The notes under the pieces were generated by a model, which was not told the origin of the DNA, did not search any database, and saw only the letters and a list, made by a program, of their open reading frames with translations. Shown one piece after another: positions 1-64,000 of a stretch of 64,000 bases of DNA. A program made the translations under genes and the position numbers. Position 1 is the stretch's first letter. Every line of letters begins with the position of its first letter. Origin of the DNA: an uncultured Planctomycetaceae bacterium (GTDB taxonomy: Bacteria; Planctomycetota; Planctomycetia; Planctomycetales; Planctomycetaceae); assembly GCA_963815195.1 (NCBI GenBank), contig CAWFGE010000009.1, positions 40,989 to 104,988 of the forward strand, read 5' to 3'.

Positions 1-1258
1 CGGGCTTTCCCGTCGCCAACTCAATGCAGTGCAAATCCCCCAAGGCCCCCAGCAGATACACGAATCCTTCATGGATCACCGGCGCGGCACGGGGGGCGTT
101 GGTGTATTCGAGCCTGGCCGCCGCGGGAAATTCCAGCGTCCAAGCTTCTTTTCCGTTCGACGCGTGAAAGCAACGGAAAACATCCCGCGTCAAGTCGGCG
201 TCTTTATCCGGCACGACGACAAACCGATCCGTCGCGGCGATTCCCGCCAAAGCCGGCCCGGTGACTTGAGCCGTCCACAGCGTTTTGAGTTTCTTCGGAA
301 ACGTATCCGGCACGAATTCCGACCGCCCATCGCGACGCGGTCCTCGCCAATCGGTCCAGCCTTGATGCTGCGCGGACATCGCCGCCGTTTTTTGTTCCAA
401 CGGTTCAAAGCCTGTCTTCGATTCCAAGGCCTTCAAGAGATCCGGCTGCTGTTTCACCTTCGGCAGCGCTTGGAGAAATTGCTCTTCTTCGGCCTTTGAA
501 ACGTTTTCCGTGGCAAAGAGTTCAATAAACGGCACGGCGTCGGTCGTGCCGATGATACGCAGTTCCCCTTTGGCGATTTTGCCGCAGCCTTCCAGGAGGG
601 GTGGGAGATAATCGGTGATGACGGTGGCATCCGCTTCGCCATCCGAGACGGCAAACACGCCCGCTTCGATGCTGCCGGCCGTTTGTATCGTCACGTCGTT
701 TTGCAGTTTGGCCTTTTCAAGAGCCTTCCTAGCCGCGGCATGCGATTCGGCATCCGCTTTCGGCCCCAAGACGAGCTTTCGTCCTTTGAGATCCTCCAAA
801 GTGCCAACGGGCGAATTCTTGCGGACGACAAACGCGCCTTTCACCGTGAAGGCTCCCGAGGTATTCGTCAACCGGGCGATCGCGCGGACGGCCAGCTTTT
901 CCGATTTCGCATCGAACTCGACCATCGAACGTTTCCCAATAACAAAATCCAGCGTCGTCTTCGCCCGGCGTTTTCCCAATCCCAGACTTTCCTCGAAGAC
1001 GACGTTCACCGGTTGCTCAAGCTCGGTGGATAAAAACATCGCCAGCCGATCGTATCGGCGTTGCCCCAACCCGGGCACGCAGGTGCAGGAAAGCGGTTCC
1101 GCGAGCGGGTCCGTGACCAGTATCGTGAATGTCCGCCGAGGCCCATTCGCCGGAGAATCCTCGGCATCGGCCGATCCCGAAAACGGCCCCCACACCAACA
1201 GCGCGAAAGTGAAGAAGAATCTCCGAAGAGATATGCAGCAGCCGGCTTGCTCGGACAT
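1..1258 (-). CDS. Secreted phosphate/phosphonate-binding-like domain fused to PQQ-like beta-propeller (runs off left edge)
   Basis: My translation from ATG at 1258, which overlaps the upstream stop (TGATG): MSEQAGCC..signal-like..DPLAEPLSCTCVPGLGQRRYDRL..FVVRKNSPVGTLEDLKGRKLVLGP (substrate-binding type), then GWTDWRGPRRDG..PRAAPVIHEGFVYLLGALGDLHCIELATGK (PQQ-propeller type). Absent from the ORF track because it has no stop inside the window. Confidence 0.7.
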   Translation of the reverse strand, partial: MSEQAGCCISLRRFFFTFALLVWGPFSGSADAEDSPANGPRRTFTILVTDPLAEPLSCTCVPGLGQRRYDRLAMFLSTELEQPVNVVFEESLGLGKRRAKTTLDFVIGKRSMVEFDAKSEKLAVRAIARLTNTSGAFTVKGAFVVRKNSPVGTLEDLKGRKLVLGPKADAESHAAARKALEKAKLQNDVTIQTAGSIEAGVFAVSDGEADATVITDYLPPLLEGCGKIAKGELRIIGTTDAVPFIELFATENVSKAEEEQFLQALPKVKQQPDLLKALESKTGFEPLEQKTAAMSAQHQGWTDWRGPRRDGRSEFVPDTFPKKLKTLWTAQVTGPALAGIAATDRFVVVPDKDADLTRDVFRCFHASNGKEAWTLEFPAAARLEYTNAPRAAPVIHEGFVYLLGALGDLHCIELATGKP

Positions 1259-2394
1259 CAGGGTTTCTCCGCAACGGCGGGTTTGGGGGCTAACACGCGA
1301 ATGATGTGGGCGCGCACATCCATCACAAAGATGCGGCTGGCATCGCGATTGACTTCAATGGGGATATAGCACGATTGGGCCGCCAACCGGCTACCGCGAT
1401 CGAACACGGTCGTATCCACATAGCCGACCAGCCCCAAATACATGCCGTCGGCGGAATAGGTCTTCACGCGGCCGACGCCGGATTCGGCGGTATAAAGCAC
1501 ACCGTTCGGCCCGAAATCGAAGTTGACCGGATTGCAACACGCGGCAAAACCTTCGAGGCTTTGTCGGTCGCGGCGGCCCCAGGTGTCGTGCGGGTGGCCC
1601 TCGAAGGAAAACCGATTCACCCGGTGCCGGGAGTTCTCCGCGACCAGGAGCAGATCGCCTTTCGTGTCCAGATCGATATGGGAGCAACAGCCGAATTGCC
1701 GTTTCACGATGAGTTGGGGATCGCTGAAATCCCGGCGGAATCGCACGATGTCTTCCACCGCCCGCAGACTGAATCCATCGCCAAACGCGACGAAGAAGAA
1801 CGTCTCGTTGGCCGTCACGCCGCTGATGTGGGCATCCTTGTACTGCCCCTCCAAAATGCTCGCGGTGTCAAGAACCTGCAGGAGTTTTCCGTCGTTCGCA
1901 AAACGGGCGAGCTTGCCGTGCCCTCCCAAATAGATCGTGCCGTCCTGGCAGCCGTGAATCATTGTCGGCGTGACCGCTGTCATGGGCCACGTGGCCAGGA
2001 CGGTCCCCGCTTCATCGACAACTTTGATGGCATAATTCCGCGGCTCCAGAGGTTCAAGCACGCCCAGACCCCGAGTAAGATGTCGGCGGAGCATCATGTC
2101 TTCACGGGTGATCTTCCGAGGAGGGGCAGGAGGTTCGGGATCCCGCGCCGCTTCCTCGGGATCCCTCGCGGACCAACTCACACCGCAAAGGAGACGGCCC
2201 CGAGAATCCATCGCCATAGTTTCGATCTTGCCGTTCGGGCCGATCTCGAATTGGATCGGGGCAACCTCCCGGTGGGTCGGCTCCTCCAGATTGTTTGCCT
2301 TGGCAACGAGGGCCGCCCCGAAAACAATGCTGGCGGCGCCAATCAGTTTGTATCGCAAACAGCCGGCGGGCGATGACATAGGGAATACCTCCAC
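1258..2394 (-). CDS. Secreted NHL/6-bladed beta-propeller protein with Cys-Cys motifs
   Basis: N-terminal hydrophobic segment; blade-like repeats (LLVAENSRHRVNRF, LYTAESGVGRVKTY); GCCSH and ACCNP motifs. Confidence 0.65.
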   Translation of the reverse strand: MEVFPMSSPAGCLRYKLIGAASIVFGAALVAKANNLEEPTHREVAPIQFEIGPNGKIETMAMDSRGRLLCGVSWSARDPEEAARDPEPPAPPRKITREDMMLRRHLTRGLGVLEPLEPRNYAIKVVDEAGTVLATWPMTAVTPTMIHGCQDGTIYLGGHGKLARFANDGKLLQVLDTASILEGQYKDAHISGVTANETFFFVAFGDGFSLRAVEDIVRFRRDFSDPQLIVKRQFGCCSHIDLDTKGDLLLVAENSRHRVNRFSFEGHPHDTWGRRDRQSLEGFAACCNPVNFDFGPNGVLYTAESGVGRVKTYSADGMYLGLVGYVDTTVFDRGSRLAAQSCYIPIEVNRDASRIFVMDVRAHIIRVLAPKPAVAEKP

Positions 2395-2597
2395 GGTTAG
2401 GAAATGCTGCGGAATTCCCTAGACGGATCTCGGCCTCGGGAGTTGAGGAAGCCGAGCGCAGCAGAATGCGGTCATGCACATCGTCGAAACCGCAAATACA
2501 GAAACGGTCCACATGCAGTTATTCCTCGAAGCGGAACAACTCGCATGGATCCCTCCGGGGGATCGGACATGTCACAGACTTTGCGGACCCGTGCTGC

Positions 2598-3041
2598 TTA
2601 CGTGCGCGGAGGATGCTCAATGCGGAGCGGATAACCATCGGAAAGATGGAGAGCCGCAAACATCGAGAGGGCCCACTGGGCCTTTGGCGATGGCTCGGCT
2701 TCGGCGACCGGTTGCCAAAGGTGGTCGAATCCTGCCGGCGCTCTGGACGTTGGAACTATCGGCACTGGCGGATTCGGATCGCGGCCGCAGTTCGGTCTCC
2801 GGCAAGGCGGAGGGGCGGGCCGGGAAGAATGCGATTCTGAAGAGGTCCGATTGGTGGCCTCTTCATCTATTTCCGTTTTCTTTCCCGCGTGCGACAAATA
2901 GTCCCCGCACGTGGCAAAAACGGATGCGGGCAAGGCGGCGCAGAGGACGAGCGCTAGGCTCGTCCCACAAAACAAAACGCGAGGATCGGGGGAACAGCCG
3001 ATATGAGATTTCGACGGGAATGGAGAATTGCCGATCAACAT
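2598..3041 (-). CDS. Small secreted hypothetical protein
   Basis: Signal-like LALVLCAALPASVFA|TCGDYL and C-terminal RIEHPPR; start codon uncertain. Confidence 0.45.
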   Translation of the reverse strand: MLIGNSPFPSKSHIGCSPDPRVLFCGTSLALVLCAALPASVFATCGDYLSHAGKKTEIDEEATNRTSSESHSSRPAPPPCRRPNCGRDPNPPVPIVPTSRAPAGFDHLWQPVAEAEPSPKAQWALSMFAALHLSDGYPLRIEHPPRT

Positions 3042-3214
3042 ATCAATGCACGATAAAGCGAGAGTCGGTGAATGTCAATCCGGCGACTGATTCGGCTCGC
3101 GGCGACTTCGCAACTTCACGGCGGCGAACCCGCGAAAACATTCGCCAATCTCTTTCACACGTTGGTGAAAGATTCACCGCAACAGTCTGACGTCGACAAT
3201 GAATTCCACTGCGA

Positions 3215-5076
3215 ATGGGAATCCCATCAGGCATATTCTACAACATGGCCAACCGTCCCTGCATGGTGCCGAACCGCTTTTATTATTGGGACGCGTTCAA
3301 CGATCCGGATCGGCGAAGGGCCGGGACCGGCCTGGGGCTGGCCCAACGAATTGACCGTGGTGCCTTGGTATGGAAAGGACGAATTATGACCTGGTCGGCG
3401 GCGAATGCCGTGGGGAAAATCGGACGGGAATACGCGGGGCGTTTGCATGTTTGCCAGGGGTGCAGCGCCGGGGGCGATGTGTCCGATTGGTCGCTGGGAT
3501 AAACCGAAGCCGGTGGCAACAAAATCGAAACCTGCCGTGACGGCGACGCTGGAAACCGAACGCATCGCCCGCGATGTGACCATCGGCATTTCCGCCTTCC
3601 GTCGGCCAGGCTGCGTGGAACGGCTTGGTGAAATCCATTCGCCAGTTCTATCCGACCACGCGAATCATCATCGGCGACAATGGCGATCAGCCCGCAAACG
3701 TGGCCGACGACCATCTGACTTATCTGCGGTTGCCGTTCAACATCGGTTTGTCCGCCACGCGGAATCGGATCGTGGATGCACTTGCAAACGCCATATCTGT
3801 GGCTGTTGGATGACGATTACGAATTCACGGCGGAAACGCGATTGCAGCCGGTTCTTGGATGTGCTGGATGCCGATGACGCATCGGCGTGGTCGGTGGGGC
3901 CTTGGTGGAAGATGGCCAACCGGCTTCCACTTGGGCACAACGCTTGGTGCTGGAAAACGGCGTGCTTGAACGGCAAACCCGTGCGGCGGGATATTCAATT
4001 CGCGGGCCAGACGCAATATCTATCTGGCCGACACCGCCAACAACTTCGCGTTGTTCCGCCGCGAAATGCTGGCCGACCATCGTTGGACCGAACCGCTGAA
4101 ACTTCGCGAACACGCCGATTACTATTGGCGGGTCAAACAGGCGGGCCAGTGGCAGGTCGCCGTTTGCGAACAGGTCCGCTGCAAGCACCTGCGGGTTCAG
4201 TCGCCCGAATATAAGGAACACCGGCATCGGAATCACGAATTCTTAAACACGATGCTGGACCTGTCGGGCCTAAAAGAATTGAACATCCTGCCCGGCAGCG
4301 ATCCCCGCATGGCCGTGGACGGTCGGCCCAACATCGTCGTCTTGGGCGTGGGCAATTCGGGCACCACCATCGTCACCAAAATGCTGCATGCCTTGGGTTG
4401 GCAGGCGGCGGACGCCGATGAGACGTTCGGGGAATCCGTGCGGCTTCGGGACATCAATGAATCGGGGGATTTCAGCGGGGCGGCGGAATACCTGGCCGGC
4501 TTGCCGCAACCGTGGGCGATCAAAGATCCCCGGCTGGTTCGCACGTTGGGCCGTTGGCAGCCGTTCTTATTGCCGTATAAGCCCGTGTTGGTTTGGGTGA
4601 TTCGCGACCGCGAATCCGTGCTGGAATCGAAACGCAAACGCGGTGTGCCGCGGGAATCGGCGTCGGGGCAATACGATTCGCAGATTCGGCAGGCGGGGCG
4701 GTTGTATGCGGCATGGACGGGACCGAAATGCTGGATCGAATATGAACGGTTGGCGGATGCCGTGGGGTTGTGGCGGGATGGGAATGGGAAATTGTCGCGG
4801 GATCGGGCGCGGGAAATTGCCGTGCGGTTGGGGACGGAATTGACGGAAGCGGAATTGGATCGGCTGTATGATGTTGCTTGTGAATTTGCGGGCGACGAAT
4901 GGAAGTACGTGGGCCAGGATGCGGGTGGGCTTTGGATGGTGGCTTCGGGCTTGCCTGCTGGCGTGCGGTTGGTTTGCGAGGGCGTGCGGGCGGATGTGGT
5001 GGAACGGGTGCGGGTGGTGAGGGGAGAATTTGTGGGAAACGGGTTTGCAAAACGCCCACCGGTTGGAAGAACATAA
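3215..5076 (+). CDS. GT2 glycosyltransferase fused to sulfotransferase-like domain (frameshifted)
   Basis: Across frames: DVTIGISAFRRP..VKSIRQFYP..IIIGDNG..FNIGLSATRN..WLLDDDY (GT-A DxD), then RPNIVVLGVGNSGTT..WAIKDPR (PAPS-loop sulfotransferase). Confidence 0.65.
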
Positions 5077-5803
5077 GAACGAATGCGCGAATGTTGCTAT
5101 ACTGAGCCCGAACGATTTTGGGGAGATTCGCATGAGTGCTAACGAAGAAGCGTTTGCTTTCCATACCATCGTGGGTGAACATTCAGATCCACTAATTGAT
5201 ATCAAGCGCGGTGCCAGGAAGATTTTCGGGATTGGATTAAGCCGCACCGGAACGAAGAGTCTGGCGGCCGCGTTGAATCTGGTCGGGGTCAAAACCAAGT
5301 GGTATCCGCAAGATCCCACTACGTTCCAAGAGTTGGCTGCGGGCAATTATCGGTTGAGCATTCTGGAACAGTATGACGCCTTGACGGATACGCCGGTCGT
5401 TCCGTTTTACCCGCAGTTTGACCAATTATATCCAGGCAGCAAATTCATCCTCACGGTGCGAGAGAAAGAATCGTGGCTCCGCTCGTGTGAAAAACATTGG
5501 CGAAACTTGAATCTTCGCGGGTTGGAAACCGACGACGCCCCGGTTTGGCGAAAATTCGCGTTCTTTATTGACTGCTGTGTGTACGGTTGCAATGGCTTTA
5601 ATCCCTCCCGATTTGCCTATGTTTACGACCGGCATGTGGAGAACGTGATGCAGTATTTCGACTCTCGCATCGGCACGGATCTGTTGGTGCTTAATGTATG
5701 TTCGGGAGAGGGATGGGAAAAGTTGTGCCCATTTCTAGGGCTGCAGTCGCGAGCAGGATCCTTTCCGATCGTCAATGATTTCAATTCCGCTCTTTTGGGA
5801 TAG
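5030..5803 (+). CDS. Sulfotransferase family protein
   Basis: KIFGIGLSRTGTKSL PAPS loop; KFILTVREKESWLRS; GWEKLCPFLG. True start is probably downstream of 5030. Confidence 0.85.
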   Translation: MWETGLQNAHRLEEHKNECANVAILSPNDFGEIRMSANEEAFAFHTIVGEHSDPLIDIKRGARKIFGIGLSRTGTKSLAAALNLVGVKTKWYPQDPTTFQELAAGNYRLSILEQYDALTDTPVVPFYPQFDQLYPGSKFILTVREKESWLRSCEKHWRNLNLRGLETDDAPVWRKFAFFIDCCVYGCNGFNPSRFAYVYDRHVENVMQYFDSRIGTDLLVLNVCSGEGWEKLCPFLGLQSRAGSFPIVNDFNSALLG

Positions 5804-5890
5804 CGACATCATTGACTTTAGAAAAGGGTAGAGGAGGGTCGAGGAACGACTTGAGTGGTTTATTATGGCTTAATGGGGGAGTTATAATTG

Positions 5891-6298
5891 TTACGGCGGT
5901 TCGTTATTCAAAAGGCGGAAGTGGTAAGGATAATCCTCTGCGCGTTCCAGCTTTCCACTCTCGTAAAACTCCTCCAATTGATTTGAAATGGATTCTTCCG
6001 AATAATCTCCCCCTTCTATACTCTCTAGATACTGACATAAGCGCCATGCATCAAAAATATCCTCGCCATCAACGATGCCAACATGTGCATCTACTACGGT
6101 GGAATCTTTGTCGCATCGAAAACGGATTCCGACACCGTGGGGGTGAGCTTCCCAAGTTAATTCTTCAAGTTTGATATATTTGGGGACAGTGTCGCGTAGG
6201 TTGAGTTCGTCCAATTGTCCATTTAGATTTGCTTGGAGTACCTTCAGTAGCGCTCGTTGGATTGCAACGAATGTCTTAATTATCTCGATCGTTAGCAT
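5891..6298 (-). CDS. Putative immunity protein of the ParB-like toxin cassette (DUF6896-like)
   Basis: AT-rich; RBS and ATG just after the toxin stop; W..HPHGVGIRF..VD..FDAWRL..Y motif. Confidence 0.6.
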   Translation of the reverse strand: MLTIEIIKTFVAIQRALLKVLQANLNGQLDELNLRDTVPKYIKLEELTWEAHPHGVGIRFRCDKDSTVVDAHVGIVDGEDIFDAWRLCQYLESIEGGDYSEESISNQLEEFYESGKLERAEDYPYHFRLLNNEPP

Positions 6299-6308
6299 AG
6301 TATTTCCC

Positions 6309-7700
6309 TCACCAGCGATGAGATAATCCCAGGTTTTCTGCAGCCTCAGCAGCTTGTTGAAGCAACTTTTCCCCATACTCTTCGCTGACTTCTTCAATAA
6401 TGACAGGGATCTTTTTTATGCCAGCAGAACCAGCCGCTCGTGCTCGGTGATGGCCATCGATGATGATTTTTCGACCTTTGACAATTGCGATCCGAATTGG
6501 CTTAGTTGGATCAAAGCCCTTCGTTTTCATCGACTTCGTGAGTCGTTTGAGTTGGCTGCTTGAAAATTCGCTTTTCAACTGCCTTCCATAAAGTTCTCGT
6601 ACTGGCACTAGTAATCATGTGTCCCCTGTATTATGCACCAAAACGCCAATCCGCCCACTTGGTAAACATGCTCCCCTTGGACTTCCAGGTTATAGACGCG
6701 CTCCGGCTTCTCTCGCGGTAAAGCCTTCACGAATTTGGCGGTATGGCCAGCGGCTTGCAGGGTTTCGCCGGGTTTGAGTTCGTCGGCGCGGATGGTTCTT
6801 GCCGGTCCACGCTCCAGAAGCGGTGGTTTGGTGTGCTGCCGATGGGTTTGGGTTGGCCTTCGATGTAAATGTCGATGACTTGGGCGGCGTCGTGGATGAA
6901 CTTGCCGGTGATGATCGGGCCATCGCCGGGTTGGATTTTTGGGCAGGGGCCGATGGACAGGACCAAGGCTTCGTCATTCACTCCGCACTCGGGAATCGAG
7001 ATGTGGATCCGGCCGCCCGCTTTGGCTTGATTTAGATCCAGCCACCATAGAGGACGCAGCAATTCAATCCGGCAGTTCCCGCCGCTCTCTTTTTCCGCCC
7101 GCAGAATGATCTGCCGCCAGGTCGCGGAATCGACGTCCACGCCGAACCGGTCGTCGAAATCTCCCTTCGGATTATGGGCGTTCGTCCGCTCGCCCACTCG
7201 CACTTCGCCAATGGGCTTGGTATGCGGGCATCGCTGCTCGGCAAGAGGAACGCGATCGCTAATAGCAAGGTAACAATCCCGCCCGTCACGCCGGCCCAGG
7301 CGCGGCCGACCCACTTGGGCGGTTTCTTGCGCTGCCCGGTATCTCTCGGTTTTGGTTTGGGCTTGGTAGGAACTTCCATCGGAATGGCTTCGATATTTGC
7401 AATCGGTCGGGAAATCAGCGGCGGATCTTCCTCCAGTCTATCAAGCAAATGGTTCTCCGTGAACTCCCGAAAGACCGCAGCATGGGCGGTTTCGATTTCG
7501 CTTGGTTCAAGAATCACCGGCCCCTCGCCAGCCAAGGCCGATTGCAATTGCCGAGTGCTCCGGCCCGGAACTAGTTTGTCGAACAGTTCTTCCGCCTTTT
7601 GCTGCATGTCGTTCACGTCGGCCTTTTCCGCGGCCAACGCGGCGAGCGTCTCCGTCAACGCCGCTTGCAAGCCCTCTTTGAGTTCCCTTGAGTTCCCTGA
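6309..7700 (-). pseudogene. Orphan toxin cassette 3: internally deleted stalk/Hint fragment + ParB/Srx-like toxin tip
   Basis: Homologous to 13322-17629 (QAALTETLAALAAEKADV joined directly to EELFDKL); Hint end YNLEVQGEHVYQV..LVHNT near 6630; tip has PIRIAIVKGRKIIIDGHHRARAA; several frameshifts. Confidence 0.75.
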
Positions 7701-7715
7701 GCTACTGACAACACA

Positions 7716-8201
7716 TCAATCGGTAAGTATCAGGCTTATAATAGTTTCTCGATCGTAAAATGAATTTGAAGTATCACCCACTGGGCATAAGTCATACGCT
7801 GCATAGGACCGATCGAATTCCTGCACATCGAAGCTAACGCGAATCGACTTATACTTTGGCTTCACTGCGTTCACAGACAAAACCCGACCCTCTGTCCCAT
7901 AGGGCGCCAGCCCCCGACCTGGGATTGTCACGACGACGACCGGATCCCCTACTTTGTAATGAGATAGAACGGACGCTAGTTCCGCTAAGGCTTGGCATAG
8001 CTGCGAATCCCCACCATTACAATCCATCGCGAAAATCAATACACGGAGTTTCGCAGGGGAAAGGCTACATTTGAGGACTCGTTCGGTAGAATCAACGAAC
8101 TCCGGCAAAGAAAATCCTTGTCCGCGAAGTACCGCTTCCAACCTTGCGAACTGAGATACAGTTAAATTGAGGGAATATTCATAATCCATCCAAATCACCA
8201 T
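7716..8201 (-). CDS. Putative immunity protein of cassette 2
   Basis: Lower-GC ORF directly downstream of the PIN-like tip; no recognisable family. Confidence 0.55.
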   Translation of the reverse strand: MVIWMDYEYSLNLTVSQFARLEAVLRGQGFSLPEFVDSTERVLKCSLSPAKLRVLIFAMDCNGGDSQLCQALAELASVLSHYKVGDPVVVVTIPGRGLAPYGTEGRVLSVNAVKPKYKSIRVSFDVQEFDRSYAAYDLCPVGDTSNSFYDRETIISLILTD

Positions 8202-8211
8202 TAGCGACGTA

Positions 8212-9750
8212 CTACGGAGGACAGAGTTTCTTGAAATGTCCCGAATTTAGTCCAGAAGCTGGCATTTGTTTGCCGATCTTCTCCCAGATTTCGGGGTGAT
8301 GCTTGCTGACAGCCTCAAGAGTCTCCATTGTAGTCTTCAATGCCTGCTCTGGACCGACCTTGTTGCTTGCACGAATAACTTGGTTCATCCCTTGAAGTGC
8401 TTGAAGTTTTCTGTGATCAAGATGCCGCCCTCTTTCTCAACCATCTCACGAATCGCATCGTCGGTCATTCCAGACGTAACCTTTTGCACATTATATCCCG
8501 CATTCGTGAGATCGTCTACCATATAAAAGACATTCTCATCGATCCAGATCATGGGCAGTTCGCCTGTTGTGTTGTGGACGAGTACCCCCAATGGTGAAAC
8601 TCGATAAACGTGTTCGCCTTGGATTTCCAGGTTGTAGACGCGTTCGGGGTTTTCTCTCGGGACGGCCTTCAGGAACTTTATAGTGTCACCGGCAGCTTGC
8701 AGGGTTTCGCCGGGTTTTAGCTCATCGGCCCGCACGAACTCTTGGCGGTCAACCGACCAGAAGCGGTGGTTGGGGGTGCTGCCGATGGGTTTGGCTTGGC
8801 CTTCGATATAGACATCGATGACCCGGGCGGCGTCGTGGATGAACTTGCCGGTGATGATTGGACCATCGCCGGGGGCAATCGGCGGGCAAGGGCCGATGGA
8901 GAGAACCAGGGCTTCGTCGTTCACGCCGCATTCGGGAATCGAGATGTGGACTCGGCCGCCGACTTTGGCTTGATTGAGATCTAGCCACCAGGTTGGCCGG
9001 AGCAATTCGATCCAGCAGTTCCCGCCGCCTTCTTTTTCGGCCCGTAGAATGATTTGCCGCCAGGTCGCGGGATCGACATCCACGCCAAACTTGTCGTCGA
9101 AATCTCCTTTCGGATGATGGGCATTCGACCGCTCGCCCAATCGCACTTCGCCGATGGGTTTCGTGTGCGGCCCGCTGCTACTCGGCAAGAGAAACGCCAG
9201 CGCCAACAGCCCTGTCACTATTACACCGGTCAGCCCGGCCCAAGCGCGGCTGACCCACTTGGGCGGCTTGTTATTCTTCCTGGAACCTCTAGGCTTTGGT
9301 TTCGGCTTGATAGGCGCTTCCATCGGAACGGCTTCGATATTTGCAATCGGTCGGGAAATCAGCGGCGGCTCTTCCTCTAGCGTATCAAGAGAATTGCCTT
9401 TCGTGAACTCCAGAAACACTTCCGCGCGGGCGGCTTCGTCTGGCTCGACAACAACCGGCCCCTCGCCGGCGAAGGCCGGTTGCAATTGCGGCGTGCTCTG
9501 ACCCGGGAAGAGTTTGTCGAACAGTTCTTCCAGCTTAACGAGCAGTTCGCCGAAGGGCATGAAGTTCGTCACGCTATTCGCGAAGGGGTCGAATTCCTCC
9601 GACAGGTCTTCCCCAGTCCCCAGCGAGTTTCCAAAGCGTTTCTTCCACAATTCGTAAGCCAGCGGACTGAGCACTAGAATCCCCAACGCGCTAACCACCA
9701 GAAACACCTTCAGCTTCTCGCCGCCCTCGCCGTCCAGGTGTACTTCGGTC
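8212..9750 (-). pseudogene. Orphan toxin cassette 2: Hint fragment + PIN-like (DUF5615/Mut7-C type) tip
   Basis: Begins at TEVHLDGEGGEK and lacks the Hint Cys1; Hint ends GVLVHNT; tip WIDENV..LTNAGYNV..GMTDDAI..EGGILITENFKHF; continues past a frameshift near 8390 to about 8212. Confidence 0.75.
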
Positions 9751-9773
9751 TATTCGAAATGCGGTTCACAGTG

Positions 9774-9983
9774 CTACGCCAGAATCTCTATTCCAATTAA
9801 TTCCTTTTTCGAATCAAAATCCAAATAGACACGCGGCCCCTTATAGTCTTCAATAATCTCGTGAAGCCCTATCGTTCGGGCCACACAGCCAGATGTAGGT
9901 TGTTTCGGAAATCCAGGTAACTTGATGTACGCAGTAGCTGTATTTGTTGAACTCGCTTCAAACTGAATATTATCAATTGACAT
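9774..9983 (-). CDS. DUF2283-like immunity/antitoxin of cassette 1
   Basis: ATAYIKL..VYLDFDSKKELIGIEIL matches the DUF2283 pattern. Confidence 0.7.
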   Translation of the reverse strand: MSIDNIQFEASSTNTATAYIKLPGFPKQPTSGCVARTIGLHEIIEDYKGPRVYLDFDSKKELIGIEILA

Positions 9984-10083
9984 AGCGATTAGTTACTCCG
10001 GATTGTTCAAGCTGTTTTTCTGCGATTATTTGACAATGAAAAGAGGAATCTCGGCATACAAACGATATTGAATAACTGCCACT

Positions 10084-12760
10084 TCAGTTGATTACTGTTC
10101 GCAAAATAGCTTTTCCTTTCTTAGTGAGTTCATAAACCGCCTTTCCATTTCCAAATGGCACCAAAATTGAATCAGCACGTCTTGGATCCGCAATTGTACC
10201 TACCGGTAAGCCATTCTGGTTGATGGATTTGGTCAGAGATCTTAACCCCGCACTGGCTGACTTTGTATCAGGGGACACACCTCGTTGAAATGCTCGCTCT
10301 GCTGCATGCGCTATATCTGAATTGAGTGCCTTTTTAAGTCGAGGTAAACCAAGATGATCTAGGAGGCTATCTGTTGCAGAATGTACGTTAGGCAGTCCGG
10401 GGCCGAGGGGATATGTATTATGCACTAATGCGCCAAGGTGGCCCACCCGGTAAACATGTTCGCCCCACACTTCCAGGTTGTAAACAACCTCCGGCCCCGC
10501 GCGGGGCGTGATGCTTGTGATGCGGCAGGTGCCTTGCAGGCGGGTGTGGACCTGTTCGCCTTCTTTGAGCATTTCGGCCGGGACGAATTCCTGGCGGTCT
10601 TCTGACCACCACAAATGGTTGGGGGTGGTGCCGATTTTTTCCCGGCCGTCGATTTCGATGTCTAGGATGCGATTCACATGGTGACGGAAGATGCCGGTGA
10701 CCAGTGGTCCCTTGCCGGGAGCGGGCTCGGGACAGGGATCAATCGAAACGATCTTCGCTAACCCGACCACTCCCATTTCGGGCATTGACAGAGGGACGGA
10801 TGCACATGGTTGGGCATCGGCGGCCGCGATCCATTGCGGGGATCGCGCCAGATCGAACTCAACCTCTCCCCCGTTGGGTTTGGGAAGGCGGAAATGAATG
10901 AGCTTCCATGTTTTCGGATCCGGTTGCGGCAGATGGGGACCGACCTCCGAGCGAATCGGATTTCGGCTTTCCGTGCGGTCAAAAATCTTGACTTCGCCGA
11001 TGGGCTTGGTATGCGGCGCACCGCTTGGCAACAGGAATGCCAGCGCCAAGAGCAGCGTCACAATCCCGCCCGTCACGCCGGCCCAAGCGCGGCCGACCCA
11101 CTTGGGCGGCTGATTTTTCTTCCTGGAACCTCTAGGCTTAGGTTTTGGCTTGACGGGCGATTCCATTGGAACGGCTTCGATATTTGCAATCGGTCGGGAA
11201 ATCAGCGGCGGCTCTTCCTCTAGCGTATCAAGAGAATTGCCTTTCGTGAACTCCAGAAACACTTCCGCGCGGGCAGCTTCGTCTGTCTCGACAACGGCCG
11301 GTCCTTCGCCCGCAAAGGCCGGTTGCAATTTTGCAGTGCTCTGGCCGGGGAAGAGTTTGTCGAACAGTTCTTCCAGCTTAACGAGCAGTTCGCCGAAGGG
11401 CATGAAGTTCGTCAAACTATTCGCGAAGGGATCGAATTCCTCGGGCAGGTCTTCCCCGACGCCCAGCGAGTTTCCATAGCGCTTCTTCCACAATTCGTAG
11501 GCCATCGGGCTTAAGATCAAGATCCCCAATGCGCTCACGACCAAAAACACGTTCAGCTTCTCGCCGCCTTCGCCATCGAGGTGCACTTCGGTTTCGTACA
11601 CGAAGCAACCCCTTCCTGTGAAGATCTTGCGAACGGGGCAGGGCAAGAGCTCGGCCACCGCTTTGCCGACCGCCGGGAGTTTGAGGAACTTGCTCACTGG
11701 CCGGGCGATGAACGCGGCCGCTTTGAACAAGCCCTTCCCCACGAAGCCGACGAGTTTCCCGAACCCCGCAGCAACCGGCGTGAAGGAGAACGCCAGCGTC
11801 ATCGTGCCTTCAAACATTCGGCCGCGAGCGAAGTAAATCGTGGCATTGACTCTTTCGATCCAGTTGCTGATCGCCGTCCCTACGACCGGCACAAACGACG
11901 CCTTCAATGCCAAAATGTGCAGTTCGTTTTGCAACACGTCCAGCACGTATTCGTTGGACTCCTTGATGAACGTGCCCACGAAAATTTCGGTGTAATGCAA
12001 TTGCTGGTTTTCGAGCGATTCGATTTTGGCGGACTTTTCCAAGTCATATTGGTCTTTGAGGGCCTGGGAATCGGCTATCACCAGCGACATCGTGGCCTGG
12101 TTGGAATTGATCCGGTTCGCCACGTCGCGTTCGGCGGCGTCTTCTTGCCGATGAGCTTCCGCGGCTTCGTCCGCCTCGCGGGCCCGCAGGTTGCGCTCGG
12201 CGGAGGTCAAGTCGTGCTTGGCCTGGGCCATTGCCCGGTTTGCCTGGGCCTGGGCCTGCTGAAGTGCCAAGGTCGCCTGGTTTTTGATGTCCTGGAGGAT
12301 CGCCTGGCCTTCGGTCTGCTCCTCAGTCAACTCGGCAATCGCCTTTTGCAGCATGTCGTTGACGTCGGCCTTTTCCGCCGCCAATACGGCGAGCGTCTCC
12401 GTCAAGGCCGCTTGCAAGTCCTGTTTGAGTTCCTGGAGGGACTGCTCGGCATCCTTGGTCAGCGAGAGGAAGCGGCCGATGGGGGCGACCGGCAGGGCCG
12501 GGTCTTCCACGAACGGCGAGCGGTTGTACTCGGCTAACACGCCGATGACCTGGGCGCTGATCGTGGCCAGCGAGCCGAGTTCGGTGCCGGTATAGATCTC
12601 GCCGATCATGTCGTAGGCGTCGAGCGAGCCGTTGATGTCGTTCCAGACCCACACGTGCCAGATGCTGCCGTAGCCGTCGTTGGGGTCGGGATCGGCGGAG
12701 GGATCGCCCCCGGTGCCCGCCGTGGCCCAGCCCATAAACGACCCGTAGGCCACCAGATAG
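10084..12760 (-). CDS. Orphan toxin cassette 1: duplicated C-terminal ~2.3 kb of the main toxin + different tip (possible BECR-type RNase)
   Basis: Near-identical to about 13680-16020 from YLV[AT]YGSFMGW to LVHN; unique AT-richer tip (HAAERAFQRG..AVYELTKKGKAILRTVIN); no credible start codon of its own. Confidence 0.8.
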
Positions 12761-12788
12761 GAGCAACCTTTAAGCTCATCCGTCGAAG

Positions 12789-13325
12789 CTACGCGCTTCC
12801 ATCGGAGTCGGGCCAAACACGTGAAAAAACGTCTTCGAGTATCGGATCGTTGTTGTCTAGTGGGCACCAATCGTCGGGCGGGGTAGCAGATTCAATCTCG
12901 TCCCACGTTCGTTCCTGGAGTTTCTTCCAATCATCATATTCCCATCCAGAGTAAGAAACGAAGCTGGGCGTGGGCCACCTCGTTCGGGCATCGATGCGTC
13001 GTTCTCGAAGCCTCTTGCCACGATTCCATCCGTGTCGCAAGTACTGGCATAGAGTTCGGACAAGTGCCTCCATAAAGGCCTCACGAAGCTTTCCCTTGCT
13101 GTCTGCGTCAACATAGAAGGCTTCCTCGAACTGCCTTAGTGCGAGAAATTTTGCATCGTCTGCGCCTGCTGTCTGGCGCAGACTGCCGAACATTTCACCA
13201 AAAGACTCACCCCCTCTCGACATTACAAATGCAAACGCATCATCATAGCCCAAGCGTTGGACTAATGAACGAAACCTCTGTTGCCAATCTGAATTCCAAG
13301 CTTCCATCGCCATGTCAATCCTCAA
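12789..13325 (-). CDS. Cognate immunity protein of the main toxin
   Basis: Overlaps the toxin stop; W..DWQQRFRSLVQRLGYD..PPDDWCPLDNNDPIL resembles genes found next to myxobacterial DUF2380 toxins. Confidence 0.7.
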   Translation of the reverse strand: MRIDMAMEAWNSDWQQRFRSLVQRLGYDDAFAFVMSRGGESFGEMFGSLRQTAGADDAKFLALRQFEEAFYVDADSKGKLREAFMEALVRTLCQYLRHGWNRGKRLRERRIDARTRWPTPSFVSYSGWEYDDWKKLQERTWDEIESATPPDDWCPLDNNDPILEDVFSRVWPDSDGSA

Positions 13326-16300
13326 TCAGCGTAGGGCAGGATCGGCACGTCCCTCAGTCCCATTTCTCGCATGAACCTGTACCCTTCCTTCCAGATTTCC
13401 CTCGGTGTCAATTGTCGACCCGCCTTCAATTCGGCAGCCGCGAGTCTTTCCATCATTCGTTCGTTCCACTTCATCGTGTGTAAAGCCGAGTGGGTTCCTT
13501 GGTCAAGAGCAACGGTGACTTTATCGATGTCAAAGCCGCGATTTCTGAACCACTGACGATTCTCCTGGGGAAAGATGTGGTGACGCGGGGGACGCGCGCC
13601 GCCAGCACCAACCTTGTTCGTGATTCGCAGATTACGTTTTGCTAATTGCTCCGTGACGTCGTCGGGATATACATTGTGCACTAACGCGCCCAGTTGGCCC
13701 ACCCGATAGACATGCTCTCCCCAGATTTCCAGGTTGTAAACAATCTTCGGCCCGGCCCGGGGCGTGATGTTGGTGATGCGGCAGATCCCGTGCAGGCGCG
13801 TGTGGACCTGTTCGCCTTCTTTAAGCACTTCGGCCGGGACGAATTCTTGGCGGTCTTCGGACCACCACAGGTGGTTGGGGGTGGTGCCGATTTTATCCTG
13901 GCCGTCGATTTCGATGTCTAGGATGCGGTCTACATGGTGGCGGAAGATGCCGGTGACCAGCGGCCCTTTGCCGGGAGCGGGTTTGGGACAGGAACTCATC
14001 GAAAGCACTTCGGCTAAGCCGACGACGCCCATTTCGGGCATTGATAGAGGGACCGATGTGCCGGGTTTAGCGTTCGTGGCCGCGATCCATTCCGGGGAAC
14101 GCGCTAGCTCGAAATCGATTTCTCCGCCTTCGGGTTTCGGAAGGCGGAAATGAATGAGCTTCCAAGTTTTGGGATCCGGTTGCGGCAGATGGGGATCGAC
14201 CTCCAAGCGCACCGGATTGCGGCTTTCCGTTCGGTCAAAGATCTTGACTTCGCCGATGGGCTTGGTGTGCGGCCCGCTGCTTGGCAATAGAAATGCGAGC
14301 GCCAACAGCCCCGTCACTATCCCGCCCGTCACGCCGGCCCAGGCGCGGGGAATCCACTTGGGCGGTTTGTTTTTCTTTCCCGAATCTCTCGGTTTTGGTT
14401 TCGACTTGACAGGCGCTTCCATTGGAACGGCTTCCAGATTCGCAATCGGTCGGGAAATCAGCAGCGGGCCTTGCTCCAGTGTATCCAGCAAATGGTTTTC
14501 CGTGAACTCCCGAAAGACTCCAGCATGGGCGATTTCGTCTGCGTTATCTCTTGGGGGACTCGCTACTTCACCCGCGAAGGCCGGTTGCAATTGCGGCGTG
14601 CTCTGGCCGGGGAAGAGTTTGTCGAACAGTTCTTCCAACTTGGCGAGTAGATCGCCGAAGGGCATGAAGTTCGTCAAGCTGTTCGCGAAGGGGTCGAACT
14701 CTTCGGGCAGGTCTTCACCGATCCCCAGCGATTTTCCATAGCGTTTCTTCCACTGGGCGTAAGCCATCGGGCTTAATATCAGAATCCCCAAGGCGGTGAC
14801 GACCAGGAACACATTCATCTTCTCGCCGCCCTCGCCGTCGAGGTGCACCTCGGTCTCATAAACGAAGCAACCCCTTCCCGTAAAGATTTTGCGGATGGGG
14901 CAGGGCAAGAGCTCGGCCACCGCTTTGCCGACCGCCGGGAGTTTGAGGAACTTGCTCACTGGCCGGGCGATGAACGCGGCCGCTTTGAACAAGCCCTTCC
15001 CCACGAAGCCGACAAGTTTCCCGAACCCCGCAGCAACCGGCGTGAAGGAGAACGCCAGCGTCATCGTGCCTTCAAAATACCGGCCGCGAGCGAAGTAAAT
15101 CGTGGCGTTAACTCTTTCGATCCAGTTGCTGATCGCCGTCCCCACGACCGGCACAAACGACACCGCCGTTGCTATGAAGTGTAGTTCGTTTTGCAACACG
15201 TCCAGCACGTACTCGTTGGACTCCTTGATGAACGTGCCCACGAAGATTTCGGTGTAGTGCAATTGCTGGTTTTCGAGTGTCTCGATCTTGGCGGACTTCT
15301 CCAAGTCGTATTGGTCTTTGAGGGCCTGGGAGTCGGCTATCACGAGCGACATCGTGGCCTGGTTGGCGTTCACGCGGTTGGCCACGTCGCGTTCGGCGGC
15401 GTCTTTTTGCCGATGGGCCTCGGCGGATCCGTCCGCCTCGCGGGCCCGCAGGTCGCGCTCGGCGGAGGTCAGATCGTGCTTGGCCTGCGCCATCGCCCGG
15501 TTCGCCTGGGCCTGGGCCTGCTGCAGCGCCAAGGTCGCCTGGTTTTTGATGTCCTGAAGGATCGCTTGGCCTTCGGTCTGCTCTTCGGTCAAGTCGGCAA
15601 TCGCCTTTTGCAGCATGTCGGTGACGTCGGCCTTTTCCGCCGCCAATATGGCGAGCGTCTCCGTCAGCGCCGCTTGCAGATCCTGTTTGAGTTCCTGGAG
15701 CGACTGTTCGGCATCCTTGGTCAGCGAGAGGAAGCGGCCGAGGGGGGCGACCGGCAGGGCCGGGTCTTCCACGAACGGCGAGCGGTTGTACTCGGCTAAC
15801 ACGCCGATGACCTGGGCGCTGATCGTGGCCAGCGAGCCGAGTTCGGTGCCGGTATAGATCTCGCCGATCATGTCGTAGGCGTCGAGCGAGCCGTTGATGT
15901 CGTTCCAGACCCACACGTGCCAGATGCTGCCGTAGCCGTCGTTGGGGTCGGGATCGGCGGAGGGATCGCCCCCGGTGCCCGCCGTGGCCCAGCCCATAAA
16001 CGACCCGTAGGTCACCAGATAGATGATGTTGTCAAAGGCGTACAACTGGGCGTCGATCGTGCCCACGGCCCAGGCGCTGAGGTCGTCCCCGGCGGTGATG
16101 TTCCCCGACAGCGTGCCGTAACTGATGAGGTACACGTCATCGCCGGCGGAGCCGAACGCGGTGAGGGCTTGCGTGGCCATCAACTGGGCCAGTCCGTCCA
16201 CGTCCATGTTGGTGACGCTCAAGAAGCCGAAGCTGGTGGCGTTGAAGTTGCCGCCCGCAGTCACGTCGGCCGTGACACCGAGCCCGAAGAGTTCCACACT

Positions 16301-19300
16301 CCCGCCCGCGATGATCGTGATATCCAGGAAACCGCCGATGCTGGCGGCCAGCACCTCTTTGGCGGCGCTCGCATCCACGTCCGCATTGCCGTTGCTGAGC
16401 ACTGTCACGGACTCGTTTGTGGAGGTGAGCGAAAGCGAGGTCAGCCCAGCCTCCGACCAGGCGAACACATCATCCCCGGCGGTGGCGGTCGTGGTGGTGA
16501 TCTGTCCCAGGGCGAACAAGTTCAGAGTGCCACCGACCGAGATCTGCATGCTGTTGATGGCGTCGAGCGATCCCACGTCCGCCGATCCGCCCGCCGTGAC
16601 GGTCCCGGTGAGCGAACCCGTGGCGAAAACGTCGGCTTCGCCGGCCGTGGCGATAATGTCCCCGTTGTAGCTGCCCATCACATTGACCGAGGCGGACTGG
16701 CCGGCCGAGACGCTGCCATCCGCATCGCCGAAGGCCAGGAGGTCTGCGAAATCGCCCGCATCGATCGTCCCGGAGTATGTGCCCAGCGCAGTGACGGAAG
16801 CCGAGCCACCCGCGGTCACGTCGGATTCCAATGTCTGCCCGTAGGAAGCCACGGTCGCATCGCCGCCGGCCGAGACATTCCCGGTCAAATCGGACAGGGA
16901 GACGACGTCCGCATCGCCGCCCGCGTTGACATCGCTGCTAAGGTTGCCGACAGTCGTCACGGTGGCCTTGCCCGTGGTGGCGGTGACGGTTTGGGACAAC
17001 TCTCCGAGCACCCAGACGTCCGCGTTCCGTCCGCCCGTGACCGTGGCCGTCAAATCGGAGTATACGGTGACGGTGGCATCCTGGCCTGCCGAGACGGAGG
17101 CCACCGCCATTGAATACACGGTCACGTCCGCATCCTGGCCCGCCGTGACGGGATTGGAGAGTTGGCCGAAGGACCACACGCTCGCATTGCGGTCCGCGTC
17201 CACATTGGCTCCGACCTCCCCCCACACGGTCGCGTCCGCATCGCGGCCCGCATCGATCGCCCCCGACAGATCGGAAAACGTCCACACGGAAGCGTCCAAG
17301 CCGGCCGTCACGTCGCCGTCGACGTTTCCGCCGGCCAGAACACTGGCGGATCCCGCCGTGGCGGTGACATTCCCGGAAACAACAAGGATTGCGGAAGCGG
17401 ACGCATTCCGCCCGCCCATGACATCCGCACTGATGTTTTGCAGCGCGACCACCAAGGCATCCCGGCCGGCCGTGATGGCGGCATTGGAATCGGCATGGGT
17501 GGTCAAGGACGCATCGCGGCCTGCATCGATCGTCCCTGCTGCACTGACCGTGCCTTTGGAGAACACCGAAGCGTCCTGTCCAGCGTCAACCGCCGCCTGG
17601 AGGGCGCCAAACGTTGAGCACGTTGGCATCGCCCATTTCTGCGGTCACGGCGGCCGTCACATTGCCAAAGGCGAACACGCTGGCATTTGCGCCGGCCGTC
17701 ACGGATTTCGTAAGTTGTGCGGAGGTTGTGACCGTGGCATCTCCCGTGACGGCGGTGATCGTGCCGGAAATATCGCCATCGAGCGCCGCGCACGGTGGCA
17801 TCCGTCCCACCCTCGATCGTCGCCGAAACCGCTTTGCCAGCGAGCACGCTCGCGGATTCCGCGGCGTTGACCGAACCGGCCACATCTCCTTTGGCGGCGA
17901 CGCTCGCGGAACCCCCGGCGGACACGGTGCCATTGAAATCTGCCAGGGAGATCACATCCACGCCGCTTCGATCGGACGTGTATGTGCCCGTGGTGGCGGT
18001 TTCGTCCTCGGCGAGCGACCCGGCGTCGATGTATTCCCGCGCTGGAAGGTTCCGGTCAGATGGTTTTGAGCGAAAACGTCCAGCCCCCCCTGGTAACTCC
18101 GCACATCCAAATCCACGGTGTCCAAACCGGTGATCGTGATCTGATCGCGGGCCCGGACTTTGCCGTCGAGCGTGCCGAACACGACAAGCGTGGCTTCTTG
18201 GGGATCGCTGCCGGAAGACGAGGACGAACCGGCACAAGCCTCCAAATTCGCGTTCCCTCCCGCGAACACGTTGACGGAACCTTGTTGGGCGATGCCGACC
18301 GTGCCATCGTTGATGTTCGTCGCACGGAAATGCCGACATCCCCTTCTTTGGATGTAATGTTGGCCTTGAGGTCCGTCGCTCCGGTGACGCTGGCATCCTG
18401 TTGGGCGGTGATGGTCGCTCCGCTGATCGTTTTATTTCCCCAAAGCGATGCGCTCCCGGCGTCTGGAGGTGATCGTGATATTGGAAACGGTATCCCAACC
18501 GGTCACGGAAGCGTATTGCCCCGCCTCGACTTCCCCACCGCTCAGTTTCCCTTGGGCGATGATGGTGGCATTCCCGGCGGCGTCCGTCTTGGCATCTGTG
18601 ACCGTTCCAAACGCCTCAATTTGGATATCGCCCGAGGATGTGACGGTGGCCCTGTGATCCCCGTGCACGGTCATGCTGGCGACAGCGACGAAACCGGGCG
18701 GTGGTGGATCAGTGCCCTCGGTGCCTGCGTTGATCGTGCCGCTCAGATTGCCCCAGACATCCAAGCTGATACTTCCGGAAGCATTCAGCGTAGCATTCAA
18801 ATCGCCCATCACGAGCGCATTGATGTAGCCATTCTGCCCGTGACGCTGACGCCTTGTTCGACCGATTCCCAAGAGGTAATATCCACAAACCCGCCGGCTG
18901 TGATCGTGGAGTCTTTTATCCCCTCACCGACTTCGATGGAGATTGCACCTTCATCTGCCGTGACGTTCCCATTCAAGTCGGCCCAACTCTTTACGGCGAC
19001 GCCACCGCTCGAATGAACCGTGCCGGTGATCGACTCCAGCGCACGGTTGCGATCCAGGACTCATCATCACCTGTGGTGGTCAAGTCGCCTTTCATGGCCC
19101 CGTACGTCATCAAGTCAATCGACGTATTTGCGGTAATGTCAGCAGAGGAGTCCCCCACGGCTTTCACCGTGACCGAATCCGCATTGGTGATGGTGCCCTT
19201 TAATGCATTGGATTCAATCTTCACCTCCCCATCGGCCTGCGAGTTGAGATCCACGTCTCCCGCCGCGTAGACGGTGAGTTCGCCGACGTTACTCCCAATG

Positions 19301-22300
19301 TTGGTGTTGCGGATCCCGTCATAGGTAACGAGTTCGACTTTAGAAACGAGATACTGTTCGCCATACGAGGGATTGATGTCGGGAGCCTCAATGGTATCTT
19401 TTGCGATCAGCCAGGCCTTTCCGACAAAGCGCAACTTTTTGACGTCCATCTTGCCCGTGCTGAAGACAAATGGCGAGGAAGTGGCAGCTTCGATGAGTTC
19501 CGTGCGGATGTAATTGCTCTCCACCGTGGCAGTTATTTCTGCTTCGACTTTGGATGTAATGGTTCGCATGGCCTGGTCCGTGACGGACCCTTTCTTGCTG
19601 ATCACGTCGCCCTTGGAGTCTTGATACGCCCAAATGTTGGTGTCGCCTTCGCCTTGCACTTTCTTGGTGACGGATCCCCACGAAATCACTTCGACGCTCC
19701 CCGCTTTTCCGATGACATCGCCCGTTACGGAACCGTAGGCTGTGATGATGACGCCGCCCCCATTCGCGGTCACGTTGTCGCTCACCGTATCCCAGGATTC
19801 AAGAGTGATCGAACCCGTTTGGGAAACAATTTCGCCTTCAATCGGTCCCAGGGCCCAGACCACCCCCAGGCTTCCGCCGGCCTCAATCCCGTTGGAGATC
19901 TTGCCGAACACCGTGACGTCGCCGATGTTGCCACCCGCCTTGATGTGGCCTTCAATTTGCCCCTCGATCCCGAGAAAGGGATATTGTCCGGTTTGGGCCG
20001 CGTATAAGACCCAGGCCTCTTTGACCCGGTAACCATTCCAAACCCGCCTGCGGCAGGGCGTCATTGCTGTAAACGGATTCCTGGGCGGAAACCACCATTC
20101 CCCCAAGGCCAGAATTGCTCCGATATTTCCCGTCGCAGAAACGTCGTTTTTGATGCTGCCGCCGCGGGAGGTTCCCGAAGTGATTTCCCCAATATCTTCA
20201 CCCGAATTGACGCTCGCGCCAATATTCCTTACCGGCCTGGACGAGCCCGATATCTCCTGAGGTTGTTTTAATAGTTCCATTGATGTTTCCGGCGGTCGAT
20301 GTGATGCCAGTCAATGTCTGCGCATCCGCATCGCTTCCGATCCGCTCGTCCGCCGAAATCGACCCGTTAATATCATAAGTCGCTGAGATCGAATCGATGT
20401 TGTTTCCGGCAGAGATCTCGGCATTGATGGATCCAAAATAGGCCGTCACGCTTCCAGAGATCCCTCGGAGGCGGTGATGGTGCCCGTGATGGACCCAGAT
20501 CCCGTGTAGCCTCCGTACCCGCCCGCTTCGATGGCGTCAATATCCGTCTGGGCCGTGATGGTGGCATCTTCGATGGAGCGGTCGGCGTCCACGGACGTGA
20601 TTTTCCCCGCCGTGCTTTCAATGGTCGGGGAACCTGCAGAACCTGTAATGGACCCGCCGGTCACCAGGTAGGCGGCCGCCTCAACCTCGCCAATGTCGCC
20701 CACCGCGCTGATAGTCGAATTGGTAATATCTCCGCCGCGGCGAATCAAAAATCGTCCCCGAGGATCCACCGGCACAGCCGGCTTGCACTTTGGCAATGCC
20801 GCCCGTGTCGGCCATAATATCCCCGGTCAGGTTCCCGCCCGCGGTCACATGATCGGTAATGGACACCGCGCGGATGCTTCCCGTAATGTCCCCACCGGCC
20901 TGTACATACTGAATGTCTCCCCGGCGGTAATCGTGCTTTCGATTTTCTGGTCCGCATCGACCGTATCGATTGTCCCGCCGGCCGTAATGTCGCCCGTCAA
21001 ATCGTCATCCGCATCGACGGTAGTGATGTTTCCATCCGCATCGACCGTCATGGTGAGATTGCGTCCAGAATCGAGCGTACCGATCCCGCCGGTCACATCG
21101 ATGCTGCCGGAAAGATCGAGCCCGGCGGTGACGGAGGTAATCCCCGCACCCGAACCAGTCGTGGATATTATCGCATCGACAGTGCGTCCCGCGGTAATTG
21201 TCCCAATTGACGTCCCCGCAGTGATTGTCCCGCGGACATTCCTGGTGGCGGAAACCGATCCCACCGCGTCACTGGCCGTGAGGCTCACACCGCTTCCGAA
21301 ATCTCGCACTGGCCGAGGTCACATCTCCGTCTGTCGCATCGAGTGAAGCGGTCAAAGTTCCACCGGCGTCCACCGAAACAGACGCCGCAGTGATGGTGCC
21401 ATCAACATCCCGTCCGGCGGTGAGGCTCAATCCTCCGTAGCCTCCGTACCCACCCGAGGAACTGCTGCCGTCCGCCGTCAAGTCCGCTTTGCTGTCCCAC
21501 CCGACCGTCACCGAGTTGATATAATTCCCGGCGTGGATCAAAGCCGTGCTGTCGATATTGTCCGCCACAGTGATGGTGGAGATATCGCCGGCGGCATCAA
21601 CCGTCCCCGCGACGCCGCCATACGCCTCGACTTCCTCGATGTCCCCACCCGTCGCCTTCACGCTGCCTGCAGACGTCAAATCGCCGTCCACGTGCACTCC
21701 TTGATATATCGTCCCGCCTGCCTGCACTTGAGCGCTGATGTCCCCGCCAACCCAGACGGCAAAGTCGCCCGAATTGGGATCCCCAATGTCTCCCCCGGCG
21801 GTCAGATTCGCGCGTGATGTCCGTATTCACGTGCGTGTTGAATATGGCCCCTCCCGCATCCACTGTGCTATCCAGGACGTATAGGCTGAGGTCGCTGATA
21901 TCTCCTGTAGCATCCACCGATTGGGTTTGCCTGGCGGTGAGGGAGCCAATATCTCCGCCAGCGGTCACAGTCCCGATCTGACCGAAGCCACTTGCCGAAG
22001 ACCAGCATCCGCCATATCCGCCATAGGCGCTGGCGGAGGTGACATCGCCCGTGGCCGTGATATTGCCGATGTTGTCGGCGGACACAGAAACGTTGAGCCC
22101 GGAAACGTTTGTGACATTCCCACCTGAGAAAACAGAAACATTCCCGCCCGCCGAGACGTCATTGACAATGTCCCCGTCCGCACTGAGGGACAAGTCGCCG
22201 CTGGAGCTGCCATTCCACGTGAGTTGTCCGCCGGAAACACTCACGCCCACATCGGAACCGCTTCCCGAGACGGTGACGGTTTGCCAGCCCCAATCATCGA

Positions 22301-25300
22301 CATAGACCGTGTCACTGCCCGTATTCGTGACAAGGAGCAGGCCCGGTCCTGCCCAAGATTCGCCGGCGTCCAACTGAAGATCCTCCGGGTCTGTGGCCAA
22401 TTCGGGCCGTTGCAAAGAACAGACCAATTCGACCTGATAGGGGCCACTCGTGGTATATCCGTCGGTAGTCACGAATTCGAAACGTCGTCCCGCTTCCGGT
22501 ATAGCTGAAGGTGCCGTCCGGGCTGAGGCTCACCCCGTTCGCCGAACCGTAGATTTGTGCGGTAACATGATCTCCGTCCAAATCCGTCTCCACATCCAAC
22601 ACATCCCCTGTAATAGTTCCTTCCAACGCTCCATAGCCATAGCTGCCATAACTTCCGACTGTCTCGAAATAATCCTGAGCGACGGCCCGCCAGGGGCCGA
22701 CAGAAAGCGAGTTGTCAACCTGTATATCGACGGTTTGGGTGGAGCTAATACTGCCCTGAGGATCGAGGACGTGAAAGGTAAAACTGTCGCTGCCCACATA
22801 GCCGGGTGTGGGCGTATAGTCGAGATCTGCCGTCGTCGTTAAGCGCGAGACTTCCATGGGAAACGTCCGTGTCCAGCACGGCTTTGAGCAACGTGCGAAC
22901 CTCGTCAGTGGCGTCCTTTAAGAGGCCCTGACCAGGGCCGACGCTGAGCGACTGGTCATGATATACATTGTAAGATTGGTTGCTGGCTGTCGGCACATTG
23001 TTATTGACGGTGATCTCGGCCGTTTGCAGGGCCGTCTCCGCCAGACCGTCCGAAGCTTTGTAGGTAAACGATGTCGTGCCTTGAAAATCGTCGGCCGGAA
23101 TGAACACAAACGATCCATCCTCGCGAAATTCCAATTGTCCGTCCGCTGCGGGGACGTTGCCCACGAGTTCCGCTTTCAGGACGTCTCCGTCGTCATCGGT
23201 GTCGTTGGCAAGCACCCCGGATTCCGCCGCGACAACCAACGGCGTCTGGGCCGTCGTGGAATAGCTCTCACTCACGGAACTGCCGTAACCTGCTTGTCCT
23301 GCCTCGGGCGCGCGTATTGGTCACGTCAATGGTGACGGTGACGAAATCGGAGACTTCAAAAGCGTTCGTGATTTTATACCGAAACGTAACTTGTCCCGTG
23401 AAACCGTCGTCCGGGGTGAAAACAAAGGATCCATCCGGGTTCATTTGCAAGGTTCCGGTACTCGGTGCCTCATAATCGTCAATCCAAACCACGTCGCTCA
23501 GCAGGCCGAAATCATTGTCCAACACATTCCCCGTCAGCACGTGATCGTGGAGGATCGTGTAGCCGTCCGCCGCAGGCTGCAAGACGAACACGTGAATGTT
23601 AGCCGTCGCTGTGATGTCGTCGTCAAGTTTGTAGGTAAAGGAATCATCGCCTCCGAAACCGGCTGTTGGGGTGTAGGTGAAACTCCCGTCCGAGTTAAAA
23701 TGCAACGTGCCGTTGGAAGGTCCGCTGACCAGTGTGGCGTCCGGGAGATTCCCGTCGGTGGCCCAGTCGTTCTTCAACACGCCTTCCGCAGCGGAAACGG
23801 TGAGCGAACTATCCGCCATGACGCGGTATCGGTCGTCATACGCCGCAACTCCCGGTCCCTTGGCAACCAGCGTGACCAGGACATCGTCGCCATAGCCCGA
23901 CCCGCCATAAGCGCCCACGCCATCACTCAGCCGGTATTTGAAGAGATCGAACGAAAGCCCTCGCCCTGTGGAATTCGGCGTGTAAAGCCAACTGCCGTTT
24001 CCTTGGTCGGTCAATGACCCGTATTTTGGTTGTTCGGCAATTTCCACAGTCATCGCATCGCCATCAACGTCCATGTCGTTGGCCATCAGCATGTCCGCGG
24101 TAATCGTCAAGGTTCCATTTTGGGGAAAGTCGAAGACGTCCATCCGCCCGAACGGCGCCGTCTTTTCCACTTCGAGATCCACCTCGACCGATCCCCCGTA
24201 TTCGGCGCCGTCCCACGCGCGATACGTGAAGGAATCGTCGCCCGCCCAATGCGAATCTGGAACATACGTAAATGATCCATCGGCACTGAAACTGAGGCTG
24301 CCATGTTCTACGGTCGTGACAAGATCGGCCACGAGCGACCCCTGGTCCTCCAGGTCGGCATCGAAATCGTTGGACAACACGCCCGCGGCCGCCGAAACGG
24401 TCAGCGTTTCATCGTGGGTCAAGCGATAGTTGTCCGAGAGCGGTTCGGAGCGGCATTGCGGACATCGATCGTCACCAACGCTTGGCCGCTTTCATCGACG
24501 CCGTCCGTCAACTTGTAGGTGAAGGTTGTGACCCCTGTCCAAGTGGGCGACGGGCGAGTGTAAGTAAATGTGCCATCCGAATTGAGCGACAGCGAGCCTG
24601 TGGAGACACCGCTCACGAGAATCGCACTGATGGGATCGCCATCGGGATCCCAATCCTCATCGGTACCAATGACGTTGCCCGTGGTGCTGTTTGTAGAATG
24701 GTGAAAGACAAAGTCGTCGTCATAGGCATAAGGCGCATAATTTCGCACGTCGATTGTGACGGTGACCGGATCGCTAAACTCGGCGCCGTCGCATCACGCG
24801 ATAGGTGAAAGAGACCGATCCGGAATAGCTCGAATCGGGCGTGTAAGTGAACGTGCCGTCAGAATTGAAGGCAAGCGATCCATAGCTGCCGTAGCCGTAC
24901 CCGCCGATGTCGTCCACCAACTCGGCCTCGACGGTATCACCGTCCCAGTCCGTGTCGTCCCACAACACGTCGCCGCTGACCGCGACGCCGTGCTGGGTTT
25001 CAAAATAATTGCCGTGGGCCCAGGGGATATTGTTCCACACGTCGATCGAGACCGTGGCGGTTTCACTGTCGTCGGCTCCATCATTGAGCTTATAGGTAAA
25101 GCTGTCGCCGCCGACGTAGCCTGCGTTCGGTGTATAACTAAATGTGCCAGCGGAATTAAACGAGAGTGTCCCATGAGATACGTCCGAGACGAGGATTGCC
25201 GTCAAGGAATCCTGGTCACCGTCATAATCGTTGGCAATCACGCTTTGGCCTGCAGGAAGAGAACCATCGTGATGAACCCGAAAGCTATCGCCCACAGCCA

Positions 25301-26779
25301 CGGGAACCTTGTTTTGCACGATCAATCGCACGGAGGCGCTCGAAGTTGTCACGCCGTCACTGATCTCGTACGTAAATCCGTCCGTGCCCACAAAACCTGG
25401 ATTCGGAGTGTACTCGAACGTACCGTCCGCATTGAAGGTCAAGGTTCCATTGGAAACACCTCCCCCATAGGAGAGCGACGCCGTGAGCGAATCGCCGTCG
25501 TCGTCCCAATCGTTCGCCATCACCGTCTCTCCGGACAGCGTTTCTCCGTGATGCAAGCGGTAATGGTCCGAAGCGGCACCAGGGACCGTATTCCAAACGT
25601 CGATCGTCACCCCCACGGACCCGCTCGTGGCAAGACCGTCCGATACGGAATAAGTAAAGTCATCTTCTCCGACGAATCCGGCATTGGGCGTGTAGCTGAA
25701 AGAGCCGTCTGCGTTGAACGTCAGGCTGCCGTGCGAGGGGCCACTGTCCCAAGTGGCCGTGAGCGTTTCCGTCGGATAATCGACATCGTTGGCCAATACG
25801 CCTGCCCCTGCATACGAACCAGCGTGGTATCATGGTGGACGTGATACAAGCGGCTGTTGCCTTGCGGGGCTTCGTTCCAAACATCCAGCGTGACCGTTCC
25901 CGTGCCCACTTCCGTGCTGCCATCCAAGACGCGATAGGTAAAACTGTCCTCGCCAAGATACCCGGCGTCCGGCGTGTAGCTGAAACTGCCATCCGTACTC
26001 AACGTCAATGTGCCGTCGGCGGGCCCGCTTACCGTTTCCGCCGTCAGCGTTTGGCCGGGCGTGGCTTCCCAATAGAGAAGTACCCCCTCGTCCGTATTCA
26101 CGGTAAGCGTCGTGTCGTGATGGGCCTCGAAGAACCGCGGGCCGGCGGTCGGCGCGGCCGTCCCCACGGAAAGCGTCACCGTCGCCTGGGTCTGTGCTCC
26201 TGCGGCATCCGTTAGCTCATACGTAAAGGAATCTTCTCCCTCGATCCCGAATCCGGAGTGTAGGTGAAACTTCCGTCGTTATTGAGGGTTAGCGTTCCGT
26301 GCTCCGGATCGACAACGACCGAGGGCGTTTGTGCATCGCCGTCAAAATTGCGGTCATTGGCCAACACCCCAGAGCCGGCGGATATTCGTGAGAGTTTGGT
26401 CCACGTCGGTCGAATACGAATCGCCTAAGGCCCGAGACGCTGTGTTCGTGACGTGGATGAGAACATCTTCCTGGTCGGTCTCCGCCCCGTCAGAGACTTG
26501 ATAAGTAAAACCGTCTTCTCCGACAAATCCGGCATTGGGAACATAGGAAAAGCTGCCGTCAGCGTTTAGCGTGAGCGTTCCATCTGAGGGGCCGCTGACC
26601 AATGTCAGCGTGAGAGGATCCTCGTCGGCATCAAAGGAGGCAGCCAATACGCCCTCGCTCGCGTCCACAGATAAAGTCGAGTCATGTAATGTAGAATAGA
26701 CGGCGGGAGCCGCCACGGGGGCGGAATTTGTCACTTGCAATGTGACCGAAACCGGCGGCGTCGTGCTCGCCCCATCATC
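13322..26779 (-). CDS. Giant polymorphic toxin A (5'-truncated, multiply frameshifted): Ig/cadherin-like repeats, beta-helix stalk, coiled coil, Hint, DUF2380-like tip
   Basis: Contiguous minus-strand ORFs share motifs: GVLAND.D.DGD.L..DGSF.YTP repeats (22.3-26.8 kb); V.AG.DA.V..G repeats (16-22 kb); Hint CFVYETEV (14869) to LVHN (13673); tip RHHIFPQ..H..LH. The frame is cut at about 26779 by a repeat. Confidence 0.85.
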
Positions 26780-26874
26780 GGGCAGGCATCAGTCCCAGAA
26801 ACTAAGCCACTGGGCAGGCATTAAAACAAGGCCAAGCATACCAAACCGTCCCCGCGCTTTTTACATAGTATGTC
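26780..26874 (+). repeat. Composite repeat scar (B repeats + 46-bp C repeat with dif-like half-site)
   Basis: GGGCAGGCAT at 26780 and 26812; 26829-26874 matches 55735-55780 at 43/46 nt. Confidence 0.85.
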
Positions 26875-26880
26875 AATGGC

Positions 26881-27798
26881 CTAATCGCCTTGGGTTATCG
26901 CGAATAGTTTTCCTTCGCCGCAGCCGAGGTCGAGAACCGTACGGGCACCGCTGGCCCGGAGAGCAGCCATGACCGCTCCGTGGCGTTGATCGTTGAGACT
27001 CAACGGCATTTCCAACGACTCCTCTCGCTCGTCTGTCGCCGCTTGATCTTCGGTCGATTCAACATCTTCCTCCTCGACCAGCCGGGCCAGCGCCTGCCGG
27101 AACAGGCTGGATCGGTGCTTCAGGTAGCGGCGAGTGATTTGCTCCTTCTCCGGGTGCGAGGCCAACCAGCCGCCGCCCTTGGCCAGCAACTTTTCCAATT
27201 CGTCTTCGCCGACGAAATAATGCTTCTCGTTATCAAAGACCGGAATGAGGACATACAGGTGCGTCAGCAAATCGGAGAGCGTCTTCGTGCCGCTGATCGT
27301 GGCCGAGTAATAAGGACTTTCGCCCCACTCGGGAAATCGTTCATCGAGCGGATGCCCAACGGCTTCGACCGTGTAGCCCAGCGGCTCGAAGATTCGATGC
27401 AGGAAGTCTCTCGCCGCCACGGACTGGCAGGACATCAAACCGGCCGTCAGCGGAATCGGAGTCGTGACGAGTTCCGGTCGATCTTTGCAGCGTCCACCTA
27501 AAGCCGTGCCGAAGACCTGCGAGATCGCCACGCTCATGAAGGACGAGGCGACGTAGGGGCGGTCATTGACGTAATGGCCGAGCAGAAAACTCTGATCCCG
27601 CCCCCTTCGACGCACCATGCCCACCGGGTCCACGTCGAGCAACAAACAAGCCGTGCAGCGATCCTCTGTCGCCTCAGGGTAAAAAACGTGTGCCTGCCCG
27701 AAGCTCAAGTCGAAGCTCTGAAAGCGATCCGGGTGCTTGTGCAGCAGAAACCCAAGATCGGTGGCTGGGTTGTGTTCTGTGGAGATTGTGAGCAGCAT
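26881..27798 (-). pseudogene. hen1: 3' terminal RNA ribose 2'-O-methyltransferase Hen1, truncated in the MTase domain
   Basis: MLLTISTEHNPATDLGFLLHKHPDR..YVNDRPYVASSF..HLYVLIPVFDNEKHY is the bacterial Hen1 N-domain; ends right after SAM motif I (VLDLGCGEGKL). Confidence 0.85.
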
Positions 27799-27838
27799 TG
27801 GGCACTCGTATTCATCGTTTTTGGTGCTGAAGGCGGGC

Positions 27839-28968
27839 TTAATTATCTGTTTTTCCGTCGCTCATCACCAGACTATGACACTCCATCCACGTCGGCGGCT
27901 CGCATTTCTCGGCCAATTTGCGGATCGACTTGTTCGGGAACGGCCTTGCTTCGAGCTTTGTTTTGGCGAAGCAAGCTCTCGAACGGCGGTTCGAGGTAGA
28001 CAATCTCGATGCGGGCATTGTAATCGGCAAACAGGTCGAGCCAGCGGCCACGGGTCTGCCGCATCGTGTTCGTGGCGTTGAAGGCGAACGATGTTCCCGC
28101 CCGGAGCAACTCCCGGCAGCGTTCTCGTGGCAAGCTGGGCGACTTGCTCCTTGATTGTCGGTCGGCTCGACATCGAGTTCGCCACGGATGTCGTCCAGCG
28201 AAACGACGGGAAGTTCGGGTCGATTTCGTTCCAGCCAAGTGTTTTTCCCGCTGCCGGGCAAACCGGACATCACCGTCACGGTGCAGGAGAAGTCCTCATG
28301 CGGAACGTAGTGCAGGTTGGGTTCCCGCTGCCGAAAGAACGTGAAACGGGCATGGTCGGTGGCAAAGGGATACGGCTGATCGTAGCAACCGGATTCTTCG
28401 GCCATCAACTTCCAGAAGTGCAGATTCTCCTCGGGCCGAGTCATCGAGTCGGTGTCTCGGCCTCGGGTGTCCGCCAAAGCGAACAGATACAGCAGCCGAT
28501 TGTTGACCAGCCACGACAGCCGAACGACTTCGTGCGTCGGCTCGTCCCGTTCGAGCAGGAATGCCGGTCGTCCGTGATAACGAACCAGGCGGGCAATCTC
28601 CTCACGAGTCGTCAGGTCGCATCCCAGATCACGCAGGACCGCACGGGCGACGTGTTCTCCTTTGACGGCGTGCTTCGGGGAGCGAACTCGACCCGTTTCG
28701 GGGTCAACCTCCGTCGTCAGCGGCTTGGCGACATCGTGGAACAGAGCCGTAAAGATCAGGACGGTCTGCTCGTGCGAGTGTGAGCGACGGCCACTCTTCC
28801 AATTCGATCAGTTGCCCGAGGACCATCTTTGGTGTGGGTCCAGACATCGCCCTCGGAATGCCACTCGGCATCCTGAACGCAGTCCGCCATCGGCTGACAC
28901 CACGGCTGGCCTTCGGCCCAGGCGATGATATCCTCCAGGGATGCCTGTTTGAGTTCTTGCCAATTCAT
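27839..28968 (-). CDS. HD phosphohydrolase + P-loop (polynucleotide kinase-like) protein, frameshifted
   Basis: [24 protein letters not shown] (HD), [29 protein letters not shown]-coupled to the ligase gene. Confidence 0.8.
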
Positions 28969-29705
28969 GACCAAATATCCACACCCTCGGCGAGTCGGTT
29001 TGGCACCATCTGCTGATGTTGCCAGTGCGTGCTTTGCTTGATCTTTTCTACGAACTCCGGCCGCACAAATTTCGCCCGCCCGGTCACGACGCCCTCGGCT
29101 TCCGTCCGCAGATACAGCCCTTCCATCAGATTGTCGATTCGTTTGGTGGCCGGGTTCTCAAACTGGCTGTCGAATTGCGAAGGTCCGATCAACTCGTCGA
29201 GTTCACAGCGGTCGATGGAACCGGTGTGAATCACGGGTACGGTTTCGATCCCTGATCCTTCCAATAACCCCAACCGCTGCTCCAGATCAAGGAACGCCTC
29301 TTGCTGCTTATCGTAAATGTCGAACTCGAAAAAGTAATGAGTGAGTTGGCAGTAAAGAATCGAATGGCGGGCGTAGACCCACTCCCCGAACAGAATAAAC
29401 CGGTTTTCCAACCGTTCCTCCAAAACATACCGCTTCACCGCCGCCCATTGCTTGAAGAGATCGTACTGCGGATGCATCCCCTCGGTGACCAGATGGCCCC
29501 GGCATTGGAGGACCATTTGCCCCTCGTCGGAAAAATGGATGCCGACGTTCGTGCCATCGATTTTCTCCTCGACGATCAACGATTCATCAGCGATGAACGC
29601 TTTGGATTCCGCTTCGTCCAGATGTTTGTCGTCATCGGTCCCCTTCGAGCCAAACAAATGGGGCGTCCGGGGATATTTCACGAAATCTCCGTGTGAAGTG
29701 CCCAT
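28965..29705 (-). CDS. RNA ligase family nucleotidyltransferase
   Basis: [16 protein letters not shown] (motif I), ILFGEW, FEFDIYD, EGLYLR, AKFVR. Confidence 0.9.
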
Positions 29706-29740
29706 TGCAATACCCCTGAATTTGAGAAACTCATCCAAAC

Positions 29741-29783
29741 AAAAAAGCCCACCCGGTGAATTGCACAACCACACCGAGCGGGC
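29741..29783 (-). terminator. Intrinsic terminator/attenuator-like hairpin upstream of the ligase
   Basis: Minus strand GCCCGCTCGGTG..CACCGGGTGGGC followed by TTTTTT. Confidence 0.5.
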
Positions 29784-29827
29784 CTGAAATGCTCATTCCC
29801 TAAAAGTAGTGATGCCGGTTCACGCCG

Positions 29828-29995
29828 TCAAAAGCGGCCTTTCTTGAGGCAACATTTCTTGAAGCGTTTGCCGGAGTCGCAGGGGCAGAGATCGTCCCGT
29901 CCCAACTTTTCCTCCAGCAATTTTTCGCCGTGGACGATCCGCACGCCTCGTTTGACCTGCATTTCGGATGGGAATCCTCGGCGGCGCTTGCTCAT
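29828..29995 (-). CDS. SEC-C motif protein
   Basis: [31 protein letters not shown]; a probable homopolymer frameshift near the end. Confidence 0.75.
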
Positions 29996-30220
29996 CGTCT
30001 CGAAAAAAATGGCTGTTCGTCAAATTGTTCGTGTTTTCGGTTTGGCATGGCGCACCTCCTCCCTTGGAATGGTTTTCTTGGGAGACACGGAAGTAGGGGA
30101 AAGGTTCGGCCATTGGGGCGGATGGAACAGGGAAGGCAGAGGAACTCGGGGCAGCGGCGAGTTCTTCGCCGGTGGCGGGATTTGCAGGGGAGTCGTTCGC
30201 CCCCCCCCCCCCACAACCCG

Positions 30221-31217
<997 letters not shown>

Positions 31218-31586
31218 ATGTGTGGATGAAGGAGTCCCACAAAAAGACAGGGTCGATGAGGTGAGGAGTCCCAGGCCCGGTAGGAGTCCCTGAAGACTTT
31301 CGCGCAAGTCGATTTCGATGAATGGCACTTTGTCCCCCAGCTTCTGCAACACGCAGAAACCCGCTGGCATGGTCTACAACGACGTGCAGATCGTGGCGGC
31401 AGCAGATTCCCACCACACTCCCACTTCGCGGCCCTGGCCGCACGGATGGGCATTGCTGGGAAGGAGTTGCCGCCGAGACTGACAGGGATACAGATTGGCA
31501 AGGTGCAACGACGTTTTGCAAAAATCCCTGGTCAGCCGGGGTGGTAGCTTGCGCTTTTGATTGGGACTCCAGAAACGAAAAACCCT

Positions 31587-32147
31587 CTACTGTTGCTTCA
31601 TCGGGAGCGGTTTGAAGACCAGCCCTTTCAATCCCTTGGCCTCCACAGTTGCCCTGAAGCTATCGTCCACGAACAGTTCGGCCCCACTTTTTAGGGGCGT
31701 CTTAAAGATGTGCTTGCCGTCAAGCATGTCGTCCTTGAAACAGTATTTGAAAACCTCACTCACACGTCCCGTGGCCGCATTGCGTACAAGCTCTGACCGC
31801 TCCTCATCAAGGCAGTCAATGATGTCCATCACGTTGACGATGTAAAACTGTTGACCAGAGGGATGTTTTATGGGCAACGCTTCCGTGCAGTAGCCGATCA
31901 ACGGCTGTAGCACCTCCCAAGCTCTTTGGCTGAAGATGGGTATCTTGTTGTAGTTGCTCAGGCTCGGAAAGTCGCCTTCGATACCGGGATTGTCATCGAA
32001 GCCTTCCACCGCAACCGGCTCCCACGACCCACCGACCGACTTAGAGTCATAATGCAAGCCAACAACTGGCTCGTCATCCTGCATGATGAGTCGGACACCA
32101 TCATAGTGGTTTGCATCTGGACGGTATCGAAACCATTTCATCTTCAT
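31587..32147 (-). CDS. Imm11/DUF1629-like immunity protein
   Basis: GDFP..PIFSQRA..E.LPI..FYIVNV..IDCLDEERS..IFK..LFVDDSF..LKGLVF; directly downstream of the AHH toxin. Confidence 0.8.
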   Translation of the reverse strand: MKMKWFRYRPDANHYDGVRLIMQDDEPVVGLHYDSKSVGGSWEPVAVEGFDDNPGIEGDFPSLSNYNKIPIFSQRAWEVLQPLIGYCTEALPIKHPSGQQFYIVNVMDIIDCLDEERSELVRNAATGRVSEVFKYCFKDDMLDGKHIFKTPLKSGAELFVDDSFRATVEAKGLKGLVFKPLPMKQQ

Positions 32148-32180
32148 CGGTGCTGATCCTAGCGTATTGAGAAACCTCGA

Positions 32181-35100
32181 TCACGGGAAAGTCCCGTTCA
32201 GAATACCCTGCCGGATTCGTGCGAGTTCATCCAGCACCGCCTGCCTTCCAGTTGCCCAGTCGTCAATACCCCGAACGGCGTCACGCAACCTGTTGTTCAC
32301 AGCGTCGATGCCATCGTGCGTGTGCAAGACGCTGCCACGATGGTGTCGAGGCAACACGTTCTGCGGCGCACCACGACCGCCAACGAGGGACACACCGTTC
32401 TCTGCGGCGTTGATGTCGATCTGGTAACGGTCGAGGATGGCCCGACCAGGAGCAGCCCGAGTGTGCGTACCGGGTACGATGTGATGGGCGGCTTGCCCGG
32501 AACCGGGTTGGATGCCAAGTCTTTGCCCCAGAACCCCACTGTCAGCGGCACTCTGTCGCCACGCCGGGTTTGGAAGTGGTCGTGGAGCAAGAAGTTTCGG
32601 AGTGTTCCATACCGTTGCGAATTCCTTTGCTTGCTGTTCGGTCAGTTTTCGCCCAGGAAACACGGACTTTCCCGTATCATCCAGGAGTTCAAAAAAGCCT
32701 TTCAAGGGGCCTTCGGCGATTTCTTTATAAGTATACGCGTTATGGACCCAAACGGAAAAGCCCCAACTGCGGCTGCCGACGAAATACGTGTGGTCCTCGG
32801 CCACTCGCAAATTATACACGGTTTTCGTTTCGTTTGTTTCCTCAATTTCCGAAACGATCGTCAACGTGTTGTCCTGTCCAACCAGCGCATCGCCCGCCAT
32901 CAATTCCTTGGCACGAACCCAGCCGATTTGATGGACGAAAAAGGGATGCTCGGCGGTTGCCTGGATCAACTGACCACCTACACGAATATTCAAGACGGGC
33001 GATGACAGTTCGAACACAGCTTCCACTCGGCGGGAGATCACAGGTGCCTGAGGATCATTTTCCGCCCGAGACAAGACGCGGTCTCCAATCTGAAACGTCT
33101 CAATCGGTTGATCGCCCGTGGGCGTCAAGACGGGGGTGCCTGCGACGAAGCAGCGCTCCGCCAGGGCTCGAAGGGCGGGAGAGTGGATTGCCGTTTTTCC
33201 GACTCGAAGCAAGCCAATCGTCTGCGCAAGCACACCGCCTGCTCCCTCCATGATCAATGTTTCCGTCCAGAAGCCAACCTGCTCCTGTCGCCATTTTTCA
33301 TCTTCGGACAACGGGACTTTCACCCCCGGAGGGAGTCTCCATGCCGACTTGGCAAATGATCCAGAAAACGCACCCCCGGGCCTGTTTGGCACGGCTAGTT
33401 CATAGCGAATTGACTTCCGCGAAGTCGCCTCGGCAACAAGTTCTCTTTTGAGCCTCGATTCAAGTTCGTCTAGTCTAGCTTTATTAATCTCCCGAAGAGG
33501 GTCCTTTCCTTTATAGGCTTGAAAATGAGAACTGAAATCAGCGGCAGGAGTTTTGCCCTTGAGATCTTGAATTTTCGTTCTTAATTCGTATTTGATTTTG
33601 GCGTGCTGCCAAAGTTGTTCTCGATATTCGGAAGGAAGCGTCTCAAGGTCCTTTATATCAGCCAACAGTTGCAGAAGCGGAGCGTCCTGGATTTGTTGCT
33701 TACGTTGTTGAGCTTGCTTCATAACCGTAGTAGTAGACGAAACGAGTGAACTAGGACTGCTTCCTCCTGTTAAGCTACCTGGTCGAGAGTCTGGAATCAT
33801 TAATTCTGCGGCCGGGAAGAAAAATCGCATTATCCATACTGCCGGCTCATCATTAAGAGCCAATGCAGTTGCCGGGTCGAAGCCGTCCCTTTTTAGATCC
33901 GTCGCTTCGCCCTCGACATCGCTGGGCCTCGTATTGCTAGTATCATGCCGACCGAATCGCTCCCCGCCTTCGGGCATGTCTTCCCCGACGAGATAGCTGC
34001 GATCCGTCTCCGCATTCGTGCTGGAAACGTCAAAAACCTGGGAGTTCAAATCAGGGGCTGATTCGGGTTGTTCAGGATCGTCAACATCGGGCGGCAAAGT
34101 GACAGCAGGCGGGTCGGCTGAGTCGCTAGGTTTCGCCGTGGCGATTAGGCTGGCCGTGTTAATGGTGGTTGATGTCGAGAACGACGAGAGCACCGGGGCG
34201 TTCGGGTCGAAGGATTGGTAGAGGTTGACAGGCTGAATGCCCAGGCTGATGCCGGTTTGTTGACGGCCATATTCGCTTGTGAGGTACGTGCTCAAAGCAG
34301 AGTTTTGGCTGTTAAGCAGCGTGAGCTGGGCCCCAGTTTCGCTGTTGATCAAAGTCTCCCACGCATCCGCTTCGCTGGTGGTGAAGGTGACCTGTGCTGT
34401 GGTCTCGGTATTCAGCCGTGTATGGTCTGCGCCGTTTCTTGCGACCAGGAAGTTATATTCGGCCGAGCCTCTGGCACTGGCCTGCTTGGCCCAGGGAGTG
34501 CCGTCATTTGTGGCGAGGTTTGCTAGCTGCGTTTGCAGATTGCTTGATTGATTTTCATTGTAGCTCGCCAGATCGTCGGCGACGTCCATGAGCATCTGGC
34601 CGTAGGCCGTGGCGTCGGCAATTTCCGCATCGTGGATGGCGCTGGTGAGGGTTTGAACTTTCGTCACTTCGGCAGTGCCTGCGGTGCTGTCCAATGTGCT
34701 TTCTGCCGATTGGAGCGAGATGTCGCGCTGGCCCTCTGCACCGAGTTCGGCAAAGGCATAATCCCGAGCAGCGGCAAGTTTTGTGGCTTCAGATTCGTCG
34801 TTTGCCGTCGCGACAGCATTGTCGTAGGCCGTTTGGTCGCCATTCACCGTCAGATCACGTTCGGCGTGGGCGAGGGCGACTTTATGATCTCGTTTGGCGA
34901 CTGCGACGGCGTGTTGATACGTCTCTTCGGCGGCGGCGGACTGCTCGCCGTAGAGTTCCCAAGCTGCGGCATCGGCGTCGTCCCTCGCTTCGATGGCGGG
35001 GGCGACTGTTGTGATATAAGTTTGCTGGGCACCTGTGTCACTGGCAGCAAGGCTGGTTGTCTGACTTGCTACTAAGTTGTCATAAGTTGTCGTGGCGGTA

Positions 35101-38100
35101 TTAATATTCGTGGTTTCAGCTTCGTAGGCCGTTTCTACGTTTTGCCAGGCAGATTGTTCGGCGGTGGCTTGGCCGACTAGGAACGTTGTGTAGGGCAGGC
35201 TCGCAGTGTTGTTGAGGGTGGTCAGGCTCGTCAGGCGGGCATTATAGTCGCCGGTGAGGTAGGTTTCCTCGGCGGTGGCGCGGGTGGTGTTGAAGAGCGT
35301 GCGGGCTGTCGAGTCGGCGGTGATGCGGGTGGACTCGGCGGCGGCGATGCTGTTTTCGTAGGTGTTGTCGGTTGTGGTCTGGCTAGTGAGATAGGTGCGG
35401 TCGAGGCCGGCGATGCCGACGTCGTAGGTGTCTTCGGCGGCGGCCCAGGCGTCGGTTTCGGTCTTGTCGGCCAGGGCCTCGGCGTCGGTCCAGGTGACGT
35501 CGGCATCGGCCAGGTCGATGGTATAGTTCATCTCCGCATCGGCAAGATCGGCGGTGTGGCCGTGCTCGGCGGTCTGGAGGGCGGCGGAGTTGTCGCTGCC
35601 GTCGAAGACTTGCGCCTGGGCCAACGCGATCTGATAGTCCCGCTCGGCCGTGGCCCGCGCGATGCGGCGGGCCTTCTGCGCCTCGGCCCGGTCGATGTTT
35701 AGTTCCTTATCCGCCGTCGCCACATCCACATCCCATTGTTCGTCGGCATGAGTCGTGGCGGTGTCATAGGCTTGACTCAGACCTAGTTCGCCGGTGCGGT
35801 AGATTTCCGCGTTGGTCTCCGAGCCGGTCAGATAGGTCACATCCGCATCGGCGATGCTGCGGCTTTCTTCCTCCTGGTCATCGGTCAGGGCATTGTCTAG
35901 GTTCGCTTCGGCCTGGGCCATATTGGTTTGAAAGGTGTCAAATACTGAAGCGAGGCCGCTCATCCAATCGGCAACAATGTCCGCCTGATAGAGGCCGTTC
36001 ATAACCCCCTGAGAACTATCCGTACCGGCCAGGGTCTGATAGCGCGCTTGTTGGCCGCTACTCGTACCGGTAAGGTAGGTCGTCGCATCCGTAGCCAGCG
36101 CGGTGGATTCATTCACGAGCGGCGAAACCATCGCCAGGCTGTAGGCTTCATCGGCGTCGGCGAGGGAATTGACGTAGCTGCGGTTGGCGTTTGCGATGTC
36201 GAGGTTATAGGCGTTCTCCGCGGCGGCTTCGCTGTTTTCGTAGGCGGTGCCGGCGGTGTTATAGCTCGTGTCGTAGGCGTCCTCGTCGGCGTTCGAGCTA
36301 TTAATATAGACGATGCGGGCGGTGCCCACGGCGGTGGCATAGGCAATTTCGGCGTCGCCGTAGGCGGTTTCGCGGGCGATCAAAGCGTTGCCGATACTGG
36401 TGACGCGGGTGACGTTGGCGGTTTTGTCGGCGGCGTTTCGCTGATCCTCGGCAGCGGCGACGGCGGCGTCGTAAGCCGCCACGGATTCGGGGCTGTCCTG
36501 TTCGATGTACTTCTGAGCCACCGCGGGCATGACGGCGGCAACGTACTCCACGTTGGCTTGGGCGGCGGCGTTGTCGTAGACCCGGTGGGCATCCGCCAGG
36601 GCGACGGCATAGGTGCCGCGGGCATAGGCTTCGGACTCGGCCCGCGTCGCTGCGGCGGTCTCGGCGGCGATGTTGTAGACGCCGCGATCTGAGGTCAGGG
36701 CGATGCCATAGGTTTTGTTCGCGGCTTCCGTACTTGTGACAAACGCGATCTCGGCCGTGTTGTCACTTGTGACATAAGTGGTTTCGGCGGTGTCATCGGC
36801 CGCGGTCAAGGCGGCGTCGGCGGCGGAGAGGGCGGTCTGTTCGGCGGCGTCGGCGGTTTGCCAATCCGTCAGAAAATCCCGTTCGGCGGCGGCCGCGGCC
36901 GCCTGGTAACTCCTGAGAAGATTGGGCGGCAGGGCCCCGAGATCTGTGGCCTGGACGGTCCAGAGATCGACTTGAAACATATCGGCGGCATTCGTTCGCG
37001 ACTTCGCGGTCGTCATCGTCCGCGGCGGTCGCTTGGGCGTCGTAAGCCGTGTCCGCGGCGGTGGACTCTGTACGGAACGTCGTCTCGGCGGACTCGGCGG
37101 CATTGTTATACGCCTCATCGGCCGTGGCGGCGGTCGTTTCCCAGGCGTTCTCGGCATCGGCGACTTCCTGGGCGAAGAGAATCCGCGCCCCCTTGACGGC
37201 GGTCGCCAGGGTATTGGACGCCGTCGCCATGTCTTGGGCGTAGGTTACGTGATGGTTTCCCACGTTTTGGGTCCAGGTCAAGCGGCTTTGCGCGGCCGCG
37301 TTCGCCCGCGCGGTGTGGGCGGCGGCCTGGCTCACACGTTCCTGGTAATAGGCCGCATCGGATTCCGCCGCGTACTCCGTCGAATCGATGACATCCCATG
37401 CCAGATCATAATCGGCATCCGCAATGGCGCGTTCGCGGGTCCACAGTGCGGCGTTGATGGCATTTTGGAGGGTCTGCCGCCCGGCGGCGAGGTCGTCCTG
37501 GTAGGTCTTGTTTTCCGCGACCACGGCCTTGGTGTGGGTTTTCTCGGCGAGAGCGGCGGCGGTGGCGTAATCGTACTGCCGATTGGCCAGTGTGGTGAGA
37601 TACTCGGCCCGGTCGGCGGCGTCGGCGGTTTCTTCGGTGTAATCGGCCCCGGCCAAGGCCCCATCCAAAATGGTGCGGGCCGAGGTCAGCGATTGGATTT
37701 CGTTGATCTGGGCCTGACCGAAACTGGTCTCGAAGGTGCTGTCCGCCGTGGTTATGGCGGAGAGGTAGGCGGACTCGGCGCCGGCGAGATCGGACTGTAA
37801 GCCGCCCCAGGGCGTGGGGGTGCCGGTGTTGAAGGCGCTCACTCTCTGGGCGTAATCGCCGGCCACGCCGCTACGGAAGGTATTGCCGTCGGCGCTGGCA
37901 TTTTGGTTGAGGGCGACTTCGTCCTCGGCGATGTGGTCCTCAGCGGTTTCGCGGGCCGGGTCCACGGTGTCCTCGAACGTCTTGATCGCCCCGGCGAAGG
38001 AGTCGTCTCGCTCCAAGGCGGCATTGATGGCGGTGATGGTGGCATCTCGCCGGGCCGCCGCGAACGCGACATCGCGAGTGTACTGGGCATCCGCCGTGCG

Positions 38101-41100
38101 GTTGCGTTCGGTTTGCTCGGAGGCGTGCAGGGCGACGGTGAAGTCGTAGTCCGCTTGCCCGCGGGCGGCGGCCAGTATCTCCCTCGCCGCGATGGCCCCG
38201 TAAGTGTAGGTCCTATTGACTCCCGCCATTTCCCGGTTGTAGTTTTCCACGTTCTCCGCCATTGCGGCGTCGTATGTGGCCGTACCACCACCCGCCTCTA
38301 AGACCAGTTCGTCCTCGGCATTGGCGATCGACCAATTGTTGACGGCCACGGTCGAATCCACCCACCGCGCGGCATCGATCACATGGATCGCGTCTTGATA
38401 CGTTTCCACATCCTCGGCTTCCTGGTTACGGCGGTCCCGGCGGCTCGACGCATCTTGAAGTTCCCGATCCCGGCGGGCGGCATGGACCTCCAGATCGTAA
38501 TCCCGGACGGCATCGGCTTCCTGGACGGCGCGGGTCGTTGCCGCCGCGTTGTCCTCCTCGGCTTCGGTGTGGAGCGCGGATGCAATTTCCTCCTCTTCGG
38601 TGTGGGTGGCATCGGCTTCCGTGTTGACCAGCGTTCCGGTTTCCGCGACGACGCCTTGGATGTAAGTCGTGCGATCGTGTGCCGAGTGCTGCTTGGTAGT
38701 CCGACCAGAAATCCTGCTCAAAGCCGTCCCAGGCGACCAATGCCGATTCCTGATCCGAGACGATCCCGGTCGTCCGCGCCTCTTCGGCGGCCTCAAAAGC
38801 CAACGTCCGTGCCCGTTCGGCATCGGCATAGGCATCGTCTCGTACCTCGTCGGCCGCCGCGATGCGGTTGTCGCGGATTTCCGCGGCAATGGCCACGGCC
38901 ACGGCATAACCGTGCTGCCGGAGCGCGCGTTGCTCGTTATCCCAGTATTCCACTTCCGCTTCGGCATTGTCCACGAGCCGCTGGGATTCCGAAATAGCCT
39001 GATCCCGCACCCGTGCGGCGTCGGACTCGGCGTCATCGAACACTTTCTGCGCCTGGGAATAATCTGTGGCATAGGTCAAGTCCGCGGCGGCAACAGCCGT
39101 TGACCTGATCCATGTAGGCCTGATTATAGATACTTCGCCAAAGTGCTCCGGCATCAAGCGAAGCGGCATCGTAATCCGCATCCGCCTGCGCGGCGTAGGC
39201 GTCATAGCCGGCCTGGTCTTCGTTGGGGTCCGGGGCCCCTTCCATTGCGGCATCGTACGCATCCGAGGCCGCCTGCATCGCGGCACTGTAGGCCGCGTCC
39301 GCCGCTGCGACGCCCGCGATAAAGGCATCACTGGCGATGGTGATTTGATCGCCCCACGTGGCCGTGATGTCCAAATAGGCTTGATCGTAAATCGCCTGCG
39401 CCGCGGCCACCGTCGCGTCGTACTCTGCCTGGGCCGCCGCCGTTCTCTGCTCGTGGTTAATGGATTCCACGGCGAGATCGATCGTGGGATGCGGCGGCAG
39501 CGGGGCATCGCGGGCATCGCGGGCTGCTCTTTCAGCCTCCTGATATTCCTGATTCGCGGCCGCGATCTCTTGGGCGTGGACATCATCGGCGGTTTGGATG
39601 GCGTTCCGGTATGCCGTCTCCGCGGCATTCACCGCCTGGTTGTAAGCGTTCTCCAGTGTGGCTAATTCATCCTGGTAGACGATGTCCTTGTCGAAGTCGT
39701 ATTCCCGGCCGTCGTAGCGTGCCGGATCCACGTAAAACTCGTCCTGGCCCGTCCAGGGATCCGCCGCCAGGCTTGGCAAGTCCGGCCAGGCGAAGTCCGG
39801 CAATTCAAAGCTGGTGGGATCCCCGGAAAAATTCGCGAGATCGGCTTGATACTGGGATTCCGCGGCGGCGAGAGCGTTCAAATAATCGGTCTGCGCGGCG
39901 GCGAACTGCGTCTCCCACAACCGCTGCGCTCCGGAGAGCGTGTCGTTCAGTGTGTTCGTCGCTGTTTCCAGGACGGTCCGATAATTCGTTTCAGCCGTTT
40001 GCCAGGCCGTCTGAAAAACCTGGTCCGCCGTGTCAAGCGCCTGCTCATAAATGCTGCGGGCGTCCGCGGTTTGGTCCTCGTAGTCCGACAACTGGGTGCG
40101 ATCCTGCTGCGCCGCGGTGCCGTCCGGGTCGGAACTGAAAACGAAGGCATATAAATACCACGGACTGACAATTGTTTGCCCATTCGCTTCCGTTGAGGTC
40201 CGGGCCCGCAGCGGAACGATCCCCGTTTTGGGCGAAGCCGGCGTATAGGAAAACTGTCCGCCGCCGGCCGTGGTGGCCGTGCCGTCCACCTTGCCGTCGC
40301 TGTCGTGGTCGAACTCGATCGTGATCCCGTCTAACACGCCCTCGCCCGCGATTTGCCCGGTGACCTCGGGATCGGCGGTCACGCGGTCCGTGGCGGACAG
40401 GCCGGTGTCGTTGACGAGGTGCATCTCGCTGACGTGCAAATCCGTCCGCGGCAACTCTTCCAGCGTAAACGTGATCGAGACCCAACTGCCGTAAAGCGTC
40501 TGTTTTCCGTCGGTGATTTCCACGCGCGGGCGGCGACGGTGTGGCCTCCCGCCTCCAAGCCTTGCGGGGCGTAACTGAACGCACCCGTGTCACCCGTGAC
40601 GGTGGTGCCTTCGTAGATGCCGTCCCCGTCGTGGTCGAACTGCACGATGATTCCGCCGACGTTCCCATCATTGGTGACCTGCCCGGTCAATGCCGCATTG
40701 GTGCTGATGTTGTCATCGGTCACATCGCCCGTGTCTTCCATCAAAGACAGTTGCGAAACTTCCGCTGGGGCATTGCCGGGCTTTTCATATGTGAAGCTGA
40801 ATGCGGTCCAGTCTCCGGTGTTGACGGCCCCTGTGACAGGATCAGTTTCCCGCGTTCGCACCTGGTACGTCACCGCGCCCTCGGGCAGTTCGGCGGGCCG
40901 CATTTGAAACTCCCCGCCGGCGTCGGTTTGCGTGACTAGGTCGGCCGTGCCGTCGTTGTCGGTGTCCACCTCGATCGTCACCCCGCCCAGCGAGCCTTCA
41001 TTGACGATGCGGCCCTTGATCGAAGGATCGCTGGTGATCCCGTCGTCGGTCACATCGCCGGTGTCCTCCGCCAGAGTCAGCGCGGCATAGGTCGGAGCCA

Positions 41101-44100
41101 GATCGGGCTCGTCTTCCAACGTAAACGTGATCGATTGCCAACTTCCGGCGAGTTCGGTGTGTGTGCGGGGATCCCATTCCACCGCCCGCGCAGAGATTGT
41201 ATGCGCACCGAGCGAGAGGGCGTCCGGCGAAAACAGGAACTCGCCCGCAGCGTCGGGAAAGGCCCATTCGTCGGCCGCCTGGTCGCCGTCCAGATCGACT
41301 TCGACCGTGGTCCAGGCGAAATCGGTGTCGTTGGTCACGCGGCCGAACAGCGTCGGGTTGGCGGTGATCCCGTCCGCGGGATCGCTGCCGGTGTCGGCCC
41401 GCAGTTCCAGCGTATCAATTTCGGGGGGCTGATTGGTCACCGCTTCCAGGGTAAAGCTGAAAGGCGTCCACGTGCCGTAGGAAATCGTGCGGGTGGCCAG
41501 ATCGTATTCGCGGGTGCGGGCGGAGATCGTCACCGATCCCAGCGCCAGTCCCGCGGCATAATACACGAAACCGCCCGCGGCGTCGCTGTGGACATCGTCA
41601 TCGGCCACGCCGTCACCATCGAGGTCGAGCTCAACAATGATGTAGTCGCTGGTCCCCTCACCGGAGAGCGTGCCGGTGATCCGCCGGTCCGAGGTAACGA
41701 GATCGGTGTCGGACGTGCCGGTGTCGTTTACCAGGGCGAGATCCACTACGTCCAAGTTGTCGTGGAGCGGGGCTTCCTTGGTGAAGCTGAAACTCGTCCA
41801 ATCGCCGGCCACCTGCGTGCCCTGCTGGACATCGTCAACCACGGCCCGGGCCTGAATGGTCACCGCGCCCGGCGATAGCGCGGGGACGTAATATATGAAA
41901 CTCCCGTCGTAGGCGGTTTGGGTTTGGCCGTCTGCCACGCCGTCCCCGTCGCGGTCGAACTGCACGGTCACATAGGCGATAGTCTCCCCTTCAAGCTGGC
42001 CCGTGAGCGTGGGATCGGTCGTGATGCCGTCGTCGGTGATGTCTCCCGTATCATTCAAGAGGCCGAGGGAGGAAACCGTGGGGGCCGACACGCCCTCATA
42101 CGTGAACGCGATACTGAACCAGTCGCCGAGAATGTCTGCGCCCAGTTCGGCATCGTAGCGGGCCGCCCGCGCCTGGACCGTCACATTGCCGGACGCCAGA
42201 CCTTGGAGGCGATATTGGAAACTCCCGTCGCCGGCCGTCCAGGTTGTGCCGTCCACGGCGCCATCCCCATTTTGGTCAAAGTCGATGCGGATCGGCGTTC
42301 CCGGCAATGCGTCCGTCTGCCCGACCAATGTCGTCATCCGTCGTAATCCCGTCGCTGTCCGAATCGCCGGTGTCGGTTTCCAATCCCAATGCAGTCACCT
42401 GCGTCGCCGGATTGGGCACCAGTTCAAACGTGAACGATTCCCAAGGCCCTCTCAGGTAAGCCTGGTAGGACGTGCTCCATTCCAAAGCCCGCACATAAAT
42501 GTTCTGGCTGCCGTAGGCCAAGCCGTGTGGCGTCGCGGTGAAGACGTTTTCGGCGGAATCGAGGGCCGTCCTGGTTCGGGCCGTGAGATCGACGGTGCCG
42601 TCGCCGTCCAGGTCCAATTCCACGGGGCGGTAGGCTTGGCTCGCTGTGCCTTGGACCTGTCCAGTCAGCGTCGGATCCCAGGTGACCTGTCCGCCTTGCG
42701 TATCGTTGACCAGGGCCAGACTGACGATCGTGTCGGTCGAGGGCGGCAGTGCGACGACCGTCAAGTCATACGCCACCCACGGTCCGGTGTCCGTCACCGC
42801 CCCGTCCCCATCCAAGCGGACCAGGCGATAATTCAGCACCAAGTCTCCCAGATAATCCGCCAGTGCGGGATCGCTGTCCCGCGGATCATATTGAAAACTT
42901 TCTCCCCCGGCAGTCGCGATGTCGACTTGGCCGTCCTCGACGCCGTCCCCGTTATGATCGAACTCCACCCGGCCGCTGCCGGTGGCCGTCGTGCCGTTCA
43001 CGGTGCCCACCACGGTGGGATGCACGCTGTCGCGGTCGTAGTCCGAATCGCCCGTATCCAGCCATAACCCGAAATCATCCACCGTCAGCCCATCCACGGC
43101 GGGGGGCGATTCCAAGGTATAGTCAAAGTCTTGCCAGCCGCCCGTCGATTGGATATTTCCCGCAGCGTCGCGTTTTACCAGCCGATATTGAAGCGACAGG
43201 CTGCCCGTGAAGCCGTTCAACGCGGGATCGAAGCGCAGGGGGTTATACACGAACGATTGTCCGCTCGCGCCAAAGGACAACACGCCTTCCGCCGTCCCGT
43301 CCCCATCGTGATCCCATTCGAGATTGACGGTGCCGACCCCGAAACCGCCATCCACCGTGCCGGTGATCCGCGGATCCCAGGTCACCAGATCGCTTGAGGA
43401 ATTGCCGGTGTCTTGGACCAATTGCAAATTATCGACGGAAAGCGGGGGAAGGCCGATTTCCAGCGTCACCGTAGCCACGTCGCTCATCGCTATGCCGTCA
43501 TCAGCCCGGTAGGTAAAGGAGTCCACGCCCGTGTAACCCGATTCGGGATCGAACGTGAAAGAGCCGTCGCTGAGCAAGACCAACGTGCCGTGACTCGGCC
43601 CCTGGGCGACGGCGGCGGTCAGGGTATCGTTGTCGGCATCCGTATCATTCGCCAATAATCCCGTGGCTGTCGGCACGACCAACTGGGTGTCTAAACCGAC
43701 CACGTAAAGATCGTCGTTCGCCACCGGCGCCGCATTCGAGGCCGTGATGGTCAATGTGACGGTGGCCGTGTTGCTCGTGTTTTGGCCATCATACGCCCTG
43801 TAGGTAAAGCTGTCCTGGCCCGTATAGCCGCTGTTTGGGGTATACACGAAAGAGCCGTCGTCCGAGAGGTTCAGTATTCCATACTGCGGCCCATTCTCGA
43901 CCGTGGCGGTCAGCGGATCGTTTTCGGGATCGGTATCGTTGACCAACAGACCTTGGGCGGCATTGATCGTCAGTTGGGCGTTTTCCGCGACCTCGTAAGA
44001 ATCGTCAACCGCCGTGGGGGCGCCGCTACTGCCGGCGGACGTCACGCTGATCGTGACCGTCGCCGTGCCGACCAACGCGCCGGGATCCACGGCCTCGACC

Positions 44101-45437
44101 GTCAGCGTGTATTCCGATTGGGTGGCTGCATCGAGCGTGCCGTCCACCGTGATGTCCCCGGTGCTGCTGTCGATTGCAAAGGGCGCACTGCTAGAGGCGG
44201 CCTCGAATTGATAGGTAATGGAATCGCCGTCCGCATCGCTGGCCCACACGCCCAATACCAAGGTGCCGACCGATGCATCGTCCTGAATCGACCCCGAATA
44301 GTTGGAGGAATCGAACGCCGGTGCAACGTTCCCGGTCCCTGTCACGTCGATCGTCACCGTGGCGCTGTTCCCATCGTCGAGTCCATCGTTGAGATGATAG
44401 GAAAACGAGTCAGATCCCACATATCCTGCGTCTGGCTGATAGACGAAAGAGCCGTCTTGCTGAAGGACGACGTGACCGTTTTGTCCGTCCGCATCCAGAT
44501 GGGCCGTCAACGCGTCCCCCTCTGCATCGTAATCATTGGCCAGCACGCCCTCAATAACATTCACGGTCAACGACTGGTCCTGACTGATTGTGTAGTTGTC
44601 GTCGTAGGCTTCCGGCGGCGTATTCGTGCTCGTTTCCAGGACTTCAATCTCGACGTAGGCGATATCGCTGTTCTGAGTCCCGTCAGAGACATAGTAATAG
44701 AATCCATCATATCCGCTGTAGTTTGGATCGGGCGTGTAGGAAAACGACCCGTCTCCCAGCAGATCCAGAAAGCCGTATGTCGCGTCCGTATCGAGGTGCA
44801 CCGTGAGCGGATCACCGTCTGGGTCGCTGTCGTTCGCCAAAACGCCGTTGCCGGTGCTCACAGTCAGTACGTCGTTTTCGTCCACGCTATAACTATCATC
44901 GGTGACTTGAGGAGGATCATTGACCGCCGTCACGCTGATGGTCACGGTGGTCGAGCCAACCAACTCGCCGGGATCCACGGCTTGGGCCGTGAGGGTGTAT
45001 TCCGATTGGGTGGCGGCATCGAGTGGACCGTTGACGGTGATGTCCCCACTGCTGCTGTCGATCGCAAAGGGCGCGGTGCTGGAAGCGGTGTCGAATTGAA
45101 AGGTCACCATATCGCCGTCACCGTCATTAGCCCACACGTTGAGAACCCAAGTGTCCTGCGCGGCATTCTCCAGAACCGTTGCGGCATAGCTGGATTGCTC
45201 GAAGACGGGAGCGACGGTCAACAGCACACGCTCCTCTAACCGCTCCACGTCCGCCAACCGGCGGGCACCTTCAGAAATTCGATTCCGGCGCACGGACCGG
45301 CAATGCGCCCGCCGAGAAAACGACCGCACGGACAACTGAAAAAACAAGCCACTCAGCCAATGGGTCAATTTCACAGGTAGGCACTCCGTAGACGTGGCAT
45401 TCAAGGGGGACTTGCACATCGCAGCATCCACCCGCAC
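32181..45437 (-). CDS. Giant polymorphic toxin B (~4400 aa if frameshifts are repaired): LEPR-xLL leader, cadherin/Ig repeats, Ala-rich helical stalk, Hint, AHH nuclease
   Basis: VERLEERVLLT; cadherin APVF..Y..V.EN and GVLANDSDPDGD repeats; DTG..D.IT.DP Ig repeats; Hint CFVAGTPV (33152) to WVHN (32739); QAAHHIVP..IDINAAENGV.L..H. Likely start is GTG at 45374. Confidence 0.85.
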
Positions 45438-46574
45438 AGAAATCCGTTACCAAAGCGTTAGCGGATTAAAAAAACCTGACGAAACCGAGACTGATCGCGG
45501 TCGTGTAGCAGCCGAGAACAAATTGTGAATTGTATTGTAAGGCGGTCCCGAACGCCTCGGCAGCGGGAGACTCGCGAGAGTGCCTCCTTTCTAAAGGCAG
45601 GTTGATTAGACTGCGCTCACACAGGATGACGAGAAGCAACATCTAACACGAACGCGATCGTCAGAGCTACTAAAAAAGCCATCGCTGAAATATTTTTTCA
45701 AAAGTTTTTTGCCGGAATTGGTGGAAACACGTGAGCGATGTGGTAGTCATACCTATGACAATCGAATGGGAAAGATTTGTCGCACGCGAAACTGGAATGT
45801 TTGGGATGTTTGCCGGTTGCATGTGAGACCGTGAGGCGAGGTAGCTCAGTTCGACGACGGCCCGCTGTTTCGGAGGGTACCTTTGCGGTACAGAGCGTGC
45901 GGCCTTATAATAGGTGTGTCATATAATGTCACACTTTCGTCGAAAATCTCCGTTTGAACTTCCGAGCGTTGACCAACACTCTCCATTTCCTCCCGACAAA
46001 ATTCGTCAGGCGGAGGTGCTTTGGGACCCTCCCCGTGGAGATCCAGAGTGGGGTCGACGCCCTCGCGAACGGACGGCCCGGTGGCCCAAATCCCACTTGG
46101 TCCGATCCCGGGACAGCGGAGGGAAAACCGGGCGATCCGTCGAGAATCGCGGCAAGGGCTGACCACCGGCGTCCGCGTGCGGGAGACCAACGACCACGTG
46201 GAGATGGTAGTTTCGATTGGCGTCAATGGAATCTTCCGCCCTCGCTGTGGAAGGTAAATCCGATCCTCCTACAAACGCCGGCCGTGGTCGAGACGGTGGA
46301 GGATTGCCGGCCGCACGACCGAGGGCAAAACCGTCGAGAGCGCATCGCCCCCGCAGCGAAAACACGGGCCTCGAAGAGACGACAATCAGCCAGCTTCAAT
46401 ACCCGCTCACCGACCGCAAGGACCTCTACCCGGTGCGGCCGGCGGTTTGTTTTCCACGGCCGTCGATCTGCTCGGCTTTTTCAGATGCTGGCGAACGGCG
46501 GCGAGTTTGATAGGCATCCTTTTCTCTCAGAAGGTGCCTTCAAGACGCTGGCCAGCAAGCAAACCCCGGACTCA

Positions 46575-46737
46575 AGCACGAGCTCGCCGAGATGCTGCCG
46601 CACGATGACGATGCCAGCCGCCTAGCCAAGAACTGCTATCACTGGCCCGAATTCTTCCAGAAGCACGGGGTCGAGCTTTCCAAGTTGGATGCCAAAGCCA
46701 CGGTCTGGGGCCATTGCCATCACAAGGCGACGGGCGG
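46575..46737 (+). pseudogene. Fragment of an FAD-linked/Fe-S oxidoreductase C-terminus
   Basis: HELAEMLPHDDDASRLAKN..ATVWGHCHHKATGG (CCG-type motif). Confidence 0.5.
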
Positions 46738-46760
46738 ATCCGGATACACCACCTGCCCGT

Positions 46761-46882
46761 TGACGCTGGGCCACGCCGCGGGCACGATTGCCCACAAGCA
46801 TTACAGCCAAGCTCCTCAAAAGCTCCTGGATGACGCCATTGAGTGGCTGGGATATGAGTTGGGAATCACGACGGGGCTGTAG
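46761..46882 (+). pseudogene. C-terminal tail of a tyrosine recombinase
   Basis: LGHAAGTIAHKHYSQAP..LDDAIEWLG fits the box II LGH..Y pattern; followed by a 21-bp-arm hairpin at 46876-46931. Confidence 0.6.
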
Positions 46883-47048
46883 CGGGCCGCTACTCGCGAA
46901 ACCAGTCTAACGAGTAGCGGAGGGCTACAGCATCGCGGGCCGCAGCGGGGAGTTTCCATTGACGCCAATAGAAACAAGGGAAGCCCGGCCGAGTGTGTGG
47001 CGACCGGGCTTCCGGGGGCGGCCTGCCGAGTCCAGGCCCCGATAAGCT

Positions 47049-47454
47049 CTATTCTCCCTCTTCGAGTCGCAAGGGTGTCAACCAGCCAATCTCATCAAAA
47101 AACTGGATGGCCGATCGCATGCCGTCTCCGTGCTGAAAGGACTGGACACCCCCCGTTTCTTCCCAAAACTCAGCCGCCTGTAGCAGCTCTCGCCGGCTGC
47201 TCCCAGCGTATTCGTGGTCATATACCGATGGCTTGCCCAGCGAATTGAGAACGTCGGCCGGGACCAAAAACTCCCGCTCGCCCACTTCGTGTTCGTCGAA
47301 AGCGTCGTCGGGAACATCGAGACACAAAATCACGTTGCCCAGAACCCCGTCACTGGCGTCTAGCGGCTTATCAGCGGCCCAGACCGGGCCGCGAAACCCT
47401 TCTTTAAAAATTCGCCGGGTTTCGTCAACCGTCGTTGTTACGAAAACTCGCCAT
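47049..47454 (-). CDS. Hypothetical protein (frameshift near start)
   Basis: Open frame RVFVTTTVDETRRIFKEGFRGPVWAADKPLD..GNVILCLDVP..EREFLVPADVLN extends upstream of the tracked ORF. Confidence 0.5.
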
Positions 47455-47674
47455 CACTGGCTCCGCTTTTCGGGGATGTAGGTTCCCGCCGGGACTGTCT
47501 TGGTTTCGACTTCGATTTCGTGCTCGGCTGCATGACGACTCAACCGTCTTGGTTTCGACGACGATTTCCCCGCCGCCGACGGTGCGGGGGTTTCCTTCGC
47601 GGATCGTGACTTCCTGGTGATCTTTTTCGTTCATCGCGATGACCTCCAAAAAAGTATTGACGCCAATAGAAACT

Positions 47675-47862
47675 TACGTGAGCGGATCGTCAAAGCTGTT
47701 CACGCCGATCTCAACGAGAACCGACCGCAGGATGCGTTTCTTGGTTTCTGCCGATGTGGTGGAGTGGCTCCAGAGTTTCGTCAAGTCCGAACCCAATTCC
47801 AGCAATTGTTGCCGATTCTGATCGCTGAGAAAGATGATCTGGGACTCCGACTTGGCCATCTC
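47675..47862 (-). pseudogene. Internal fragment of a large serine recombinase C-terminal region
   Basis: LSDQNRQQLLELGSDLTKLWSHSTTSAETKKRILRSVLVEI; bounded by repeat B on one side and palindrome A on the other. Confidence 0.55.
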
Positions 47863-48178
47863 GTCCCAGGTCTCAGAAAATAAGCCACTGGGCAGGCATT
47901 TCGAAAAACAAAAGTGTAACGAAATGCTCCCACGATTGATACACTTGTCGGTTCGGTGAGATTGGCGGGTTCGGCACCCTTCGGTCGACCGACGGCCGAA
48001 GAATTCGAAACCGCCAAAACCAAACCAGAGAATCCCCCACATCCCGCCGAGTCCGCTGATTAGGCCGCTTCGGTGTCTCCAGGTTCATTGGCATCCCGCC
48101 CCGCTTCTATCCGCGCGTTCGCCGATTCTCTCTGCCAAAGAGTAAGAAGAAGAACCCCCGCAAAAATCCGATTCATCG

Positions 48179-48234
48179 GCGAAAACCCAGCGATTGGATA
48201 CCCGCGCGGCGGGGGCGGGGTCTGAGAAGGACCC
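48179..48234 (-). other. Lambda-type cos-like site
   Basis: GGGTCCT-23 nt ending in GCG-CGGGTATCCAAT-CGCTGGGTTTTCGC, compared with lambda GGGTCCT-23 nt ending in ACG-GGGCGGCGACCT-CGCGGGTTTTCGC. Confidence 0.55.
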
Positions 48235-48433
48235 GCGCTTGCTTCCGCTTCCACTGAGATGGGAAAAGAGGCTCTTGCCGAAGCAGCTTTCCGAAACCCA
48301 GCCATTTGGAAGGGTAACTGCGGCAATTTTTTGTTACCCGCCCCTGTTTTGCACGAAATTGACAAGGAGGCCTTGACTCATTTCGGGCTTTTCGACTGTT
48401 ATTGTCTAAGGCTTGTTTTCAAGGATTTTCGCC

Positions 48434-48773
48434 ATGACAGAGAACGCATTTGGAAGGGAATTGAGGACGAGCGGCCGATGTGACTCAGGCGGAGTTGGAT
48501 GAACAACTGAAGCGAGGCTCCGGCTTCACCAGCAGCGTGGAGAATGCCCGCTACAACGCCAAGTCAAATGGATGGCTCCGAGAGGCCCTGAAAATGCTCG
48601 ACGGCGAACGGGAACTGTCTGGAATGCTGGCTCTGTCGGCAGAAGATCAGCAGCGAATCGTAGGTAGATCGGATGAGCGAAGTCGTTCTCTCACTTCAGT
48701 GCCAGTTTGCAACAGGAATCGACCGAAAGCGATTGAGGAAATCGCACAAGCGGTTGGGAAAGGAACGGTATGA
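48434..48773 (+). CDS. XRE-type HTH regulator (frameshifted)
   Basis: MTENAFGRELR..|..TQAELDEQLKRGSGFTSSVENAR fits the Cro/CI HTH pattern. Confidence 0.45.
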
Positions 48774-49467
48774 TGCGATGAAATGCCGGCGAAGCGCTGG
48801 GCTAAATGTGAGTGACCCCTGCATCGTTGTCGCGATGAGGGGTCGGGGTTTGGGGCCTTGCGGCTCCCAATCGCGCCGGGGAGTTTAACCCTCTCCGGCG
48901 GGCAACGCAAGGCTCTTTCCAATTCTCCAAGGATGGAGATTTGTTGCCATGTATAGGCGATTCTGTTTCTTCGCGTTGGTCGCCATCGCTCTGCTTGGGC
49001 TTTGGCTTCGTCAAGGTGAAGCCGCTGCGTTGATTATTCAAATCCTCGTGCGGTTCATAACACGCTAAATTTCAAGCGGCGGAGATTCTGTGAATCTCCG
49101 CCGCGCTTCATTTGCCCAAAGCCCCGAAAAAAACGCGAGATTCTTTTTCCGGTGATTCCCAGCCGATGACGCCGTTGACACTGACAGTTTTGCAGGAAAG
49201 GATTTCCGACCATCAGCTATTGGCGCAAGGGAACGGCCAACCGCCAACCCGTGATGACCGGGCTGGCCGTGGGAACCCCGGCGGTTTGCCGGAATCTGCG
49301 CAACACCATCTTACGGACCAGTAACGCTTTTGGGAACGCGGTGAGCATTCCGAACGGTTGGGTCCCGATGTGCTGGCGGTTAACGTCATCTCGGAAATGA
49401 AAGCGGCGGCCGCCCAGACGCGGCCGTGGGACAGCTTGGCGGCCTGCCCTCTCACGGGTCCCCGACC

Positions 49468-49820
49468 ATCCGGATACACCACCTGCCCGTCGGGGGGCGG
49501 CCACGGCGCCCTGAGCCCGGCCTTGAGGACTATGCCACTGGGCGAGCAATGGCGTTTCCGTCGCCGCAGACGAAACCTTACTTTGTCCCAGTATCTAGGC
49601 CACCGGGCAGGCTTGAACTTTTCGCTGGTCCAGCGTGCGGTCCCAGTATCGGTCCCATTATCCAAGCCACTGGGCAGGCGTTGAAACCCTCCGGTCGAGC
49701 ACGGCTGCGTGTCTCTCGACGAGTTGTCCCAGCGTCTAGGCCACTGGGCAGGCATTGTGCGCCCCAGTATTCAGGCCACTGGGCAAGCATTGTACTAAAG
49801 CAAAAGTATAACGAACCGCC
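49468..49820 (+). repeat. Cluster of B repeats preceded by the 23-bp D repeat
   Basis: CCCAG-N11-C[TC]GGGCA[GA]GC copies at about 49586, 49652, 49727 and 49762; 49468-49490 is identical to 46738-46760. Confidence 0.85.
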
Positions 49821-49967
49821 GCTGCAGCGGGGGGCTACAGCGGGGAGCCCAGGTCATGTTGAATGGTCGCGCGGCTTTCGGGTTTGACTTTTCCAGAACC
49901 CGAAAGTACCATAGGGCTCTTAAGGTCCATAAGGTCCAAATCCTGACAAACGAACTCGGAGGACGCC

Positions 49968-50162
49968 ATGAAAAAAAAGGGTAAAAATCAAGCAAGCCCA
50001 ACTCGCCTGATTAAGTTCCACGTTTCGCCGCAGGAGCAGGACATCATACGGCTGGCCGCAGCGCTCAAGCGGACATCAATGGCCGACTTTGCTCGCCTGA
50101 TTGTCCTGGACGAGGCCTTGCGCCTGACAAAAGGCGTCAGCCTGCCGGACCCGGAAAGCTAA
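49968..50162 (+). CDS. Ribbon-helix-helix protein (DUF1778/TacA-like)
   Basis: IKFHVSPQEQDIIRLAAALKRTSMADFARLIVLDEA; GGAGG RBS. Confidence 0.75.
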   Translation: MKKKGKNQASPTRLIKFHVSPQEQDIIRLAAALKRTSMADFARLIVLDEALRLTKGVSLPDPES

Positions 50163-50217
50163 CGAGTTTCTATTGGCGTCAATGGAAACTCACCCCTCTA
50201 ACCCCAAGGAGCGAAAA

Positions 50218-50801
50218 ATGCCGACGATTAATTGCGCTCTGTGCAAACACCCCGTCAAAATGCCGAAAGCAAGATACGAAAAAATGCTCGCATCCAGCAA
50301 AAAGCCGCTGTGCAGCCAGTGTCGTCGCTATGCCACGACAGCGGCCGAGGGCGACATAGAAGTATCGAACGATGGCGATACCTCTATGGTCTTGCGGGGA
50401 AAACCCGGAACGCCAATCGCCTCTCGCAAACTAAAACGCGTGGTGAACGAGACCCGCGACGAAGACGCCAACGAAGCGGATGCTTGGCGAGAACTAGTCG
50501 GGGCCCCACCAGCCGACCCCACGCAACACTGGCAAGACGCCAGCGTTTTCGACTACGAGGGGTTTGCTGACGACCTGACCTCACTGGTCCTACACTGGTG
50601 GCGTCTCGCCATGACACCAGGCCCAAGGGCGACAGAAAAAAACCTACGACGCGCCTGTTGTATATCGCCGACGTGCTACGAGAGTTAGGCCACGATATAA
50701 GCGAGGATCTGCGAGAGCAGCAGCGGCGGGTTTCGCGAGAAGCCAACAAAAAGCACCAGGAAAAGCTAGACGTGCAGGGTCGGAAAACGGGCAAAAAGTA
50801 G
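50218..50801 (+). CDS. Hypothetical protein with N-terminal Zn-finger (frameshifted)
   Basis: AAGGAG RBS; CALC..CSQC; second frame 50598-50801 appears to continue it. Confidence 0.5.
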
Positions 50802-50843
50802 ATTGCCCTAGACTCTGCGGGCGAAATCCGGACTATATAGTGT

Positions 50844-52901
50844 ATGACTCGCAGGCATTGGAGCCCGCGAAAAAAAAGAAACCCCAGCCGGTTTGCGACG
50901 GCGGCTGGGGCTTCAGGCGATTTTTCGACTCCCGTCCAGGAAGCTAATAGTATGGTAACTAGCAGATCACGCAACGGCAACCCCAATCGCGGCCGCGCCG
51001 CGGAAAATGGCCACGCCCCCCGAAACCGCCTGTCGCGGCCGGCAGCCCCGCCCGAACCCGAACCCAACCCTCGGCTGGTCGCCGCCCTTCCTGACGGGCG
51101 CCGCCGGATAATCAGACCCGCGCGAGTCCGGGGCTCCGACGCGATCCCCGCGAACTGCCGCAGCATCACGATCCATGACCTGCCCGACTGGCCCGACGAC
51201 GCCGTCGGCGACATGCTAGTCCTGGTGCACGACCTGGGCCGCCCGATCTACGTAGATGCCGGGCAGGAGCGCTATCCGGACGTATTCGCCGCGGCCCTCG
51301 CGGCGCTGGTGGGCCCATCAGCGGACCCCACACGATATACCCGCTCCTGTCACGCCGCCCTGATGGCCGGGGCGATCGCGCATCCCGAATCCGCCGAAGC
51401 GGCATATAACCAGATCGCGGCCCGGCTGCGGGCGTTGGGCGATTCCCGAACACACACGCAGTTAGTCGCATTTCTGCGACAGGCGGGGGGCGCGTTGTTC
51501 GCGGGCGGCGAATCGCGCGAAATGACGCTGAAGGCGTGGGCGGAGAGCTATCTGGCCAGCCTGCCCCAGCCCACCGCCGCGGAGGAAATCGAGACCGGGG
51601 CGCCGCCGCCGCCGCTGATATATTACCAGGACGGGTATTATGCACGGCAAAATAATAGGTATCGCGAAGCCCCCAAAAAGGAGGTTAAGGCAACTGTTAC
51701 CCGTCACGCGCAGTCACGGCCCGGCGGGGACAAGCTGGCCGATGGGACGATACGCAGCATCATGACCCATTTGGACGGCCTAACTGTGCTGCCCAGCCAG
51801 TCGCTGGATTTCCCGCTGTGGGTCGAGGCCTGGCCGGATCGGGTATCACGCTCGCCATATCTCGCTATGGCCAATGGCCTACTCGACCTGCAGGCACTGC
51901 TGGACGGCCGGGAGGAGCCCCTCCGGACTCACAGCTCGCGGCACTTCTCGCCGACGATCCTGCCCTACGAGTTCAACCCCCGGGCGGGCTGTCCCATATG
52001 GCGACGGACGCTGGCGAGGATCCTCCCGCGACGGGGCGATGGGGACCTCCGACGACCTATATTACAGCAGTTTTTCGGCTGGTGCTTGGCCGGCCCGTTA
52101 CTTCCCGATTACCAAAAATTTTTAGTGTTGTTTGGCGAAGCGGGATCCGGAAAGGGAACCTGTCTGCGCGTTTTGGACGCTCTGGTCGGCAAGGACAATC
52201 TGTCGCATGTGACCCCGGCCGAGCTGGAAGAAAAATTCGGGATGGAATCGCTCTCCGGAAAACTCGTGAACTCGGCGGGCGATATTGGTGAGCACATCTC
52301 GAAAAAAGCAGAAAGCCGCCTCAAGGCGCTGACGGGCAGCGATGCCATGACCATCGCCCGAAAATGGCGCACCGACGCGATCCTACTACCCGAGAGCCGT
52401 CCCCGCCTGGCCTTCGCCGCGAACGCCATGCCGAGGTTCGAGGACCGCAGCAGCGGAACATGGCGACGGCTGATTGCGATGCCGTTTTTGAACCCGATCG
52501 CGGCCGAGGACCGTGACGTGCAGCGCGATGACGACCTGCGCGCCGAACTGCCAGGAATCTTCAATTGGGCGATTCGCGGGGCGCGACTGCTGAGCTACCA
52601 GGGGGCGTTTCCAAGCTGCGAACTCTGCCAGGCGGCGCTGGATGAGCACCGGCTACACTCGGATCCGCTCCGCCAATGGGTGGAGGCTCGCGTGATACTC
52701 GACCCCGCTGGTCGCGCGTGGGTCGATGCTGCCTATCGCGACTACCGCGACTGGTGCGCTGAGAGCGGCTATCGCGCGCTCGGAAAATCAGAATTCGGAC
52801 GGCAAATCGGAAAAATCGACAACGTCGAAAGACGCTATCCCAGGGTCGGCGGATCCCGGCAATACCAGTACTGGGGACTGCGGTTGGCGGAGGGGCGATG
52901 A
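50844..52901 (+). CDS. Phage/plasmid P4-family (D5-like) SF3 helicase
   Basis: AMANGLLDL..H..HFS..LPYEFNP.A.CP.W (D5_N); FLVLFGEAGSGKGT Walker A; AANAMP; WRRL; C-terminal Y..WC..G. Start may be 50951. Confidence 0.9.
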   Translation: MTRRHWSPRKKRNPSRFATAAGASGDFSTPVQEANSMVTSRSRNGNPNRGRAAENGHAPRNRLSRPAAPPEPEPNPRLVAALPDGRRRIIRPARVRGSDAIPANCRSITIHDLPDWPDDAVGDMLVLVHDLGRPIYVDAGQERYPDVFAAALAALVGPSADPTRYTRSCHAALMAGAIAHPESAEAAYNQIAARLRALGDSRTHTQLVAFLRQAGGALFAGGESREMTLKAWAESYLASLPQPTAAEEIETGAPPPPLIYYQDGYYARQNNRYREAPKKEVKATVTRHAQSRPGGDKLADGTIRSIMTHLDGLTVLPSQSLDFPLWVEAWPDRVSRSPYLAMANGLLDLQALLDGREEPLRTHSSRHFSPTILPYEFNPRAGCPIWRRTLARILPRRGDGDLRRPILQQFFGWCLAGPLLPDYQKFLVLFGEAGSGKGTCLRVLDALVGKDNLSHVTPAELEEKFGMESLSGKLVNSAGDIGEHISKKAESRLKALTGSDAMTIARKWRTDAILLPESRPRLAFAANAMPRFEDRSSGTWRRLIAMPFLNPIAAEDRDVQRDDDLRAELPGIFNWAIRGARLLSYQGAFPSCELCQAALDEHRLHSDPLRQWVEARVILDPAGRAWVDAAYRDYRDWCAESGYRALGKSEFGRQIGKIDNVERRYPRVGGSRQYQYWGLRLAEGR
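50870..50910 (-). terminator. Intrinsic terminator-like hairpin
   Basis: CCCCAGCCG-11 nt-CGGCTGGGG with a T-tract on the minus strand. Confidence 0.5.
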
Positions 52902-52909
52902 TCGGCGCG

Positions 52910-53298
52910 GATCCCGCACCGATCTAGCACCAGATCTAGCACCAGATCCCGCACCAGATCCCGCACCAGACCCCAACTCTGACGCGACGATGAATCTGAA
53001 ACGTGAAAAAAGGATCAAAATGATGTACAACGTTCACCTAAAATGGTGCGGGTGGTGCTAGATCGGTGCTAGATCTGGTGCTAGATCTACCTCGACCAAA
53101 CGCTAGAAATATAGGGGTGGTGCTAGTGGTGCTAGTGGATTCCCTATTAAGTTGCGTATAGGGAAATTTTTTGAGGGAAAAAAAAACGAAAAGAAAAACA
53201 ATATCCAGATCCACTAGCACCACCCGCACCACCCCTATATTTCTAGCGTTTCAGAGGGGGGGGGATCTAGCACCAGATCTAGCACCACCCGCACCACC
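52910..53298. repeat. Candidate replication origin: iterons + long inverted repeat around an AT-rich spacer
   Basis: Five tandem GATC[TA/CC]GCACCA units at 52910-52970; inverted arms about 53044-53140 and 53208-53298 flanking an A-rich core. Confidence 0.75.
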
Positions 53299-53349
53299 CC
53301 CTCACTCCATCAGCTTTCATCAACAATTTTCAACACTCAGAGGCCATAA

Positions 53350-54457
53350 ATGAAACCTTTAAATCCGCAGCTATTTAAGCTTCTTCAACTGCATTTTCAG
53401 ACTGTTTTGGTCTCCAACGACGGCTGCGGCTCTGACCTGATCCGCAGACCCATTCGGGGCAGACGGCAAGGCCCGGTGGAGCGCCGAGATCGCCAATCCC
53501 AGTTCCGGTGAGCAGTACCGGGTCAACTGCCCATTTTGCAACGACGTGACGCAGCGGCTCTACATTCACCACCGTTACGGGTCGCGTGACGAGAAAACGG
53601 GCAGTGATTTTCGGGGGCTCATTTATTGCTTCAACGAAGAATGCCACGAAGAGGTAGCCAACCGCGACCAGCTACATGAGATGATTTTTTCGCGGGCTTC
53701 GTGGCGGGGGGCTCCCAGCGCTACCCAGATTCAGCCGGGCCGTCCTGAGGGGCCCGCGTCCCCGCCGCCAGAAATAAAGTATCCAGGTGCCACAATCCGC
53801 CTGGACAAGCTCGCGAAAACCCACCCCGATCATCCCGCGATTCTGTATCTGGAGGGGCGTGGGTTCGACCCCGGGATGTTGGGCCGGTTTTGGGATGTGC
53901 GCTACTGCCCCACGAAATACTCAAACCGGATCATCATACCGATGCATAAGCAAAAAGCGGGCAAAAAAACGCTGGTGGGATGGCAGGCGAGATACATCGG
54001 CGATCCCCCGCCGAACGTGCCAAAATATCTCACCTGCCCGGGAATGCGCCGCAACCGGGAAGCCTACAATTTCGGCCCGGCTGTCCGTCGCCAGACCATT
54101 GCCATTGTCGAGGGCCCTACCGATGTGTGGCGTTTTGGGCCCCAAGCGATGGGACTTTGGGGCAAGACGATGAGCGAGTTTTTGCGGCAACGGCTTGTTA
54201 AAACGCTCCTACGCCATAGCGACCAGACCGTCGTAGTGCTATTTGACCCCAATCAAAATCCAAAAGAAAAAGACAAAGGGAAGCTGCATCATATCGAGCG
54301 GCTAGTGTTCGATCTTTCCGCCGAGTTGCAACGCGCCGAGGCTTCGCCGGCAAAGAGTTTTTGGAGTTCACCTGCCGGAGGAGCTAGATCCCGGCTCGAT
54401 GGAGCGGGAGTCACTTTGGCGAGCGGTCCAGCGAGAGGCCGACATTTTGGGGCTTGA
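53350..54457 (+). CDS. DnaG-type primase (Zn finger + TOPRIM), frameshifted
   Basis: YRVNCPFCND..LYIHH..YCFNEEC; YLEGRG; RIIIP..GWQAR..PKYL; IVEGPTDVW; VLFD. Confidence 0.75.
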
Positions 54458-54573
54458 CGTTAGTTTCGGCAAAGCGTCGCTACGAAAAAAGAAAAAGGTA
54501 TAGTTCTCATTGGCGTCAATGGAAACTCGGCCGCATCGCGCGGCCAGGACGATGTTTACTTTTTAGGAGAAGC

Positions 54574-54852
54574 ATGGACATGCGAAACGAAATCCAACCG
54601 ACCTCAGTCCCGTTTCCGCAAGGCTGGGACTCAGGCACCCCCCAAGAACGCCGCAGACAGATGCTCGCGGATGGCCGGCGCGAACTGTTGACGTTGCTGA
54701 GTCATGGCCCATTGCCTAGGCATCGGCTAGAGGCCAGTACTTCAATGACTGCCAATCGTCTCGATAGGGTTCTGAGGCGGCTGATTGTCGAAGGCAGCAT
54801 CGAACTGGCCACCAACGACGAAGGCGTCGAAATCTGTCGCCTCGTGGAATAG
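54574..54852 (+). CDS. Small winged-helix protein
   Basis: AGGAG RBS; LLTLLSHGPLPRHRLEASTSMTANRLDRVLRRLIVEGSIE; bracketed by palindromes A5 and A6. Confidence 0.6.
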   Translation: MDMRNEIQPTSVPFPQGWDSGTPQERRRQMLADGRRELLTLLSHGPLPRHRLEASTSMTANRLDRVLRRLIVEGSIELATNDEGVEICRLVE

Positions 54853-55670
54853 TTTCCATTGGCGTCAATGGAAACTCCGTTGGCCTATGCTCCACAGTCT
54901 GCTCTGCCTTTCTCGAACTGACGCATTCGATCGGATAGCGAGGCGGGCCGGGATCATCCGGCCCATGCCTCCAGGCCTTTCGGCATACATTCGCCGTCCG
55001 CGCCTTGGAGACCTGTCAAGCGGAAAGGAAGAAATCACCCGCCACATGCTCGCCCTGGACACGTATCTGGATAATCTCCAACATTGATCCGCTGAGTCGC
55101 CCAAACTTCATGGGTGTTCTCGGCGAGTTCGTTTCATTCACTGGAGGAGGGCGAAGTGACGTTTCGGTGCGAGGATTATCGGTGGGCCGACGCCTGCGGA
55201 CGATGACGCTCCCGGCTTGCGCGGGCGGCCGAGGCGATGCGGCGGGTTTTGATCGACCATGCCCGCCAAGACGTCGCCGGAAATTGCCGGCGGATCGAGG
55301 CGGACGATTTCGCGGTCCAGACGACCGCCGCCCCGCTGTCCACATTATCTCGCCATATCATCTATTTATTCCGTCTTCACTATTTTCTCTGACTCTTGCA
55401 GCGAGCTCCAATTTTCGGCTCAAATCGATCGCATTAAGAGGGCCGAACTCCGCTTTTTCGCCATTGGGGCGTGTCCTTGCCCCGCCAGCAGCCCCCAAGA
55501 GGTCCAGATGACTCAGGGGTCGGCTTCGGAAAATGGCTCGCCACGAGGCCGCCCTGAGCGTGGGCCAGTTTCGTGACCTGCCCGCTCACAGGCTCCTGGC
55601 CATCTAAGCCACCAGGGCCCCTGGGCGGGCGTAGAGTTTCCATTGGCGTCAATGGAAACTTCGGATCCAG

Positions 55671-55780
55671 GTCCCGGAAACCAAGCCACCGGGCAGGCAT
55701 TGCAATCCCGTTCGCTGGGGTTGTCCCAGTATCCAGGCCAAGTATAACAAACTGTCCCCGCGCTTTTTACATAGTATGTC
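55671..55780 (+). repeat. Composite B + C repeat (second dif-like half-site)
   Basis: GTCCCGG-AAACCAAGCCA-CCGGGCAGGCATT, then ..GTCCCCGCGCTTTTTACATAGTATGTC identical to 26848-26874. Confidence 0.85.
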
Positions 55781-56937
55781 CCGAGCACCTCATCCAAAAA
55801 ACACGCCGATTCTTCCAAAACTCTCACGTACAGTCGCCGCGCTTGCTCCCAATCCCCCACTTGGGCTTGTCGATAGGCTCGTAGTTCCGTTTCGTTCTTC
55901 ACAAACCGGCCAGGCTTGAGCAATTGGCCCAGTCGGTTTACCACGCGCTGGGTTTCTTCCGGCAGTTGCTCAAGGGAAACCTTTTCCAAAAGGCGGTCGT
56001 GTCGAAGTTCCGCTTGCTCCCACAGGTTGAGATCCAAAAGCACTTCCAATTGCCGTGTTTCCGCTTCGACCTCGATCCAATCGATCGAACTCCCCAATTT
56101 AGCGGCCTGCTCCAACAACGTCAGGGCTTGTTGTAGTCGCCCGTAGCGATGAGCCGCACTTCCCAACAGCAGGCACGCCTCTGCTTGCCGAACCGGATCC
56201 TTCAGTGAAGTGGCCGTCTCGAAAGCCGCTCGCCAACAGTTTTGGGCTTTGTTTAAATCTCCGCCGCGATCCCAGGCCCGGCCTTCATCACAATACAGCA
56301 CAAACAGATTCACAGGGTCATGAGATAGCCTCTCCCTGCAGTCCTTCAGTTCGGCTTGGAGGGGCTGCACTTCGCCCATCAACAGCCGCAGGCGAAGATA
56401 ACGCAAGAAAAACATGGGTTGGTCGCGGAGACTGTCGAGATGAGATTCGGCGATTTGTCTTTGAATTTGGGCCTGGGGCAAATCTTCTTGACGCAAATAG
56501 GTCTCCGCAGCCAACAAAGCCAATCGGCAACTTAGCACTGGCGGAAGCTCTTCGTGGAATGGCAAAAGCGGTTCAAAACGCTCGATCGCTTGACTCAATC
56601 GACCAGCTAACAGCGAAACTTGCCCCGCCAAATAGCGGGCGCGAAACCACGGATTACTCGCAATCCCTCTAATCGAAGGGTCCCGTACCGCCGCTTTGCG
56701 AAGATATGCCTGCGCTGTTTCTTCCGCGACGGCAAGATCGCCCCGGTCGAGCGCTGCATCCACTTGCGTTTCTAATCTGAGCCACTCGGTTTCCACACTC
56801 GCCTCTTTGAATCCTTGGCTCGCGGGGTGAAGTTGAGGAGAAGTTGCGTGGGCGCTTGGACAATCTATTTTATAGAGTTTATCTGTCATAGAGAAGGTTG
56901 CCCAGTTGGGAGGAATAGTGGTCCTTAATGCATCCAT
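55781..56937 (-). pseudogene. TPR-repeat protein, 3'-truncated at the C repeat
   Basis: Helical TPR-like repeats (GRAWDRGGDLNKAQNCW, LLGSAAHRYGRLQQAL); the frame runs into the repeat sequence (GTYYVKSAG). Confidence 0.6.
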
Positions 56938-57279
56938 TTCAAAAATGGATCGTCTTCCTCTTTCTTTAGACAGCCAACATCGGTTTCACTTCCGATACAA
57001 CGCCTTTCATCCATCAAACGCCAAGAGGAATGGGCATTCCTGACCCGCACGACTGGCGACCACACCGTTACCATAGGCTTAAAATCTGGTTCTTGGCCGC
57101 CAAGACCCGCCCGATTTGCTCCTCTAAGCGGACTTGGGAGTTCTCCAAGCGGCTCCGTTCCCCGGAAAGCCGGTTTTTGACCGACCGCCGGATGCGATCG
57201 TCCAGGCCGCGAAACCGCGTCTCGTAAATCTGCATGTGCCTCGGAATCGAAACTGGCGTCCTGCATAAAGTCTGGACAA

Positions 57280-57530
57280 ACCTCTTCGTATTTCACGCTC
57301 CGCCACAGCCGCTCGATGAATACGTTGTCCAAGGCCCGTCCCTTTCCATCCATACTGATCGCGACATTCCGCAGTAAATAAGGGTAAATCTTGTGTCCGC
57401 GTCCCGGTTGGGTCGTGCGGCGTTTCGGTCCAACCGCTTCGATTCCCATCTGCCGCATCAGCCGCTGCACTCGCTTGCGATTCACGCCGAACAACTCGGC
57501 CATCTTGCGAGAACCATAAAACGGATGCCG
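57280..57530 (-). mobile_element. IS3-family transposase remnant with internal deletion
   Basis: HPFYGSRKMA..VNRKRVQRLMRQMGIEA..HKIYPYLLRNVAI joined to SMDGKGRALDNVFIERLWRSVKYEEV. Confidence 0.8.
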
Positions 57531-58833
57531 CGTTCTCCGCCGGCCGTGAACTGGGGTTTCCACCAGGCCTGGATTTCGGCTCGCCCGCCGCCCGGCCATC
57601 CTCCATTCAAATAGACTTCCCAAGTCGGAACCGAATATCCTTCCAGGGGTTCTATAACGAAGTTTTGGGGAGACCACTTCTCATTCCCCCGCGGCGTGAT
57701 CTCGATCCGCACATCCTCAGGAGGATTCACCGCCTCGCCTCGGCTGAATTTCACAGGTCCGGCTTTTTGTTCTATAAAGCCATGATCGAGCGACAGAATG
57801 AAGCGAGCCTCCCCGGGCCCGGTCTCATCAACCTGCTGACACACGAGTTCCCGCGGAAAAGGAAGTGGATTCGTGGAAGAGTCTACATTCCGTCGATTCG
57901 GAAGCGTTCCCGCCGGGCCGAGAACTTGGGCCGCCCGGCTGTCGGTCTGAGGATAGGGAACATGCAGAAGGTTCCCGCCCTCCAACTGAAACGCAATTTT
58001 CTCACCGCCCACCAATTTGACGTAGCGGGTCGGGCTTGTTGGAAAGCCGACTTCATATTCCCCGGAGGAAGATTTTGAACCGGCTCGCCGAGGTTTTGCT
58101 TGGAAGAGAACGGCGGCTGATCGCGCTTTACGGTGTAACCGCGAGGGCGACCTGAATTGGTGAAGCGTTTTCGCGAGATCCTTCCTTTGCTTTTCATGTT
58201 GACGATCGTGATCTCCGCGGCGATCCTGGGGTTCTCCGATCGGTATCGGGGAGATTCCATTGGCGTCAATGGAATCTGGGATCCGGCCGCAGGGTGCAGA
58301 AGCCCAGAGGTCGTGGGGACATGGTCCCGGCTCGGGCAATATCGTTCCCCGATGACCGTTCTTCCCTCGTTTGTTGAAGCGGGCGACGCCGAGACTTCGA
58401 AACCTTGAAACTTGAGTTTCGGAGAACCCAATTTGATCCGGAAGCCGCAGAAAACTGCTTGCATCTCAGTCTGTACGCAGGCACAATACATCCACGGCGG
58501 CTCTTATGTGAGCCGGTCGACCATGTTCCTGAATTGAAAGCTGGTAGGAGAATTAACCGCCTCGACAAGAGGCTTCCAACAATTTGAACGACGCGTAGCG
58601 TCAAGCCTGCTTCCCAGAAAACCGCCAACCTGAGCCGTGAGGCTCTTGAACATCAGAAGCAGCACCTTGAGCCGCGCCCCTTGAAAAAGGGGCGCTGGCC
58701 ATGTGCTGTTCTGATGTGCCTCTTGGCGGAGGTTCTGGGAGCGGTCGTGGTTCAGCGTCCTTTTTCTTTTGGACGCACCGAACTGAGCCCAATCCAAAGT
58801 AAAAAACAAACTTCAATCAAATGAGGGCCTCTG

Positions 58834-60597
58834 ATGAGTCGCAAAATCTGGTGGGCGGGAATATTCGGATTTGCGATCTCCCTCACAGCGTGGATTTTGA
58901 ATTCCAAAGAATCTTCGACTCAGCCACGACCAGGCCCGCTTCCCCCCACAGTTCCCGCTCCGCCTGCGAGCTTTCATCCGGCGGACGCGGTGCCTGTGCT
59001 GATCGAGGCGGGTTGGTCCCGGCCAGCGGCCGAATCGGTCGTCTCCTTAAATGCCCCATACTTCACGGCGCTGAACCAGGATGACCCCGCCGCATGGAAG
59101 AATACGTTGGCTCGTCTGCGGCAACTTGGCCGGCACGCGGGATTGATGGAACTCTTGGAACGGCACCCCGAATTGGCGGGACTCTTGGCCGGGGCTGTGG
59201 ATCCTGTGGCCGTCGCCGCTCCGCTTTACGATGTTCGGAACTATGACGCTTTGGCCGGAATGTATGCCCGCCACGCGTCGAACGTTGATGCCCTGGCCAT
59301 CGCCCTTGGCCATCACAAGCCCGTGATGCTCCGGTTGCAGGAGGCCGGCTTTCCGGGTGCGGAAGCCGTGTTCTTGTATCCGCGGACCGGACAGGCCGCG
59401 GCCGCGTATGGCCGTTGGCTCGACGACCTGTTGGGGCGGGCCGTCCGCCGGGACGAGAACGAACTCATCGCGGCTCTCGGCGTCGTGCTGAGCCAGGGAA
59501 CGGCCATTCGTCGGCGGATGGAGGACGACCTTGAATTTCGCCGCACGTTTTACGAGGACATCTGGCCGCGATTTGAACGACTGGTGGATCGCGGGCACCT
59601 CACGTGGGAGCAGGCGGCTTGGGACAACCACCTGTTCGATCTGCTCGCCCTGCCGGAGGGCGAGGCCCTGGTCGCGAAATGGGGCCTGCTGCCGAGCGAC
59701 ATCCTATTCGGACCGGATCGATACCCAAGGCCCTTGCATTCCCGGCTCATTGCCGCAATGCAAAACGGCGACAACGACACGTTGCATGCGTTGCTGCGAT
59801 TCGGACACCTGAATGGCTTCCAGGACTGCTCGATCGGGAGGGACTAAGCGATAAGACGCTGGCAGCGGCAATCAACCGACTCCAGCAGGTCTCGGATTTC
59901 AATGTCCCTGCGAAGCTGGAGTTTTTCGCTTCGCTGTCGGATGACGCCCTGGCCGAAGAAGTCGGACCGCCCCCCAGCGGGCCCGTCACTTGGCTCCCGC
60001 TCTACGACACCTATCAGGTCGACGAAAAAGCTCATGCAGGGCCGGCCTGTATCAGGGACGGAGTGGGGGTTTGCGTTGGCCGATCCGGCATTAATCTTCC
60101 TGGCGCCGGCCAAAGCGGGAACCAAAGGGGCAAAAATTCTGACCACCACACTCAAAAATAACGCCCGAAAGCAAGCGGCAAAGCGACTTGGAACCCAAGC
60201 CGCGAAGCTCACCGAGAAGGAACTGACGCCTTGGGTGTTTTCTCAGACGCTTCACCGTGTGCGGCAGCAGACGGCCGACTTCCTGAAAAAGAAGCTGACC
60301 TTGGAGATTACCGGTCCGGTCCGGTACTTCTTCCGGGCGACCGGTGTCGGGCGTAAGACTTTTAAGCAGATCAGTACGCTTGGAGTGCGATTGTTCATGC
60401 GGGCCGATGCCAAGGTGCTGGTGCGGTTCGACCGACTCGCCGGGCATCCGGCCGTCAAACGATTTTTCAAAGAGACGGCCCAGAATGCACTCGCTCAGAC
60501 CGCTGCCGGATTCAATGAGACGAATCTTGTTCTGACCGCCTGGCGGCAAAACACGTCGGCTTGGTGGTTCGTCAATGCGGTCGACCTTGCGTCCTAA
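58834..60597 (+). CDS. Membrane-anchored hypothetical protein (frameshifted into 2-3 ORFs)
   Basis: N-terminal hydrophobic segment; ORFs 58834-59847 and 59902-60597 are bridged by a third frame. Confidence 0.55.
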
Positions 60598-60659
60598 GAG
60601 GAAACCGTCGCCGTAGTCACGAGGCCCCGAGACTTTCCATTGATTCCATAAAGTGGAGC

Positions 60660-63219
60660 ATGCTGATGCCGGACCAAACCCCTTCGAAAGCAACCAATTC
60701 GCGGAAGGTTTACCGTTTTGCGCTTTATGGCGTTTCCGCGGCCGGTAAGACCTGCTTGTTGGCGGCCCTGGGAATGAACCGCAAGCCCAATCCAACGGGG
60801 TATGACGCCGTGCGATTGCCCTGTTCGCTGCCCGAGGGTGACCGGGAATCTCAAAACGGGGCCGGCAATGATCCCGCGGCCGCAGCGCGCCGTGGGGAGA
60901 AGTGGTTGGACGATGCTATGGAGGAACTGCGGGAGGGACGAGTCCCGCCCCCCAATCCCATCTCCAAAGAACTCATGACGTACTGGTTCGATATTTCGGC
61001 GCCCGATCGGACTTGGCACGTCGAATTGTTTGACTATTCGGGCGAACTGGTCGACGCGGAAAGCCGCCGACCCCGCGGCCTTGGCGTCGAAATTGCACGA
61101 GCACTTGACGACGATGGACGGACTGTTCGTGCTGACGGCGGCTCCGCACCCGAAGGATTCCCTCGAACGCGACCACCAGGACTTGCAGCTTCTCAAGGAA
61201 GCGTTTACGGCACTCCGCGCGGACGCGAGCGAAGATCCCGTCCTTTCCAAACCGGTGGCCCTGTTGGTCAACAAATGGGATCGGCAACATGAGAATCTCG
61301 CGGGAGATGCCGAATCCGAACGGCCCCACCTCGAAGCGTTCTTGAATGAGGACCGGCACGCCGCATGGCAAGGCGTCGCCCAAGCCATTCAGAACGGCGT
61401 CCTGCCGGGGTGTTTCGAGATTTTTCCCGTCTCGGCTTTTGGAAAACACCAACGCGTGCAGATCGACGACCAGACGATCGAACGCCCGGAGCATCCCGAA
61501 GAACTCCCCGCGTTTGGCTTGGAAGATCCCTTCGTGTGGGCGGCCCGGACAATCGACGAGAAGGATTTGGCCGACTATGAGCAACAAACCAACAATCTGA
61601 GTTTGTTTGGTTGGCCTTGGGAAGCGGTTGCATTGGCCGGACGGGGAACACGGTTGGTCCGGCGCTTTATGCCGGGAACGGAGGAACGGCAACAAGCGGA
61701 GAAGGCGCGGGCAAATAGCCGGCGATTTGCTTTGCTTCATTGCGCCGAGGCCCTTGCCGCTGTCGTCCTTCTCTTTTTAGGGATCGAGTTGTTGTTTGAC
61801 TGGGCGGATTATCAAAAAGCGACGACCGCCCTCAAGGACGAAAAGGCCACACCGGAAGAAACCCGCGAGGCGGAAGCATGGCTCAAAGATTATTCAGAAT
61901 CCTTGGGACTCAGGCATTTGGGATTGGCGACTTGGCGTGTTTCCCGTTCCAAGGCGGTCGAAATTCTCGAAGAATATCATAGGCGGAAAGAAGCCGAAGC
62001 CTGGTCGCGGGTGGAAGAATCTCCCACACCGATTGCGAAAAGCAACGCCGCTAAGAATTATCTCTACCAAGAGGAATTCCAGGCTGGGCCACATGCCGGC
62101 GAAGCGAAGGCGCTGATCGACGAATATGAGCGGCAAATGCGGGTTGAGAAGAACAAAGAGTGGTTAGCCAATCGAAAATCGGCCGCCACCCCAATTCTTG
62201 CATCCGACGATATTACGCAACTCAGAGAAGCCATCGCGGGTTTGGATCAACCACCTCATCCGGCTCGTGCGGACATGGATGACGTTTTTGTCAGCCAACG
62301 GACAGAGCTGAGAAACGGTCTCGATCGGCGGTTGACGGAACTGCTGCTTAAGCAGGACTGGGACCAGTTTTACGCGGGTTACCAAGAGGCGATGGAACAA
62401 CAGCGATTCGACGATGCGGGGAGAATGCTTTATCAGCGAGAACGCGTGGACGAAAACCTGCAGCGAATCAGGATGCAATTCGCAAAGCTGCTGCCGCAGC
62501 AATTGAAGCAGGTTGTGGACGAGTTCATCCAAAAGCAGTATTGGGACGACGCCCGAACGCTTCTACACAACGTGGAGCGCGAGCATGTCGACTGGCCCAC
62601 GGAAATGCGATTCGAGGGGGACGCTCAATTCTTTCAGGATCAACAGCAGCGTGTCGCCGAGGCTCAGGACCGCTTCCTCTATGAGCGATTCCGAAAGCTC
62701 CGCACGGAAGATGCGGCCAATGCCTATCTCGTCGGCCGCGAGCCCGGCGCAATGAAAATGGACGTAAAAAAATACCGGGATTATCTCGAAGCTCAAAAGC
62801 AAAAGCACAGCTTCACGATCGTCCTAGAGGCCATCGAGTGGCCGGAGGATTATCCCGAAGACGATGACAACGTGATTCGGTTCGAGGTGGACGGACACGT
62901 GGCAAAAGAGGTGAAAGAAGTGGAATCGAAACCGAGTCGCAAAACGGGAGAAATTGGCCGCTTTCCGCTCAATGGTGCGCGGCTGTTGAGTTCTTCCGTG
63001 AAACTGAAGGTGGAAATCACGAATGTCGAATCGCTGCTTTGGATCGACTGGGTATGGCGGGACGCCACGGGCGGCAACGGATCGGAAACAGTGAAAATCT
63101 CGCACCTCGATGGCTACCGTCAAAAGCTCAACGCCGGCAAGTGGGGTCAATGCGTGGCCCACTACCGTTTGATCGGAGTCCCCCAAGAACCGGCACTTCC
63201 CCCCTGGAGGCGCCAATGA
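60660..63219 (+). CDS. TRAFAC-class GTPase domain + TM + helical region (frameshift near 61060)
   Basis: G1 GVSAAGKT, G3 DYSGE, G4 NKWD, G5 VSAFG; TM AVVLLFLGIELLF; long helical region and C-terminal beta domain. Confidence 0.8.
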
Positions 63220-64000
63220 ACCAGCCCTGCTTGATCGCCGCCACGCCGCGGGCCGGTCGTTGGAATCACCGGTTTCTGGTTCCCCCGCAAACGAGTTTCT
63301 CGGAAGCCGAGGTCGCCCATTGGGCGGATGAGGCCCGCCGCTCCGATGTTGGTCCGGATTATTTGGCTGCCGTCCGCCAAGGGGTCGTTCAACAGGCGTC
63401 CGGCCGAAGCGGAATAGAACTCTTGATTCTTGTGGCCCTGCCGATCGAGCGTCTCTCCGAATCGGACCGTAGCCGAATCCAAGAGAACCTCACTCGCCGC
63501 CTGGACGAATTGCAACGACTCGTACTCGACGGAATCGATTGGGAACGCAATGGCCGCCAGGTGCTTGTGCCCCGGCAGGAACTTCAACAGTGGTACGAGA
63601 AAGACGTGGCCAGCGTCTTGCAAAAGGCCCCGGGGCGTTTGATTTCAATGTGGCAAAAGAGAAACCAACCCTGGGTGGCTGTCATGTTGGTCGTGATTCT
63701 TTGCGTGCTCGGTTTCATGTTTATGGGGGATGATCTGCTGGAGTCACTGAAACACCGTTTTGCCTCGCAAACGACGGAGAAAAACAATGAGGCCCAGGTC
63801 CTTCCGTCGGACGATTTGGCAATTTGGGCGAGCGCGGTGGGTATTGAGACGGGGGACGTTCCCGCTTCTGAATTGGCGGGCCGGTTGGCCGACAAACTGG
63901 AAGAGAAACTGTTTTTTCTCAAAACGTCTCACGACCCGAAAGCGCCACGGACACTCGCCGAGGACCAGACTCGCTTGCAACAGCGTCTGTACGCATTGTA
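63216..64000 (+). CDS. Hypothetical protein, frameshifted, runs off right edge
   Basis: ATGA overlap with the GTPase stop (MNQPCLIAATPR..); hydrophobic segment near 63670-63730. Confidence 0.4.
   Translation, partial: MNQPCLIAATPRAGRWNHRFLVPPQTSFSEAEVAHWADEARRSDVGPDYLAAVRQGVVQQASGRSGIELLILVALPIERLSESDRSRIQENLTRRLDELQRLVLDGIDWERNGRQVLVPRQELQQWYEKDVASVLQKAPGRLISMWQKRNQPWVAVMLVVILCVLGFMFMGDDLLESLKHRFASQTTEKNNEAQVLPSDDLAIWASAVGIETGDVPASELAGRLADKLEEKLFFLKTSHDPKAPRTLAEDQTRLQQRLYAL

Follow-up and report, generated by a model that had tools for sequence, protein, structure and literature searches.

Probable remains of related tRNA-targeting integrative elements, joined at a short palindrome, in a planctomycete genome

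The window, a stretch of 64,000 nucleotides from an uncultured Planctomycetaceae bacterium, holds replication genes, truncated genes and several families of short repeated motifs, raising the question of what kind of mobile DNA it represents and whether the motifs rearrange it. The initial annotation had proposed a single 31-kb satellite-like element. Its core, a replicative mobile element without packaging genes and with lineage-specific repeats near breakpoints, is supported; the single element is not, as the Imm11 gene, the TPR gene and the ORF at 58834 do not cluster with proteins from contigs of the intact relatives. We modestly favour the view that 46.2–55.8 kb consists of the decayed tandem remains of at least two related integrative elements whose modules were exchanged at palindrome A, and, on balance, that these elements were tRNA-targeting, replicative and tycheposon-like or minimal-satellite-like (Table 1).

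Table 1. Features of the window, in order of position
Feature	Position	Strand	Basis or remark
Toxin A, Cadherin/Ig-repeat region of polymorphic antibacterial toxin	23268..26780	-	Pfam, blastx; cut at 5' end; host-island DNA
Block 3' remnant: partial B, full B, linker, C	26781..26874	+	91% over 82 bp to C17 378204-378285
Hen1	26881..27798	-	Truncated after about residue 299 of 462
RNA-repair locus: broken AAA_33/PNK-like gene and RNA ligase	27839..29774	-	Pfam; scraps of same genes on C15
Imm11 immunity gene and repeat-HINT-AHH nuclease toxin (toxin B), several frames	31587..45437	-	Pfam; passenger DNA
A copy 1	46208..46235	+	Motif scan
Large gene fragment, presumably oxidoreductase-type	46514..46738	+	blastx E 4e-5 to 1042-aa ORF on C12
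Motif D, isolated block piece	46738..46760	+	Motif scan
Family tyrosine integrase, C-terminal ~40 codons	46760..46882	+	82% to P0005 residues 459-508; 51% to C17 integrase
A copy 2	46950..46977	-	Between convergent 3' ends of integrase and next gene
135-aa cargo gene (intact form P0138)	47049..47456	-	Weak ADP-ribosyltransferase-like lead
A copy 3, partial	47648..47675	-	21.4 bits; starts at stop codon, then ribosome-binding site and ATG 47634
Large serine recombinase, internal fragment	47684..47858	-	83% to three copies on C14, C19, C21
Block remnant: B start, B, linker	47863..47923	+	
Second island family remnant (tRNA-Cys / tRNA-Thr islands on C8 and C7)	47982..49341	+	
Conserved "cos-like" stretch (~48120-48240) and broken XRE-like ORF (48480-48773)	within 47982..49341	+	
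Block remnant: X (end only), D, B x4, linker; C absent	49433..49816	+	
Sigma-70-like promoter match and RHH gene (49968-50162)	49884..50162	+	RHH NikA-like, E 5e-4
A copy 4	50164..50191	+	One base past RHH stop
D5/P4-family superfamily-3 helicase	50844..52901	+	TIGR01613 E 5e-44; cluster mate P0123 90%
Replication origin candidate	52921..53299	.	14 eight-base iterons, two facing sets around AT-rich core
Zn-finger/TOPRIM DnaG-like primase	53350..54503	+	Two frameshifts relative to intact 384-aa cluster mate
A copy 5	54501..54528	+	Overlaps primase stop
wHTH gene	54574..54852	+	A on both sides; Atlas lead
A copy 6	54850..54877	+	Overlaps wHTH stop
Tyrosine recombinase fragment, three-recombinase (RIT-type) element	54870..55070	+	79% to C14 11199-11000; begins inside A right arm
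Block remnant: segment X, A copy 7, B (55671), partial B, C (55754-55780)	55370..55780	+	
A copy 7	55634	+	Inside block remnant 55370..55780
TPR-CHAT protein, first ~360 of ~900 aa	55781..56889	-	Cut within 4-10 codons of C
Scraps of multi-copy insertion sequence (HTH_21), presumably IS3	57278..57533	-	No motif at ends
A copy 8	58251..58278	+	Motif scan

The D5 helicase, origin, TOPRIM primase, RHH and wHTH genes first read from the sequence all proved real on the grounds of TIGR01613, the iteron layout and family matches, and none of the 34 ORFs in the elements of the window and of C17 belongs to a capsid or terminase family. An XRE gene is visible by eye as an ORF but has no Pfam or PHROG match, and the cos-like site, conserved and non-coding, belongs to a different island family; its cos identity we take to be a resemblance only. 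The helicase–primase tandem recurs without motifs A–D in 3 of 15 loci from other genomes. Helicase relatives were absent from the scanned genome contigs, with one distant locus in metagenomes, and the primase has relatives in large phage contigs; relatives of the replication genes lie side by side in such contigs, a pointer to possible helpers. A PADLOC search of 16 proteins gave no credible defence match, and the single-sequence fold model of P0138 was unusable (pLDDT 43). The element would replicate from its iteron origin and be transferred, probably, in helper-phage particles or vesicles.

As initially described, the window keeps its tyrosine recombinase as a tail alone, but the element cannot be called integrase-less, since a full tRNA-targeting tyrosine integrase is present in intact relatives. 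The recommended search for such relatives found a sister element on C17, with a tRNA-Val 3' fragment, a 502-aa integrase, two XREs, a phage-type DnaB helicase, A and the block described below, and an outside relative whose 508-aa integrase (P0005) has the same ending as the window's tail. P0005, the P0123 helicase, the P0134 wHTH and P0138 each lie on a 59,024-bp contig, the P0004 integrase and P0127 primase each on a 53,697-bp contig, and the P0030 integrase and P0129 RHH each on an 8,024-bp contig, each set being taken as one contig solely from the equal sizes. Within the family, a single integrase type goes with replication genes that are interchangeable. One short-read contig matches 46772-47451 at 97%; at the place of D and the oxidoreductase fragment it reads 123 other letters. 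A tRNA core and arm-like repeats of its own accompany the family integrase, the repeats not family-wide (2 of 47 loci), and no tRNA or arm-type remnant was seen near the tail in the window; the integrase profile had no match in viral contigs, and three same-genus genomes have only IS, ECF-like and island scraps in common with the element. The intact form would have small regulators, a phage-derived replication module and an inward-facing tyrosine integrase adjoining its attachment site at a tRNA, which in this genome is tRNA-Val, and would lack packaging genes. Excision and integration by its own integrase is shown by anatomy for the sister element and probably extends to the window element.

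The four motif families were confirmed, with seven copies of A plus a partial one, seven of B plus partials, and two each of C and D, against no matches in 20 shuffles of the window; they occur only here and in three other island loci of this genome and are not genome-wide REP-like repeats. They do not amount to the four independent shuffling signals once proposed, since B, C and D all belong to a single non-coding block of ~0.9 kb, five remnants of which were found, all facing the same way. The order B-A-X recurs in an outside record, P0189. C is confined to the block and ends at the identical base in all three copies, beside unrelated flanks. The block probably lay at the far end of the element, with C as a sharply defined end at which neighbouring sequence was lost or joined on. 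A DNA search for the block in 250 family genomes, of low sensitivity because just two candidates were scored per genome, gave only 22-47-bp matches, in 16 genomes. As a protein gene it was rejected (frames differ among copies, and there were no family matches), as was C as a RIT end; folding as a structured RNA gave z -2.8 for the C17 copy and +0.3 for the window copy. The linker that precedes C agrees with the pMV158 nick site over ~9 bases beyond the nick and not on the MobM-binding side, a likeness too weak to use as far as the available text of that source describes the site (PMC5863519).

Two further readings were weighed. An integrase-less 31-kb satellite in which host XerCD, acting at a dif-like C and with four signals, captures host genes would account for an AT-rich C with a fixed end base beside three truncated genes, and for the missing packaging genes. 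We consider it highly improbable: relatives have full integrases, C occurs only in the block with no partner arm in its flanks, and searches brought up no dif identity for it and no host dif that it matches. In five near-complete family genomes a dif-like pattern showed no excess over control (14 vs 28 matches), and dif prediction failed for Planctomycetes in published work (PMC3025954). It is also very unlikely that the element carries B and D as a degenerate CRISPR mini-array with an anti-repeat, giving a guide or anti-CRISPR RNA, even though B is 36 nt long, begins with GT, ends with GAAAC in its best copies, has a 5-bp stem and in part recurs every 67-74 bp, and D complements two halves of B. 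B matched none of the host arrays, none of 400 phylum genomes and no viral contig, folds no better than shuffles and has no Rfam match; the genome has no Cas12f/TnpB domain, and apart from the sister copy nothing matches the spacers. The combination that marks a mini-array, a repeat in common with a cas-linked array, spacers of even size and a cognate effector, was not found.

Palindrome A, a 28-bp sequence between element genes, has 12 strong copies, all in four loci, three of which adjoin tRNA-Val sequences. By a strict test, 4 of 13 copies of A begin at a stop codon, against 22 of 600 random positions, with the frameshifted primase as an additional case. It folds with z -6.2, and its G.U bias of 8 vs 1 comes from two distinct changes only. 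Lacking a U-tract and nearly invariant at its centre (11/14), it looks more like a sequence recognised by a protein than a plain terminator. Of 300 family genomes, 299 lack A, which leaves little to compare, and the exact A pattern had no match in viral or metagenome contigs. Flanks switch between A copies: three pairs share one flank, with scores of 8-10 (null 99th percentile 4.5; one null score was 9.5, so single scores in this range are not beyond chance), and no pair has both flanks in common. No dedicated shuffling enzyme was found for A, and in a REP/RAYT test the nearest Y1 gene lay 25 kb from the C11 copy, with none on C9, C10 or C17. A most likely acts at the RNA or protein-binding level, as a lineage-specific stem-loop at gene ends, and, as its copies are nearly identical, doubles as a crossover point for module swaps, like the PeSL motifs of T4-type phages.

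A could instead be dedicated to site-specific recombination, with the layout of an 11-6-11 tyrosine or 12-2-12 serine site, in a cassette system akin to integrons. Promoterless genes, each starting with a ribosome-binding site downstream of one A and ending with a stop inside the next, would then be excised and reinserted by an element or host recombinase. We judge this rather unlikely, though several observations are consistent with it: the 28-bp symmetry and invariant central CG, three A-bounded units in direct orientation (54528-54850, wHTH; 50191-54501, replicon; 47648-46950), the flank switching, a wHTH 100% identical in an outside record whose helicase is 90% identical, the RIT fragment beginning within A, and a degenerate A 57 bp past a related integrase in L040 (24 bits vs a control maximum of 16.6). 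Against it, the A loci have no resolvase-family gene, the family integrase is already provided with a core and arm-like repeats, ~70 family integrase ends are followed by no common palindrome, and two variable centre positions would hinder 6-bp overlap exchange. Integron cassettes carry a ribosome-binding site after attC and a stop codon in the next attC, an arrangement that the A units share; A is only 28 bp long, presumably has its conserved triplets in the opposite order and lacks the attC layout, and P0001 had no NCBIfam or IntI match. Equally tentative is a second, integron-like layer in tRNA-integrating planctomycete replicons, with a specific recombinase exchanging A-bounded promoterless modules and the C end of the terminal block driving one-ended joining to host genes. 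Should A turn out to be a recombinase site, the family would represent a cassette system outside the integrons, acting on a 28-bp substrate; otherwise the stretch is a decayed island whose joints resemble PeSL.

The motifs had also been placed at the junctions of truncated genes. Seven of 19 donor-defined junctions carry one, but 12 have none within 15 bp, and the enrichment is modest (p 0.02-0.04, hand-picked junctions). Hen1 is indeed truncated, but its homology stops about 25 bp from C rather than at it, and the serine recombinase piece, taken for a tail, is internal. Capture of toxin and RNA-repair loci is unsupported, because the Imm11 gene, the TPR gene and the 58834 ORF do not cluster with proteins of the relatives' contigs (the three most relevant of the ten proteins compared, both toxin pieces and the RNA ligase, lay outside the collection) and motif-free Hen1 and PNK scraps occur on C15. 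The neighbouring toxin, RNA-repair and TPR genes were probably victims of rearrangements rather than proven cargo. The motif-free junctions and C15 scraps, the small enrichment, the folding of A and its position between convergent gene ends would all suit an A that is merely a terminator, RNA-end hairpin or operator amid passive decay of repeat-rich DNA; we find this improbable given near-identical A copies after unrelated genes, the sharing of one flank only between copies and the exact base at which C ends. That the mosaic is an assembly artefact is scarcely credible. Single-base frameshifts are many, and no motif junction is bridged among the read contigs listed, but motif copies differ among themselves, B-A-X recurs in P0189, and read contigs span the motif-free junctions 49115-49219 and 55070. 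The read runs X1-X3, which hold 0.24, 0.06 and 0.00 of the words, are not independent, as they come from one study that possibly includes the source population.

Planctomycete mobile elements are little described: our literature search found no paper combining phage satellite, Planctomycetes, integrase and primase, and the available text of the SatelliteFinder paper does not mention the phylum. In the available accounts of known systems, A resembles the PeSL cassettes of T4-type phages, where intergenic stem-loop repeats bound small ORFs and inter-copy recombination shuffles modules (PMC2839356), but it is palindromic, measures 28 bp, lacks a promoter of its own and belongs to an integrative element. 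A has in common with Acinetobacter pdif modules (PMC6449649, in the text available) and with IMEX that 28-bp sites bound gene modules; unlike theirs, A is self-symmetric and the element has its own integrase, and this symmetry and the absence from nearly all family genomes make A an improbable host dif. A and C were seen only in elements. With PICI type C and PICMI the family shares an integrase, a small regulator and a DUF5906 primase-helicase without structural genes (PMC10085698, PMC10803314, as far as their available text goes). Under the PICI model of SatelliteFinder, the integrase is present (as a tail in the window and complete in outside records and the C17 sister), as is the primase-replicase module (DUF5906/D5 and DnaG-like), but regulators are RHH and wHTH only in the window and XRE on C17, with no AlpA/MerR/Stl match, no small terminase (TerS) or capsid-morphogenesis gene among the 34 ORFs and, against PICMI, no alpA and no fis site, the sister lying at tRNA-Val; the separate DnaG-like primase related to large phages is a further difference. 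The tycheposons of Prochlorococcus, which build islands with a tRNA-targeting tyrosine integrase and a swappable replication module (bioRxiv 10.1101/2020.12.28.424599, available text), belong to another phylum and have no repeated palindromic joints in that description; the likeness is one of anatomy. That anatomy comprises an inward tRNA-targeting tyrosine integrase at one end and a small replication module, mostly without packaging genes; the window has lost its attachment end, and the C17 sister retains the layout, with its inward integrase by a tRNA fragment and its replication module.

We detected a real replicon in the window, as the initial annotation had proposed: genes for a D5/P4 helicase, a DnaG-like primase, and RHH and wHTH regulators, in a host genome (G000) of 8.9 Mb and 25 contigs, of which the window spans C9:40989–104988. 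Relatives of the window proteins carry Planctomycetota names. The candidate origin has an AT-rich core flanked by 14 iterons, and the 34 ORFs contained no capsid or terminase families, also in line with that annotation. Frameshifts are frequent, and the primase has two relative to an intact 384-aa cluster mate, so a broken frame by itself is not proof of decay. Primase relatives were present in 9 of 250 genomes of the host's family. The D5-then-primase order recurred at 3 of 15 fetched loci, where the integrase was different or missing and motifs A–D (A, a 28-bp palindrome; B, a 36-nt repeat; C and D, short motifs) were absent. A primase profile search of viral contigs returned 49 loci, many of 150–230 kb; 21 carried a homolog of the helicase of a related integrative element on contig C17 (the sister element), immediately upstream of the primase in the 12 matches listed, and neither the D5 helicase nor the integrase nor A was present in any of these contigs. 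The replication modules are interchangeable. Large phage contigs with this helicase–primase pair (L187–L209, up to 230 kb), whose two members are relatives of the helicase on C17 and of the primase in the window, are a candidate donor or helper family. In other planctomycete islands (L169, L170, L171), primase relatives are fused to or precede a DNA polymerase gene.

The element had been described as lacking an integrase, a view that must be revised. In the sister element, a 3' tRNA-Val fragment is followed by an intact tyrosine integrase (502 aa), a pair of XRE genes, a DnaB-like helicase, and the motif series A-D-A-B-B-B-C. Window 46760–46882 is the tail of an integrase of the same family, for which we counted at least 286 members. 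One of them, the outside record P0005 (508 aa), is full length and matches the window tail at 82% across the last 50 residues. Its recorded contig of 59,024 bp has the size also given for a 90% helicase, an identical wHTH, and an intact 135-aa cargo gene; likewise, a second integrase and an intact primase are both recorded at 53,697 bp, and a third integrase and RHH at 8,024 bp. From these equal contig sizes we infer that the integrases share contigs with helicase, wHTH, and cargo gene, with primase, and with RHH, respectively. No contig sharing with intact relatives was found for Imm11, TPR, or the 58834 ORF; the toxin and ligase lay outside this comparison, and capture of toxin or RNA-repair genes, as in the initial annotation, is hypothetical. 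A short-read contig matches window 46772–47451 at 97% and differs in its upstream 123 letters, as expected if an intact integrase continues there.

Several tRNA associations accompany this family. The near-intact sister, with its phage-type DnaB helicase, lies at a tRNA-Val(TAC) fragment (C17 370130–376200; L001:4130–10200), A copies on C10 and C11 are ~200 bp from intact tRNA-Val genes, and the C17 fragment, like the C11 tRNA, is flanked by arm-like repeats. The C17 end and C11 start may be the opposite ends of a single island, since the intact tRNA matching the C17 fragment is on C11; no overlap between these two contig ends was found. Across the family, tRNA-Val lay within 1 kb upstream in 3 of 77 genome loci, with other tRNAs at others, and 59 of 78 sequences scanned had no tRNA there. 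The tRNA-proximal ends of two tRNA-Val islands share a 1.3-kb block at 96% identity (C10 29612–30926; C11 17787–19091), and a family integrase is followed, after 7.5 kb, by an array of 26 tRNAs (L039:19014–21519).

The window contains seven A, seven B, two C, and two D copies, compared with none in 20 shuffles, and an eighth, partial A at 47648. The A consensus is GAGTTTCCATT-GGCGTC-AATGGAAACTC. Twelve copies in G000 scored 43–50 bits (seven on C9, the window's contig, two on C10, one on C11, and two on C17), followed by matches at 22.6 and 21.4, with a reversed-genome control maximum of 16.6. Strict B occurred on C9 and C17 only, with 12 more isolated matches to a looser pattern. Given this confined distribution, the motifs are not genome-wide REPs. 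Beyond G000, 1 of 300 family genomes contains A, and a degenerate copy occurs downstream of a related integrase in locus L040. In the former, a 125-bp direct repeat (L026:14267–14390 and L027:7421–7545; G160:C198) whose A copies differ in their centres bounds 13 kb of host-like genes.

Copies of A favor gene ends: by a strict test, 4 of 13 copies start at a stop codon, versus 22 of 600 random positions. Another copy overlaps the primase stop, one sits between convergent gene ends, and a ribosome-binding site follows several. In three pairs of copies, similarity is confined to a single flank. The central CG is unchanged in 14 copies, departures from pairing favor G.U on the sense strand (8 versus 1, the product of two changes), and a compensatory pair occurs in one copy. 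A is accompanied by no gene for a resolvase, a Y1 transposase, or TnpB. It is unlikely to be the site of a dedicated cassette recombinase.

The initial annotation treated the motifs as four separate signal families; instead, B, C, and D are parts of one ~0.9-kb non-coding block, whole on C17 (377421–378285) in the order X-D-A-B-B-B-C, where X is a further segment, and present as five window remnants.

Remnants of the non-coding block in the window
Remnant	Window position	Orientation
1	26781–26874	same strand as other remnants
2	46738–46772	same strand as other remnants
3	47863–47923	same strand as other remnants
4	49433–49816	same strand as other remnants
5	55370–55780	same strand as other remnants

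Two remnants are linked in C17 block order by short-read joints (55518/49451 and 49689/55671), and P0189, an outside protein record, reads through B-A-X. Remnants that all face one way would be explained better by tandem accumulation and subsequent deletion than by independent insertions. Between remnants we detected an internal piece of a serine recombinase with three copies, pieces of tRNA-Cys and tRNA-Thr islands that include the "cos-like" stretch, a RIT-type (three-recombinase) piece, and IS scraps; the labels RIT, IS3, ISKra4, oxidoreductase, and cos are those we presume to apply. The "cos-like" stretch (~120 bp, non-coding) is conserved in five copies in two genomes, where it lies in integrase-excisionase-helicase islands (L005:9970–10220, L006:9690–9870, L114, L115).

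Enrichment of motifs at gene breakpoints held only in part. Among 19 junctions set from donor homology, with internal block deletions excluded, 7 lay within 15 bp of a motif (background 16%, p 0.023) and 12 did not, in a test that was generous because remnants of a motif-rich block tend to end near a motif anyway. The strongest case is C, whose end base is identical in 3 of 3 copies; its neighbors are Hen1-linked DNA, a TPR-CHAT gene interrupted near residue 360 of 900, and, on C17, an IS-like gene present in multiple copies. The label "dif-like" for C is unsupported: no partner arm was seen in its flanks, C is absent elsewhere in G000, dif prediction failed for Planctomycetes in PMC3025954, and the dif-like pattern gave 14 matches in five family genomes versus 28 in the control. 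The host XerC/XerD pair is located at C12 795271 and 796146. Scraps of Hen1 and PNK recur in scrambled form at C15 259359–260358, a second set that is 85–89% identical to the window and free of the motifs.

For the cargo gene (47049–47456), the Atlas placed Arr and PARP-type ADP-ribosyltransferases closest among named clusters (score 0.92, with low recognition), a lead toward an ADP-ribosyltransferase-like product. Downstream of toxin A, repeated HINT-bearing toxin C-terminal cassettes (6797–17629; blocks 79–88% identical) resemble polymorphic-toxin orphan arrays.

The anatomy, the distribution of the motifs, the intact sister, the sharing of a single flank at A, and the constant end of C are direct observations. 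We suggest that the element's own integrase would insert it at a tRNA, that replication would start from the iteron origin, that modules may be exchanged at A via short-homology recombination, as for the promoter/stem-loop cassettes (PeSLs) of T4-type phages (PMC2839356), and that C may drive deletions. Narrow literature searches returned nothing on planctomycete satellites or on non-integron palindromic cassettes with pdif. On the features tested, the element falls outside PICI, PICMI, IMEX, integron, and CRISPR systems, the integron comparison using what we take to be the attC layout. It appears to work like a tycheposon or a minimal satellite.
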